Part shown: positions 1-64,000 of the stretch, piece after piece
Numbering within the stretch: the first letter of the stretch is position 1
Layout of the letters: each line of letters opens with the position of its first letter
From: Mytilus edulis
Lineage: Eukaryota
Direction: 5' to 3'
DNA length: 64,000 nt
Assembly (NCBI RefSeq): GCF_963676685.1
Contig: NC_092355.1
Span: 18,042,001 to 18,106,000, forward strand
The notes under the pieces: model-generated
Told to the model about the DNA's origin: nothing
The model's input: only the letters and a program-made list of their open reading frames with translations
Database searches by the model: none
Translations under genes and position numbers: made by a program

Positions 1-804
1 AAGTGACACACCTCTTTCTAGTAATTTTAATGTTGTTCCACTGGCAAGTTTAATTATAATGATAGCTTTAAAAGGTTATGCAATTTGAAAATTTTGCTAA
101 TTTTAGTTTTTTTCCCATGAATTGTTTTACTAATTTTAGTGTTTTTTTTCCATAGATTGATTCTACAATGTGAGATTTAAAAGGAAAAAAAGATATTTTC
201 ACAACAAAGATTACATTTGTCAATGTTACAAATTTTAATTTTTACCAAATTTTTATTCTTCAATGTCAGATTTAAAAATTAAATAAAGTATTCTCACATT
301 AAAGTTTATGCTTAAATAACTTCATTTTATCTGTCAACTGACACTTAGAAATTGAATTTAGATAGTATAAAAACAAGGTCTCTGATCATTTAACACTTTT
401 ATGGTATTCAATAAAGTTTTAAAATTTGAACAAGTCTAGTTGTTTATTAAATTAAATTGTTTGACTAGAAATACAACCTCACCTTACAAGATTTAAATTA
501 ATTCAAGTCCAATGTTGTCAAAGTAAATCGTTTTCAAAAGGAAAGGACTATTTCTAATTGACATGCGATACAATTGCAGTTTTCAATTAAATCTGACCCT
601 GGACATACATTAAGGACCTTATAAGTAGGAAATTTACACACAAAGATTTTAAAGATTTTGATTTTTCAAAAGTAAAGAATGTTGGCTTAGCTGTTACTTT
701 TGTTTGAAGTATTTGTTAAAGTATTGCTAATACATGTTTATAGATACCGTTAGACCAATAAGTATTTAAGAATTATTGTTGTGTCATTCCTGTTACAAAA
801 ATGT

Positions 805-1110
805 TTTTATGTCCCATTTTGGGGCATTTCATTTTTGTTGGTCTGTGCATCTGTTTGGTCTTCCATCCATCAATTCATCTGTCCATCTGTCAGAGTCCTA
901 CTTCAAGTTTTTGGTCAAGTAAGTTTTAATGAAGTTGAAGTCCAATCAACTAGAAACGTAGAACACATGTTCCCTATGTGATGACCTTATACTTTTAATG
1001 CAAAATTAGAGATTTGACTCAAATTATGGTCCACTGAACATTGAAAAAATGATAGTGGGAGTTTGGCTTCCATGTACTATGTAATAGACACTATAGAAAC
1101 ATTCCTGTTT
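805..1110. mobile_element. Degenerate non-autonomous Helentron/DINE-1-like element
   Basis: T-run start, decayed (GTCC/ATCC) microsatellite, end resembling acattc(c/t)tgtt. Confidence 0.5.
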
Positions 1111-2348
1111 TTAAAAGATTTTAAATTGGTATTATTGTTGTCAATGTTTTGGTACTGTATATAGACAAGACCTAATTAATGACGTAGAAGTTAACAAGTA
1201 TACTACCTTCAACAATGAGCAAAAAGATATTAAATAGGCCTCAAAATGAGAAAAAATGTCTTCAAAAGAGGAGCGAATGTTACCAAAGGGACATTCAAAC
1301 TCATAGATTGAAAACTGACAAAGCCATCTTTAATAGATGAGGAAATTAATTCTGATTGTACTTTTGGATATATTAATATAATCTCCTGGGTTTCTACTAT
1401 TTTGTCCTTCACTTTGTATCCAGTCAATAATCTCCTGGGTGTCCTCCATTTTGTCCTTGACTATGTAAATCAATGACCACATCTTTATTTAATTAGTGTC
1501 CAGACATATTAGGATTAATGTTCATTGATTATATGTTATCCTAATTGTTTATTACCATCAATGGCCATCAGCGAATTATACAATATTTGTCAGGTATGTC
1601 AAATTACAGCTGAACGTGTTAAGCCAAAGTCGATTGTTAATTTGAAGCCAATTTTCTTCCAAGATTAATAGGATCCCGCAGACGATGTTAATAGGTTGTG
1701 TAAAGTTACCTGGGTTTTTATTGATTTTTTCCCCTCAAGACACGGTTTAACCATCATGATACCCGTATTGTTTCTCGGTTAATGGTTGGCTAAGCTTCCT
1801 GTTTGTTTTCCAAAACTTCATTAAACGTTTTATTATATTTGTTCGTGGTGCAGAAAAGTTTTATGATTTCATGAAGTTGTAAAGGCGTAAGAGTTTTATT
1901 TTCTGCACAATTAAGAAATTCTTGGAATTTTATTCCAACCTGGTTATTAACTGTTTTCATTGATGAAACTGATATAGAAATGAAACATATCAACTTTAAA
2001 GAGAAACAGAGTTTATTGGGTTTTTTATGAGTATTGACAGGAGATAGTACTACAGCAGTCATTTGGTTTTATTTGATGTTAAAAAAAACATTAACATCCA
2101 TTGATGACGATAAAAAAAGAAGGTTTGAGATCGCTGAAATTAAACTGTTCAACACTCAGAGGTCAGGTTCAATTAGTTTAGAGCTGGGCATATTGTATGA
2201 AATTTAATTGTCTGTTATTGGAATTTTAAGTTTACCTCTATGTGTTTTTGTTCTTGGATAACTGTCTCAGAGGTGAATTATTTTGAACACTCACTTTCAT
2301 TCATAATGTTGCCAAAATGTTGGTGATGGTTGCTTTGTTCAGTTTTAA

Positions 2349-2622
2349 GGTGGTACCCAACACATTCACTATAATTTATTTGGCTCGTTTAATTTTCATA
2401 AAATTTTGACAAATGATTTACTTTGACCCTATGACAAAAATATAAAAATTTCCAAAAATCTGAACCAACCATTTTATGAAAAAAAATTACACTGGTTACA
2501 TAGCTGTTTGACAGACACTAATTTTGATCATTGAGAAGCTTAATTTTCCCTTAACAACACAACGTAATCAAAACGTTAAGCTGATTTTACAGAGTTATCT
2601 CCCTGTAGTGTTAGGTACCACC
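2349..2622 (-). mobile_element. TTAA-flanked MITE (Kolobok-like), copy 1, reverse orientation
   Basis: TIR GGTGGTACC(C/T)AACAC, TTAA on both sides, reverse complement of 4844-5116. Confidence 0.85.
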
Positions 2623-3374
2623 TTAAGTTATCTTTCTAGTGTTTTGTGGACAGGTGAATGTCTTTTTCATGGTGTTTCCTTCATCTTTTTGTGGTCATGG
2701 TATTTTCTTTGTTTTTCTATGACTGCCAATGAGTTAATCATAACTTGTAAATTCTGATGTCAATTAAAATTGTTTCTTGAAAGTATATATAAAGTTAAAC
2801 TTGGGAGTCGTCTGAATGGTTTGTTCAATATTCTAACTTAAACCCAGATATCATACCATTATAGCAATACTTGACAATAAGACAGACAAGACAGCTTGAG
2901 TGGAAATCTATATATGTTTTAAAAAATTTAATTTAAAACCTCAAGAACAATTTTAACATTGATCCTGTGTATGTTTCCATTATAAGAACAGCGTGTATGT
3001 TGAGATTAGAATTTGTTATGACATTTATAGGTATTGATCATTTCATAATTCCAACTACTCGGCTCGTCGATCAATCTTCCTTAATACACTTAATTCTTTG
3101 ACTGCAATGTTGACATCAATGTATTATCTTACTCATATATTGAATAGGTCAATTTACATTGTGTAAAAAATCTTATTTCCTAAAAACGATATAAAAAACG
3201 ATAAAAATGTACTAGATAACATGTGTATTCTATAATACAACCTTGAATATACTCAATCGAAAAAAAACTCAAGTTAACGTCTTTTGTGCTAGGTTTTAAG
3301 GATGTAGGTAATTATTTCATGCATCGAAGTAGCATTCTGTTTATATAGTAGAAGGGACACAAAAGATGGTTACT

Positions 3375-4404
3375 CTGTTAGCTAACTTCTTAAAAGCTTT
3401 ATATTTTAGAAGGTGGAAGACCTGGATGCTTCATACTTTGTATATAGATGTCTCATGTTACGAAGTTTCAGTCACTCACCTGTCCAATGTCCTTGACCTC
3501 ATTTTCATGGTTCAGTGACCACTTGAAAAAAAAAGTTCAGATTTTTTGTAATGTTGAATTCTCTCTTATTATAAGTAATAGGATAACTATATTTGATATG
3601 TGCGTACCTTGAAAGGTCCTCATGTCTGTCAGACAGTTTTCACTTGACCTCGACCTCATTTCATGGATCAGTGAACAAGGTTAAGTTTTGGTGGTCAAGT
3701 CCATATCTCAGATACTACAAGCAATAGGGCTAGTATATTCGGTGTATGGAAGGACTGTAAGGTGTACATGTCCAACTGGCAGGTGTCATCTGACCTTGAC
3801 CTCATTTTCATGGTTCAGTGGTTATAGTTAAATTTTTGTGTTTTGGTCTGTTTTTCTCATACTATATGCAATAGGTCTACTATATTTGTTGTATGGAATG
3901 ATTGTAAGGTGTACCTATCTAGCGGGCAGATGTCATGTGACCTTGACCTCATTTTCATGGTTCAGTGGTCAAAGTTAAGTTTTTGAGTTTTGGTCTTTTT
4001 ATCTAATACAATGTACTATATGCCATAGGTCATCTATATTTGGTGTATGGAAATATTATATGATCTTTATGTTAGTCACGCAGGTTTTATTTGACCGTGG
4101 CCTCAATTTCACGGTTCATTGCACAGTGTTAAGTTTTTGTGTTTTGGTCTATTTTTCTTAAACTATAAGTAATAGGTCAACTATATATGTTGTATAGAAG
4201 CATTGTTAGATGTACATGTCTGCCTGGCATGGTTCATCTGACCTTGACCTCATTTTCAAGGTTCATTGGTCTTTGTTTAGGTATCTTGGTTAATGTTAAG
4301 TTTATGTGACAGTTGTATTAAAGCTTAGCTTTATACTTAGGACTATCAACATAATATCAATGATTAGTATAGAAGGCGAGACATTTCAGCGTGTGCACTC
4401 TTGT
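3375..4404. mobile_element. Helentron-like element with internal ~160-bp satellite-like units, apparently truncated at the left end
   Basis: Recurrent tgaccttgacctcattttcatggttcagtg. Terminus ggcgagacatttcagcgtgtgcactcttgt. Confidence 0.7.
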
Positions 4405-4843
4405 ATGTATACTCAAATGATAAATATGTATACAATCCATATTAAAAAATTGAGCGCAAACTTGTTCGGAAAATAATAATTGAATGATGTGGAAAATTTA
4501 AACTATTTATTCCATACCAGCAATAACTGGTTTGTTAAAACCTTGTAACCTGTAAGTATTAATCCATCTGAATTGTCACAAACTACCTCCAACATTGGCA
4601 CATGTTCAAAGTATTGTAATCAGATTAGCCGTTACAAATTTGTCTTTAATGTAATACACCTTACCTTCATTAAAGTCCATTAAAACTATGTATTAATTAA
4701 TTGTTAAAACAATTATTAATCTGATGCAAAAAACATTTAGGAGTATCCATTACTGTTTGTGAGAAGGGAGCAATCTATAATGTTTTGAATTATTGAAAAT
4801 GAATTTAACTTTCTCATTTGAAAGTGTTTGCATGTTTTTTTAA

Positions 4844-5116
4844 GGTGGTACCTAACACTACAGGGAGATAACTCTGTAAAATCAGCTAAATGTTTTAATT
4901 ACGTTGTGCTGTTGAGGGAATATTAAGCTTCTCAATGATCAAAATTAGTGTTTGTCAAACTGCTATATAACCAGTGTAATATTTCTGATAAATTGGTTGG
5001 TTCAAATTTTTTGAAATTTTTATATTTTTGTTAAAGGGTCAAAGTAAATACTTTGTCAAAATTTCATGAAAATTAAACAAGCCAAATTAATTTTAGTGAA
5101 AGTGTTGGGTACCACC
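4844..5116 (+). mobile_element. TTAA-flanked MITE (Kolobok-like), copy 2
   Basis: Same TIR and TTAA target duplication. GG...CC termini argue against piggyBac. Confidence 0.85.
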
Positions 5117-5246
5117 TTAAGTATATTCTATGAAGATTCTTGAACCAAACTAACTGTCTCTAGAGAAACAAAAACTGTAGACAATATGATTGTACAGAAA
5201 TGCAAATAGAATGTAACTTAAATAAAAAAAAATATATATAGATCAT

Positions 5247-5432
5247 AGACCGTTGGTTTTCCCGTTTGAATGGTTTTACACTAGTAATTTTTGGGGCCCT
5301 TTATAGCTTGCTGTTTGGTGTGAGTCAAGGCTCCGTGTTGAAGGCCATACCTTGACCTATAATGGTTTACTTTTATAAATTGTTATTTGGATGGAGAGTT
5401 GTCTCATTGGCACTCAAACCACATCTTCCTAT
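5247..5432. mobile_element. High-copy SINE-like interspersed repeat fragment
   Basis: Shared motif gagagttgtctcattggca...ccacatctt. Related copies at ~8480-8622, 24884-25117 and 42375-42571, and inverted at 21309-21565, 59394-59487 and 59780-59925. Confidence 0.7.
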
Positions 5433-5649
5433 ACCTATTGATCAACCATCCTTCTGTCTTTCTGTCCGTCCTATTTTATTTTAACAACAAGCTTGAGTGG
5501 GGGCCTATGTCACCGTCCTCATGCAGTGAATACACAGTATTCAAACTGACATAACTTTTGTTACTCTATTTTGCTGAAGATCATTATATGTACAAGCACA
5601 CAATGTTTGTCTTACTTTGGCTTAATTTTTCTTCCTTTTTATTTTTCAG

Positions 5650-5732
5650 CTTATACCAGCACACCACAATAAACATTTAGAGAATGTTACTGGCAAAATA
5701 TCCCAAATTCCAACTCAGGGTAAAGCAATCGA
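5650..5732 (+). CDS. DCDC2: DCDC2-like exon: inter-DCX linker (LIPAHHNKHLENVTGKISQIPTQGKAI), phase 0 to 2; gene is 5'-partial in this window
   Basis: Polypyrimidine ttttcag acceptor and GA|gtatgt donor. Only one frame is open. It joins in frame to either 135-nt exon, and the peptide resembles the DCDC2 linker preceding the second DCX domain (recalled, not aligned). Confidence 0.8.
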
Positions 5733-6183
5733 GTATGTATATTTAACTTTGGATAAATTATTAACCAAAGCTGGTTTGTATTCAGTTCTATTTCATAGCA
5801 TGTATAGTTGTCTAGGAGTTATTGTCTATTGGTTACATGTATGTACCATGTTAATAAATTTTAATAGTACATGCATGCAATGTTAATTAATTTAAAATGT
5901 TCTTAATTAATTAATCTATGAATGTTTAATGTAGAACAGAACTTCTTCAGAATCCATTTCTACTTCATTAAATAATTAGCACTCCATAAATAATTATTCT
6001 GTTCAGAAATTATGTTATATCATTGTTTCTTGTTATGGCATGTAAGCAAGAAGTTTGGATACTCTTAGCAACCATCCACTGCCAAGATTTTCTCAAGAGT
6101 TCAAAATTTGTATTTAAAACATCAAATCCAGTATTTTTATTGGTTGAATTCTGAACACAAGACATTTAGATTAAGCAATATCC

Positions 6184-6766
6184 AAAGGAGTAGGTTCAGT
6201 AAGACCCCTTTTTGGCCCCAAAATATAGCAGTTTTACCAAATTTTGAAAATGTAATCGTTTAGCTTTTTATTGGAAAGTAGAATGCTTCTGCTACATGAA
6301 TATGGACTGTTTTTGACAATACAGTTCACATATATCGGGTACTAGCATCATGAAGTCATGCTAAATTACTGAAATCTTCAGAATTTTAGCAGTTTAGTTA
6401 GATTTTAGGCAGTTTCCATCTTAAATGAATGTGACTGCATTCCTGTTCATTCATAAATTGAAATGTTAGTTGTATTTGATGATAATACATAACATATATA
6501 AAGGTTGAGTATGAACACGAATGCGGCCACTTTCATTTTTGACAAAAACCATCTGGAAAGTGACGTTTTTTGGCATATTTGATAGATTTTTCATATTTAA
6601 GCTTGAATCGGAGCGTATTTAATGACTAAATCAGTTAAAATCTATCACATAAACTAATCAAATCAATTGAAATAGACACTTAAGTGTTTAAAAAGTGTCT
6701 TAAATCTTTCGTTAAATGAACCTGAAATTTGAGGCCAAAATCGGCCCTTACTGGACCTACTCCTTT
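6184..6766. mobile_element. Non-autonomous DNA transposon (~580 bp) with terminal inverted repeats
   Basis: aaaggagtaggttcagtaagaccc...ggcccttactggacctactccttt. Confidence 0.75.
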
Positions 6767-7814
6767 TAATGATCCTTAGGCATTTTATTTTTTTGGAAGG
6801 GGGAAGGGCCAAACTATTTGTTTATTAGTATTAAGAATATAAGTCTGATACTTTGCCTATGAAATTACTAGCCAACCGTGGGAGGACTGTTTAGCCAGTC
6901 AAGGTCGTTAAAAATGACCTACTTTCAAAATGTGTTTTTGATGAATAACTATGCAAGAAATAATTCTGAATTTTAAAAAACTGCCTCTGTTTTAACCAAA
7001 TATTTGCAGGTCACAAACCTTACTTAGTTTATTGTCCTAACCCAATATTCTTTTCTAATGATTTACACAGCAGGGTCTTAATTTTATCAAAAACAAATTC
7101 CTTAAGTCCCACATAAGATTCTCCAGAAATCTTTAAGTATACATACTTGTATGGATTTTTAGATTATACCTCTTGTTTCTGATGGTATAATGATGGCATT
7201 TCAACATGTAATTTATGTTATCGTCTTGACAACTGAGTTTGTATTTACAACACTCATATTTGTACAAAAGAACATGACATTTTTATATCATTAAAAAATG
7301 TATTGGTTTGATATTTCTAAAATCAGAGAGACTCAAGGTCCAAAACAATTGTTAAAGTTATATGACGGAGAGATTACGGATCAAAAGTGGATGTTTAGAA
7401 TTTAAAAATATGATAAGGCAAAAGTTTTCTAAAAGTTTACTAAACTTTTAAGTTGGATCAAAATATTTGTAACTCATGCCACTTTGAAGTCATTAAATGT
7501 GTTAATGCATTGCAGATATTTGTCTAAACTTAACCCTTATACGACTGAAAGTTATGTTTATATATATATAACAGTACCAAACATCTTAGATAATAAAATT
7601 TCTATTTTCCTTTCTCGTCCAATAAAAACTGAATGTTATGAAATAGCCAATATTTTGCTGAAAGTAACCTGAAATTGTGGTAGTAATATTTTAAAGGTAA
7701 ACCATGGTAATTGAATATGTTTTCAATAGTTAGAAAAATTATAAAATTTGAGTCACTAAATAGAATTTCCTGTTCATATTCAAACATATATTTATATATG
7801 AAGTTTAGTATGAG

Positions 7815-7975
7815 GTCCATTATTACTGAACTAGTACAAATTTTAGTTTAGGGGCCAGCTGAAGCACACCTCTGGGTTAGGGATTTTTCACGCTGTATGA
7901 AAGATTGATTAGTGGCCATCGGCTGTTTTCTGCTCTTTGGTTAGATGTTGTCTCTTTGACACGTTCTCAATTTTA
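7815..7975. mobile_element. Second SINE-like repeat family fragment (also at 14750-14830 and 42665-42740)
   Basis: Shared gtggcc(t/a)tcggctgtt...tttgacac...ttctcaatt. Confidence 0.6.
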
Positions 7976-9417
7976 AAACATAAAGTTCAAATTTTTTCAA
8001 TTCCTGAAACATTTAATATTTCAATACACTTTCACAAGCTAAGAGGGTAGTTGACATAAAACATATTAAACTTAAATTTCTAATGATCTTATCTATATTT
8101 TTTAAAAGAATTTTGAAGTGTTTTCGAAACTATTCATTGATAGATATACACGTATTTGGAAATTTCAAGTTTTTACATTTGTTTTTCATTAAGTTTTGAA
8201 TCCAAACTTCTTAAGGCCTGTCATCTATTTATTTAAAGTTCGCTGTTCTTTATTAGTATTTTGATGTGCGATGTTTGCTCTCTCAAAAGTTCAATGAAAG
8301 TGTCCCTCTACAAAATGATTTATGAGTGTTTATGAAAGTAATGCTTTTCATATTTATGTCACTAACGACTTTTCTCTTTTACAATTTGTCTCTATAGTTA
8401 GTGTAAACCAATGATATAAATAATTTTTGTATAATCTTATGTAAAGACATGAAAAATTCAATTATTAATCAAAAAGACTTTTTGGGCCTTTATAAATTGC
8501 TTTTGGTTTGAGCCAAGGCTCCGTTATAAAAACCTCACTTTGACGTATAATGGTTCACTTTTACATATTGTGACTAGGATTGAGAGTTGTCTCATTGGCA
8601 CTCATACCACATTTTCTTATATCCATTAGAAAATTTCATTTCTTTTTTTTTCTTTTTTTAATTTGTCTAAATTTTCTCATGATTGTGGTAGATATATTGT
8701 TAATATAAGACGGAAAAATACAGAATGCAACTAATCTTAAAAATCTATGACGATAAATCATAATTCTGTTACCATGGTTACCTTACAAAATAGGCAATTT
8801 TGTAACCTCAAATTCTCTTTGGATATTTTTTGTTATCCCATTTAATCATCAGGCTCCATTTCCTTGTAAGTGTCTCTATTTCATAGCTGATTTGTTTTTT
8901 TAGGGAGTTAAATAAAATGCAATTGATATTCAAATTTTAAATATTAAAAACGCGTACATTTTCATTTATTCAAGTTTTATTTTCTAAACATATTTCATTT
9001 GTAGTATATTTTATGTTTTAATATAAGCTATCATTCAGTTGTTTTGTCAATGCTTAACCTCATTTTTCAGCTTTCTATATATTTTATACGTTTGTTTGCC
9101 TAGTTTATCATACATATATGCTTTATTTTATCTAACTTATCATTTATTTAGATTTGTTTTCATTTTAGAAGCTAGCTAGCTAAAGCATCATTACAGATTT
9201 TTAGATGCAGCGTAATGGACCATTATAACATTTGTTCAAAAAGAATATTTCACACTGATTGGGTTAAATCATAAATTTTAAAAATTTATCAAAAGATTGC
9301 AAAATTTAATAAAATGTTTGAAGAGGTTTTGGAGCTTTATTCATCCTTTTGAGTCACCATGATGCTTGCATTTGGATATTGTCTTTTCAACACCTTCCAA
9401 ATGTTTTACTTACGTTA

Positions 9418-9742
9418 TGCTGAGTTCACACGTAATTCGAATTCGATTAGCATTTACTAATTTGAATTAGTTTAATTCACATTCGAAATGTTTTACATCC
9501 TAACATCAATTCTAATTCGAATTGCAATGCACGTCGAATTCGTTTAACTGTCTAAACGTCATTAACTTTTAATTCGTATTTACAAAAGCGTATTTCTAAT
9601 TCGAATTGAATAATTCAAATTAGCCAATTCGAATCAATTCGAATTGAAAAGAAGAGTGTGTGAACGCGCTTATATATATAGCTAACTAAATTCGCATTCG
9701 ATTGGAATTAAATTCGAATTTAATGTACATGTGAACGAGGCA
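9418..9742 (+). mobile_element. TWA-flanked MITE (PIF/Harbinger-like), rich in AATTCGAATT
   Basis: TIR tgcngngttcacacgta, TTA/TAA flanks, inverted copy at 16760-17077. Confidence 0.8.
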
Positions 9743-9835
9743 TAAATTTCAATTTGACCCTTCTAAAACTTCACCCACTTAAGTCTAGGTCCTTTATGAC
9801 AAGATGCTTAATGTTCCTTTCATCTTCTGAATTAC

Positions 9836-10031
9836 TGTGGATTCATTTATTTTCGTGGGTATCAATTTTCGTGGATTGCTGAAATCTTGCATATTTGTGG
9901 ATAGTTGATTTCGTGGTTTTGACAATCTCTTCATACAAAGCCTATTGATATATGTGTTTCGTTGAACATTTGATTTTGTGGTTCACCTGTACCCACGAAA
10001 CCCACGAAAATTGGTATCCAACGAATAATAA

Positions 10032-10066
<35 letters not shown>

Positions 10067-10190
10067 TCTTTATTTAAAGAGGGTTACACAGTTAGCTGTA
10101 AAGCTAATCTTCCCTGAGGCCCTCATAAAATACAATGAAATATAACAAACAATTACGAAATATCAAACAGACACACATACATGAATCAGT
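9836..10190. mobile_element. TA-flanked MITE (Tc1/mariner-like) interrupted by an (AAT)n-tailed insertion
   Basis: Matches the intact copy at 17721-17929 up to acgaataataatgaat, then (AAT)n plus unrelated sequence, then an atgaatcagta remnant. Confidence 0.65.
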
Positions 10191-11359
10191 ATTACACTTG
10201 TGATTTTTAATTTATTAAAAAAACAAATGTTTGATTGGTTGGAAAAAGGACAGGGGATGTGGATTTTCTTTGAAATGCTAAAAATATGCAAAGAAAATTC
10301 AATGGGTGGAAGTGATTTTTTCGAAATTCTGCCAAAGGATGAGTCATGATAACTTTATTGAGGGTTTTGTTTTCTTTAAAAAAGACTCAAAAAGAATTAG
10401 CATTTAAGATTAAGTAAATGGGTTCGTGGTGGTGGTTTTTTTTCTGCCGAAGAACAAGTAAATTTAGATATTGTAAAGGATGGTGGTTGTTTTTGAAATT
10501 CCGCCTTAGAATGAGTAAAGATAACGTTCAAGGTTGGTAAATATTTTCAAAAGTCTGCCAAAGAATGAGTAAAGGACTTAATTGTTTATTTAAAATTGTA
10601 TGCAACGTTTGAAAAATAAAAGTGTTTTTAAAATCTTTCCCCCTTTTGACCTACCCATACACTAAAACATATCTATAGCCATATTTATAATGGTAGAGAA
10701 TTCAAAGCATTACCTAATTTGAGGATTTATAATAAAGTGCAGATCATTAAAAGAAGCTCAATCATTAAACTATTTACTAGATTCAGTGTAATATAATTAA
10801 AGCTTGACCTCTATTAAATATCTTTCTATAAAATTGGCACAGATTTAATGAAAGAGTCAAGTTGGGGTTATGTATACATAAGTAGAACAAATATTCAGTG
10901 TGAAATACTCTTTGAAATATTTAATAATAGATGATCAATACCCAGCAAAACATATGGTTATAGTATCATTAATTAGTAATGTTTTTATATCATTTTAGAT
11001 CTTTCACTATTTAAAAGCCAAAGGATTTTAATATAAATAGTAAAAAATTCAATTAAAATTTTATTATTAATTTTACTACCATATTGTTTCAAGGCCATGA
11101 ATACGTACATGTTTACTAATCCTTCTTCTTTTAAAACTATTTTTCCATGTCATGATTTTGGTTACTAAGTTTGACCTTGTAATGTCAAATGTTTCTTGTT
11201 GCTGTTGATCAGTTACAAACATTAAAATTTGTCTTTCCTGAGGCTATATCCAAGATGAACCCAAAATCCTGTTCCTGAAATCCCAATGGACCTTCCAAGA
11301 AGCTACATCATGTTACTTTAAGGGAACATGGTTAGACTGTATGATGTTGGTGTGAATAG

Positions 11360-11610
11360 ATGCCCAGTGGCATCAGACCTACAGCAATGAATTTTACTGT
11401 GAGGGGGGAGTGGCATCAGGCCCATAGCAAGGAATTTTACTGTGTGGTGGAAATGCCTAGTGACATCAAACTTACAGCAAGGAATTGTCTGTTAGGGGGG
11501 AAATGCCCAGTGGCATCAGACTCGTAGGAAGGAATTTTACAGTGAGGGGGAAAATGCCCAGTGGCATCAGACCAATTAGCAATTGAATTGTCTGTGAGGG
11601 GAGAAAATGC
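11360..11610. repeat. Minisatellite, ~57-bp unit
   Basis: atgcccagtggcatcagac...gcaaggaattttactgtgagggggg repeated 4-5 times. Confidence 0.85.
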
Positions 11611-11801
11611 TCAAACTTCAATCTGAATCTCAGCTTAATCAGTCTTAAATAGTGTTTTTGTATTCATGCTGTGTGTGCGTGTGGGGGTAGGGGGGATTAT
11701 TCAAACACCCTTCTTATCTGGTATATCTCGGGAACTCTTTTTTTCCACTGGGAGTGACCTTAGACCCAAGAATGGAATCATGCTAACAACTGATAATATA
11801 A

Positions 11802-12144
11802 GTTATATGGTTCGCTACTGACCCCATACGAATCCATAGAGGGTTAGTAAAATCCATAGGGGGTTAGGCCGGAGGCCGAGTCCCCTATGAATTTTATTCA
11901 CCCTCTATGGATCCGTAGGGGGTCAGTAGTTAACCGTATAACGAATTTATCGGACGCTGGACTTTTTCTGCGGCATTTTGTTGAAAAATAAACAATGAAA
12001 CACAACAACATTAATAGATGACGTCGCCATTAACGCGTCATGAACCCCATATGAAACTTACTAACCCCATACGGTCTCATAGGGGGTCACCACGTGACGG
12101 CATTTAACCAATCACAACGTGATAATTCATCTGAGGTCCGATAA
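11802..12144. mobile_element. Double-inverted-repeat element (long hairpin plus second IR pair), possibly a non-autonomous Crypton-like element
   Basis: ~62-bp arms at 11802-11863 and 11881-11942 around ttaggccggaggccgag. Second pair ttatcggac (11947) / gtccgataa (12136). Confidence 0.55.
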
Positions 12145-13689
12145 GACATAATTTTCCATCCAAAAGGTCAAATAAGACCCAGCAATGGACTTTTTTTGAA
12201 TTTTCATATTTTTCATTTATTTTTACATTACCTGTTGAAATATCACCACTTTAAGGAAACAAATAACATTAGATTTCATTAGTTTCATTAGTTAGCAAAT
12301 TATATGATTTTATCATTTGATTACACTCATATATTTTAGACAAAATAGAAGTTTTAAGGGGAAGGAATAAATCATTTTGAAAAATCTTCTTACCTTTTTT
12401 ACTTCTAAGAATCACCAAAAGGATACTACTTTTTCAATTGTTTGATATAAGATTCAATTCATTAAACTGAGTTAACAATAAGCATTTAAAAAATATTGTA
12501 ACTTTACCAACTTCTAACATTTTTTGGTCAGGAAAATAACAAATATAACAAACGTTACAACGAAAAGCTTGTTGTGCAAGAACTCATTTATTAATTCAGC
12601 TAAATATCATGTGTTTATCATTGCTATAGGAAATAGAATAGTTCTTATATAGTAGGAACTAATTTACAGAAAATGGTTTCAGTAATCTCGAATTTGACTA
12701 ATAATTATAGCTTGATAGAAGTTATTTCCCTTGATGGCAACAAGGTTTTGTGTAGTAAGTATCTTGCTACACAAATCCTTGATGTCAACTACTGCTAAGT
12801 TCCCTTCAATAAAGAGAAATGCCAAGAAGTATATTTATTGCAATTAGTATTCAAATATTTTCATATTTATAATCAAATCTAGCAGAAGTATACTCTGGTA
12901 TTTACTTTAGTGAAAAAAAATCATATAATCACCTGTTTTTTCTTGAAAATGAATAGGGAAATATGCCTTTTACCATTGCTCATTTTTGAAGGAATAAGCC
13001 ATTGCTATTTCTCATGAAGGGCAATAAATTATGTCAATTTATAATATAAGAGCAATTGTCAGGCTCTGAAATTGCTTTCTCTAGAAATCTAAGATTTGTA
13101 GAAATTAAAGCTTATAATAGATTGATATTTTAATTAACTAATTAAATAAAACGAATGGTATGATAAATAGTTCTGCATAACATTCATACATTACAAGAAC
13201 ATTCAAATCTATTTTATTTGGCATTTTGCATGTAGCATGAAAACATTTCTTTGGATAGTTAGATATGCCATTAATTGCATGTTATTTTAAATGCATGTTA
13301 TTAAATATTATTGCATGTTATTTGCATGTCTTATTTATTAAATTACAGGAATATACAGTGAAATTTTGTTAAACAATTTATTGAAACAAAAAAATAGTTA
13401 GTTTATCAGGCAATTGAATTTATAAATAATGATATATTGATGAAGATAAAGATACACAAATAAAGATATAGATATATACAAATTATAAAAAAATAGAACA
13501 ATACTTTTAAGAATAAATTAAAAATAAATGTAAAGGAACTTATTATTATAACACTTCTAAACAGTGGCTATTATTGGTTGATGAAAAGTTGAGAGGGTGA
13601 CTGGGGGTCCTGTCCATCTAGTTTGACCCCATGCTTTCTTAGGATTTTGGAAACATTGAAATATCATATAGATTTACAAAAGTGTCCTT

Positions 13690-13790
13690 TTACATTGTGA
13701 AGCCTCAGAGAACTCTTCATTTACAATGTGAAGCCTCAGAGAACTCTTCATTTACAATGTGAAGCCTCAGAGAACTCTCAGAGAACTCTC
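13690..13790. repeat. ~30-bp tandem repeat just upstream of the alternative exons
   Basis: tttacaatgtgaagcctcagagaactcttca x3. Confidence 0.85.
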
Positions 13791-13939
13791 CTTTCTATAA
13801 ATTTTGGGCTATGTCTAGTCACACAAACAAGCTTATATTCCTTTGGTGGGTCTGACATTTTAAAACCTTTGTGAAATATTCTGTCTAATTGTCCTTGAGT
13901 TCACCCACTAACACATATGATTAATTTCTTTTCTTTCAG

Positions 13940-14074
13940 TATCGTAGTAAATGGGCGCTTTACAGAAAGTGCAATTAAGGTTTGCCTTTTACCACACCAG
14001 CAGCATTCCTTTCATGAGACAGCTAAAGCCATAGCGGAAAAAGTTGCAGATAGTTTAAACTACCGGTGTGACGA
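13940..14074 (+). CDS. DCDC2: DCX domain N-half, alternative exon A (IVVNGRFTESAIKVCLLPHQQHSFHETAKAIAEKVADSLNYRCD)
   Basis: ttctttcag acceptor, GA|gtgagt donor, 135 nt, phase 2-2. Contains the DCX 'I.v..NG' motif. Confidence 0.85.
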
Positions 14075-14110
14075 GTGAGTAATTATCATTCATAAACTTG
14101 TTAATTTCAG

Positions 14111-14245
14111 AGTTTTCGTTAATGGGCAGGATATTGATAAGCCAACTACGGTTGGATTGTCTTATCGACAGTTGGAAAATATGACTGAGGCAATAAAGGT
14201 TGTTCACGAGGCCATTAGAGAGAAGCATCAGTATCGGGTCGATCA
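14111..14245 (+). CDS. DCDC2: DCX domain N-half, alternative exon B (VFVNGQDIDKPTTVGLSYRQLENMTEAIKVVHEAIREKHQYRVD)
   Basis: ttaatttcag acceptor, CA|gtaagt donor, 135 nt, phase 2-2. Colinear without gaps with exon A. Confidence 0.85.
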
Positions 14246-15203
14246 GTAAGTAGAACACAGACAGGCTTTCCATGTTGTTATATCACCCTAGGTTTTTGGG
14301 CTTTATAAACTGTTTTCCGATCAGAACCAAATTTGACTCTTCAAAATTAGTTTTTATATTTTTTTTACCAAACCATCAAATATTTGGTGAGAAAACAGTT
14401 TATTATCTAGATGTGACTTTCAATTTTCTACTGAGCTTTTCTTGTGTACACCTTTTTTCTGCTTTGATCAATATGTGGAATATTCACTGAATAATTTTAT
14501 ATTGTTGCACAGAAGTTATGGTGTAAAAAGTTAAAATTTATACTATTGTGAGATAAAAAAAATTCTGTGTGGTTAAAGAATAGTCAGATTTTTTTTACAT
14601 GTGATGAGATTTTCTAGGATTAAAGCCTTATTGGTCAAAATGTCATCTGGATTTTAGAATCAGTTGGATCAAAATGTTACAGGCTTGTGAGGATAAATTC
14701 ATTATGACGCCTCCGGATGCTGGTGATTTCTTGCTACATAGAAGACTCATAGGTGGCCTTCGGCTGTTGTCTACTCTATGGTCAGGTTGTTGTTGCTTTG
14801 ACACATACGCCATTTCCATTCTCAATTTTATTGGTGTGTTAAAAAAATATTCTACATCAAGTTTCCAATTCTTAGAATTCCATGTGTGAAATATCAGGTT
14901 TTAAAGGAAAAAAACAGGTGACACAAGTTAATATTCAAAGAATCTAGGTCAGATGGACATTACAGAAGTGCTGACTTTATAAAGATGAGATTTCTTACAT
15001 CAGAGAGTGCTAGATGTAAGTTGTGATAGAATTAAAGAGTGAAATTTGACCAACCCATGCTGCATTAGGCAGGGATCATACTTCTCTTTTCTACATCCAC
15101 AAAATTGCTTAATAATTCACTATTATCTATTATATGTGCACATCTGATTTCAGAGAACGCAAGTTGTATCATTGAATTTCCTCAAGTTGCAGTTTTAATG
15201 CAT

Positions 15204-15392
15204 GAGGGGCCTGATGGGGGTCTCATCATGATTCACAAGTTGATTTTTTTGTCAATCATGATTCACAGAAAATAAATTTCCAGGATCACGGATCACGAAA
15301 ATATAAAAAGAGTAATAAATCTGTAGAAAAACGGATCACGATAGCGAAAATGCGCCGATCACGAAGAACGAAAATAACCCATCAGACCCCTC
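15204..15392. mobile_element. Small MITE with 6-bp ATGCAT flanks
   Basis: gaggggcctgatggg...cccatcagacccctc, ATGCAT on both sides, internal gatcacg repeats. Confidence 0.7.
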
Positions 15393-15997
15393 ATGCATAT
15401 GTTAAGCTGATTCATAACCACACCTCTTTTTGGGAGATATTTTATATTCTTAATTTGATATTTTTGTTTACCAACTGGTTCCAAATGTGTTTTTTGGGGC
15501 TTAGCTTTCATATTTTCTTGTAATATGCTAAGGAGAACTATGGGTGCCTCTTGGAGCAAACACTGGTCACCATTCTGTAGAACCTGCATTCATAGAGATG
15601 CTTTATGTCAATGAGAAGGCAACCACATGACACCATCTGATTAAAATGGAGTAAGTTCAGTCTAAAATGGTGAGGACAAAGATGCATCAACCTGTAAAAT
15701 GTTGTATCAACTGGACCAAGATATTGATCTTTTTATAGCAAAAGTCAAAAACTAATCTAACTTTGATGTCATTTCCTTGCTCAATTTTGTAATGGAGACC
15801 ACAAAGGTTCTTATTGAAAACACATGTTCATTATAATGTTTACTTTATAAAACATATACCACACAAGTGTTCACATCAAGATTTTGTTGTTCACATTATA
15901 TTGAAATGTGAAAGTAAGACCAGGACTTGATTCACATTATATTGAAATGTGAAGCAAGATGAGGACATGGTTCATTTTATATTCTATTTCTTTTTAG

Positions 15998-16156
15998 GAT
16001 CTGTGATTTAGAGGGACATGTTGTAACAGATGTTAACCAATTAGAAACTGGAGGACTTTACGTAGCCAAAAATTCCTATCACACATTCAAACCGGGTAGA
16101 TACGAACCTCATGGGCGTAAAAATATTATTGTTCCATTATCACCTAGAGACAAACA
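15998..16156 (+). CDS. DCDC2: DCX domain C-half (ICDLEGHVVTDVNQLETGGLYVAKNSYHTFKPGRY...)
   Basis: tttttag acceptor, CA|gtaagt donor, 159 nt, phase 2-2. Matches the DCX consensus 'ly.l.G..v.....l..g..YVA....F....Y'. Confidence 0.9.
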
Positions 16157-16466
16157 GTAAGTCTATTATTTTGTTTATATTGCAAGAAAGCTGGTAAATT
16201 TAAACTAATTGTAAAGTATATAAGTCTGTGAAATTAGAATCTAACAATACAGCCGAAGATCAAACTGATGGATTGTTTTTAGTATTATAATTTACTAATA
16301 CATTAAAATAACCCTTAAAGCTAAAAGATGGGTCTGAGACCAATATGTAAAGCAAATCTAAAATAGAATAAATTTAACAGTTTGAAGAAATTCAGTGTTG
16401 ACTTGTGAGTAAAGATAGGCAATTATAATACTACAAGATATTAAATATTAAATCTTTCTTTTTCAG

Positions 16467-16493
16467 ACAAACTAAATACTTATGGAAAGAAAG
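16467..16493 (+). CDS. DCDC2: 27-nt microexon (QTKYLWKE)
   Basis: tctttctttttcag acceptor, AAG|gtaaga donor, phase 2-2, open frame. Confidence 0.75.
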
Positions 16494-16759
16494 GTAAGAT
16501 ATGATTAATATTATCTTTATTTTTTTTCTTGCTTCTTTTTTTTTTTTGGATTAGAACTAGTAACCTTTGCTGTAGCCTAGCTAACTTGAAGCAGAAGAAT
16601 ATTGTTATGACTGGTTTGTCTGTCCAAACTTATCTTAAATAGTTAAACAACTAACTTGATTTCAGTGATAAGGTATAGTGGTGTTGTTATTCTAATAATC
16701 ATAGCTAACTAATTCTGCTGAGAAACATACTATCCAAATAGTCAATAGTTTCAATCTTA

Positions 16760-17077
16760 TGCCTCGTTCACACGTACATTTAATTGGAATTGAATTTGAA
16801 TCGAATGCCAATTGAATTCGCTAATCGCGTTCACACACTTCTTTTTTAATTCGAAATGATTCAAATTGGCTAATTTAAATTAACTAATTCGCATTAGAAA
16901 TACACGTTTTGTTAATACGAATTAAAAGTTGACATCGTTAGGACAATAAAGCGAATTTGACGCGCATTTCAATTCGAAATTAGAATTGACGTTTGGACGT
17001 TAAACGTTTCAAATGCGAATTAAACTAATTCGAATTAGTGAATGCAAATCCAATTCAAATTATGTGTGAACTCAGCA
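16760..17077 (-). mobile_element. TWA-flanked MITE, inverted copy of 9418-9742
   Basis: Reverse-complement similarity checked at both ends. TTA on both sides. Confidence 0.8.
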
Positions 17078-17720
17078 TTAAATAGTCAATCATAAATAGC
17101 ACATAGCAAGACAACAACATTTTGCTGTTTGCTAACATTTTACGAGGTGTTTAGTCAACTGCATAGTTTAAACTGTACAGTTATTTGAATGGTTTTAAAC
17201 TGTACAGTTATTTGCATGGTTTTAAACATCAGCTCTGTATTAATAATTTTGTTAGAAGTTTGGAATTAACCTTAAATTGCTTCTTTTCAAGTTGGGATGA
17301 AATATATATACAAATTGTTTTACCTTAACTGCTGTAAACTCAGAAATTATAACATTAAATGAATAATTTGCAAATGCTGTATACCAAACAATGGTTTATA
17401 AAATTGAAATATGAGTTTGAATTATTGCTGTATGTCTTTTTGCATTCTCTGCAATTATAAGTCATTGCAAAAATTTCTGAACCTGATCTATCTAAATCAC
17501 AGCAAAGAAAAATCATTCTTCCTCCAAAATTCAATTAAAAAGAATTTCAAAGAAAATCATATTTCATATTCATATATACAGTGAAATTTTATTGCAGTGC
17601 AACTATTTTACCTATTGCCAAACTCAGCCAATTTTCTTTTTCATGCAATACATCTATTGCCAAACATGACTGATTGCAGTTTTGCCACAAATTATATTAT
17701 ATATGTACCATTATGTTATA

Positions 17721-17929
17721 CTGTGGATTCATTTCTTTTTGTGAGTATCAATTTTCGTGGATTGCTAAAAACTTACATGTTCATGGATATATGATTTCGG
17801 GGTTTAGCCAATCTCTGTATACAAAGCCTTTTGAAAATATGTTGTTCGTTGAACATTTGAATTCGTTGTTTACCTGTACCCACGTAACCCACGAAAATTG
17901 GTATCCAACGAATAATAATGAATCCACAG
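17721..17929. mobile_element. TA-flanked MITE (Tc1/mariner-like), intact
   Basis: ta|ctgtggattcatt...aatgaatccacag|ta. A degenerate copy lies at ~27234-27440. Confidence 0.85.
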
Positions 17930-19445
17930 TACCAAATTGTGGGTTTGAAAATGCGTTGCATTGCAATAATCTTATGTACTGTGTATATTCGTTTTCATTA
18001 GTTGCATAATTTTAAAATGTATAGCCATGCCGTATTTTTGTCAAACACAGACAGACCAATCAACTTTATATGAAATTTTATCTTTCAAAAAAAACAAACT
18101 TTGGGAATCAGATTGTATTTTGATTTATCAACAATTTGTGTTAGACATTATTAAAAAGCACAATCTCACTGTCCAAATAAATATGTCTGTGTTTGCTCAA
18201 ATGAGATTCATGTTTCGTTAGGAATAGTAGTACTTGTTTTGTAGATCTAAAATTAGAAAGACTAATTCTGTTTTAAATTTTTACCTCAGCTAAAGTTGCT
18301 AGAACTTAATTTTAACATACAATGCATCTAGATTTATTATTACCAGGGTAATGTTCTTTTTTACACAAAGTGGTACTTTTACTGCAGACTTGATTTTCAT
18401 ACTTTTTCTATGACATACTACACAAAAGATTGCAACAGAATTTTGCAAACTTCTCTCAAGGAAGTATTCTTTTTATATAAATTGCTTAGTCATCCTTCAA
18501 AAGGTAATTCTTAATAAAAGTTGGTATTATTGACTTTAGATGCATCATTAGAACTGTGTTGATATCTTGTTACAAATAATTATTTTCTCCTAACTTTAAC
18601 GTATGATATGACAATGATGAAAAGTTCAGAAATCATACTTGGTAGCAAATTGATCATATTTGTAACTAGATAACATTGTTAAAGATAATCTGTTCTGCAA
18701 TGTATCTTTTATATCCGTCTTTGATAAATTGTACACTGGAAGTAAGAAAAGAAGGTAAATGTTGAAATTTTCATGCTGTATTTAATTTATTTAATTTATT
18801 ATTATAATTTCCTATTGAAATAAGAATCAAACTTTTTTTTATGTTTTGCAAATGTTGGCAAATTTGAAACTCCTTAACTTCAATACAAAAAGCTAATGAA
18901 TAATATGTCATACTTTATTTTTAAATATTTTACTGAATTTCATGTAGTGAATAAGTATAAATTGCAGAACAGAACAGAATAGTCTATTTGTGTAACTCAT
19001 GATGTTTTTTGTAATAAAGCTATTGCCTAATTATTGTATACCATTTTGTTGGATGTGCTTACATTAACTGTCATAATTATCTCCCCTTAGTATGAAAATG
19101 GGAGATAATTAATTGGTTGTTAGGAAGAAGCTACAGAATTGTGTCCCCTAGATATACACATTTAATATGAGTAAATCCATTTATATAATAGAAAGACGAA
19201 AATCATTGGCTGTTTAAACAAATCTTACTTTTTACAATAAAAAGTTATTCTTATACTCAATTTGTAACGTTTTTCTCAAAGCCACAGATATTTTAATGAT
19301 TTTCAACAAAAAAGTAGGTAATTCTTTGTCCAAAGAGAAGGATTTTCTGAAATTCCTAACAGTTTTTATGTCAACAAAATGGTATACCATACATACATCA
19401 GTAGATTTCATTCACATTCTATCGTCATTTTCTTCTGTGATATAG

Positions 19446-19484
19446 ATCTACTTTTGGCGGACCATCGGATTACAGAAGACCTAG
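19446..19484 (+). CDS. DCDC2: 39-nt cassette exon (STFGGPSDYRRP)
   Basis: Pyrimidine tract plus atag acceptor, TAG|gtaatt donor, phase 2-2, GC-rich island, TGCATG 9 nt downstream. Confidence 0.65.
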   Translation: MYFWRTIGLQKT

Positions 19485-19516
19485 GTAATTCATGCATGTC
19501 ATTCTTATTTGCAACA

Positions 19517-19530
19517 GTTGCCATGGTAAC
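19517..19530. promoter_or_regulatory. RFX X-box
   Basis: GTTGCCATGGTAAC matches the X-box consensus GTNRCC-AT-RGYAAC. Confidence 0.6.
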
Positions 19531-21308
19531 ATTTCCATAATGAGAAGAAGAAAAAATCTGCTAAAACAAAATGATTTTTGCAAACTTAAAATTTTTAATT
19601 TATACTTTAAATTAGGGTTTCAACAAAAGTGCATATTTTATAACTGTTGTGACTGTTGCAGATAAATTGAAATTTTAATGGTGCACATTTTGTTGTTTGT
19701 GTTGATTTATAACCATGGCAACTAGCATAAGATTAAAAAGGACATTATTTTGTTGTGTAGAGCAGCAGGCAGGTATGATACATCACATCTCTTCCTAGAA
19801 CCTTGCAATTATAAAACATATCCTATTTTCTGTTTATTATTATATATTTAAAAGCTAAAGTTTACAATTCATTTAAGCTAAAGTTCATAATTCATTAAAG
19901 CTAAAGTTCACATATATCATTAAAGCTAAAGCTAAGATTCACATATCATTAAAACTGAAGCTAAAATTCACAATTCATTAAAATAATTATGTTATGTATT
20001 ATTTTTAAATTTTATAATGTAATTGGTTTATGCACTATTTCAACTTTATCTTATTTGGGAAGGCTATAGTTTATTCTAAGTATTGGCAAAAGTTTTCTTA
20101 AAAATAAAAGATTTAGTGGACATCAACTGGTTTTAGACAAACTTGAAGACAAATGAGAAAAAAATTGAGAATTTTGACTAGGATTAGCATATTTTTACTA
20201 GATTTTGGCATGTCTGTAACAGCAACAACTAATTTTTTACTTGATTTTGGCACAGGCTTATCATGGTTGAACGATACACACTGATCACTATGTGATGTAT
20301 TGATTGATCACATAAGGCAGCATTAGTAGTCACCTCCCCACTTACTAAGAATAATGTCTTCATAAATTCTGGGGCTATTTTTTTTGGTGTGTGGATTTTG
20401 CCTTATTAGGCATGCTTTAAAAAGGTTTTAAGGATTTTCTTAATGTTTTTTAATTCAGGGTTTGGAAAAGTCATTATTTGGTTCTAATTCACATCACACA
20501 TTATTTACAAATGTATCATTTCACATATAATATATTTGTGTATTTGCTTAATCAAGGATTTGTATAGTCTCATTATTATTCCTATACACATTCTTGGTTA
20601 ATTTCAAAAACTTGTTTTACCTAAATTTGTTATCAGACTAAAAACTCGTATTAAAGGTCTGTTTAAAAATTATTTGCATTTTCAACAGAGTTTACATTTA
20701 TTAATTGAAATGTGGCAACATGTAAAGTTTTTGCTCTCTCTTCGGTGTTCTGTTTAAAATTATTGGACTTTTTTTAAAGGGAGATAATTTATGTATAACT
20801 TAATAGAAATATACATAAACAATTCAATAATCTGCACAGCGAAAACCGTATCATTACTAGTTTACTAGTATAATAATATTGTTTTGTGGTTTAATGGAAT
20901 ATAAGGAGACTAAGTTACATTTGCATGAAAAGTTTTTCTTGTGAATAGCATGTTAATTTTTTCCAGCATTATAATATGCATATTTCTCATAATATAGTAT
21001 AATACCACAGGTCTATAACATACTAATTTTATCATTTAGAAACTTTTTTAAAAGCTGAGAAAATGTTTGGAATTATTTCACTGTTTATGCATAAAAGTGG
21101 GGCAATTAGGTAGTCTCACCGAGACAAGTATTGTTTTCTAAGATACTGTTGTAAAAAAAAATCTGAACTTATCTGTACCATTATATAAATTAAGAAGAAA
21201 AAAAAGATATTGGACGGATTACACAAACAAACATCTCATGAAAAACATTTTGTTTGTTGGTTGGTGTTTCTATCCAATTTCAGCTCCCTTGACAATACTA
21301 TGTAAATA

Positions 21309-21565
21309 TAAAAAAGAAGATGTGAAATGATTGCCAATGAGACAACTATTCACAAAAGACCAAAATGACACAGACATTAACAACTATAGGTCACCGTACG
21401 GCCTTCAACAATGAGCAAAGCCCATACCGCATAGTCAGCTATAATAGGCCCCGATAAGACAATGTAAAACAGTTCAAACGAGAAAACTAACGGCCTTATT
21501 TATGTAAAAAAATAAACGAAAAACAAATATGTAACACATAAACAAACGACAACCACTGAATTACA
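21309..21565. mobile_element. SINE-like repeat, inverted orientation, well preserved
   Basis: aaaagaagatgt...tgccaatgagacaact...ggccttcaacaatgagcaaa. Confidence 0.75.
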
Positions 21566-21844
21566 GTGAAAGCCAGTTATTGATGCAGGAAGTTTATTAA
21601 AGTTCCTGAAGAGAAGCACCAACCGTTATTAATTGAGATTTGAGCCCAACAGACACCAGTGCCAGATGTATTGTTGAAACTCACAACATCAGAGATGTAA
21701 AGATAGTGATCACTAAAGAGGAAATACTTAAGAGTCTAAGACTACTTGGTTACCAGGGGCCCTGCCCACCTCTCCTTAATAAAATACAAGAAAATAACAA
21801 AAAGTTCAAAAGAATAGTGCTTTTAAAATCTTTGTACATCTAAT

Positions 21845-22050
21845 TAGAAGCCAGAAGTCCTTAAAAATGAACTAGAAAATCCCACATCTTACAGCACAGC
21901 TAGGATGGGTGACAACTTTAATGGAAACTCTGGGATTTATAATCTTTGACCATTTAATAAGAAGCCAGAAGTCCTAAAAAAAGAACTATAAAATCTCACA
22001 TCTTACAGCACAGTTAGTTGGGTGTCGTCTTTAATGGAGACTCTGAATTT
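21845..22050. repeat. ~115-bp direct duplication
   Basis: agaagccagaagtcct...cacatcttacagcacag occurs twice. Confidence 0.75.
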
Positions 22051-24129
22051 TATTGAATAAAGCTAACCTACACTCGTCATTGAAGAAATATATATACACA
22101 TGTATGCAGTAATAGGTACACTGCAGTAATATGAGAAAGCTTTCACTATCAGTTACTGAAATTATATGTAATTTTTATCTGATTGACTTTCACAAAAGTG
22201 AATTTTGATCTTTTCAACTTGTTTGAAGCAGGTTTTATCTCATTGAATTTAAATAGGTAAAATACAAGACAAGATCAACTCTTATATAAAGATTATTTAG
22301 TTAAAGGGTCCTTTCCCAAGTTAACTAGCATACCGAATAATTTTCATTCAATTGACATGTCGTTATAAAATGAAATTTGAATTCGCTTTTTAGAATTATG
22401 ATTTCTGTGCTTTTTGTGATAAAATACAACAGGTTTAAATTACTGTGAAAAGATAAATGTTAATTCTTAATTTATTTACATAAAAGACTTAAAACAGTTT
22501 TTCGGGCTACTATATCGTCATTTTACTGTACAAACAAAACTCTATTGAAAAGTGAAAAATATTACACCTACTTTTGAAGGTTTGACAGAAAAATTAAAGA
22601 CTGATAAATAAACTTTTTGTATGTCTTTTTTCCCAACAAGGTCTTTTTAATTCTTAGGCGACAACATTTTTGTTTTCTTTAAATGGTTTATAACTTTGAC
22701 ATTGATCCTTATAATTTTGTACGAATGAAATAAAGAAGATGACGGTCGTTGCTATGATGAATTTTCCATTGTAAACAAATTAAGGATGCATAAAAAAAGT
22801 CTGACATTCCAAGGAATAATGTTTCGTTCTTTCTTCATTGCAATTCTATGGTTTCTGCTTGCATGCTTTAAGTATCGATTGAGTAAGAATTGAAATTAAT
22901 TATGAATTTAAAGATCTGATTGAAAATGACTTAAAAGAATTTGTCATCTATTGATTGACAAAAAAATCTGTTAGGATTTTTTTAGCATCATTAACCATGC
23001 TGTTTAAAGAGTATGATAACTTTTGATTTCAATACTTCTGTAGTAGTTAAAGGACCATATAATATGGTTTACAACACTCAAATATAATAATGTCAATCCA
23101 ATTTAATTACTTCCCTTGTTTAAGTAACCGACTTGTTACTAAGGACGTGTGATGGGAAAATGAAGTCATATTTATCTCCCCTTTTTAAACGGTTAAATAA
23201 GTGAGCAGGTACCGTCACACCCAAATTATAGGCTTTAGGATAAATGAAAATTATTTCCCCTTTTTAAACTGTTAAATAAGTGAGCAGTTACCATCACACC
23301 CATATTATAGGCTTTGTTGATAAATGGAAATTAAGTTACATTGACAGCTCAAAGAAGTTTGAAACTGTAACTATAAGAATAAATAACAATTCCAAATAGG
23401 AAAGTATTATATTGACAACCATTGTTAGAGTAAATACTCTGTAAAGATAATTATCTGAAGATTATAATCTTTTCATGTTTTGTCTGCAGCGAGAGGAAAT
23501 GTGAAGTTTAAGATTTTTTTTAAATCATACCATTTAGACATGACTAAATGTAAAATATAAATTGGAAAATATGAAAATTATAATTGACATTTTCTTAACA
23601 ATTGAAATATTGTTTCCATGATTAATACTTTGAAGTTGTCAGATTGTGAAATGTAGTTTTCATTGGTACAATAGGGCGTTTTTCCCTCTAAGTTTAATTC
23701 CAATATATGAAAGGACCTAACTTTGTTGTTATTTGATTATTTAATTACACAATAATTAAATTTTTGCTTTTCTTTTTAAAATTTCTGTGCCTTTATGAGT
23801 TACCCACACCTTGATGCAATAAATTGACTTTTTGATCACAGACCATTGTTTTATTACACATCATTAAACTAGAAAATAAATAATGTCGCAAATTACCAAG
23901 GAATTCAGTCAGTACTTGGTTAATTGGACTGTCGCAGTCGTAAAAAGGATGTTATTTTTTTCACAAATCTCAACTTTAGTCAGTACATGGTTAATTCAAT
24001 AATTGGACTGTTGCAGTCATAAAAAGGATGTTATTTTTTTTGCTTTAAAAACATATTTACAGGAAAATGTATCGATTTGGAATAACCAAAGTACTGTTTG
24101 TGCTAAGGACCAGTTGATACAAATCGTAA

Positions 24130-24620
24130 AACTGCAATTGAAAGTGTCACTTTTAATCCTTTTACGTAATTGCAAAATACTTTTTGGAAAACATTTGTTT
24201 TTATTTTACCTTATGACGCAGGGTCTGATAAAAAAGAAATAAAGTCTTCAACTTAAAAATTAGCTTTATTTTACGGATTAAAGAAAACTGAAAATGAAAG
24301 TGTCACTTTTAATCCTTTTACGTAATTGTAAAATACTTTTTTTAGTTTTGTCTGGAATTAATCCAAATGGAAAACTAAAGTTTTTAATTTTCTTTATGAC
24401 GCAGCTACTGATGAAAAAGAAATAAAGTCTAAGCTTTTATTCAAGAAATAAATATAAACTGAAATTGAAAATGTAACTTTTAAGCCTTTTTTGTAATTGA
24501 GAAATACTTTGTTTTCGATTTCGTCTTTGAAAATAGTTCAAACGGAAAACAATTGTTCTTATTTTACTATTTGATGGCACTTTTTGACACAACTTTTCTA
24601 TCTAAAGGGAAATAAAATCT
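24130..24620. repeat. Degenerate ~160-bp tandem triplication
   Basis: gaaagtgtcacttttaatccttt...cgtaattg..aaatacttt three times. Confidence 0.7.
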
Positions 24621-26720
24621 TTAGTTTATTTCTTATTTCAAAAGAATTTCCTTTGTTTATTTCTTCCATACCAGTGGTTTAGTGTCACCATTAAACAAAA
24701 GACATTTAAATATAATTAATGGTATAAAAACAATGGGTTATAAATATATATATGTTGAGGCACTGTAAGGATATTTGTATCTTCAGTAAAATATAATCTT
24801 TCACTTTAAAATTTATTTTGAATTCATAGTTACAAGAACATTTGCAAATGAACTTGTTTCACCACTGTCACAGGTTAGAAGAAGTGTTTGGGTGCTCACA
24901 AACGTATGCTTAACCCTGCCACATTCTGTATGTACCTGTCCTAAGTCAGGAGCCTGTAATTCTGTGGATGTCATTTGTTGCTGTATATCATATTTGTATT
25001 TTTTCTTATTGTTTTGTACATAATTCAGACTGTTAGTTTGAATTATTTTACCGTTGTCAATTGTTGGCCTTTTAAAGCTGGTTTTGGGGTATACGTTTGG
25101 CTCATTGGTGAAGGCCTAAGGTCACTGATGAGTCTTTTGTTGGCAAAACAAATTTTAATCCTAGTATCTATGATGAGTAAAAAAATATTTATTATTAAAT
25201 CGTCAACAACCATTTTCCTCAGTGTACCTCAAAAATCAACATGTATACATTTCGTTTTTTTTTTCAATTTATTTCAAAAGACAATTCTATTAACCTAACA
25301 ATAATCTATGTACAATAAGAAAGAGAAAATCTTTGTATCAATATTTGGTTTAAATTGTCCCGAGTGATCATTATAAATTATTGAAAGAATTGAAATGTTA
25401 AAGTATCTAACGTATTACTATTATAATCGTTCCTCACAAAGAATGTAACTTTAAATCTTTGTATATGGTATATCATGTTCCAAACAAAAGATGTAACTTT
25501 AAATCTTTCTATGTAGTATATCAATGCATGGGACCCTTAAATTGGTCATATGCATTGTTATAGGAATCACTTAAGTTAAAAATTGATTAATTCAGAAACA
25601 TGAATGGTAAACGGTCGTAAATTATGTTGAGACGAGTGGTTCTCATTGTAAAAACTTTGGTATGAGTTTGTAAAAATATGGTATAAGGTGTCAGTTTATC
25701 TGAAGTTAGGATACCATTGTAATGTATGTAAACATTGCGTTTATACGGTCCACTCATTTTATATAGCCTAGACCTGTTTATCATAATTATATATGTGGCA
25801 CCCATATTTATAGCCTAGCCCCTGGTAATCATTACTTTATACGGTCAACCTATTTTATATGATCTAGACCTGTTCACCATAATCATATATGTAGCACCCA
25901 ATTTTATAGCCTAGCCCTGGAAATCATAACTTTCATTGTTGAGTTTCTTGATCATTTTCCTTGTTACAATTTTCTAAAGGTATTTTTAAAGTGAATTTTG
26001 ATTATCCGTATGTTCATAGTAATTATGATAGTAATGTCAATATTGTCTGGGGAAGAATGACAGTAATTTTAAGAAGTTTCACCAGTTAATTATGTGATAT
26101 ATTGATGGGCCGATAGTGATAACTTCCCAAAATTATTTGCTGTCTGAAATGAAATAACCTGAAAAAGCAATTTGATATTCATTTGAAAAAGGAGGTATAT
26201 ATTAGTAGTAATGAACTTTTTTTTTTTTTTTTTTAAAGTGGAACCTTATTATTAAAGCTGTAAAAAAATAAAAGGATACCAAAATGTAAGCTGACATGCT
26301 AAAAAATTAGGATTGCAAGGAAGGCAAATATTTTTTTAACCATTTTAGGCTTGTTTAAACTAGAGAAACAGTCTTATTTTAACAATAGATGCTTTCAAAA
26401 GATATATTTTTTTCATGCCATAGCGAAATTTGTACAAAGAGGACCAGGGTAAATATTTGAAGGTTTAGATCGTTTAGGTATAACCCTTCACTAGGATTTT
26501 TTACCAACGATGTAAAACCCCAATCTCAGTCCTTATCTATATCCCATTCATGACAAACAAACAAACAAGGAATAGCTGCCATTTTAATTTTGTAAAAACA
26601 AGACATTTGTAGTATTCCAAGAGATATCTTCATATTCACAGCTGAATTATTCCACTGCATGTTAGAAAAACTAAATAGTTGATCGATACATTATATCTTG
26701 TTATTATTTTGTAATTTCAG

Positions 26721-26792
26721 AACGCTGCCACCAATAAACAGTCAAAAGAAACACTCACCAGACCATTCTGTTAGTTCATATCCAGAAACTAG
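26721..26792 (+). CDS. DCDC2: 72-nt exon (TLPPINSQKKHSPDHSVSSYPET)
   Basis: aatttcag acceptor, AG|gttagt donor, phase 2-2. Carries the LPPI motif recalled from DCDC2 downstream of DCX2. Confidence 0.8.
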
Positions 26793-28832
26793 GTTAGTAT
26801 GCTTAGATTCATGTCAGCAGTTATTTTAAGAGGCTAGTAAATATCAGGCAAATCCTATGATATGGGTGGCACAACACGATTTTTTTCCCACAGAATTTTT
26901 GGTTCCAATGCAATGTTTATATCATACAAAGGATATATATGTCAAAGATATTTTGAATCAACAGTGGATGGCTCAGAAAATGATTTTAAAGTTCACTAAC
27001 AATGCAACTAAATTTTGTACAAAATGAAGAGTTATCTCCCCTTTTCAATGAATTTTCAGTGCTTTCTATGTATTTTTTTTTCTCTTTATTTGTTGCAGTT
27101 AATAAAAAACAAAATTTGACTTCGAGAAAGAATGAATTTGTGATATGAAATAGATAAAAAAATATTGAAAACAAAATATGTCATGTGCCATCCACTGCCT
27201 GGTTTTTCCATGGACACCCTCTAAAGTATTACAATGGATTTGTTTATTTTCGTTGGTACCAATTTTGTTAGATTGCATAAAAAATTTATTTTCTACGATA
27301 TTGAATTTTGTGGTTTAGCCAAAGTCTGCATACAAGCCTATAGATATTTTGTATTTAGTGTAACATTTATATTTTTGTTCATGTATAACCTTGACATCCT
27401 GAAAAATGGTATTCCATTAATAATGAGGATTCACAGTTCTTGTTTTTGTTGTTGGGTTTTTGTTCTCTTGTTTTTGTTTGCAATTGATTATATATTGATT
27501 CTATCAGAGAAGAAACAAGAACTATCTTTAAAAAAGACATTCGACGTATTTAAATTTGAGTATTATGTTTAAAACTATCATTTCGATAACCTTCAGAAGC
27601 ACAAAGATACCATTAGCGTTTTCTCTGTTTGTGTTCAGTATTCTCGGTCCTCATATCTTTCTGTTTACATTTACCAAAACCCCGCGGAAATCTCACATGC
27701 GTAGGTGCGTTCTAAAAGTCATGTACGTTCGTACAACAAAGTTTACATTATAAATTATATAATTGTCCCGAATAAACAGCTGTCACGGATGCAAAGAGCT
27801 ATTGGAGAAACAATTATTTTAATAAAAATATAAATCTTTGTAAGATCTAGTTCAAATATTTATAGTTTTTCACTTGCTTTCCATCATGATATAATTAACG
27901 AGACGTTTTTTCAAACACAACCTAATCACCCACCATGACAGCATTTTGTCCAATCACAGAAAGGATTTTCGAGCATGCGTATTCTGTTGCCATAGTTAAG
28001 CGTCCTTAAGTTCAAAGGGCATAAACCAAAACTATACCGACTACGTCGGAAAAAGTAACACACAGAAAAAAATGAGGGTTTATTTGTTTTGCATACTATT
28101 TTTATGGTTATTCATCAGAGACATCGTTTTCCACCATTTGGAGTTTTTACAATAGTACTTCGGTTGAAAAATTATGTGGGTGGATGCCAAAGCGATAATA
28201 TCACAAAAACAATTGAAGACTAATCATAAATTTGATTTCAAACAGATCTTCAAATCGGCAACTTAGAAAGGATTTTTCTAATAACTTCCTTGTGTCAGGA
28301 TGATATATTGATTTAATAATTATTTTGTAGAAAAAGAAATCAGGTGAATGGTGTTCCAGTGAAAGCAGCAAAACACACGAAACGAACTCCAAAACAAGCA
28401 GATTATGATAAAGGTATGATACGTAATTGTTCTCATAAATACACGAATGAACCACAAAACACAACAAAACCACACAAATCAAATACAAAAACAAACTGAT
28501 TATGAGAAAGGTAGACTATGTCACTATTCTAATAATGATAACTATACAAATCAAACACGATAACAAAATGATTATGAGAAATGTAAACTATATATAGTAT
28601 AATCTACCGTGCTATCAACAGAATAAGAAATCTACATGACACATTCTACAAATCCTTTTATGCAAAATGAAATTAAGTACAATACATTTTTACTGATCTG
28701 TTTGAATACACTTGAAGCATTCATAAAAATATTTGTGGTAGAGTTTATTATTTCTTCCATGTATATTGTTAAATATGTTCTTCAAAAATTTGTTTGAAAA
28801 ATAAAAAAATATTATATTATTTCATATAATAG

Positions 28833-28837
28833 AAAAG
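28833..28837 (+). CDS. DCDC2: 5-nt microexon AAAAG (frame-restoring)
   Basis: atag|AAAAG|gtaagt. It bridges a phase-2 donor (26792) and a phase-1 acceptor (29829): AG|A AAA G|AT reads R-K-D. Confidence 0.6.
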
Positions 28838-29753
28838 GTAAGTACATGAGATATAAAAAATTAAAAACTCATTGGTCCAGGGGAGATAATCACTTGTTTC
28901 ACAACTTCATGTAAATTTTGTAGTTTGACATGTGAGTGTGCACGAAATTGACACCTGCTTAAAAAGTGATGGTGAAATATCTCCATGTCATTGAGAAATA
29001 GGTTCTATTGATTTCAAATTGAATTTATATTTAATTCAATTGTAAACAACTATGTAATCCTTTGATAAGGTTTTATTGGTGAATTTATCCCGACAAGAAT
29101 GATTTAAATGCAGAAGTACACAATGTTTTGTACCATATATATTGTCATTATTTCAATGACTGGCAAATTTTTGAATAGTGTTTTGCCGCTTGAAACACCT
29201 GATATAATGCATCTTCATATCTGTACTCTATTACTTGCGTGGGCTTGTGTAGAAAATTGTGCAAAAACTGCATACAAAAATGTTAATAAATAAAACTTTA
29301 TTGTCCGAATTGAATGGTATAAACCATAGATTTGAGAATTCCTAAAGATATATTTTATTGCTTGCTTTATTTACAACCGCCTTGACAAACTATTTTGAGG
29401 ATACAAATTACGTCCAAAAAAATTATGCTATGAATGCAGTTGAGATTTTTGTTTTACAAGAGAAAATGGAGTAAACCAATTGAAAGAATTATTTCTAAAA
29501 TTTTAAAATGATTTCTATTTTATTTTCTACTTCTATTCTACTTTAAAAAATCCTTCAATTAAGAAAACATTAATTTGGATGTTTAACCTACTAACTAGTC
29601 CATTAATTGACTCCTAATTTTCCATTGTTGTTTTGGGGATTATTGTGGTTAATAAAATAATGAATTTACCTGTTATATATCAAATTATGACCTCAATAAA
29701 CCGAAAAACAAAACTAAACAGACCGTTGAAATTAGAAATCTCAAATAGAATGT

Positions 29754-29767
29754 GTTTCCATAGCAAC
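29754..29767. promoter_or_regulatory. RFX X-box
   Basis: GTTTCCATAGCAAC. Confidence 0.55.
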
Positions 29768-29828
29768 TGGTGAAATAGATATTTGTGTCATGCACTTATT
29801 GGTGAAATGTGCACTTGTTTAATTGCAG

Positions 29829-29953
29829 ATGATGGTGGTGTTTTTAAGGCCAAAGGTCAAAGCAGGGACACTAGGGGAGCAAAAGAGGTGCGTGATAATG
29901 GGGACACAAAAGTAGATCTTCCAATTGACCAAGTTCGTGCAGAGGAAGTTAAA
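29829..29953 (+). CDS. DCDC2: DCDC2 C-terminal conserved motif exon (DDGGVFKAKGQSRDTRGAKEVRDNGDTKVDLPIDQVRAEEVK)
   Basis: ttgcag acceptor, AAA|gtaaat donor, phase 1 to 0. Strongly resembles the vertebrate DCDC2 segment 'GIFKA...ETRGAAEVQEDEDTQVEVPVDQRPAE' (recalled). Confidence 0.88.
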
Positions 29954-32832
29954 GTAAATCAACTTTATTCAAAATGGGTGGCATCATCTGACATGAACAA
30001 TGTCAGTTTGGCCTGAAAATAACAACCATTTTGTTGAAAAAGAAAAACTTTTTTCTAAAACTAATAATTCAACAACTCATTCTGGTTTGTCAGATCTATT
30101 TTAAATAATGTTGCATTATGGGAACACCATTGGTTTTCGATGTTTCTGATTGGTCAGAGCACATAGTTTGTAAGGATAATTAAACAAGACAGTGTTTTAG
30201 CAAAGGACCATTCTTTTTGTTTATTGATTTTTATTAGCAAACCTGACGATCTGGTAAAATTAACCCTGACTTTCATATTTTCATATTTATCAACAGTATT
30301 TTGTCTTAACCTTGATATGATACATTCAACAGACATTACTGTGAGTCTGTCAAGTTACAATTCATCTAAATTTCCATTGCCCTTAAACAATATGATCTAA
30401 AATGAATTAAGAACATTTCATAAGATAAACAAAAGCTTGAAAAAATTTAGATATTGTGCAGCATCGTAATAAGTATGATGCATGATGATGCATCCCACAT
30501 GCTTAGACATTAATTAATGATAACTATCTCTTCAATAGTGTTTACTCTGGCTAATGACTTTGGCAATTCAAATTTATAGATAGAAATCAAAAATGAATTA
30601 GGTAAACAGTTTGTATAATTATTAGATTTGATTTCATATTTCTAAGGTTTCTGTCAATATCACTTTTTCCTCTTTTATATTTTAGGAAGTGCAGTAATTA
30701 AATTGCAAACTGCAGTAGGATGAGGGATCGGTCTTATGTTGGCTTCAATGTTGTCTTATAACAGCCATTTTTTCATGATATAAAATTGAAACTTTGGCAT
30801 ATGTCTGGACATTGTCTCTTGTCTAGAATTTTTTGTCTAGAATTTTGTTCTACTAAAATCTACAAATAGTATTTTTTTTACTAATAAGCATCCCTATATG
30901 TAATCCTGAAATCAAAAATTCTGATACTTAGTAGAAGATTATTATGTGCCATGTTTTCCATTGGCTGATTGTCCAATCAAAAGTCTCTATGCATTTGTAA
31001 TCAAAATAATTGTCCAATCAAACATTGTAATATTTAATTTTAGAAATATCTACACATAAACGATAAAATAGAGATTTAACCTAGCTCCTTAATGGCAAAG
31101 TTTAAATCCTAATTCTCATTGTACAGACCACCCCCTGACATTTAAAAGATCTAGCAAACCAGAGTGATTGTTGCAATTATTATGAAATATTGCAAAAAAT
31201 GAATTTATACTTTTGCTTGATAAGTTAGAGGTAATGTCATTTGGAAGATGAAGTGTTTCTGAACAGAATGCTTAAAAAAACAGAACTTTGACTAGAAGTG
31301 TGAATTAGCTAGAGATTAGTAAATTTCTTTCAATGGTTGATAGCTTTCAGCAATTTGCCACCCTTTTATAAAACATTTATATTATACTATATAGCTTACT
31401 TTATAATAGTTTCAATAATTTCAGTTCTTCTAATATTTATTGCCAAATTTACTAATTTATTAGTATTTCAGTTTATGTTTTAAATTTTATAGCCAAATTT
31501 ACTAATTTATTAGTAGTACATACAGGAAAATTAAAATGGGGAAATTTTTTGAAACAGGAAGTTAATTGAAAGATCTCTTGGTTGTTGTCATGAGTAATGA
31601 CAATCACGGTCATGGCAGTGTTTTTAAAAATTATAACTTTCTTGCACCGTAACTGTTTTAATAGAAATTTTCCTGTGTGTGTCAGATCACATTATCATCA
31701 TATGTCAAATTTATTTCTTTTGATTTTTGTATGCTTCTACTTTAGTCAAACTGTACAAATAAGCAAATAATGTGAATTTATTTTTTGAACAGCTCTTGAA
31801 AATTGAAATACAGTTTTCACTGTAGTATTCTAAAGAGGGAAAATTGATGATTTGTTTCTTTGTCATTTTTCAGAAGTAAATTACACAAATTTTCTTCTTT
31901 TCCATGGAAACTCAAGATATTTTATGACTTTGGTGAACTGTTATTCCTAAGGGATATAACAAAAATCTAACAACAAACAATTAATAGAGTAAGAATGAAA
32001 AATTTCACTTTATTATCAAATCTGCATAGTTTGACGAAGGTAAAAGATAACATTTGTACCATTTTTCATCCATCATTTAATATTAAACACAAAAAAGTAT
32101 ATCATGCACTGTAGTGTGTAATATTTTTGTTTATATTTATTTGTAACAAACATGCTGGAACATCTAGAAATCTCGCAAATCTGCACAATAAAACGCAATA
32201 ATCATTACTAAATTTAGGGAGAACATTTTTTTCCAAAGTCAATAGGATTTCATGTCCGATTTGTATAGGTTATTGGTTGGCTTCAAATTTTACAGAAATT
32301 GTCAAGTTATACATAGGGGTCTAAAAATCTACCATTTGCGAAAAGGGCAAGGAACTTAATTTAGTTTGTCAATAACTGTAACCTTTCTTGATCAAACTAC
32401 CTAGGGGAGATAATGGGTCAAATAAGAGTTGTCTAACCTTAGGTACTTGTAAAAGGGTGATATAGTGGGGTTTTTTTTCTTTAGAAAATGAAAATCATTC
32501 CATTTGTCATTAATCATTGTCATATAGTCTGATTGAAGTTTGGAATAATAGATTTGAAAGTCTAATCTAGTGTTGGTTTTCAGTCAATTTGAAATTTTTA
32601 AGAAGAAAAAAATGTTATACTTATAATTGTTATGTGCAATTGAAGATAACATTTTCTTTAACCTACAGAAGAAAGATTGAAAAAAAAATCTTTTTCAATT
32701 TCAAAATTAGTATGGAATTAGAAAAAATACTTTTAAACAAAAACAATTTTCAAACTTCAATCAGTTTTTTTTTTTTTTTTATGCATACATTACTATCATT
32801 CACACTTTTCTTCTTATCTAAAAACTTGTCAG

Positions 32833-32922
32833 GAAGAGGAGAACTTTACTGATGAAACTGAAGCTAAAGTTCCAAGTGGCGTGGAACTAAGTCGTCAGCC
32901 TTCTGAGTCGTCAGAGCAACAG
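32833..32922 (+). CDS. DCDC2: 90-nt acidic exon (EEENFTDETEAKVPSGVELSRQPSESSEQQ)
   Basis: ttgtcag acceptor, CAG|gttaga donor, phase 0-0. Continues the AEEVK-EEE motif. Confidence 0.8.
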
Positions 32923-34075
32923 GTTAGAATGCATGATGGAATGCCATGTAGATGACCCTTGAACTATATCTAAAATGAATGTGATATTTGCTAGTCAGTT
33001 AAGACTTAAAATGTGTAAAAAATATTAATTTAAAGCAATAAAGGAGTTTTTTTATACATATATATATATAATATATCATTATAATCTTGATCCTTAGAGA
33101 GTATAATTGAATGGCTCATTTTGAAGAAAAATAAAACTCCAAAAGCTGATAAGAATAAAAAGCATTAACACAATCCTGTTTTCAACTTAGAGATTATATT
33201 AAGCTCTGCTAGCATGGATTTTGCTACAATATGTACATGTATTTGTCTGCTTACTGCCTTTCTACAGCTTTGATGAAACCTGCTTTAAAACAATTTTGAA
33301 ACAAAGTGCTAAAATTTTGTCAGTGCAAAATTGATTGATCAAACAGTTGTAAGAAAAAGCATAATTATATTAAAGGGCAAAAAGTGTACTTCAATTTTAC
33401 ATTTGAAAATAAAGCATGCACATGCATGTGAGAATTTTTTTTTTCTCTTATTTTCATTTTTTTTTTAATTTCATGAATTAACAATAACAATGCACCATTC
33501 AGTTTATAAATACAAGAATGTCTTATATCAAGAAAAATTGTCATTTATATAAAATGAGTTATTTCCCCTTTAATCATTGAAACAAAATAAGTTATTCCCC
33601 TTTATGTTTTATACACAATGAGTTATTTCCCTTTATCATATATATTACACCTACTAATGCTTGGCAGTACCTATCGTCATAATAACCAGCATTTTACACC
33701 ACTAACACTATATTTATTTATATCTTTATCTATCATGATTAATTACATGCATCCTTGGTACCAATTTCATAATTTCATCAAGTTATTAAAATGGACTTTT
33801 ATTTGTGAAGGCTCTGATCACATTTATACCAGCAGAATATTAAAAGTCTTCACAGAAATTGGTTTTACCATGAAAAATTCTTAACTGCATCATTTCACTT
33901 TGTATGAATTTAGTCTGATGAATTACTGTTTCGAAAAAATGTAAAATTTCAATTTTTTGTTTTAATCTTTTAAATCTTTTGTTTTTGATTTCATTTTTGT
34001 TGAAATGATAATTGTTGATAAGACATGTAGGCCAATGAATATTTTTTTCATTTTTTGTCTATTCTAATATTACAG

Positions 34076-34108
34076 GATGAAAGGATAAGGAAAGAGAAAC
34101 AGGGCAAG
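34076..34108 (+). CDS. DCDC2: 33-nt microexon (DERIRKEKQGK)
   Basis: ctaatattacag acceptor, AAG|gtaagt donor, phase 0-0, purine-rich. Confidence 0.75.
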
Positions 34109-34109
34109 G

Positions 34110-34725
34110 TAAGTGGAATATAATGACCCAAAACTTGCCAAAATCATTACTGCTTAAAGACAGGCTTGGTGGAAAATAATGACCTGTTTGTATTTAACTT
34201 GACAAAATCATCACTGCTTAAAGTCAGGCTTGGTGGAAAATAATGACCTGTTTGGATTAAACTTGTCAAAATCATTAATTACTGCTTAAAGACAGGCTTG
34301 GTGGAAAATAATGACCCATTTGTATTTAACTTGCCAAAATCATTACTGCTTAGAAAGAGTTCCATAGGCTTGGTGGAAAATAATGACCCATTTGGATTTA
34401 AATTGCCAAATCATTACTGCTTAAAGACAGGCTTAGTGGAAAATAATGACCCGTTTGGTTTTAATTTGCCAAAAATCCATACTGCTTAGAAAGAGTTACC
34501 TTAGGCTTGGTGGAAAATTATGACCCATTTGGATTTAATTTGCCAAAATCCTTACTGCTTAAAGAGAGTTAGGCTTTGTGAAAATAAATGCCCCATTAGA
34601 ATTTAACTTGCAATATCATTACTGCTTAAAGAGAGTAAGGGTTGGTTGAAAATAGGAAAATAATGATGCGTTTGGGTTTAACTTGTCAAAATCATTAAAT
34701 GTACTGCTTAAAGAGAGTTAGACTT
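34110..34725. repeat. Minisatellite, ~70-80-bp unit, starting at an exon donor
   Basis: ggcttggtggaaaataatgacc...ttgccaaaatcattactgcttaaa repeated about 8 times. Confidence 0.9.
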
Positions 34726-37321
34726 TGTAAGCTTTGTAAGATATTGGGATGGGGTGTAAATATATTTCTAAAAAGATTTTGGCAAGTGATTATTGATTAC
34801 TTCTTTTTTTCAATTTTTGATTTGATTTATTAGAGTAGTAAAATAATAACTTGCACCATTGTATTTGCACATATGTCTTGAGTTTTGAATTATAAGATTT
34901 TTACACAGGAAATGGGGGCAAGGGAGACAATCATTATAAAGATTCAGTCTTCAACACCAAGCACAAAAGATTCCACTAATATTCCCAACCTCTAGTTAGT
35001 TTTCTTACCCTTTACCCTTTAGTCAGGAAAATTATGCAAATATTGAAGACTGCAAATTTTTTTTTAAATAACATTTTCTCACTTTTTACTGTATTTTTTA
35101 ATTGAGAAAATCAGTAATTTTGATATTGTATACACTTTATATTGTTACTAACTGTTTTTATCTCTTCTTTTTTTAAATATTGTAAATACTTGGTGCATTC
35201 AGCTAATGTTTCATTTTGGGATGTCTTTGATTTTTTTAGTAAAAACGTTTATTTATAAGTGCATGCATGTATTATATTAAATTTGTTTTTGTTTTATAAT
35301 ATTTTCAATGCTTAAATAGTTGAAATTGTTTATTGATAGTCTTGTTTATAAGATATTTGAATATTTGACTACATTGAGCTGAATGTGTTTATATATTTCT
35401 ATACTTATGTGGGTTTTATGCTTATATTGAATATTTTGCATGGTAGCGTTACTCAGATTGTTATCTTAAAACAAAGATTACAGATTTGCTAAAAATGGGA
35501 AATTTTAGGATTTTATAATTAACTTTAACCCCAAAAACTGATAAAATAGGTAGTAAAAGGTAATAGGTAGGTTGCTATATTTTTGTTTCTTCATTGTCGT
35601 TTGTTATGACCTGGAAGTTTGTCATCTTTGTTTTAAGAGGTGTATATAAAGCTATTGTACAAGCATGCATGATGAAATCTTCAATAAATGCTTTACACTA
35701 AAGAAAACTGCGTTGTTATCAACAGAAATTTGAGGCGAGAAGAAAGAACCGTAACACATGTTTATAATGTCGGCCATTTTGAAGTGTTTTGACGGCACCG
35801 TGCACGTTGTTACCCTGATTCCACACCTCTTTACTCCACTTTGCAACAGCATGCAGAATGTATTACCAACGTCCTTTTATTACATATCCTGTTTTCATCT
35901 GAAAGTACTAATTCAATGTAATTTCATATTTCATCCTAGTTGATCAACACAGCAATGATGTAGGTTTATTTTTGTAAATTTTCAACAAATACAAAAAGCT
36001 GAATGTTTTTACAAAAATTGATTTGAAAAATAGGAATCATAACACTAATTAATCTAACTGAAAGACATTCAATGCAGTTGTGGCGCCCCCTCACCCCTCC
36101 CTTTATTTTTTGGATGATCAATCATTTGAATCGGGACATATGGTTGGCACCCCTCCCTTTTGAAAATGACTGGATCCGCCCCTGGAAAAGTACATATTTG
36201 GTAATAATCAGTAAGCACCAAGCATTTGAAAAATCTTAATATTAAATGTTACACTTTGTGGCTCAGGAATAATATAATTTCATACATGTATAGAAGCATT
36301 TTTTTTTTCTTCATGGGTTTTAACTTAGTGCTGCTCTTTTCTTGTGTGCCTTTGTAACTTTAATATGTGTAGTACATGTTCATAATTGTTGTGTGTTTGG
36401 CAGACGGACAAGTTTTTGAAAATTAATATTTATCATCCACAACTTATTGCAATCATGCAAAATTTGAATCAGTTTTTCGTACATTTTGCGTTTGCTAATT
36501 ATCGGTAACAATTATTGACCTTAAATAAAACTTGCTGTTTTTAGTCTGATTTGCATTATTTTCCTGAACTGTTATGTAAAGCTTGCTACTACTAACTGCA
36601 TTCTAATACTGTACACTTTTAACCATATATATATCAGTGTGTGCTTTTGTGTGTTTATTTACTTGACCTTTGTATTTTTACATCCATGAGATTTTTTTAT
36701 TGATGAAAAAAAAAAAAATTTGACAGGTTTTATTTTGGTTATAAATTATTTATTTTCATTTTCATGATTGCTTGAGTTAATTGATTCATTTATTCATAGT
36801 TTTTTTTTCTTCATATCAAAATTGAAATAACTTAACTATCAACATTATGTCTGAAATGACTAAATAAATGAGTTGACTTTAAATTTTAATGAAATAATTC
36901 TGATTTTTTAGAACTTTGACGATTTTGTGAATTCAGCATATAAGAAGGGAGATTATCCTTGGTTATTTCTATGCTGTTGTTATGCTGTTGCTAGGCATAT
37001 TGCGATTTTATTTTGAATTGATTAACAAAGAGGTTGCCTTCAATCAAATCTTCTTTACTGCGTTATTGTGTAAACGTTATTATAAAAAAGTACTAAGAAA
37101 TAAACTGAACTCTAGGTAAATATAAAAAGGAGAGAAACCCAAAAAACTTGGCAGCCATTTTCTACACCAGAAAATGCCTGTACTACATCAGGAATATGAC
37201 AGTTGTTATTCATTAGATTGATATGTGTTAAAGCTTTTGATTTTCCCATTTGATTACGGACTTTCTTACTTGAATTTTCCTCAGAGTTCAGTATTTTTGT
37301 GATTTTACTTTTTTCATATTA

Positions 37322-37558
37322 GGCCAAATAAAAAAGTATGTGTGGTTCCAGTTACATCTGAAAAAAAGTTAGGGTAGGTAGGTAGGGATTTTTTTTTATT
37401 TTATGTTTTTTTTTTAAATTGAGTTTATTGGAGCAACATTCTGACTTTAACAGTGCTTAATGAAAAATGACTATAAAATCTTTAGGGTAGGCTATTTTTA
37501 AGTCGAAAAAGTAGGGACGGTAGGGTTACTGGAACCACACATATATTCTTATTTGGCC
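37322..37558. mobile_element. PIF/Harbinger-like MITE
   Basis: tta|ggccaaataa...tatgtgtggttccagt / actggaaccacacata...ttatttggcc|tta. Confidence 0.75.
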
Positions 37559-38318
37559 TTAAGTAAAAATGGTGGATTAAACCTGTTTTTTATATCTAAC
37601 TTATCAACAGTATTAAATGTTCACTTGTAAGGTTGTTGATGAAAAAAATATCAGCATGTTCTATGAGAACATAAAGAATCGTGGATTGATTGATTGATTG
37701 ATTGATTGATTTTGATCACATGGGAGTCAATATGGATTCAGGATTGATTGAATTTGTTGGATTAACTTTAAAAAAATTGTCTAAAAAAAATTTAAAATTA
37801 ACAGTTTTTATGTTTAAAAAAATCCTGGAAAGAGCCTTGCTAAGTATATATATTTTTTTTTATGGAGTCAGATTTGTTGTAAAGGAGATTTGACTGTGGT
37901 TTTTTAGTATGACACATATCATTGGACAAGCTTCTTTTTTCATGGAAAGGACAATATCTATATATATATAAAAACAATACAATAATAACAACAGCATTTT
38001 AATTGAACATGGTTGAAAATAATGGATCATGTGAAACAGCTCAATTCTGATTGATCAATATTCACATTTTAGCTTGATAGTAACTTTTTCCCAAACTCTC
38101 AGTGGATATCTTCAGCTTGCATCAATCAAAAAAAGTTTCACACTTATTCTGATCTTTTTGGAACCATCGTGATAATCACAACTCTAAAGATTTTTACTAG
38201 AATAAGAACAATGAAATTATTTTATCATGGCTTCTCTAGATACTAACCTCCCTTTGTAAGACTTGCTCAAGGGAGGCAACTCAATGATATGTCTCATTTC
38301 TATGATTTTCATTCAGAC

Positions 38319-38510
38319 TACTGTAAATTCAGAAATTATTGCGTGCATTTATTATTGCAATTTTGTCATTCTGGACTAAAATGCGATTTTAATTTTTGTG
38401 ATATTGAGAAAAGTCCTGTCTATTTCATATAAAAAAAATACAAAATTCCAGTTTTAATTATTGCTATTTTAACCTGGTTGCATTTTTGCAATTATTTCTG
38501 AATTTACTGT
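38319..38510. mobile_element. TA-type MITE
   Basis: tactgtaaattcagaaattattgc...gcaattatttctgaatttactgt. Confidence 0.65.
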
Positions 38511-40057
38511 GGTATTATTTTCAAGCTGACTTTTTGTATAATTGGTATTTTCCTACATGTTGACAATTTTTGCTAGATTTTTTTTATTATTATATTTTGC
38601 CTTTTGCTTTATAACTTGTAGAGATGCATTGCACATATAGCATTTACAATAAATTTGAAATTAAGAATGGATCTTAAAATGGCAATTGCAGTAATTTCCT
38701 ATAACAAAGTTTTTTGTTTAACCACTACTTTCTGGGCTAATTTTCCTGGGAAAATATTTATTGCTTTTGTTATATTTGGAGAAAAACAAAATTATCCTTT
38801 ACTTTGGTTTTTTCCTCCAATAACAGTACATATGAAAAAATGAAATGCATAATATAAATGACAATATGAAAACCAAAAGGCAAAACTGAGTGTTGTTATT
38901 TGAAACTATGTTTCTGTTAAACGGACATTTTTTTTTCAACGTTATTATATCATTCTTTCATAACTTATTTGCAGCATTCTTATGGTTAAAATTTAGATAT
39001 TTAAAATGAATAAAATTAGACAATAACCAGTATAAATGTACGGAATCACATGGTTTGAAGTTACAGTGTTCTGTGTACAACACCAATCACAGAATAACTT
39101 TTAAAAAAAAATCAGTTCAGGAACCATTATATAACACAGTACATCCTGTCCTTATGAAATCCATTAAAATCCGTTACAATGAATCTAAATATCCAATCAA
39201 TAATTATACATCCACAGTATGTAGAACTGAAAATCCATTACAATGAGTACAAATATCCCATCAATAATTATAAAGTATGTAGAACATCCTACCATGTGAT
39301 TCCTGATATTTTTGTGCTAAGAATTCCTTTTGGCAGATCATTTAAAACTGCTTATTTCTTCTTGCTTACATTTGGATAGAATTTTTCCCAATTCTTAGAG
39401 TTGATTTTCCCTTGTTTCATGGCATCCAATGGTAACAGTATTATTTTTTTGTCTTAACAATTTGGAAGGTGTTTTATCCAATTTACCTATTATGAATATA
39501 GACAAACCTTCAAACAAAGCATGATCTATTTCCAAATGAAAACATGATAAATATAAATTTTACAATCAGTGCTGAAAAGGGGAAGACAACTCTAAATAGA
39601 AAAAACAAATATATGGAAAAAGCAGAGATATGCCTTCAAGCATTAAATGTACTGTAAATTGCAATGTTTCAATTATTCCAAATATTGTGATGGAAAAGAT
39701 ATCAGGCATTGTAGATTTTGATACAATTATTTGTATACCACATTTTTTAAAATCTCGATAATTGATCACACATTTCCCCCATTTTTCAAAAATAGCAATT
39801 ATAATGCGCACAAAAATTCTGAATTTACAAAAACTATTGCCTTGTATTATTTACTACCAAGAAAACCATTTGAATGCTGCAAATAGTAGTTTCCTTGCTT
39901 GTCTTTCATTCTCCCTATCGTCCATACTAACTAAATACATGCTTGGTGTTGAAGTGAAAAAAAAATGCATTGCTCATGATTTTGTGTCTCACATATATTT
40001 TGATTTGCTCACATGTTTGTTGTGTGTGTTTTAACTATTGCTATGATACACTGATAG

Positions 40058-40537
40058 GATATAAACAACAAGGCACCCACGAAGCAAGCAGATCACTCGC
40101 ACAGCAGGACGATTCAAAATGGTGACAGGTCACAAGCAGATCAATCGCACAGCAGGACAATTCAAAACGGTGACAGGTCACAGGCTAAAGGGGAACAGAG
40201 TAAACCAGTCGTCAACAATTCTCAAAACAAAACAGTGCAACAAAATACCAAACAAAGCACTTACAAGTCAAACAGTAAAGCACCCCCACCTAATACCACA
40301 AAGAATGATGTAAAAAAACAGGAACCCCCTAAGGATAATAAAAATTATAGTAATCATGATTCTGTGCGTTCATCTACACCAAAAGATAACAAAGCTGCCC
40401 CTCCGTCTAAATCGCCAACAGACAGAAGGTCTGTTAGTCCAGCCAAGTCACCAGTTAACAACAAGGCTGCCTCACCAGCCAAATCACCGTCACCAACGAA
40501 AGACAAGAAGGATCCAACACCTCACGAGGAACACCAG
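40058..40537 (+). CDS. DCDC2: 480-nt exon, disordered S/K/P-rich linker with SPAK/KSP motifs and an internal 16-aa duplication
   Basis: gatag acceptor, CAG|gtagac donor, phase 0-0, in frame with ORF 40235..40570. It ends EEHQ, which completes the next IQ unit (EEHQ|AATKIQ). Confidence 0.8.
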
Positions 40538-40559
40538 GTAGACATTACTAAGGACAAAT

Positions 40560-41105
40560 TATGTTGCTAAAATCCAACTTAGTGTAATTTTCAAATTTTA
40601 AAACAACTGTTGCTAACATCAAACTTTCTGTAATTTTCAAGTTTTGAAAATTTGTTGCTAACATCAAACATTCTGTTGCTAACATCGAACTTTCTGTAAT
40701 TTTCAAATTTTAAAACAATTGTTGCTAACATCAAACAGTCTGTAATTTTCAAAATTTGAAAATTTTTTGATAACATCAAACTTTCTTTAATTTTCAAATT
40801 TTGAAAATTTGTTGCTAACATCAAACTTTCTGTAATTTTCAAATTTTGAAAATTTGCTGCTAACATCAAACCGTCTGTAATTTTTAAATTTTAAAACAAA
40901 TTTTGCTATCATTAAACTTTCTTTAATTTTTAAATTTCGAAAAATTTGTTGCTAACATCAAACAGTCTGTAATTTTCAAATTTTAAAACGAATGTTGCTT
41001 ATATCAAAGTTTTTGTAATTTTCAAATTTTGAAAATTTGTTGCTAACATCAAACTTTTTGTAATCATCTTATTTTGAAAATTTTTGTTGCTATCATCCAA
41101 CTCTG
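40560..41105. repeat. Minisatellite, ~45-bp unit with internal palindrome
   Basis: aattttcaaattttgaaaatttgttgctaacatcaaactttctgt about 12 times. Confidence 0.9.
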
Positions 41106-42926
41106 TACTTTCTTCTTTCTTCATCTATACCTTGTCATTGTTCCATATTGTTTAACTTGACCTTTAGCCAATCAGATTGTTTGAAATTTTTTATTTTATT
41201 TGTTTTATCATTTCTCATGGAAAAATATCAAGTTTATGGTGCTTTTGTAGAAGAGAAAGATAGGTGTTTTACAACTCAAGTCATGTTTGAATTAGAATAA
41301 AGTAAAAACAAAAATTAAAGTATATGGTGGCATATAGCTATAAAAGTAATGAAAAAAATATGTCATGAAATTATTTTTTGGTAATAACCAAGAAGTTGTT
41401 TTTTTGTTTCATACTAAGGTAAATAAAAAATAACTATAAATTGGAAAAAGGCTTTGAAAAGTAATATTTTTTTCATAAGGAAAATGGCAGAGGTCAAGTT
41501 AACAATATTTCATTATCTTATGTGTATTTCTTTTCATTAATGTTCTTTTCCATATCAATTTTCCATATTTTATTTTATTTCTGAATCAACAAGACCCTTG
41601 ATTACCTTTGAATTTATATACTAATGAAAAAGAAAATATGTTGAATTAACAAATATTTGGTAAGGCCCAGTTAATTTAACTAGAATACTCTTATACATCC
41701 ACCATTAACCCATTGGGTCTTTTTTTAGGGGGACTTTGGATGATAAAGTTCTGATTATTTTCATTTAGGGAAAAAAGGGGGAAACTTGAGAAGAATAAAA
41801 ACAAAACAAACATTTCAGGACTAACTAATATTGGTTGGGATTTTTTAATAGTAAATTATTATGCCTTTTAAAAATTTATCTATGGATTCAATCTGTGTCT
41901 ATATGTAATCACTAACATGTTTCAAATCCCAAGGTACTGAAATTTTGGCAAAAGGCATAACTCTATATTTTCTATTTGGTGTATAAATTATATTTCTTAT
42001 TACCCAGAGTCCTTCAAAATTGGAAAAAGGAAATTTTGACACATGTTCCTTATATATTTTATAATTTCTTCATTGTAATTTTTTTTTTTTTACTTTATCA
42101 CATTCATTCTTATATTAATGCATTTCATCTAATAAATCATTTCATGTTCTCTTCTGTCTTCCATATCTTTTCTTGTCAACTTTGACACAACTTTGCATAT
42201 GTCATGCAGGTTGAATTCTTTCTTTTTTAAACTTACCTTCTTCTGATAAATATTTCACCCATTTCAGTGATGCAACACGTCTTCTAAAGTTTAAACCTGG
42301 TCAGCCATTTCAGTGCACATAATATGTGTTAGGTCATTTGTAGACCACAAGTTTGAGTGGTAAAGTAAACATAATTGTTTTTTGTTCATTATTTGTACAT
42401 AAATCAGGCTGTTGATTTTCTTGTTTGAATTGTTTTTCGTTTGTCATTTCTGGGTCTTTTATAGCTGACTATGTGGTATGGGTTTTGCTCATTGTTGAAG
42501 GGTGTAATGTGATTTATATTTGTTAGTTTCTGTTTCATTTCGTCTCTTGTGGAAAGTTGTCTCATTGGCAATTTTTATAATACATGTATCAGGAATAATA
42601 CAAATTATTTAACAGAACAACAAAACACACAAACACCCAACTCCACCAAAAAGTAAACATACATGGTGACCTTCTGCTGTTGTCTGTTCTATGGTTGGGT
42701 TATTGTCTCTTTGACACATTCCCCATTTCCATTCTCAATTGTATACAAACATAGGCTAGCAACAACAACAAATAACTTGCAGTTCAAATAGCCTGATTTG
42801 GAATAGGTACAACATTATGGTTTGGTTGAACCAGTTTTGTGTACACACTAATCTTTGTATGTTAAAAAGGTTTGTCAGTTACATAAAAAAAATGTGTCAG
42901 GTGAACTTTGATATTTTTTAGTTTAA

Positions 42927-43196
42927 GGTGGTACCTAACACTACAGGGAGATAACTCTGTAAAATCAGATAAACGTTTTAATTACGTTGTGTTGTTAAGG
43001 GAATATTAAGCTTCTCAGTGATCCAAATAAGTTTTTGTCAAACTGCTATATAACCAGTGTAATTTTTCCGATAAAACGGTTGGTTCAAATTTTTTGAAAT
43101 TTTTATATTTTTGTAAAAGGGTCAAAGTAAATACTTTGTCAAAATTTTAAGAAACGAGCCAAATTAATTTTAGTTAATTTAGTGTTGGGTACCACC
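42927..43196 (+). mobile_element. TTAA-flanked MITE (Kolobok-like), copy 3
   Basis: Same TIR and TTAA flanks as 4844-5116. A partial fourth copy lies at ~59491-59553. Confidence 0.85.
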
Positions 43197-43483
43197 TTAA
43201 ATATTAACAGTGATTGATGGTTTACCCAGGATAATCTGGTGTATGGTTAGCCATGATATTATACAAGTATTCAGAAAGTAACTGGCAGAAGAAACCAAAG
43301 AGACAACCAAAACTCTTGTTTTACAAAAACCAACAATACCACTGCAAAATAGGAAATAAAAAATCAGACAGACAACATCAATGAATATTATACAAAACAC
43401 AACTTTCCAAAATCTTCATTTATGGATATTATGAAATGAAATGAATGCATGGTTCTTTCCTATGTCACTTTGTTTCTTTACAG

Positions 43484-43699
43484 GCCTCTTTGGCCGAGTG
43501 GTGTAAGAAGGTTATCTATAGCTTGGCTTCGATCTCTTCTTTACAGGCCTCTTTGGCCGAGTGGTATAAGAAGGTTATCTATAGCTTGGCTTCGATCTCT
43601 TCTTTACAGGCCTCTTTGGCCGAGTGGTATAAGAAGGTTATCTATAGCTTGGCTTGGATCTCTTCTTTACAGGCCTCTTTGGCCGAGTGGTATAAGAAG
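43484..43699 (+). repeat. Four near-identical 63-bp tandem units, each carrying a candidate 27-nt microexon (ASLAEW[C/Y]KK)
   Basis: Unit = ttctttacag|GCCTCTTTGGCCGAGTGGTATAAGAAG|gttatc. Candidate exons at 43484, 43547, 43610 and 43673. The tandem repeat is certain; exon use is inferred. Confidence 0.6.
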
Positions 43700-44095
43700 G
43701 TTATCTATAGCTTGGCTTCGATCTCAATTGACTAATCATCTACTTCCAAAAAATTACATTAACCTGTATTTGTTACTCTTGGTCTTTCCAGTGCTTAACT
43801 TTGCCTAGCATTACACATTATTTTGTTCATTTGAATGTTCCTGGCGGTTGTTTCAGTTTTGAACTCTTGCCACAAGCTTACACATCCTGTTCATTTATTT
43901 GTATTGGCCTTAGCCATCACCTCAATTCTTAATTTAGCTAATACCTATTTTTGTCTTTCTTTCTTTTCCAATTATATCAGATTTCTATCATAATCTCTTT
44001 TCCTGTAACCATGACATTACTGTTTGCATGAATGTTCCAGTTTCTGCTTTCATCATCTTTGTTTGACATCTTTACAAATGCTGACTTCTGCTGGG

Positions 44096-44264
44096 ATTCA
44101 CCTTTTCAGAATCTAATGCATTCTGGGTAATATTTTCAAAAGTATATCAAAACAATATGATTGGTCAAAATCATCATAAACAATGGAAATTCAACCAATT
44201 ACATGACTTTCTGATCTGAACAATGACATTACCCATAATCCTTTTAGATTCTGAAAGAGTGAAT
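44096..44264. mobile_element. Small palindromic MITE (second copy at ~56447-56621)
   Basis: attcaccttttcagaatctaa...tgggtaat / attaccca...ttagattctgaaa.gagtgaat. Confidence 0.7.
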
Positions 44265-45121
44265 TTTATTCAATAATGATATATTTTCAACAAGGGTGAG
44301 TAGACTTATCAACAAAACGTCTCATTTATCTTAAATCAATGTTTTATATTTATGGATCATGAAAAATTAAATAAGATATTAAAAATTTCATGTAAAAAAC
44401 AGGACATACGTAGCCATGACCAAAAGATAAAAAACATGACATGAAAAGACAAACAGTCATACCACATCTTCTTTTTTTATAAGTATAGTGAACAAAGCAC
44501 TAAAAACACAAGATTGAGCAACATATACAACAAACCTCAACTAAAAGAAACACTGCCTCTGATATCAAATAAAAATATCCTCTTAAAATATTAAGTTTGG
44601 AAATCATTTTACAGATATGGTGAAAAAACTGAATGGAGGTATAAAAAAAACACTATATCATTTAAACCGAAAACACACACTCATTGGCAATATGATATTA
44701 TGAAAATTGTTAAAACTGGTTTTCACTGAAGACAGATATTGTATATCAGGTCATTTTCTTGTAGGCTTTATTTTTTTTTCTCTATAAAACAAGCAAGTTA
44801 TCTGCGCTTATATCTAATTAATAATTATCTAAAGTTCTTATTTAATTTTCCTTTGAAATGTTAAAATCAAAATCCTGTCCAATCTTATTGAGTTGAAATG
44901 CTCAAGAAAATAGCTGATATATAGTATTTACCACATGTGTATTTGGATATGGGATTACACATTTGAATATACAGTAATTGCAAATCACATTCAGATATTG
45001 CTTCAGCATACACTGTTTACTGCAAGTGGTTTTTTAAATCTATAATTTTATCAATTACATCTCTGTATAGGTAAGTGTCTGTTTTTGACATTGCTGTTAA
45101 ATATACATTCTTTTTCCAAAG

Positions 45122-48100
45122 GCTGCAACAAAAATACAGGCCAACTACAGAGGTCACCAGGCCAGAAAAGAGGTCAACGACTTAAAGACAAAGAAGGAAA
45201 CAGATGAAAAAAAGAAGAAAGAAGATGAGCTGAGAGCCAAAGCAGCCAAAGAGGAAAATCAAGCTGCAACAAAGATTCAGGCAGGTTTCCGCGGCCATCA
45301 GGCTCGCAAGGAAATCAACCAGAAAAAACAGGTACGTGATGTGAAAAATACAAAAGAAGACGCAGCTGCAATTAAAATTCAATCGAGTTATCGTGGTCAC
45401 AAAGCTCGAAAAGAAATTGCAGATAAAAAGGTAAAAAGAACAGAGAAGAATACAGAAGAAGAAGTTGCTGTTACGAAAATCCAGGCAGGATTCCGCGGAC
45501 ACAAAGCTCGGCAGGAAATAAATCAAAAGAAACAGCAAAGGACAGAAACGAAAAATGAAGAGGAGAAAGCTGCGACTAAAATACAAGCAGGATTCCGTGG
45601 AAATCAAGCGAGGAAAGAAATAGATCTAAAAAAGAAAGAAAAAGTAAAAAATGAAGAAGAAGAAAAAGCTGCAACAAAAATACAAGCTGGTTTCAGAGGA
45701 CACCAAGCAAGAAAAGAAGTGAAAAAGAAAAAGGTATTTTGTGATAATCATGATAAACAGTTGTCTAACAATTTACTTAATGTAGATGATCTTGCTGAAA
45801 ATGGTGAATTTAATGAACAAAGTGAAAGTACAAAATCTGTTAAAATATTAGCTCAAATAGAAAGTACAAATTCTCCTTCAATTTTAGATAAAAGTGAAAG
45901 TACAAAATCTCCCTCAAGGCTATCAAAAAGTGAAAGAACTAAATCTCATTTAAGTTTTTCAAAAAGCAATCTTTCAAGTCACAATGTTAATGATCAAATA
46001 GCTCCTTTAGATTCAAGTATGTCAAAAACTGTGTCTAACATATCCCAGAAAAGTAAACGTAGTAGAGGTGGAACACATGTTGATTTAAGGGAGAGTGAAG
46101 GGATTGGGACCAGTGTTGATTCATTTAGTCCAAAGGGGTACCAGTCTGATAGGGAAACTGTAAACAAAGAAGAGACTAAAGTTAGTGATGATATTAACCT
46201 TATAGAAAATCAAACTGAGGCTCAAAATGAGAGTTGTGATAAGACACTAAAAAAGGAAAATAGTCAAGGTAGCAATATTGTAGGATGTTCACTACAATCA
46301 TCTGAAAGCACAGTAGATTCTCATTGTGATGAAGTTAAACTTGATGGTAAGAATTCAATGGAAAATTTAACACTGTCACAGGAAAATAGTCAAAATTTAA
46401 GATTACCCATGGAATCAAGACAAAATGTAATATTTCCCAAGGAAAATAGTCAAAATTTAACATTGCCCAAGGAAAATAGTCAAAATTTAACATTGTCCAA
46501 GGAAAACAGTCAAAATTTAACATTGCCCAAGGAAAATAGTCAAAAATTAACATTGTCCAAGGAAAATAGTCAAAATTTAACAATGTCCAAAGAAAATAGT
46601 AAAATTTTAACAATATCTAAGGAAAAGAGTCAAGATATAACATTGTCCAAGGAAAATAGTCAAACACTGATATTGTCAAAAGAAAATAGTAAACATTTAT
46701 CAAAGTCAAAGGAAGAGAGTGTACCTTTGATGTTACCCAAGCAAAATAGCCAAATTGTAATATCGCATAAGGAAAACAAACCAGACTTAAAACTACCTAA
46801 ACTGCTATCATGTAAAGCTGTCACGTTTGTTGATGATAAAAAAATGCACATCAAAAGGTCTTCATTCAATTTAGACCCTTTAATACCAGCAAATATAGAA
46901 GATATAAAACTTGCTCTTAGACGTTCAAAAACTTTTGGTAAAATGAGTGACTTGAGAATACAGAATTTAGAAGTTTTGAATAATTCAAGATTGCCTATAG
47001 TTATTTTACCCAAATCTTTGTCTTTTGCTGAGGACAGTTTAAAATGTGACAAGCTCGGGACAATTGAGAAAACAGACAATGGCAACTTAGACTCAAGTCG
47101 GTGTAAGAGTGCTGAAGCAATTCCAGCTTTCCTTGGGTCTATGATCAAGCATCATACTTTTCCAGAAATGTTGGAATCCGATATGGAAAAGATGTTTCCT
47201 ATTTTCGTTGCTAGGTCTAAACGTCATAAAAGTTTTCCATATTTTGAAGTTAGAAAATCTGACAATTCAAACATGGAAGGGCTAAGGTCTGCCACTGACA
47301 GCCAGGCTAGTGAACCACTTGACGGGGACGACTTTATTGATACTGACTTACATACACGATCCCCAGGGGATGGGGAGAGTCTGACAGTCAATTTTGAATA
47401 TGATAATAGTGGTAGAATGGAGGTTGATAGTCGGTGTGGAAAATTATCAAACTTAGGCCACTTGGGTAGTTTTGGGGACTCTGATACTCTAGATACTGAA
47501 TCTATCTTGAAAACAAGCAGAACTGGTACCTTTGATGAAAGTGTTGAAATTGATTGGAAAAAGAAAGATACCAGTTTATTGAGAGAAATTGAAGATGAAA
47601 GTATAGAGTTAGAATTGATTAAAATAAAACACTCGGCCACTACATATCTTCAGGCAGGGGTCAAAGGTCATTTGTCTAGGTCTTATGCTGTTCAGAAAAT
47701 GAAATTTCAGAATAATTCTGACGAAGTGACTGTTCTCCAAGCAGCAGTTAGGGGTATGATTTTACGTAAGCATCTTGAATTTCATACTTTTGATGATGAC
47801 ACAGAGGTTGAAGCAATTTGTCAGAATGATGCTGCAGTCAAAATTCAAGCCGTGTTTAGAGGTTATAGGGTTAGGAAAATGGATAAGGTCAGAATTCAAG
47901 ACAAAAAGCTCCATGTGAAAAAACAGGTAACTTTTGGTTCAGTTTCAAGAATTGAAATAATAAATGGGGAATGTAAAAGAGATCTGACAGTTATAGGAAA
48001 AGAAATTGAAGATGAAGACTCTGTGATAAAAAAAATCAATGAAGACTTTGAAGGCACTAAAACAATCCCAGATGACAAAGAAAAACAAACACCAATTTCA

Positions 48101-51100
48101 ATTGAAAATACAACAGCAACACAAATTCAAATAGCATACAGAAAGCATAAGAAAACAAAAACAGAACAAAAACTTAGTTTTATTGAAAATGCAGCAGCAA
48201 CGAAAATTCAAAATGCATACAAAAAGCATAAAGGGAACAAAACTGAACCAAAACCAAGTCTAATTGAAAATGCAGCGGCAACGAAAATCCAAATTGCATA
48301 CAAAAAGCATAAGCAGTACCAAACAAAACGAGAACTTAGTTTAAATCAAAATGCAGCTGCAGCTAAGATTCAGAAAGCATACAAAAGCCACAAAAGGAAC
48401 AAAACTGAAAATAAAGCAGCAACCAAAATTCAAAATGCATACAAAAAGCATAAACAAAACACAACTGAACCAAAACGAAGTTTGATTGAAAATGCAGCAG
48501 CAACCAAAATTCAAAATGCATATAGAAAGTATACACTGAACAAAACTGAACAACAATATGTAGTCTGTACCATTATACAAGCTTCTTGCCATGCCTACTT
48601 AAGTAGAAAGAAGGGATTTGATTGGCTTAAACAAAATGAAAAATCAGATGACACATTAGCAATTATTAGGAAAAACTTTAAATCAAAACATCTTTGTAAA
48701 CAAGAAAGTGAAAATTGGGAAAAGGAAGTTATTGACTCAGCTGTGACTGATGTACAAAATGTACACAGCAAGCAACTAAAAACAGAAGATCAGTCTTTAT
48801 ACAAATCCAAAGCAGCAGTTATTATTCAGAAACACTTCAGGGGCTTTCATATCAGGAAGGGCTATGTTAAACAGAGGGAAAGGGCAGATTGGGCTTCAAG
48901 GATAATTCAGAGAGCTTTCAAACAGTTGATTCTTAAAAAAGAACTAGAAAGAAAGGAGAAAGCAGCAACTGTGATTCAATCAAAATATAAGGGTTTTATA
49001 GCAAGAAAGCAATACAGAAAACAAAAAGAAAAGAAAGAAAAGGCAAAAGTTTTGATTCTGAAATCTTTGAAAGCTTGGTTAGTATTTAAGAAACATGTGA
49101 AAAAGACTGAAGCAGTTACTGCTCTTTCTGCAAGTGTAAGAGGTAAAATTTCACGTTTAAATCACAGGACAAAAATGGATGAACAAAAGGCAGCTAAAGT
49201 CATTCAAACAGCATTTAAAAAATATAGGTCCAACTTAGAAATGATTAAACATGATTTAAATGTAGAGGCTATTGATGTGGTTGGTTTGATTATTGGTTCT
49301 TCGTACAGTTGTTACGAAAGGCAAGTGGAACATGAAATTGAGGTCAGAGATTCTGCTGCTGTGGTAATTCAGTCCCATTTCAAAGGTTATAGGTCGAGGG
49401 TCAAATATCAACATATGAAAAGAGAAGCTGCTGCTATTGTTATTCAGTCACAGTATAAGGGTCATAGGTCAAGGGTGAATTACAAACATATTAAAAGTGA
49501 ATCTGCTGCCATGGTAATTCAGTCAAAGGTTGAATGTGAAATCAAGCAGAAGGCTGCAATTTTAATTCAGTCCCAATTCAGAGGGTTCAGGTCAAGGGTC
49601 AAGGTCACAAAAAAGAAGCTTGAAAATTCTGCTACAGTCCTCCAGGCTGCATTTAGAGGAAAGCTATGTAGAGAACAAATAAGTAAGGATGAAAAATTCC
49701 TAGCAAAAGCATGTAAAGTCTCTAAAGACCAGCATCATTCTGCTGTGAAGGTTAATTTTACAAAGTCAAAAAATAAACCACAACTTACAGAAAAAAGGTT
49801 AAATGCAGCAATAACAACACTTCAGGCTGCGTACGCAGCACACCAGACTCGCGTACAATACAAAAAACAATTCAGAGAGATCAACCCAGATAGCGCTCGT
49901 TATTTGATTTCAGCACTAGAAGGTGTCTTATCACAACAGAATGATACATGTAACATTTCAATTGATTTAGAGGATAAAAAGGGGGAACATTGTAGAAATA
50001 GTGTAAGTGTTTCAAGTTCATTAGAATCTGGTTTTGTGACTGGTCGAAGTGAATCTAAGGAGGCTGAAGGTTTGTCAGATTTTAAAATTGTGCCATATCC
50101 CTTTGAGGACAAGGCTGAGGTTGATAACCTACATGATAATCCAGATTCCAAACTGTCATCTGCTAAGCTACCAATATTTGATTCAGCAAGTGTGACTTTA
50201 AGTTCTGAAACCAAATCAAAGCTAAAAAGTCCTAGAAGTAATGATAGGTCCAATCACATGTCCAGCAAACCTGTTTATAAAGTGGCTAAGTCATTTACTA
50301 GAAGTATTGATAAATTAAGTGTAATTAAAGAAGAAAACCCACCTCCCAAAAGAGAAATAGTGAGTGAGAGTAGTAAACATGACCTTGAAAATGAAACTAA
50401 ATTGTCTACAGAAAACACTGACAAGCAAATAAGTAAAGAAAATAAACAAGAATGTGAAAATCAAAATACAAATGAGAATGAAAAATCAGTTTCTCTAGAT
50501 TTGGAGCTGCTAAAAATTGAACAAGATGTTACTATCTCAACTGATACAGTTGATACAGGTATCAATAAACAAAATCAAAGTGAAGTAAGTCAGAATGAAG
50601 TTAAACCAAATAAAAGTGCACATGAAGCTGCAGTTGTCATACAAGCTTCATATAAAGCTCATAGGGCAAATATTGAAAAGGAAAAATTAGAAATTCCCAA
50701 TACAATTATTATTTTAAAAAATCAGCAAAATAAAAATTCAATGTTTAGTGTTGATTCAATTGAGTATTACATACACAGTCACTTGCAAGCAACTGTTCGA
50801 GGATATTTAAGTAGGGTGGGTCTTGTTAATTATGGGGCATTAAATTATCGTCCTTCTGTAAAATCTAAGCAAAAAGAAACTATATGGTTCGTTTCCAAAC
50901 TTAACTCAATTCAAAATGGTGGTGGTAGAATTCATAAGGTTAAGGATAGGGATAGAAATAACAAATACTTCAATGAATTTCAGACAAAACGATTGGACGG
51001 AAAAACAGAAGCTATAACTGCCATACAGGCTGCAGCTCGGGGTTTCTTAGTTCGTAGACGAATAGAGAAGCGTGAAAACACTAGACAGTTACTGACTCTT

Positions 51101-53884
51101 AGATCTGTTGCTCAAGAGGAAGTCATGGACATTTTGGGACTTATTCATGAGCGAGACAAAGCGGCCACCACGATACAATCCCGATATCGTGGTTACAAGG
51201 ACCGCAAAGAATATAAGCGTATTAAGGTAAATGAAAAGAAAGACGATTCTCTGACATTCCTTCAAGCTAATTTCCGTGCTTTTTTAGCGCGTAAAGACAT
51301 TAATAAACGTTTACTAATGGAAATGCGAAAACTTGATACTCCTGTAAATAGGCAAGGTTACTCTGATTCTGTTGATAAGGTGCAGGCTAGTTTCCATGGA
51401 TTCCTATTAAGAAAATTAGCTTTTCCTAAACTTCATCAAATACTGAAAAGAGATGACTCAGCAACTGAAGTGCAGGCAGCCTTTAAAGCATACGTTGAAA
51501 GGTGGCACATACGGCGAAGAAGGGTTTCTGCCCTTGCTAGGTATCATAAAGCAGCTTCTGAGCTTCAAATAAATTTCTCAAGCTATTTGACGAGAAGAAG
51601 CATTTCTGCAAACATGAGTCGCAGAAACAGTTCGGCTTCAAAAATCCAAGCTGGTGTAAGAGGCTATTTTGGTAGAAAAGGATACCTACAGCAGAAACAG
51701 GCTGTTACAAGAATACAGTCTGGTTATCGTGGTTACAGAGCAAGACAACAATATGAAAGCCTGGCACAAGAAAGGAGAAGTTCTGCTGCTGCTACGATTC
51801 AGTCAAATTTCAGAGGTTTCAAAGTAAGAAAAGACATTCAATTGAAAACCAGAAATTTGGCTGTGGAGCAACTTCAAGCATGTTTCCATGGTTACTTGCT
51901 TCGTAGAGATGTTCACAATAGAATCAAGCAGATAAAAGCAGAAGAAATGCAAAAAGCTGCTGTAAAAATTCAGTCAAAGTTCCGTGGATATTCAGAAAGA
52001 CACAGATATGATGTGATGAAAAGAAATCATGTAAATGAAAATCGTAGGATAAATGCTGCTACCGAAATTCAGGCTCATTTCCGTGGGTATCTGAGTCGTA
52101 AAAAAGCACACAGGAAACCAAGACTATATTCTTCTTATTCACAAAGAAGCAATATCGGTGACAATTCCCCTCTGTTTGTAGAGGGAAATGCAGTTAGGTT
52201 TGATCTGCAAACAACTGGAAGTATAAGTTCTTCCAGGCCTCGAACTGGCAGACTGCAAGCATCGTTGTCAAATATAAGTCGTGAACAAACTTTTGATATT
52301 AAAAATGAACCTTTTGTTCCCCCTAACGATGATTATGAGTTTAGATCTATGGCACGTTCCACCACAGCACATGTAGATTCCTTTTCACACTTACAAGAAA
52401 GTTTTCGTAGTTTATTATCTAGACGTAGAAAATCCACTAAACCATCCCAGCAACTTTTTCATGAAAGAACACAGTTGAAAGCATTATCACAATTGCAAGC
52501 TTGCTTTAAAGGTTTTCTCACTCGCAGGTTAATATCTAGAATGTGCCAGTATGACAGAGACCGAAGCCCAGTCACTAGTTCCCCAAAACATCCCTCACCT
52601 GTTCCCATGTTAACAAATCCTGATGAAATAAGGGTTAGTGGTTCCTTTCAACACCCAAAACAGGAAGTACAAAGTCCCATAATGCCTTATAATTTTAATG
52701 GAGAAATGGTCAATTTTGTTGAAGATGATATCCCTGTCAGGTCCTCTTACCATCGTCAGCACAGTGATGTTGGAGGAGGACAGGAACCAGTTGATGTCAG
52801 TAAGGAAGAGGTACCAGTGCAGTATGTCATGAGAAGTAGGTCAAAAGTAAGCGCAACTGACACACATCGTTCTTCGGTGAAGCAAGACGACAAACCTGTC
52901 CAGTATCTGTATCGCAGTCGTGAATCAACACAACATCAGACTCCTCATTCCAAATACGGAAAAAGTGCTAGTCGAAATCGATACGAAGAACCATCCCCAG
53001 TTCAGTCACATGATGAGGAACCCGTAAACACTGTAGTTTCAGAAAGGAGAAGATTTGAGGAACCTTCTCCTATTCAAAGCTCTGCTAGCCCAGTTTTAAG
53101 TAAAAAGAGGTATGATGAGCTTTCTCAGATGAATGACAATACAAATACACACAGGTTTGAAGAACCTTCTCCTACGAACAACAATACAAATTTACACAGG
53201 TTTGAAGAACCTTCCCCACTGGTTCATGACCAAGAAAATGTTGATACACCATTACCAAATAAAGATGACAGCAGATATGAGGAACCATCCCCATTTTTTC
53301 CAGATGAAAAAGTTATAAATGATACAGCAAGTCAGTATAGAAGATATGAGGAGCCTTCTCCATTTTTGGATAATAACCAAGTACCTGTCTCTGAAATTGG
53401 AAGTTCTGGTAAATTTGACGTTCACACTTCAGAAGACTATGAGAATCCTAATGATATTATCACACACCGTAGCAGATTTGAAGATCCATCTCCCAGCGAC
53501 ACTGTAAATCCTGACATCGAGTACCCAACCAGCCCGAGGGACACACTTCATGACCTGCCGAGTGTAGATAAATTCCGAAATCCATCCAGAATTACACACA
53601 ATTCTAGTGAAAGTGAATTATCAATAGAAACATTTTCTCGTAAACTAGTCAATGAGATTCAGTCTAGTGCTTTACTAAAAGACGAGGCTGTGATCATTCT
53701 TCAAGCAGCATTCAAAGGATTCATCTTACGTAATATGTCACATTCTCGTCGTCTTAAAAAACTCTCAAAGATGGATTCCGGTGACAAAACCATTTTTGAT
53801 GAAACAGCTGTACCCTTTTTACAAGCTGGATTCAAGGGATATCTTACCCAGAATAGGAATGTACAAAGCCCTCCAGAAATGTAA
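45122..53884 (+). CDS. Giant (8763 nt) IQ-motif-rich coding exon of the DCDC2-like gene, about 40 IQ/IQ-like motifs, ends at TAA
   Basis: tctttttccaaag acceptor in phase 0, 73 codons upstream of the ORF-track start (which is a GTG). IQxxxRGxxxR motifs occur throughout. No ASH or calponin-homology domain was recognised, so this is not called ASPM. Confidence 0.88.
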   Translation, partial: AATKIQANYRGHQARKEVNDLKTKKETDEKKKKEDELRAKAAKEENQAATKIQAGFRGHQARKEINQKKQVRDVKNTKEDAAAIKIQSSYRGHKARKEIADKKVKRTEKNTEEEVAVTKIQAGFRGHKARQEINQKKQQRTETKNEEEKAATKIQAGFRGNQARKEIDLKKKEKVKNEEEEKAATKIQAGFRGHQARKEVKKKKVFCDNHDKQLSNNLLNVDDLAENGEFNEQSESTKSVKILAQIESTNSPSILDKSESTKSPSRLSKSERTKSHLSFSKSNLSSHNVNDQIAPLDSSMSKTVSNISQKSKRSRGGTHVDLRESEGIGTSVDSFSPKGYQSDRETVNKEETKVSDDINLIENQTEAQNESCDKTLKKENSQGSNIVGCSLQSSESTVDSHCDEVKLDGKNSMENLTLSQENSQNLRLPMESRQNVIFPKENSQNLTLPKENSQNLTLSKENSQNLTLPKENSQKLTLSKENSQNLTMSKENSKILTISKEKSQDITLSKENSQTLILSKENSKHLSKSKEESVPLMLPKQNSQIVISHKENKPDLKLPKLLSCKAVTFVDDKKMHIKRSSFNLDPLIPANIEDIKLALRRSKTFGKMSDLRIQNLEVLNNSRLPIVILPKSLSFAEDSLKCDKLGTIEKTDNGNLDSSRCKSAEAIPAFLGSMIKHHTFPEMLESDMEKMFPIFVARSKRHKSFPYFEVRKSDNSNMEGLRSATDSQASEPLDGDDFIDTDLHTRSPGDGESLTVNFEYDNSGRMEVDSRCGKLSNLGHLGSFGDSDTLDTESILKTSRTGTFDESVEIDWKKKDTSLLREIEDESIELELIKIKHSATTYLQAGVKGHLSRSYAVQKMKFQNNSDEVTVLQAAVRGMILRKHLEFHTFDDDTEVEAICQNDAAVKIQAVFRGYRVRKMDKVRIQDKKLHVKKQVTFGSVSRIEIINGECKRDLTVIGKEIEDEDSVIKKINEDFEGTKTIPDDKEKQTPISIENTTATQIQIAYRKHKKTKTEQKLSFIENAAATKIQNAYKKHKGNKTEPKPSLIENAAATKIQIAYKKHKQYQTKRELSLNQNAAAAKIQKAYKSHKRNKTENKAATKIQNAYKKHKQNTTEPKRSLIENAAATKIQNAYRKYTLNKTEQQYVVCTIIQASCHAYLSRKKGFDWLKQNEKSDDTLAIIRKNFKSKHLCKQESENWEKEVIDSAVTDVQNVHSKQLKTEDQSLYKSKAAVIIQKHFRGFHIRKGYVKQRERADWASRIIQRAFKQLILKKELERKEKAATVIQSKYKGFIARKQYRKQKEKKEKAKVLILKSLKAWLVFKKHVKKTEAVTALSASVRGKISRLNHRTKMDEQKAAKVIQTAFKKYRSNLEMIKHDLNVEAIDVVGLIIGSSYSCYERQVEHEIEVRDSAAVVIQSHFKGYRSRVKYQHMKREAAAIVIQSQYKGHRSRVNYKHIKSESAAMVIQSKVECEIKQKAAILIQSQFRGFRSRVKVTKKKLENSATVLQAAFRGKLCREQISKDEKFLAKACKVSKDQHHSAVKVNFTKSKNKPQLTEKRLNAAITTLQAAYAAHQTRVQYKKQFREINPDSARYLISALEGVLSQQNDTCNISIDLEDKKGEHCRNSVSVSSSLESGFVTGRSESKEAEGLSDFKIVPYPFEDKAEVDNLHDNPDSKLSSAKLPIFDSASVTLSSETKSKLKSPRSNDRSNHMSSKPVYKVAKSFTRSIDKLSVIKEENPPPKREIVSESSKHDLENETKLSTENTDKQISKENKQECENQNTNENEKSVSLDLELLKIEQDVTISTDTVDTGINKQNQSEVSQNEVKPNKSAHEAAVVIQASYKAHRANIEKEKLEIPNTIIILKNQQNKNSMFSVDSIEYYIHSHLQATVRGYLSRVGLVNYGALNYRPSVKSKQKETIWFVSKLNSIQNGGGRIHKVKDRDRNNKYFNEFQTKRLDGKTEAITAIQAAARGFLVRRRIEKRENTRQLLTLRSVAQEEVMDILGLIHERDKAATTIQSRYRGYKDRKEYKRIKVNEKKDDSLTFLQANFRAFLARKDINKRLLMEMRKLDTPVNRQGYSDSVDKVQASFHGFLLRKLAFPKLHQILKRDDSATEVQAAFKAYVERWHIRRRRVSALARYHKAASELQINFSSYLTRRSISANMSRRNSSASKIQAGVRGYFGRKGYLQQKQAVTRIQSGYRGYRARQQYESLAQERRSSAAATIQSNFRGFKVRKDIQLKTRNLAVEQLQACFHGYLLRRDVHNRIKQIKAEEMQKAAVKIQSKFRGYSERHRYDVMKRNHVNENRRINAATEIQAHFRGYLSRKKAHRKPRLYSSYSQRSNIGDNSPLFVEGNAVRFDLQTTGSISSSRPRTGRLQASLSNISREQTFDIKNEPFVPPNDDYEFRSMARSTTAHVDSFSHLQESFRSLLSRRRKSTKPSQQLFHERTQLKALSQLQACFKGFLTRRLISRMCQYDRDRSPVTSSPKHPSPVPMLTNPDEIRVSGSFQHPKQEVQSPIMPYNFNGEMVNFVEDDIPVRSSYHRQHSDVGGGQEPVDVSKEEVPVQYVMRSRSKVSATDTHRSSVKQDDKPVQYLYRSRESTQHQTPHSKYGKSASRNRYEEPSPVQSHDEEPVNTVVSERRRFEEPSPIQSSASPVLSKKRYDELSQMNDNTNTHRFEEPSPTNNNTNLHRFEEPSPLVHDQENVDTPLPNKDDSRYEEPSPFFPDEKVINDTASQYRRYEEPSPFLDNNQVPVSEIGSSGKFDVHTSEDYENPNDIITHRSRFEDPSPSDTVNPDIEYPTSPRDTLHDLPSVDKFRNPSRITHNSSESELSIETFSRKLVNEIQSSALLKDEAVIILQAAFKGFILRNMSHSRRLKKLSKMDSGDKTIFDETAVPFLQAGFKGYLTQNRNVQSPPEM
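46362..46780 (+). repeat. Coding 30-bp minisatellite (KENSQNLTLS/P repeats)
   Basis: Repeated ggaaaatagtcaaaatttaacattg(t/c)ccaa, degenerating toward both edges. Confidence 0.9.
52979..53494 (+). repeat. Dispersed coding R[YF]EEPSP motif repeats
   Basis: About seven RYEEPSP/RFEEPSP/RFEDPSP copies in the translated C-terminal region. Confidence 0.85.
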
Positions 53885-56851
53885 AATGTTGCTTCACTCT
53901 AAAAAGTATTTTGGGTGGGATTTTCAATTAAAAATTTTTTACTTTTCAAAAATATCATTCCATGGAAACTATCCCTTATCCTTAAATCAAAGTAAATTTG
54001 TCCGCTTTGAACCCTAACTTTTGATATTGTACAGTCTAACCATCTGTATTAGCATTAGTAGCATGAACATTGTTATGTTCAGTAGTAGCCAAATGTCATG
54101 CTGGCACAATCATAAGATCTTGTATATAGTCAGTTCTTCTCTCATGTATATATATAATGGCATAAAGTTGCCATAGTGCATTAGCCTATATATAATCATT
54201 TATATCTCCTGGCTTCTGGATTCTTTGAATGCATTCTATACAAATCATAATCGTGAATATAAAATGAAATTCTTGTTTTCTCTACAAACTTTTCACACGT
54301 GGTGGTTGGAACATTCCATTATTATATATTATGGAAACATTTTCTGCACGGTGGTTTCAATTCTTATCTGATATGAACAAGCAATTAATTTTCCATCAAA
54401 TCAAAATAGTTTTAGTGAAAAAATAATTTATTTTCACTTGAATAAAATAAAACAAATTTTAAAAATATGGAAGATTTCTGTTATTTCTATTTCCGTTATT
54501 GGTCCATAATCAAACATGATTAAGTTGACATATGCAGCTTTGTATTACTTAAACAAATGTGAAATGTATTTAGTTTGGGAATAATATTAGGAATAAAATT
54601 GAGAATGGAAGTTAACACTCTATTTGATTCATTATTTCAACTTGAAATGAGTTATAAGTAGTAAAATATTTTAATTTTGAAAAGGCATAAATATTGTGTT
54701 AGATATTGAGAGTAATGAAATTGTTAAATCATTGCAGTTGACCAAGGACGTATATTATGTTAGTTATATGTCCTTGAGTTGACGTATAAGGATAATCCAA
54801 ATACATCCAAACCCCTTGTTTGCCTTCAATTAAAAATCTTATTCATTTCTATAGACATGGTGACTAAAAATTCCATTTTCAAAAAAAAAAACTTTGTATT
54901 TTTTTAGTTCATTTTCCATAAGTATCCCCCCCCTTTTTTTAATTCATGCCCAACTAAAACTTGTTTGAGTCATTTAGTCTTATTTGATATGCCCACTTTA
55001 TGAGTTCACGATACCAAAGAAATAAATGATAGGTAACAAAAAAATAAGACTTTGGAAAGAAAAATAAAAACTTTAGAAGCTTGTTCATAGACTAATATGG
55101 TAGTGGATATTGTACATTATGAAGCTGCAGTTCGTTATATATCAGGGTTTTCAGCAAGATCACGCTATCACTGCTAATATTGCTAATCATTTTAGACACA
55201 TGTTGTACACATTTCTGTTTAGAGTGAAAACTGGTTCAATAATTTTATATATCATTCCAAAACAATTTTAAAGTCCTAATTTTTTCATTTAGAATTAACT
55301 TTGTACATGAATATTTGATATGTTTCTCTAGCTCTGATGAGACAATTCATTTTATGTTATACACTTAAGTGAAAAAGCATTTGCATATAATAGAAATCAA
55401 AACTTTTTGTTTGCCTATGCTAACAAAAGATGGGAATTTTGTTTGTAAGGGGAGATAACTCAGATAATTTCTCTCTCAAGAAAAACTATCACTTACAAAG
55501 CTATTTATTTAAGGAAATATTATATCTTTAATAGGTTTTTCATAGTTCAACTTTTCATGACAAATTACTGCTATTCATCACATTTCATGATTTCAATGTA
55601 AATATACCATTTTATTTTTCAAGGTCAAATAGTTATCAAAGGTACCAGGATTATAGTTTCATAAACATGAATTTTTGTAAATAGTAATTGAACCAGTTTC
55701 ACAATACAATTCTGTGGCACACTAATTTACCCGTTTACCCCACATTGTTAACAATATATGTGTGTTAATTTTTAAAAATAGATGTGTTTCTATCATACCA
55801 AAGAATATTAATTTTGTGTATTATTTATATATGTGCCATAGAAACATGAATGTGTATGTTATTTGTGTATATTAGTTGGAAAAACTTCATTTTATTGCAT
55901 TGTAAAATGGTGGCTTTCAGTGGTTGAGATTCAAAACTTTTTAATTGTAAAAAAATAATTTTGCACTATAAAATGTGAGATATATGTACAGAATTTCTAA
56001 ATGAAATTCATTACTTTGTCATTGTACATATTTGATCTTTTTGTCACCTTAAAACTTGAGATATATGCACTGAAATTTTAAATGCCTGTAAATATTTCTT
56101 GAATCTCAACCACTGTGCCACCTGCAGCAGCATAGAATCAAAGCATGTACCTTGTGTCTTTCTAGGAGAACATCCTTTACCCTATACAATGTAAATAGAA
56201 ATCATTGCATGGAACGTGTTATAGATTTGAATCGCATGTAAATTAGCTTTGAAGATTTTTGAATTGTATATTTTATCAAGAACCTTTTACATATGCTTGC
56301 CAAAATGGCTGCTGTTGTCTCAAAAATGACTAAATGTGCTATCTGTTAGGCCTACATCAGTGTCATGGTAAAACTTGTATTCAAATTAAGCAAGTGGTTG
56401 TTTAAAACGTTTGAACAACCCTTTAAGTTCTACCAGAGCAATTTATAATTACCTGTTTCAGAATCTAATGCATTCTGGATAAGATTTTCAAAAGTGTACG
56501 TTGTGGTTGGTTAAAAACGTCCTAAACAAAGGAAATTCAACCAATGATATGACGTTATTTTCATTTCGGTGTACGAACTATGAGATTACCCATAGTCCTT
56601 TAGGTTCTGAAAAGGTGAATTGTAAATAGTTTTTATATGATGTTGACCTCATTTTGATAGACTTCAGTCACTTTTGAGATAATGGCAGCAGTGATAGCTA
56701 GTAAAGTACCTTGCAGTTGCCTTTTTTCAATAGAAATGCATATTTTATAGCTTGTTATAGTGTTTGGTGAAATAATTGTATATTGACATATATATATATA
56801 TAAAACAATACTTGAAAATAGTTATAATACATTTTTTATTATGCTTTTTAG

Positions 56852-56896
56852 TCATCAGTAATAGCTAACGGAAAACCTAACGGGATTGCTCATATA
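56852..56896 (+). CDS. 45-nt cassette exon (SSVIANGKPNGIAHI)
   Basis: gctttttag acceptor, ATA|gtaagt donor, phase 0-0, open. Usable only by isoforms that leave the giant exon at an internal donor or skip it. Confidence 0.55.
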
Positions 56897-59800
56897 GTAA
56901 GTACAAGAGCATGTCAATATCACACGTTCATGAACACATGTAAACGTGTACAGTCATGTTAGCATCTAAATATACATATTGTTTATGTTGTGTCAAATTT
57001 AGACATAGGCACTTAGATGCATCAATTTTGAAATACCAATGAAAATGAAATAATTTGGCCAGGTTAAATGATGGTCATTTCATCCAATTAAAGAAATTAC
57101 CTTTTCTTCAATAAGGGTCAAAAGGTCATCAGTCCTTATTTGCATGAGTTGATTATGTTCAGAATTGGTGAATATCAAGTAGCCTACAGTATTTAGATGT
57201 AATCACCAAACAATTGTTATATCATTTACCCAAATGTAAAAAAAAATAATTCCAGTCAGATGTATAGATTTGTGTATGAAACATTTTATGTTTCATTATT
57301 CCCTTATCATTACACTGCATCAAAATATACCATTGAAACATCATCTGATTCAAGTTCATCATGACTTGCAATTTCAAGGGTATATTTTGATGTAGTGTAG
57401 TGTAAAAAGTATACTGAAATTTCAAAAGAGAATACATTTTGGCAGAAGAAACATTATATGTGCATCAGATGATGTTTTTCATGCTACGCTGCTACTAAAA
57501 AAAAAATCAATGAGGCAAGAAATCTAAAACTTTTTTTATATTTTTTTGATTCAAGAAATTGCTATAGATTTATAGATTTATTGATCTTTTGGTGTTACTT
57601 GAAATTGTGTCATTGTATGCATGTATATATATGTATATCTATTGTGTTTTTTTATATTATTGAATTTCATATGAAAATAGCATGATTATATGATTGTAAA
57701 CTGTACACTATCTAGTGAGAATTTGTTATTATAATGTAGATAGAAAATAATGAATGGTTACTTGTATATCAAAGTATCCTGTTATGTAATATGAATTAGC
57801 CTTTTTGTATAATATAATGGCCGATATATATAACTATGTGTGTTTTCTGTTGCAGACGAATAAAATGTAGGGTCACAGTTTTTTAAATAAAAATTTCACA
57901 AAAGTTAAAACTTTTAAGACAGCCTAAAATGTTTAGGCTGTCTTAAAAAAAAGGGTCAGAAAGGCAACAGGAAACACACATTTTTTTTTTCTTTGGCCTA
58001 TTTTATTTGTATTTATTTTAAGGGGTAAGTACAGCCTTGTTGATTATTTGATTATTTACTCTAATTTGATGTTGAAGGAAAATTTGAAATATTGAAATAT
58101 TTAACTATTTATATTTGCGGAATTATATATATTATTTGCATCGTTGTTTTATTTATGAAAATGTGAATTGTTCTCAAGTTGCAAATTTGTCTACAAATTT
58201 TATCATGTTAAAAATAAAATGTCTTTCTTTTCTGGCACTCGTGTAAAGTTAAAAGTTTAAGAAAAATGTAAATTTGATCATATTCTGTTATTCCATATTT
58301 AAAAATTGCGGTTTTAATTCCATTTTACAGAATTCGTGATCTGTATAAGGTAATATTTGTGTATATATCTATACAGAAGGGTAGTTTAGCACAAGGCCAG
58401 GCTTTTTCTAGACGTGAAAGGGTTCACTAGAGTGCCATTTTATTATGTATCACTCTTAACATTCCAATAGCTAATAGTTGAACAAAGAAAAATATTTAGA
58501 ATGGCTAGGTTAGAGATTTTAGAGAGAAATTAGAGGGAGATAACTCATATTTGCTCGATTCGTAGAAAGCTTGTTTTACACTGAGGTGAAATTCACTGTA
58601 GAAAACCAATCAATATTGCTTGCAAATTAGGGTTACTTGAACAGTGAACTATTTTGTGTTTGGTAATATTGGTAGATTTTCTAGTATGAATATAAATGGT
58701 GAATTTAAACTTAGTGTATTGCAGATAATTTTTGGCAGAAAATTTTATTTTTGCTTGGCATAAATTATCATTCATATATTTTATATAGTGTTGGATTTGT
58801 TAGAGTTATTATGCATATTGTAAAAAAAGTAGCAATATTTGTTATATATTGTGCTAAATTATGTATATATGTATATTATATTGTGTATTATGTATTTATT
58901 GTTATTAGATCATACTATTTGTTATTGTGAAGAAATAAGTGGTCAGTCTTATTATCCTATAAGTAGTATGTTCTGTAAAAACTTTTGTTTAAAGAAATTG
59001 AAGTTTTATATATTTAATCTCAATAGGAAAAATACTTTAAAACACCAAATTATGTTTCATTTTATATTCAATTTCAGCTCATTTGTCTAAAAAACTAAAT
59101 TTATGTACTTTTTTTTTCGTCAAGATATCTAAAATGTATTTGAAAAATGCATAATTTCCCTGACTCAGAATTCAAATTTATGACAGAGTTATTTCCCTTC
59201 CTTAAAAAAAAAATATGCTAAAAATGATTTGATAGAAAATATTGCTAGGATGCTGTTTGTATACTAACAATGTGCACAAATGGGGAAACAGGTTATACAG
59301 CACTGTGTAAAGGTTTGGGTCATTGGCAGTTACAATAAGTCACACTTCAGTTTCTATATTGACCATAACATTTCCATAATTATTTAGACAGAATATAAAA
59401 AAGATGTAGTATGATTGCCATGGCGACAAATCTCTATGGGAGACCAAATGACACGGAAATTAACCCCTATGAATCACATAACGGCCCTTAAAACGTAATT
59501 TAAACGTTTAGCTGACTTTACAGAGTTATCTCCCTGTAGTGTTAGGTACCACCTTAAAAAGGTGTTTTTTTTTAGATGAATTACATGAAACAAAGGTTCC
59601 AAATCCCTTTGTTAAAGTTGACTGATTGATTGATTATGGATATTCTTTGTTAAGGTCATATAGCTTCTAATGTTTCTACATATTCTACATCCTGTGCTTC
59701 AAATGTTTAGGTTTGATCTACAAGTTGTAGATAAATAAAACCCTCAAATTGTTTCAGAGGCAATAAATTGATAAATATAAAAATAAGAAGTTGTGGTATG

Positions 59801-60963
59801 ATTGCCAATGCGACTACTCTCCATCAGAGACTAAATGACATAGATATTATCAGCTCTTGGGCATTGTATGGCCTTCAACAATGAGCAAAACCCATGTCAC
59901 AGTCAGCTAAAAAGGCCCCTAAATGAATTATAGTTGCCATTTCGATATAGGTACTGATGTTGCCTAGAATATAAAAAAAATAAGATATATTATTTATAGA
60001 AAAAATTAGATGACAATCTCATAGTGTCCTTAAATAATCTGTAATAATTTGAATTGTATACCTGTTTCCATCTCAAAAAGTGTTTGTTTGTCAACAATGT
60101 TATAGGTCACACATTGGAATGATTGTTGTATTCATGTTTTTGTTTACTTGTTTACAATGCATGTTGCACATTTATCTGCATTTTGATTGTTAAATATATG
60201 TGAACTAGTTAAAACGCATTCTAGGCTGGACTTTAAAAAGGTGCAAAACAATGGCAATCTTTAATATGAGAATTTATGTTCACATGTGTGCAGTCAAAAT
60301 GTAGATGTTGTCTTGTTTTTCATGCATTTTTCTTTTTCAGAATTCGGTTTTTCAGTATTTGATGAAGTTATACAATTTCAATAGGATTATCAGAGAGATA
60401 AAATATAATCTAAATGTTTAAAATGATAAAATATGTTATATATCGAGAAAAAAAAATTGAAGAATTAAGTTTCCATAAAAACATATGTATATTTGCATTA
60501 AAAATTCTTTAAAAAAAAATAATTTAATAATTTTAGAAGTTAAATGAAATGCAATTCTCTTTTCCGTACACAGCATACTAATTTCATGAGCAGTCATTTA
60601 TTTAGATGCATTCACGTTTTCAAAAAATACATTCATTTCATCAAGTAACATAGGGGAGATAATCCATCATTTATCTCCATTTGATTCTGTAAGATTAATT
60701 ATCTCTTAAATTTAACAAAACTAATTTCTCCAATTATTAGCGATCACAAATACATTTACATTTAGTCTCCATTTCTTTGTGTTTGTACTGGCTAATAGTT
60801 GGAGAAATTTATTTTCTGAAAATTAAGATAATAAATATCAAAGAACCAAGGGAGATAACTTATGAATTATCTCCCCTATATTACTTGGTTTAGTGAATTG
60901 ATGATGTTTCATTCTATTTATTTAAATATTATATAGTAATTTTACACCTTTTTATAATCACAG

Positions 60964-61590
60964 GACTCAGATGCCAGTGGACAGAACAATTCTGGAACTG
61001 TTCCCCCACCTATGCACAATGCACGTCCTGCACCTAATGGAGCAAAGCCAGGGTCAACAGATTCTAAACCTGATACCAAACCCACCCCAGGCACTGATGC
61101 CAAAAATACACCAAATGTAAAAGACTCTAAAGAATCTGATCCCAATAAAAAGACTGATGTGATGGCAGGGGGTGCTGTGAAAACTTCTGGACCAGACACC
61201 AAACCAGCAGACCCTAATGCTAAACCGTTGGCGGGTCCAGATGCAAAACCTTCTGGTCCAGACAGTAAACCTCCAGCTAGTGATAGTAAAAAGCCTCCTG
61301 TTGGTGACAGCAATCCAGCAACAGGGGATAATAAACCCCCAGCTGGAGATAAAAAGCCACCTCCTGGGGACAGCAAGCCCCCTGTTGGGGATAACAAACC
61401 CCCTGTAGGAGATAACAAACCCCCTGTTGGGGATAACAAGCCCCCTGCTGGGGATAACAAGCCCCCTGCTGGAGATAACAAGCCCCCTACTGGGGATAAC
61501 AAGCTCCCTGCTGACCCTAACAAACAGCCTACTGATAATAAGCCCACAGCTGGTCCAGATTCTGGGCCTGATAATAACGCTAACACTTAA
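60964..61590 (+). CDS. Alternative terminal exon, Pro/Gly/Asp/Lys-rich with (GDNKPP[AV]) heptad repeats
   Basis: tttataatcacag acceptor in phase 0, 16 codons upstream of ORF 61012..61590. GC-rich coding composition, TAA stop, AATAAA at 61598. Confidence 0.75.
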   Translation, partial: DSDASGQNNSGTVPPPMHNARPAPNGAKPGSTDSKPDTKPTPGTDAKNTPNVKDSKESDPNKKTDVMAGGAVKTSGPDTKPADPNAKPLAGPDAKPSGPDSKPPASDSKKPPVGDSNPATGDNKPPAGDKKPPPGDSKPPVGDNKPPVGDNKPPVGDNKPPAGDNKPPAGDNKPPTGDNKLPADPNKQPTDNKPTAGPDSGPDNNANT

Positions 61591-62620
61591 CACATCAAAT
61601 AAAAATAATGTTTTGATCTTAACCATAATGTGTATGCAAAGAGTGCATGACTGATAATGCTAAATTATATGCTGCTGTACAAATGTCTAATTTATTTATA
61701 AATAGCTATTGCCATGGTAACAGTTGATATGGTAACAGTCAGGGTAAAGGGTATGTTTGAAGTGAAGCACTGACCTGTTACTATGGCTACTGCTTGTGTT
61801 TGCTGTGTTGGTGTGTGTTGACGCATTTTTATTTTCTGTTTTTCTCTAGGAAGCGAATTGAGAAGGACAGCGCAATTTGGGCTTTGGAACAGGACTCCAT
61901 GTTTCACTCATCACTGTGTGTTGAAGAAGGAGGAGGTACTAATCCCAGACTATTATTTTGTATATAGCTATCATATCATAATTTATAATGTACATGGGAC
62001 AATAATAAATTTTGTTATTTTGTTAAAACTCTGTCATGAATGTGCTCAGTTAGATAAAAATAGGCCAGAAACATATTGATGTCTTTCCTTAGAAAAATTT
62101 CAACTAAAAAAAAATCAATTTTGATTTTAATTAAATTTATGATTCCGTTATGAAAAATATTTAAAAAAAAAATTTAGGTTCAAATAATTATCAAAAACAT
62201 CAAATTTGAAGAAATTGAAGTGGTTTACTGTGTAATCTATTTATAGACCAGAAAACAGCATTGTGTAAAAAAATATTCCATAAATGTATATAAGCTGCCT
62301 TAAAGATTCAGTTTTAGAATCGCCTTATTCATTAGGTATTTCATGGCCATTAGTGTTTTATTGTAGTTAGGACACAGAGCACTAAACAATCATTGTTATA
62401 TTTTTCTGTTATTTAATACATTCCCCTTTTTGACTTCTTCACATTAGAGGTTAATTAATCTGGATTGAAATGATCTAAATCAAGTAACCATGGCATCCTT
62501 GTGGATTTTATTTACAAATTCATTTTATTTTGGCCATACAACATTGGTTTTTTAAAAGCCAAACTTAAAGTAGCTTGATTTTTTATACCAACTTGCAACT
62601 GCATTGTGGTGTAACCCTCA

Positions 62621-62634
62621 GTTGCCATAGAAAC
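62621..62634. promoter_or_regulatory. RFX X-box
   Basis: GTTGCCATAGAAAC. Confidence 0.5.
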
Positions 62635-64000
62635 AAGATTTCAATGAGATTAACTACCTTGATGTGAATCGGCCATTGTTTATATATAAATGTTTTCATA
62701 TTATAAATATTATATTTACATATATATAAAAAAAATATATTGAATACACATTTCCCCTGTTATCTGTGATATGTATATAGATATATAGTTTTTTTTTCTG
62801 TTTTATTTTTATTTTCTTTCATACCCACTTTACCTATAAGAGTATACAGAATGTCCGTCCTGTTTAGTTATAAATACTAGGTATAACCTATAGAAATTAA
62901 AAGTAGATAAATAATAATTTTAGGGGATAGTTAACAAGTTATTTTTATTAATTGTGATATAGACTATATTTAGAAATAATCCGTCCTTATTTTTAGTTAT
63001 TATTATTTTGTTTCAACTTTATTCTGTGCAATTTGAATACATTGACATATTATTGATGTTCAAAACCTAACCCAATATCAATTTATCCTTAAAATGTGAT
63101 ATTTTACAAATTTTGAAGATTTTACTTCCTTGTTGAAGGAGCGTGATGATGTTAATTTATTCAGTAACCAGTAAAGAGATATATTTAATATTTAATCTAT
63201 TAATAGCTTGCTTTGAAGCATGGACATTAATTCCTAAGATTAGCTCTTGCTTAGAATGAAGTAACATTGCTTAACATTTTATAGGAAATCAGTTTTGCTC
63301 AAAATGAATTAAAAGGTAATGCCATGCCCTAAGGTCTATATCAGGATATTTTCGAGTGGATTTTTTTTATGAAATAGACTAAATGGCTCTACTACTAGAA
63401 GTATGTTACGATTAAAAGATTGTGAAATTGTACCAGTTCAATACAAAAGTGGGATTTTTGAATGTATAAATTTTACCAATTAAAAATATTTATGATATAA
63501 GTCTCAGCTAACAAAAAACAGCCCCTTTTTAAACGCATAGATCATATCTTTTCAAATTGATGATATTTTTGCACAGATTTTTTTATATATTAAGTGGGGC
63601 TCACATGCAAAACTGTTGCAGGAAGAAGCATACAGGCTTGTTACACATCATCAAAGCCTTAAGAAAACCAGGACAATCTGTGAAAACTGTGATTAGATTT
63701 GTTTGTTTATATTTGTACCGTTTCCATGATATTTTTTTGTTATAATTAAGGAGGATATATTCCAGAAACTGCAACTTTTTAACAGTGATATTTAATTTTG
63801 CAAAAAAAAAACATTTTTGAATTCAAATCTTGTATATGTGTTATATGTGTATGAATAAAAGGAGATTTAAATGTGAATATTTATATCAAAACGGCTTTTG
63901 ATGCTGATGTTGCTTTAGCAATTTTAAAACTTTTAGGTTATCACTGTAAAACAGCAGACGAGCCTAATCAGGTTAAATGAATTAATTTCCTTACACTTGA

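What the first reader, a model, noticed from the sequence alone, without database searches (positions are those of the whole stretch)
5650..53884. DCX plus giant IQ-array fusion: a microtubule/calmodulin coupling protein
Seen: a phase-consistent exon chain links DCX-domain and DCDC2-tail exons to an 8763-nt exon with about 40 IQ-like motifs. The junction EEHQ|AATKIQANYRGHQARK recreates the same unit found inside the exon (EENQAATKIQAGFRGHQARK). Known: vertebrate DCDC2 is a protein of under 500 aa associated with cilia, and IQ motifs bind calmodulin or other EF-hand light chains. Inference: a >3300-aa isoform tethers a large calmodulin array to microtubules, functionally convergent with ASPM (CH domains plus IQ array) but built on DCX. 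Automated annotation might label it ASPM-like or split it into separate genes.
Basis: partly seen in the sequence, partly recalled or inferred. Interest (0 to 1): 0.85.

Follow-up and report, generated by a model that had tools for sequence, protein, structure and literature searches.

The report
DCDC2-like gene with giant IQ exon
A bivalve-type homologue of the cilia/microtubule protein DCDC2 has, as an alternative last exon, one 8.8-kb exon with about 40 calmodulin-binding IQ motifs; this design also appears in other molluscs' gene models, but no RNA read yet shows the join in this genome.

Summary
Window 45122-53884 is one open 8763-nt exon with about 40 IQ motifs, and it occurs once in the genome. 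It starts at an AG acceptor kept in a distant relative (first 18 codons: 0 amino-acid changes, 13 synonymous; dN/dS 0.10). Its first Met is codon 300, so it must be spliced in phase 0 to an upstream coding exon.

The DCX and tail exons are real. An intron-less contig protein of a relative (P0295) maps onto them at GT-AG sites.

Three corrections:
1. The gene starts 16-47 kb upstream of the window, with three alternative DCX1 first exons.
2. P0295 is a short isoform. It skips tail2, the low-complexity exon and the IQ exon, and ends at 60964-61590. The IQ exon therefore lies in the short isoform's last intron and would be an alternative 3' end.
3. DCX+IQ is not unique. DCDC2-like proteins with 1-2 C-terminal IQs are annotated in a gastropod, an annelid, a nemertean, a rotifer and a tunicate. 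Giant DCX+IQ models exist in Sinanodonta and Solemya.

My odds for a DCX-IQ isoform of about 3460 aa are 0.72. The function (a calmodulin array on microtubules) is inferred.

The parts
5650..5732 (+). Coding exon 3, the linker between DCX1 and DCX2 (LIPAHHNK...). Starts in phase 0 and ends in phase 2 at the donor GTATGT.
   Evidence: P0295 residues 121-149 map here at 79% identity. Exons 1 and 2 lie upstream of the window, at window -16035..-15734 and -9836..-9770.
13940..14074 (+). Exon 4a, an alternative N-terminal half of DCX2 (135 nt, phase 2 in and out).
   Evidence: Paralogous to exon 4b (E 0.012), with the same length and phase. The relative's transcript does not use it.
14111..14245 (+). 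Exon 4b, the N-terminal half of DCX2 (135 nt).
   Evidence: P0295 residues 150-194 map here at 80% identity. Donor GTAAGT.
15998..16156 (+). Exon 5, the C-terminal half of DCX2.
   Evidence: Pfam DCX at 23.4-24.7 bits against a cut-off of 22. P0295 residues 194-246 map here at 76% identity.
16467..16493 (+). Exon 6, 27 nt (QTKYLWKE).
   Evidence: Found by a peptide scan with P0295. Sites CAG| and |GTAAGA.
26721..26792 (+). Exon 7 (TLPPINSQKKHSPDHSVSSYPET).
   Evidence: P0295 residues 256-279 map here at 92% identity. Splice sites.
28331..28413 (+). Exon 8 (KRNQVNGVPVKAAKHTKRTPKQADYDK), ending in phase 1.
   Evidence: P0295 residues 279-306 map here at 86% identity. Its last G plus the AT that opens exon 9 gives the Asp seen in P0295, so no microexon is needed.
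29829..29953 (+). Exon 9, 'tail1': the DCDC2/DCDC2C tail motif DDGGVFKAK...DLPIDQ. Ends in phase 0. It is the last exon shared by both isoforms.
   Evidence: 93% identical to P0295 and 57-61% to P0007 and P0076. Single copy in the genome. Proteins with this motif are named DCDC2 or DCDC2C in vertebrates.
32833..32922 (+). 'tail2' exon (90 nt, phase 0 to 0), absent from the short isoform.
   Evidence: Homologous to the segment right after tail1 in the DCX+IQ proteins P0007 (z 5.8, 0 of 200 shuffles reach it) and Tubulanus P0262 (z 4.6). Splice sites.
34076..34108 (+). Exon 'S' (33 nt, DERIRKEKQGK, phase 0 to 0), used by the short isoform. It lies between tail2 and the low-complexity exon.
   Evidence: Peptide scan with P0295 residues 349-359. 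Sites ACAG| and |GTAAGT.
40058..40537 (+). Low-complexity S/P/K-rich exon (480 nt, phase 0 to 0, no in-frame ATG), ending EEHQ. Proposed partner of the IQ exon.
   Evidence: Open frame and splice sites. It carries the motif VRSSTP, also seen (RSSTP, HSSTP) before the first IQ of P0007 and P0076. The overall alignment to their linkers is not significant.
45122..53884 (+). Giant terminal exon: 2920 codons plus a stop, about 40 IQ motifs in clusters separated by low-complexity stretches. ATTAAA lies 43 nt after the stop.
   Evidence: Orthologue P0001 is 44% identical over 99% of its length, with IQ cores 67% and the rest 47% identical. The acceptor is conserved and dN/dS is 0.10 against L007. Single copy.
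60964..61590 (+). Distal terminal exon of the short, IQ-less isoform: P/K/D-rich, ends ...NNANT then a stop, with AATAAA 8 nt after the stop.
   Evidence: P0295 residues 364-492 map here (54% identity, E 2e-30), and both end in NANT. Acceptor CACAG| in phase 0. PolyA signal.

Best explanation
This is one DCDC2-family gene of at least 77 kb on the + strand, from G000:C12 about 18,025,966 to window 61,590.

Nine exons are shared by both forms and encode 351 aa: two tandem DCX domains and the DCDC2-type tail. After tail1 (ends 29953) every exon is phase 0 to 0, and the transcript can end in two ways:
- Short form, about 570 aa: 33-nt exon S, then the distal exon 60964-61590.
- Long form, about 3460 aa: tail2, then the low-complexity exon 40058-40537, then the 8763-nt IQ exon, which has its own stop and polyA signal.

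Proposed working, all inferred: the DCX pair binds the microtubule lattice, as DCDC2 does in cilia. The IQ clusters each carry calmodulin or calmodulin-like light chains. The six N-terminal IQs are of the neuromodulin/Sp17 type (AATKIQAGFRGHQARK), a type that holds Ca2+-free calmodulin. The long form would then place a large, Ca2+-releasable calmodulin store, or a stiff light-chain-coated rod, on microtubules.

Shown: the exon, its coding status from the acceptor, the shared exons, the short isoform in a relative, and the conserved architecture in other species.
Inferred: the actual joins 29953>32833>40058 and 40537>45122 here, and all biochemistry.
For: 1. The IQ exon cannot stand alone. The frame opens only 21 nt before the acceptor. 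The first Met is codon 300, after all six N-terminal IQs. In the relative's contig L007 the AG acceptor sits at the same place, stops lie just upstream in frame, and the upstream sequence does not align. The first 18 codons give the same protein despite 13 synonymous changes. Nei-Gojobori dN/dS over 167 codons is 0.10.
2. Exons 1-9 and the short 3' end are set by P0295, a 498-aa protein on a 2247-bp contig. It maps to 11 window pieces at GT-AG sites with correct split codons and has two Pfam DCX stretches.
3. Link to the DCX gene:
   - tail1|tail2|low-complexity exon|IQ exon are all phase 0, and none has an in-frame ATG before codon 300 of the IQ exon.
   - tail2 matches the segment after tail1 in DCX+IQ proteins of Sinanodonta and Tubulanus.
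   - Exon S of the short form lies between tail2 and the low-complexity exon, so the exons of the two forms are interleaved.
   - The exon's first 256 residues align to P0007 606-892, and residues 1-167 to P0076 507-706, that is, to their first IQs after the linker.
   - All four bivalve proteins end with a last IQ and then ...EM or ...QM before the stop.
4. DCX x2 plus IQ passes Pfam in Pomacea, Owenia, Adineta and Tubulanus, is borderline in Styela, and appears on a transcript-like Logan contig with 9 IQs. The Atlas holds DCX+IQ clusters of 113 members (mostly Mollusca) and 60 members (Rotifera). Their IQs share the signature AATKIQxxYRGxxxRK with this exon's first IQ.
5. The tail motif and the IQ exon are each single copy in the genome.
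6. Fourteen small assemblies that the tool guesses to be RNA (62-284 M letters, against 1.1-1.8 G for DNA runs of this 1.37-Gb genome) hold 69-77% of the exon's words.
Against: - No read or contig joins 40537 to 45122, or tail1 to tail2, in this genome.
- The only spliced sequence in hand (P0295) skips the IQ exon.
- The Sinanodonta and Solemya proteins are gene predictions and could merge a nested gene.
- The low-complexity exon has no significant alignment to their linkers.
- It was not found within 4.77 kb upstream of the relative's IQ exon, where a retroelement sits.
- A search for protein fragments bridging the junction found none.
- The kind of runs X1-X14 is a guess by the tool.
Confidence: 0.72

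Rival explanations
1. Nested gene or internal promoter. The IQ exon, with the low-complexity exon and perhaps tail2, is transcribed from its own promoter inside the last intron of the DCDC2-like gene. It starts at an unfound ATG-bearing first exon and makes an IQ-array protein without DCX domains. Gene models in other bivalves would then have merged host and guest.
For: The exon lies inside the last intron of the only transcript form actually seen, in a relative. It has its own stop and polyA signal. P0007 and P0076 are predictions. The orthologues P0001 and L007 are known only as the exon itself.
Against: No in-frame ATG in tail2, in the low-complexity exon, or in the first 299 codons of the IQ exon. 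tail2 is part of the DCX protein in RefSeq Tubulanus and in Sinanodonta. Exon S of the short form sits between the supposed guest's exons. IQs of the same signature end DCDC2-like proteins in five other phyla, so an IQ-bearing 3' end belongs to this gene family by descent.
Confidence: 0.2
2. The IQ exon is joined to the DCX exons, but by a different path from the one the reader wrote. Examples: tail1 or exon S spliced directly to 45122, or extra small exons in 40538-45121. The low-complexity exon 40058-40537 would then be absent or optional.
For: Every exon after 29953 is phase 0 to 0, so any subset keeps the frame. The low-complexity exon lacks a significant match to other species' linkers and was not seen in the relative's 4.77 kb upstream.
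Against: The low-complexity exon is a clean 160-codon open frame with a polypyrimidine/AG acceptor and a CAG|GT donor. It ends in the acidic EEHQ that precedes AATKIQ in the internal units. It shares the short RSSTP-type motif with P0007 and P0076. This rival is a variant of the best explanation and is counted inside its 0.72.
Confidence: 0.15
3. The exon is part of the species' ASPM (abnormal spindle) orthologue, or is a non-coding repeat or annotation artefact.
For: ASPM proteins are the commonest named hits to the exon, at E about 1e-50.
Against: Those hits are 22-29% identical over 13-27% of the query and rest on IQ repeats only. Pfam finds no CH or ASH domain in the exon. The single strong ASH match in the genome is on another chromosome, C2:64665319. 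The exon is under purifying selection and collinear with DCX+IQ proteins.
Confidence: 0.02

Closest known systems
DCDC2 / DCDC2C (doublecortin domain-containing protein 2 family)
   Same: Two tandem DCX domains at the N-terminus, followed by the conserved tail motif (GGVFKAK...DLPIDQ). The motif is single copy here. The short isoform (about 570 aa) has the vertebrate-like size and layout.
   Different: The vertebrate, crinoid and hemichordate representatives checked show no IQ motif. Here an alternative 3' end would add about 3100 residues with about 40 IQs. There are also three alternative DCX1 first exons and two alternative DCX2 half-exons.
Annotated but undescribed 'DCDC2-like' DCX+IQ proteins of Spiralia and a tunicate (Pomacea XP_025090944/XP_025090940, Owenia CAH1774299, Tubulanus XP_074657000, Adineta UJR16130, Styela XP_039253834); giant models in Sinanodonta woodiana (P0007, 2657 aa) and Solemya velum (P0076, 1963 aa)
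   Same: Same order of parts: DCX x2, tail, linker, then IQ(s) with the signature AATKIQxxYRGxxxRK. The bivalve models also share the tail2 segment, 26-40 IQs and the C-terminal end. Tubulanus also has isoforms with and without the IQ.
   Different: Non-bivalves carry only 1-2 IQs (9 on one unnamed transcript-like contig, P0179). Here the array sits in a single exon that lies within the last intron of a short IQ-less isoform. I found no paper that describes this architecture.
ASPM / Asp (abnormal spindle)
   Same: A microtubule-associated protein whose length comes mostly from dozens of IQ motifs, largely encoded in one giant exon (recalled from established knowledge). IQ-array similarity at E about 1e-50.
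   Different: ASPM reaches microtubules through its N-terminal ASH/CH region, not through DCX. No ASH or CH domain is present here, and the ASH match is on another chromosome. The likeness is convergent, not membership.
Neuromodulin (GAP-43), neurogranin and sperm protein Sp17 IQ motifs
   Same: The six N-terminal IQs (AATKIQAGFRGHQARK) are of this type. Proteins named neuromodulin and Sp17, and RIIa+IQ proteins, are among the best short hits. From established knowledge, this type binds Ca2+-free calmodulin and releases it when Ca2+ rises or on phosphorylation.
   Different: Those are small proteins with one or a few IQs, tied to membranes or to PKA-type docking domains. Here the IQs are tied to DCX domains.
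RP1 / RP1L1
   Same: From recall: DCX x2 at the N-terminus plus a very long, poorly conserved C-terminal part encoded mostly by one giant last exon, acting in cilia. A parrot RP1 was the only other long hit to the DCX part of P0076.
   Different: RP1 has no IQ array and no DCDC2 tail motif. No membership is claimed.

Membership tests
DCX superfamily, DCDC2/DCDC2C branch | N-terminal DCX domain (Pfam PF03607) | tested here: met
   First coding exon at G000:C12:18026076-18026252 scores 69.4 bits. L005:3965-4261 scores 68.8 bits against a cut-off of 22. It lies 16 kb upstream of the window.
DCX superfamily, DCDC2/DCDC2C branch | Second, tandem DCX domain | tested here: met
   The C-terminal half on exon 5 passes Pfam at 23.4-24.7 bits. 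The N-terminal half-exons alone give no hit. The relative's spliced protein P0295, which maps onto exons 4b and 5 at 76-80% identity, has two DCX stretches. The joined window model was not searched, by rule.
DCX superfamily, DCDC2/DCDC2C branch | DCDC2-type tail motif after the DCX pair | tested here: met
   Window 29829-29953. Single copy in the genome. Proteins bearing the motif are named DCDC2 or DCDC2C in vertebrates.
DCX superfamily, DCDC2/DCDC2C branch | Binds and stabilises microtubules; ciliary localisation | not testable with these tools
   Inferred from family membership only.
IQ-motif proteins (Pfam PF00612) | IQ consensus (IQxxxRGxxxR) repeated | tested here: met
   137, 158 and 179 bits on the three thirds of the exon, with 23 separately significant stretches. 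25 strict and 35 relaxed regex matches.
IQ-motif proteins (Pfam PF00612) | Binds calmodulin or another EF-hand light chain | not testable with these tools
   No complex prediction was run. Inferred from the motif.
ASPM | N-terminal ASH domain and calponin-homology (CH) domains upstream of the IQ array | tested here: not met
   Pfam finds only IQ in the exon and only DCX in the upstream exons. The one ASH match in the genome is at C2:64665319.
ASPM | Dozens of IQ motifs in one giant exon | tested here: met
   This is a resemblance in design only.
Spiralian DCDC2-like DCX+IQ proteins (database architecture, no literature name) | DCX x2, DCDC2 tail and IQ on one polypeptide | tested here: inconclusive
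   All parts are present in order, in phase, on one strand, and collinear with P0007 and P0076. No transcript evidence for the join in this genome.

The most novel reading that the evidence does not exclude
Bivalves turned the single C-terminal IQ of an ancestral spiralian DCDC2 into an array of about 40 IQs. This makes a microtubule-lattice-anchored calmodulin store or rod in cilia and sperm. Alternative 3' ends switch it on or off, and three alternative DCX1 exons times two alternative DCX2 half-exons diversify it, giving up to 12 isoforms. Such a protein could be the missing link between Ca2+/calmodulin and the Ca2+-triggered arrest of bivalve gill cilia.
Probability: 0.2. Interest if true: 0.75.

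Novelty: new variant of a known kind. Interest (0 to 1): 0.55.

Why it matters
DCDC2 is a ciliary microtubule protein tied (from established knowledge) to human deafness, nephronophthisis-type ciliopathy and dyslexia risk. Its link to signalling is unclear.
- Outside vertebrates, DCDC2-like proteins commonly end in a calmodulin-type IQ motif.
- Bivalves have expanded that motif to an ASPM-scale array under purifying selection.
- The same gene can also make an IQ-less form.

This gives a testable lead: DCDC2-family proteins may have been Ca2+/calmodulin-coupled microtubule proteins ancestrally. It also gives a natural system (gill cilia, sperm) to test what a calmodulin array tethered to microtubules does.

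For annotation, it warns that the 8.8-kb exon may be called ASPM-like, split off, or truncated at a false Met, as happened to the orthologue P0001.

Tried and rejected
No reads were laid. I used 45122-45622 and 45665 onward, and masked those residues with X in local alignments.
- Search for protein fragments bridging the junction (query 45122-45622): only unrelated IQ proteins, best 58% identical.
- Search with the DCX/tail part of P0076 for other long relatives: only itself, one IQ protein and a bird RP1.
- First metagenome scan: nothing. The second found L007. It settled the acceptor question but did not reach the low-complexity exon: 4.77 kb of intron with a reverse-transcriptase element.
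- Extra DCX2 or tail exons that would make the upstream DCX1 exons separate genes: none in 60 kb.
- Atlas look-up of the conserved non-IQ block 47132-47821: no clear family.
- Literature: no paper on DCX+IQ. The 2006 DCX-superfamily survey does not mention calmodulin or IQ.
- Exons were searched one by one by reference, and split codons were checked by hand.
- No complex prediction was run.

Full report
**The exon.** Window 45122-53884 (+) translates without a stop for 2920 codons and ends in TAA. Pfam IQ (PF00612) scores 137, 158 and 179 bits on its three thirds, with 23 separately significant stretches.
- A relaxed IQ regex gives 35 hits, two of them spurious. Six 27-residue units of the type AATKIQNAYKKHK and a handful of degenerate ones bring the count to about 40-45.
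- Parts of the array are young tandem DNA repeats: 81 nt x3.8 at 48100-48409 and 75 nt x2.4 at 49346-49525.
- The C-terminal 301 residues occur once in the 1.37-Gb genome.
- The best relative, P0001 (2692 aa), is 44% identical over 99% of the exon. IQ cores are 67% identical and the rest 47%.

**The exon is not a gene by itself.** The frame opens only 21 nt before 45122, behind a pyrimidine tract and AG. The first Met is codon 300, after all six N-terminal IQs.

A metagenome scan returned one contig of a fairly distant relative (L007, JYMV01052472.1; synonymous sites near saturation, pS 0.65). Its orthologous exon begins at an AG in the same place, with stops just upstream in frame and upstream sequence that does not align (41 of 100 ungapped against 71 of 100 in the exon). 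The first 18 codons encode the identical peptide despite 13 synonymous changes. Over 167 codons dN/dS is 0.10. P0001's 'start' Met is a Val in L007 and an Asn here, so it is a gene-caller artefact. The exon is therefore coding from its first base and must receive a phase-0 upstream coding exon.

**The DCX gene.** The window is G000:C12:18042001-18106000. A Pfam DCX search of the whole genome found three complete DCX exons on the same strand 16, 25 and 47 kb upstream of the window. I fetched 60 kb upstream.
- Each of the three exons has an ATG and an N-terminus like other DCDC2-like proteins. Each ends at a phase-2 donor (GTACGT, GTAAGC, GTAAGA) that fits the single exon 2.
- No second set of DCX2 or tail exons exists in the 60 kb.
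- They therefore look like alternative first exons.

P0295 is a member of the cluster of the closest hit to the nearest first exon. It is a 498-aa protein on a 2247-bp contig, so it is intron-less. It maps at 76-93% identity onto window pieces spread over 77 kb. Every boundary is a GT-AG site and every split codon gives the residue seen in P0295. The pieces are:
- exon 1C (-16035..-15734) and exon 2 (-9836..-9770), upstream of the window
- 5650-5732
- 14111-14245
- 15998-16156
- 16467-16493
- 26721-26792
- 28331-28413
- 29829-29953

Three points follow:
- P0295 has two Pfam DCX stretches.
- The 5-nt microexon proposed in another note is unnecessary.

The tail motif in 29829-29953 is single copy in the genome. 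In named proteins it marks DCDC2 and DCDC2C.

**The twist.** After tail1, P0295 continues into a 33-nt exon at 34076-34108 and then into 60964-61590. That last exon lies 7 kb beyond the stop of the IQ exon and ends ...NANT with AATAAA 8 nt later. So the one spliced form actually seen, in a relative, is a short IQ-less DCDC2-like protein (about 570 aa here). The exons tail2 (32833-32922), low-complexity (40058-40537) and IQ all lie in its last intron. The DCX-IQ protein can only be an alternative 3' end, or else the IQ exon belongs to a nested transcription unit.

**Why I favour one gene with two ends.**
1. All exons after 29953 are phase 0 to 0. None of tail2, the low-complexity exon or the first 299 IQ-exon codons has an in-frame ATG.
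2. tail2 matches the segment that directly follows tail1 in the DCX+IQ proteins of Sinanodonta (z 5.8, 0 of 200 shuffles) and the RefSeq nemertean Tubulanus (z 4.6).
3. The short form's exon S sits between tail2 and the low-complexity exon, so the exons of the two forms interleave.
4. The low-complexity exon ends EEHQ, restoring the acidic lead-in seen before AATKIQ inside the array. It also shares an RSSTP-type motif with the pre-IQ linkers of P0007 and P0076. This point is weak, because the overall alignment is not significant.
5. The exon's first 256 residues align to P0007 606-892, and residues 1-167 to P0076 507-706, their first IQs. All four bivalve proteins end with a last IQ about ten residues before ...EM or ...QM and the stop.
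6. DCX x2 plus IQ passes Pfam in Pomacea (2 IQs), Owenia, Adineta and Tubulanus, is borderline in Styela, and appears on a 3.3-kb transcript-like Logan contig with 9 IQs. The Atlas lists DCX+IQ clusters of 113 (mostly Mollusca) and 60 (Rotifera) members. Their IQs share AATKIQxxYRGxxxRK with this exon's first IQ. An IQ-bearing end is thus a family trait. Tubulanus also has isoforms with and without it.

The vertebrate, crinoid and hemichordate representatives checked have no IQ.

**What is missing.**
- No RNA read was laid.
- Fourteen small assemblies that the tool guesses to be RNA hold 69-77% of the exon's words. That fits expression, but it says nothing about joins.
- Searches for bridging protein fragments failed.
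- The Sinanodonta and Solemya proteins are predictions.
- I therefore put 0.72 on a real DCX-IQ isoform of about 3461 aa (351+30+160+2920; 3472 with exon S), and 0.2 on a nested or internal-promoter IQ protein without DCX.

**Mechanism (inferred).** The DCX pair binds the microtubule lattice, as in DCDC2. The IQ clusters bind calmodulin or related light chains.
- The six N-terminal IQs resemble neuromodulin/Sp17 IQs, which hold Ca2+-free calmodulin.
- The C-terminal clusters (spacing 23-33 residues) resemble myosin/ASPM arrays.
- The long form would be a Ca2+-sensitive calmodulin store or rod on microtubules.
- The choice of 3' end would decide whether a cell's DCDC2 carries it.

**Comparison with ASPM.** It is not ASPM. 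There is no ASH or CH domain, and the genome's ASH match is on another chromosome. The ASPM hits rest on IQ repeats alone. The likeness to ASPM is one of design.

**Novelty.** The architecture is present in public annotation but, as far as the held library shows, undescribed. I rate it a new variant of a known kind.

**Housekeeping.**
- The spliced model was never joined for a search.
- No N runs occur in the window.

Noticed in passing
Upstream of the window: G000:C12 about 17,995,191-17,995,544 (A), 18,017,096-18,017,440 (B), 18,025,966-18,026,267 (C); loci L002, L004, L005: Three paralogous first coding exons each encode a complete DCX1 domain with its own ATG (38-44% identical to each other). 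Each ends at a phase-2 donor that fits the single exon 2. No separate DCX2 or tail exons follow them. They look like alternative promoter/first-exon variants of the microtubule-binding domain. Only type C is seen in the relative's transcript.
   Followed up: partly
window 13940-14074 and 14111-14245: Two adjacent 135-nt exons have the same entry and exit phase, and each encodes the N-terminal half of DCX2. The relative's transcript uses the second.
   Followed up: partly
window 28413 / 29829 (and 28833-28837): The 5-nt 'frame-restoring microexon' of note s1-837348 is not needed. Exon 8 ends with G and exon 9 starts with AT, giving the Asp of ...ADYDKDDGG... exactly as in P0295.
   Followed up: yes
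window 52979-53500: A short motif, (R/H)(F/Y)EEPSP, recurs seven times in the C-terminal low-complexity part of the giant exon and five times in the orthologue P0001. It is absent from the Sinanodonta and Solemya proteins. It may be a lineage-specific docking or phosphorylation motif.
   Followed up: partly
window 46362-46714: A 30-nt unit repeated 11.8 times encodes the decapeptide KENSQNLTLS in tandem, between the first and second IQ clusters. This stretch is poorly conserved against P0001 (14-23% identity per 100 residues).
   Followed up: partly
window 47132-47821: A non-IQ block of the giant exon is as conserved against P0001 (66-69% identity) as the IQ clusters, yet it matches no Pfam family and no clear Atlas cluster. 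It may be an unrecognised module.
   Followed up: partly
window 60964-61590: The short isoform's terminal exon is a P/K/D-rich tract with about ten KPP(A/V)GDN repeats. Its low complexity also opens long frames on the minus strand (60942-61586, 61054-61626), which are probably spurious.
   Followed up: no
L007:110-2736 (minus strand): In the relative, the intron before the IQ exon holds a non-LTR retroelement with endonuclease-like and reverse-transcriptase-like open frames. It has no counterpart in the window's intron.
   Followed up: no
P0179 (Logan contig, 3324 bp): An unnamed, Ala/Arg-rich 860-aa protein has DCX x2, a DCDC2-type tail and 9 strict IQs in one open frame on a transcript-sized contig. 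Multi-IQ DCDC2-like proteins therefore exist outside the bivalves seen here. Its organism is unknown.
   Followed up: no

What the first reader, a model, noticed from the sequence alone, without database searches (positions are those of the whole stretch)
13940..14245. Mutually exclusive exon pair that swaps half of a doublecortin domain
Seen: two exons of exactly 135 nt, both phase 2-2 with good GT/AG sites, align without gaps (12 of 44 residues identical by hand count, including VNG and YR.D). They are separated by only 36 nt, and retaining that spacer gives GAG TGA, an immediate stop. Known: such short spacers sterically block splicing of neighbouring exons to each other, a classic mechanism of mutual exclusivity, and DCX domains bind microtubules. 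Inference: an old exon duplication gives two versions of the second DCX domain with different surfaces, possibly tissue-specific (for example cilia versus sperm or neurons). I do not know of this in vertebrate DCDC2.
Basis: partly seen in the sequence, partly recalled or inferred. Interest (0 to 1): 0.9.

Follow-up and report, generated by a model that had tools for sequence, protein, structure and literature searches.

The report
Mutually exclusive exons in mussel DCDC2-like
A mussel (Mytilus) gene for a protein with two doublecortin domains and IQ motifs holds two tandem 135-base copies of one exon and uses one or the other, which swaps the first half of its second microtubule-binding domain. 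The pair is real, but this is an ordinary kind of alternative splicing and both forms are already in RefSeq.

Summary
Exon A (13940-14074) and exon B (14111-14245) are both 135 nt and in the same phase. Both have AG/GT sites and lie 36 nt apart; reading through the spacer gives GAG TGA. Their peptides align without gaps (12/44 identical; z 6.3; 0 of 20,000 shuffles reach the score).

The genome is a Mytilus. The gene is M. galloprovincialis LOC143054256, named "doublecortin domain-containing protein 2-like" in M. trossulus and M. californianus. Of 58 public proteins fetched, 10 carry exon A only and 43 exon B only. None carries both, and no full-length protein lacks both. Exon-A isoforms are annotated in all three species and in an older, separate M. 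galloprovincialis annotation.

A or B plus the constant next exon forms the second DCX domain. Pfam and AlphaFold2 give both versions the same β-β-α-β-β layout. The only branch-point-like site for exon B lies 17 nt from exon A's donor, which fits classical steric exclusion.

Verdict: a real new member of a known kind, undescribed in the papers searched and of low to moderate interest. The scan has noted similar exon pairs in other genes of this genome.

The parts
5650..5732 (+). Constant upstream coding exon (LIPAHHNKHLENVTGKISQIPTQGKAI, ends with 2 bases of a codon); donor gtatgt
   Evidence: sequence; tblastn of RefSeq isoform P0051 residues 133-161; present in all full-length isoforms
13911..13911 (+). 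Candidate branch-point A for exon A (CTAAC, 29 nt before the acceptor), followed by a 16/20 pyrimidine tract
   Evidence: Pattern scan; inference only
13940..14074 (+). Exon A, 135 nt; encodes IVVNGRFTES...NYRCD, the β1-β2-α1 half of DCX domain 2
   Evidence: Found in 10 public proteins (M. galloprovincialis X2, X8, X11, X17 and VDI53607-9; M. trossulus X4, X7; M. californianus X2). AF2 model
14075..14110 (+). 36-nt spacer: exon A donor gtgagt, an in-frame TGA on read-through, the only branch-point-like site for exon B (TTCAT, A at 14092), and exon B acceptor ttcag
14111..14245 (+). Exon B, 135 nt; encodes VFVNGQDIDK...QYRVD, the alternative β1-β2-α1 half of DCX domain 2; donor gtaagt
   Evidence: Found in 43 public proteins, including a protein from a 1,857-nt Logan contig (P0015). 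AF2 model
15998..16158 (+). Constant downstream exon: C-terminal half of DCX domain 2 (ICDLEGHVVTDVNQLETGGLYVA...)
   Evidence: Pfam DCX 23.3 bits, profile 32-55/60; own-genome DCX scan

Best explanation
An old tandem duplication of a 171-nt unit (one exon plus minimal splice-site flanks) left two homologous 135-nt exons inside a Mytilus gene. The gene encodes DCX-DCX, a disordered linker and about 8 IQ motifs. Each mRNA takes exon A or exon B, so the protein gets one of two versions of β1-β2-α1 of its second doublecortin domain, joined to a constant β3-β5 half. A cannot be spliced to B: the intron between them is 36 nt, and B's only branch-point-like site lies 17 nt from A's donor. U1 on that donor and U2 on that branch point therefore exclude each other. 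Keeping the spacer gives an immediate stop. Shown: the anatomy, the homology, alternative and never joint use in annotated isoforms of three species, and DCX-compatible sequence and predicted fold for both versions. Inferred: the steric mechanism, that the two versions differ in microtubule or partner binding, and what decides between A and B. Exon A has the better branch point and pyrimidine tract, while exon B appears in more annotated isoforms.
For: Anatomy and phases. Homology beyond chance, with the codon-position pattern of two long-constrained coding copies. Each exon's best non-self match in 116 kb is the other, full length and ungapped. RefSeq and ENA isoforms: 10 with A only, 43 with B only, 0 with both, and no full-length protein with neither. 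X10 and X11 of M. galloprovincialis have the same length (855 aa), align without gaps there and swap exactly this segment; M. trossulus X3/X4 swap it likewise. Exon A is 44/44 identical in M. californianus and M. trossulus and 43/44 in M. galloprovincialis. Exon B is 44/44, 43/44 and 44/44 in the same order. The disordered middle of the protein is only 146/171 between M. californianus and M. galloprovincialis. Pfam DCX runs across the exon junction in fragments that hold only domain 2: 25.6 bits with B, 21.7 bits with A. AF2 gives the same β-β-α-β-β layout at residues 148-220 in both isoforms, matching domain 1. Both models match di-ubiquitin over about 215 columns, i.e. two ubiquitin-like domains. 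Branch-point and pyrimidine scan. Published steric criterion (donor to branch point under 50 bp; 9% of human clusters): PMC5740500.
Against: Isoform models are annotation products, though from three separate RefSeq runs and one other pipeline. The A version of domain 2 scores 21.7 bits, just under Pfam's cut-off of 22, and has lower pLDDT (62-78 against 70-82). In the structure comparison, domain 2 aligned only to generic ubiquitin-like folds (Z 7-8), because the DCX chains aligned to domain 1. The AF2 alignments held both A and B rows, so the two models are not independent. Conservation was seen only within one genus, where its power is low. Double inclusion or double skipping would stay in frame, so nonsense-mediated decay cannot explain their absence. 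The steric explanation covers only A-to-B joining, not skipping of both.
Confidence: 0.8

Rival explanations
1. Exon A is a rarely used or non-functional leftover of the duplication. The exon-A isoforms reflect low-level splicing noise picked up by annotation pipelines, and only exon B matters.
For: B-type proteins outnumber A-type 43 to 10. The one protein from a Logan contig has B (P0015). A scores slightly worse against Pfam DCX and in pLDDT. No short exon-A fragments were found in the large protein collection.
Against: Third codon positions are saturated between A and B, yet A keeps an open frame, the exact length, both splice sites, a consensus CTAAC branch point and the stronger pyrimidine tract. 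By my rough estimate a 45-codon frame stays open by chance about 2% of the time at this base composition. A is 98-100% identical across four Mytilus taxa, whereas the linker is about 85-92%. A-isoforms appear in three species and two pipelines and combine with two different first exons. Isoform counts are not expression levels.
Confidence: 0.08
2. The pair is mutually exclusive, but something other than steric hindrance enforces it, such as competing RNA structures or tissue-specific splicing factors. The short spacer is only a relic of the duplication.
For: Steric hindrance cannot explain why skipping of both exons is not annotated, nor how A or B is chosen. Competing RNA structures are a known alternative for tandem-duplicated exons (PMC6071210, listed). 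Most human clusters show no steric signature.
Against: A 36-nt intron with a branch-point-like site 17 nt from the donor is well below the published 50-nt limit, so A-to-B splicing should fail whatever else acts. I did not look for selector or docking sequences, and had no cross-species DNA to do so.
Confidence: 0.1
3. Both exons can be included together, giving a domain 2 with a doubled N-terminal half, and annotation has missed it.
For: Joint inclusion would stay in frame (135 nt each) if the 36-nt spacer were removed.
Against: None of 53 informative proteins has both. The spacer is shorter than introns known to be spliced in animals (my knowledge). Retaining it gives a stop at once.
Confidence: 0.02

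Closest known systems
Mutually exclusive exon clusters born by tandem exon duplication (criteria of Pillmann/Hatje/Kollmar; human atlas PMC5740500)
   Same: Adjacent exons of identical length, same reading frame, recognisable sequence similarity, and alternative use in transcripts. The subset with a donor to branch-point distance under 50 bp (9% of human clusters) has the same proposed mechanism.
   Different: This is a mollusc gene that I found in no paper. The exon lengths are divisible by three, so frame incompatibility cannot help. Validation here rests on annotated isoforms, not on junction reads.
alpha-tropomyosin exons 2/3 (Smith and Nadal-Ginard 1989; cited from my own knowledge, not read here)
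   Same: The branch point of the downstream alternative exon lies too close to the donor of the upstream one, so the two cannot be spliced to each other.
   Different: There the whole intron is longer and the branch point is unusually distant from its acceptor. Here the whole intron is only 36 nt.
FGFR2 IIIb/IIIc and Dscam exon 4/6 type half-domain swaps (my own knowledge)
   Same: Alternative homologous exons replace half of a compact β-rich domain and keep the other half, which changes binding specificity.
   Different: Those swap immunoglobulin-domain halves of receptors with proven changes in ligand specificity. Here a ubiquitin-like DCX domain is swapped, and no functional difference has been shown.
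Vertebrate DCDC2 / DCDC2B / DCDC2C (tandem-DCX ciliary and flagellar microtubule proteins)
   Same: Two N-terminal DCX domains followed by a long low-complexity tail. RefSeq names the Mytilus proteins DCDC2-like or DCDC2C-like.
   Different: The Mytilus protein adds about 8 IQ motifs, which to my knowledge vertebrate DCDC2 lacks. I did not test orthology. Whether vertebrate genes have such an exon pair was not tested.

Membership tests
Mutually exclusive exon cluster (tandem exon duplication type) | Neighbouring internal exons of equal or similar length in the same reading frame | tested here: met
   135 and 135 nt, both begin with 1 base and end with 2 bases of a split codon, 36 nt apart
Mutually exclusive exon cluster (tandem exon duplication type) | Sequence similarity between the exons beyond chance | tested here: met
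   12/44 identical, ungapped, z 6.3, 0/20,000 shuffles; reciprocal best full-length hits in 116 kb
Mutually exclusive exon cluster (tandem exon duplication type) | One and only one of the exons in each transcript | tested here: met
   At the level of annotated or assembled proteins: 10 with A only, 43 with B only, 0 with both, and no full-length protein with neither.
Steric-interference subtype | Distance from the upstream exon's donor to the downstream exon's branch point under about 50 nt | tested here: met
   The whole intron is 36 nt and the only yUnAy site at a usable distance is A14092, 17 nt from the donor; criterion from PMC5740500. The branch point itself is predicted, not mapped
Doublecortin domain (Pfam PF03607) | Match to the family profile over the curated cut-off (22 bits) for domain 2 | tested here: inconclusive
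   B version 25.6 bits (profile 8-55), which passes. A version 21.7 bits (profile 5-55), just under. The constant half alone scores 23.3 bits
Doublecortin domain (Pfam PF03607) | Ubiquitin-like β-grasp fold | tested here: met
   AF2 gives β-β-α-β-β at 148-220 in both isoforms. Domain 2 aligns to ubiquitin-like folds at Z 7-8 over 68-79 aligned residues, rmsd 2.2-3.8 Å. Both models match di-ubiquitin. Middling scores and a shallow alignment
Doublecortin domain (Pfam PF03607) | Binds microtubules | not testable with these tools
   Needs a binding assay
DCDC2 orthologue | Reciprocal best match or phylogenetic placement with vertebrate DCDC2 | not tested
   Only the RefSeq names. Searches returned almost no relatives outside Mytilus

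The most novel reading that the evidence does not exclude
The gene is a combinatorial generator of tandem-DCX modules. Three alternative first coding exons each encode a complete, different DCX domain 1, and two alternative N-terminal halves exist for DCX domain 2. That gives up to six microtubule-binding heads on one IQ/calmodulin-binding tail; five are already annotated. They might be deployed in different microtubule arrays (gill cilia, sperm flagella, neurons) to read different lattice types. I know of no DCX-family gene described as working this way.
Probability: 0.2. Interest if true: 0.5.

Novelty: new member of a known kind. Interest (0 to 1): 0.25.

Why it matters
It adds a clean invertebrate example of a half-domain swap made by exon duplication, with an unusually short 36-nt spacer that makes the steric mechanism easy to test. 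With the three alternative first exons for DCX domain 1, it suggests that mussels diversify one microtubule- and calmodulin-binding protein at both DCX domains. That could interest people who study how DCX domains read microtubule lattices in cilia and flagella. It changes no principle, and the isoforms are already in public annotation.

Tried and rejected

Conservation outside Mytilus:
- A search of 1.84 billion representatives with the constant exon found only Mytilus, one tardigrade protein whose model lacks the N-terminal half, one 49-aa Logan fragment, and one unrelated repeat protein.
- The word-index searches returned only Mytilus.
- A search for short exon-A fragments found nothing.
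- Two metagenome scans found nothing; one search was a size slip.

These blanks say little, because the queries were short and the tools are limited.

Other checks:
- Pfam on single exons A and B gave no DCX hit, as expected for 44 residues.
- There is no third exon copy nearby or elsewhere in the genome.
- Literature searches for DCDC2 or doublecortin with mutually exclusive exons, and for Mytilus with doublecortin, found nothing relevant.
- I built and searched no joined spliced model of my own. Exons were searched one by one by reference, and whole-isoform work used public proteins returned by the tools.
- Rejected as chance: the shuffle test and the isoform data rule it out.

Full report
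**What is in the sequence.** One search shows two exon-like blocks of exactly 135 nt. Exon A is 13940-14074, with acceptor tttctttcag and donor gtgagt. Exon B is 14111-14245, with acceptor taatttcag and donor gtaagt. The spacer is 36 nt, and reading from exon A into it gives GAG TGA.

Both exons begin with the last base and end with the first two bases of a split codon. This fits the upstream exon ending at 5732 and the downstream exon starting at 15998.

The two peptides align without gaps and share 12 of 44 residues. The ungapped BLOSUM62 score of 48 lies 6.3 standard deviations above shuffled controls, and 0 of 20,000 shuffles reach it. Identity by codon position is 22, 24 and 15 of 44. Synonymous positions are therefore saturated while the first two positions are kept, as expected for an old duplication with both copies held under coding constraint.

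In 116 kb of local sequence each exon's best non-self match is the other, full length. Neither has another copy in the 1.37-Gb genome.

**Which gene it is.** The window is G000:C12:18042001-18106000. The constant downstream exon matches Pfam DCX positions 32-55 of 60 (23.3 bits). A search of protein representatives with that exon returned proteins identical over the exon from Mytilus. They belong to M. galloprovincialis LOC143054256 (at least 31 isoforms) and to "doublecortin domain-containing protein 2-like" of M. trossulus and M. californianus.

The protein has DCX domain 1, DCX domain 2, a long low-complexity stretch and about 8 IQ motifs. It places domain 1 and one small common exon upstream of the window.

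**Are the exons used alternatively?** I scored residues 110-260 of an exon-B isoform against the 90%-identity protein clusters. Isoforms came out either 99-100% identical or 77-78% identical. The alignment shows that the 77-78% group carries exon A in place of exon B, at the same position and with the same length.

I classified all 58 proteins fetched:
- **Exon A only, 10 proteins:** M. galloprovincialis X2, X8, X11, X17 and VDI53607-9; M. trossulus X4, X7; M. californianus X2.
- **Exon B only, 43 proteins:** these include a 574-aa protein from a 1,857-nt Logan contig, which is almost all coding and so probably a spliced transcript.
- **Both exons:** none.
- **Neither exon:** 5 proteins, which are unrelated hits or fragments that do not cover this region.

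M. galloprovincialis X10 and X11 have the same length (855 aa), align without gaps there and swap exactly this segment; M. trossulus X3/X4 swap it likewise. To my knowledge RefSeq makes alternative isoforms only from transcript evidence, and here three separate annotation runs and one other pipeline agree.

**Conservation.**

| Exon | M. californianus | M. trossulus | M. galloprovincialis |
|---|---|---|---|
| A | 44/44 | 44/44 | 43/44 |
| B | 44/44 | 43/44 | 44/44 |

These counts are against the window's translations. The disordered middle of the same protein is only 146/171 identical between M. californianus and M. galloprovincialis. This fits purifying selection on both exons, but the genus is too shallow for a strong test.

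The age of the pair beyond the genus is therefore inferred only from the A/B divergence.

**What the exons encode.** Fragments that contain only domain 2 match Pfam DCX across the exon junction. The B version scores 25.6 bits (profile 8-55) and the A version 21.7 bits (profile 5-55), against a cut-off of 22.

AlphaFold2 models of the counterpart isoforms X11 (A) and X10 (B) give the same elements in domain 2: β 148-154, β 163-167, helix 175-190, β 196-199 and β 216-220. These mirror domain 1. The pLDDT is 62-78 for A and 70-82 for B. So A or B supplies β1-β2-α1 and the constant exon supplies the rest.

Foldseek puts solved DCX domains on top, and both models match di-ubiquitin over about 215 columns, that is, two ubiquitin-like domains. 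In the second-look alignment the DCX chains align to domain 1 (Z 13-15.6), and domain 2 aligns only to generic ubiquitin-like folds (Z 7-8).

Two caveats apply. The alignments were shallow and held both A and B rows. The Z values for domain 2 are middling.

**Mechanism.** The intron between A and B is 36 nt. The only branch-point-like site before exon B is TTCAT with its A at 14092, which is 19 nt before the acceptor and 17 nt after exon A's donor. The human atlas of mutually exclusive exons uses a donor to branch-point distance under 50 bp as its criterion for steric interference, and finds it in 9% of clusters (PMC5740500). The classical case is alpha-tropomyosin exons 2/3 (my knowledge).

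So A-to-B splicing should be impossible, and retaining the spacer gives a stop. Both exons are divisible by three, so frame incompatibility plays no part. Nothing here explains why skipping of both is not seen.

Exon A has the better signals (CTAAC at -29, 16/20 pyrimidines) and exon B the weaker ones (13/20). How the choice is made is unknown.

The stretch upstream of exon A and the 3' part of the spacer share a motif: TTAATTTC at the acceptor end, with scattered matches further 5' in the gapped alignment. This suggests that the 171-nt duplicated unit carried its own minimal splice-site flanks, and that the spacer is the original junction. That is an inference from a short AT-rich match.

**Comparison and verdict.** This meets every sequence criterion for a mutually exclusive exon cluster made by tandem exon duplication, of the steric subtype. 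The half-domain swap resembles FGFR2 IIIb/IIIc or Dscam in principle. I found no paper on it, but both forms are in RefSeq.

Other notes of this scan describe similar exon pairs in other genes of the same genome. Follow-up agents judged one such pair (CROT, s1-834645) and a related alternative-last-exon locus (s1-832259) to be ordinary and already annotated. My reading agrees with theirs, but it rests on my own tests.

It is a new member of a known kind, and the interest is low to moderate. The more unusual point is outside the window. The same gene has three alternative first coding exons, each encoding a whole, different DCX domain 1. Together with A/B they could give up to six DCX heads.

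Noticed in passing
Upstream of the window: L001:5200-5535 (C12:17995200), L002:7138-7437 (C12:18017138), L004:5965-6267 (C12:18025965); common acceptor at L003:2164/2165: There are three alternative first coding exons. Each starts with ATG and encodes a complete but different DCX domain 1 (Pfam 63-71 bits; pairwise 33/84, 29/76 and 44/94 identical). Each ends in the same phase with a GT donor and joins the same small exon. All three are used in RefSeq isoforms, and the combinations D1+A, D1+B, D2+B, D3+A and D3+B are annotated.
   Followed up: partly
window 45119-48232: An older M. galloprovincialis model (VDI53613.1, P0010) reads about 1,038 residues straight through this stretch. RefSeq isoforms use only 45122-45736 (the IQ repeats) and then splice on.
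   Followed up: no
Between window 16158 and 26719 (not located): A 13-residue cassette (RSTFG[RG]P[SG]DYRRP) is present in some isoforms and absent in others (alignment A1, columns 270-282).
   Followed up: no
Isoforms X22 (M. trossulus) and X29/X30 (M. galloprovincialis); 3' part of the gene: Some isoforms end in an alternative tail of proline-rich GDNKPPA repeats instead of the IQ motifs. These isoforms lack the calmodulin-binding part.
   Followed up: no
IQ region of P0008, residues about 410-580 (window about 45122-45736): The IQ repeats give weak sequence matches to the axonemal proteins CFAP91 (E 7e-6) and sperm surface protein Sp17 (E 0.0025) in solved cilia and flagella structures. This hints at a ciliary or flagellar role, but it may only reflect the shared IQ motif.
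   Followed up: no
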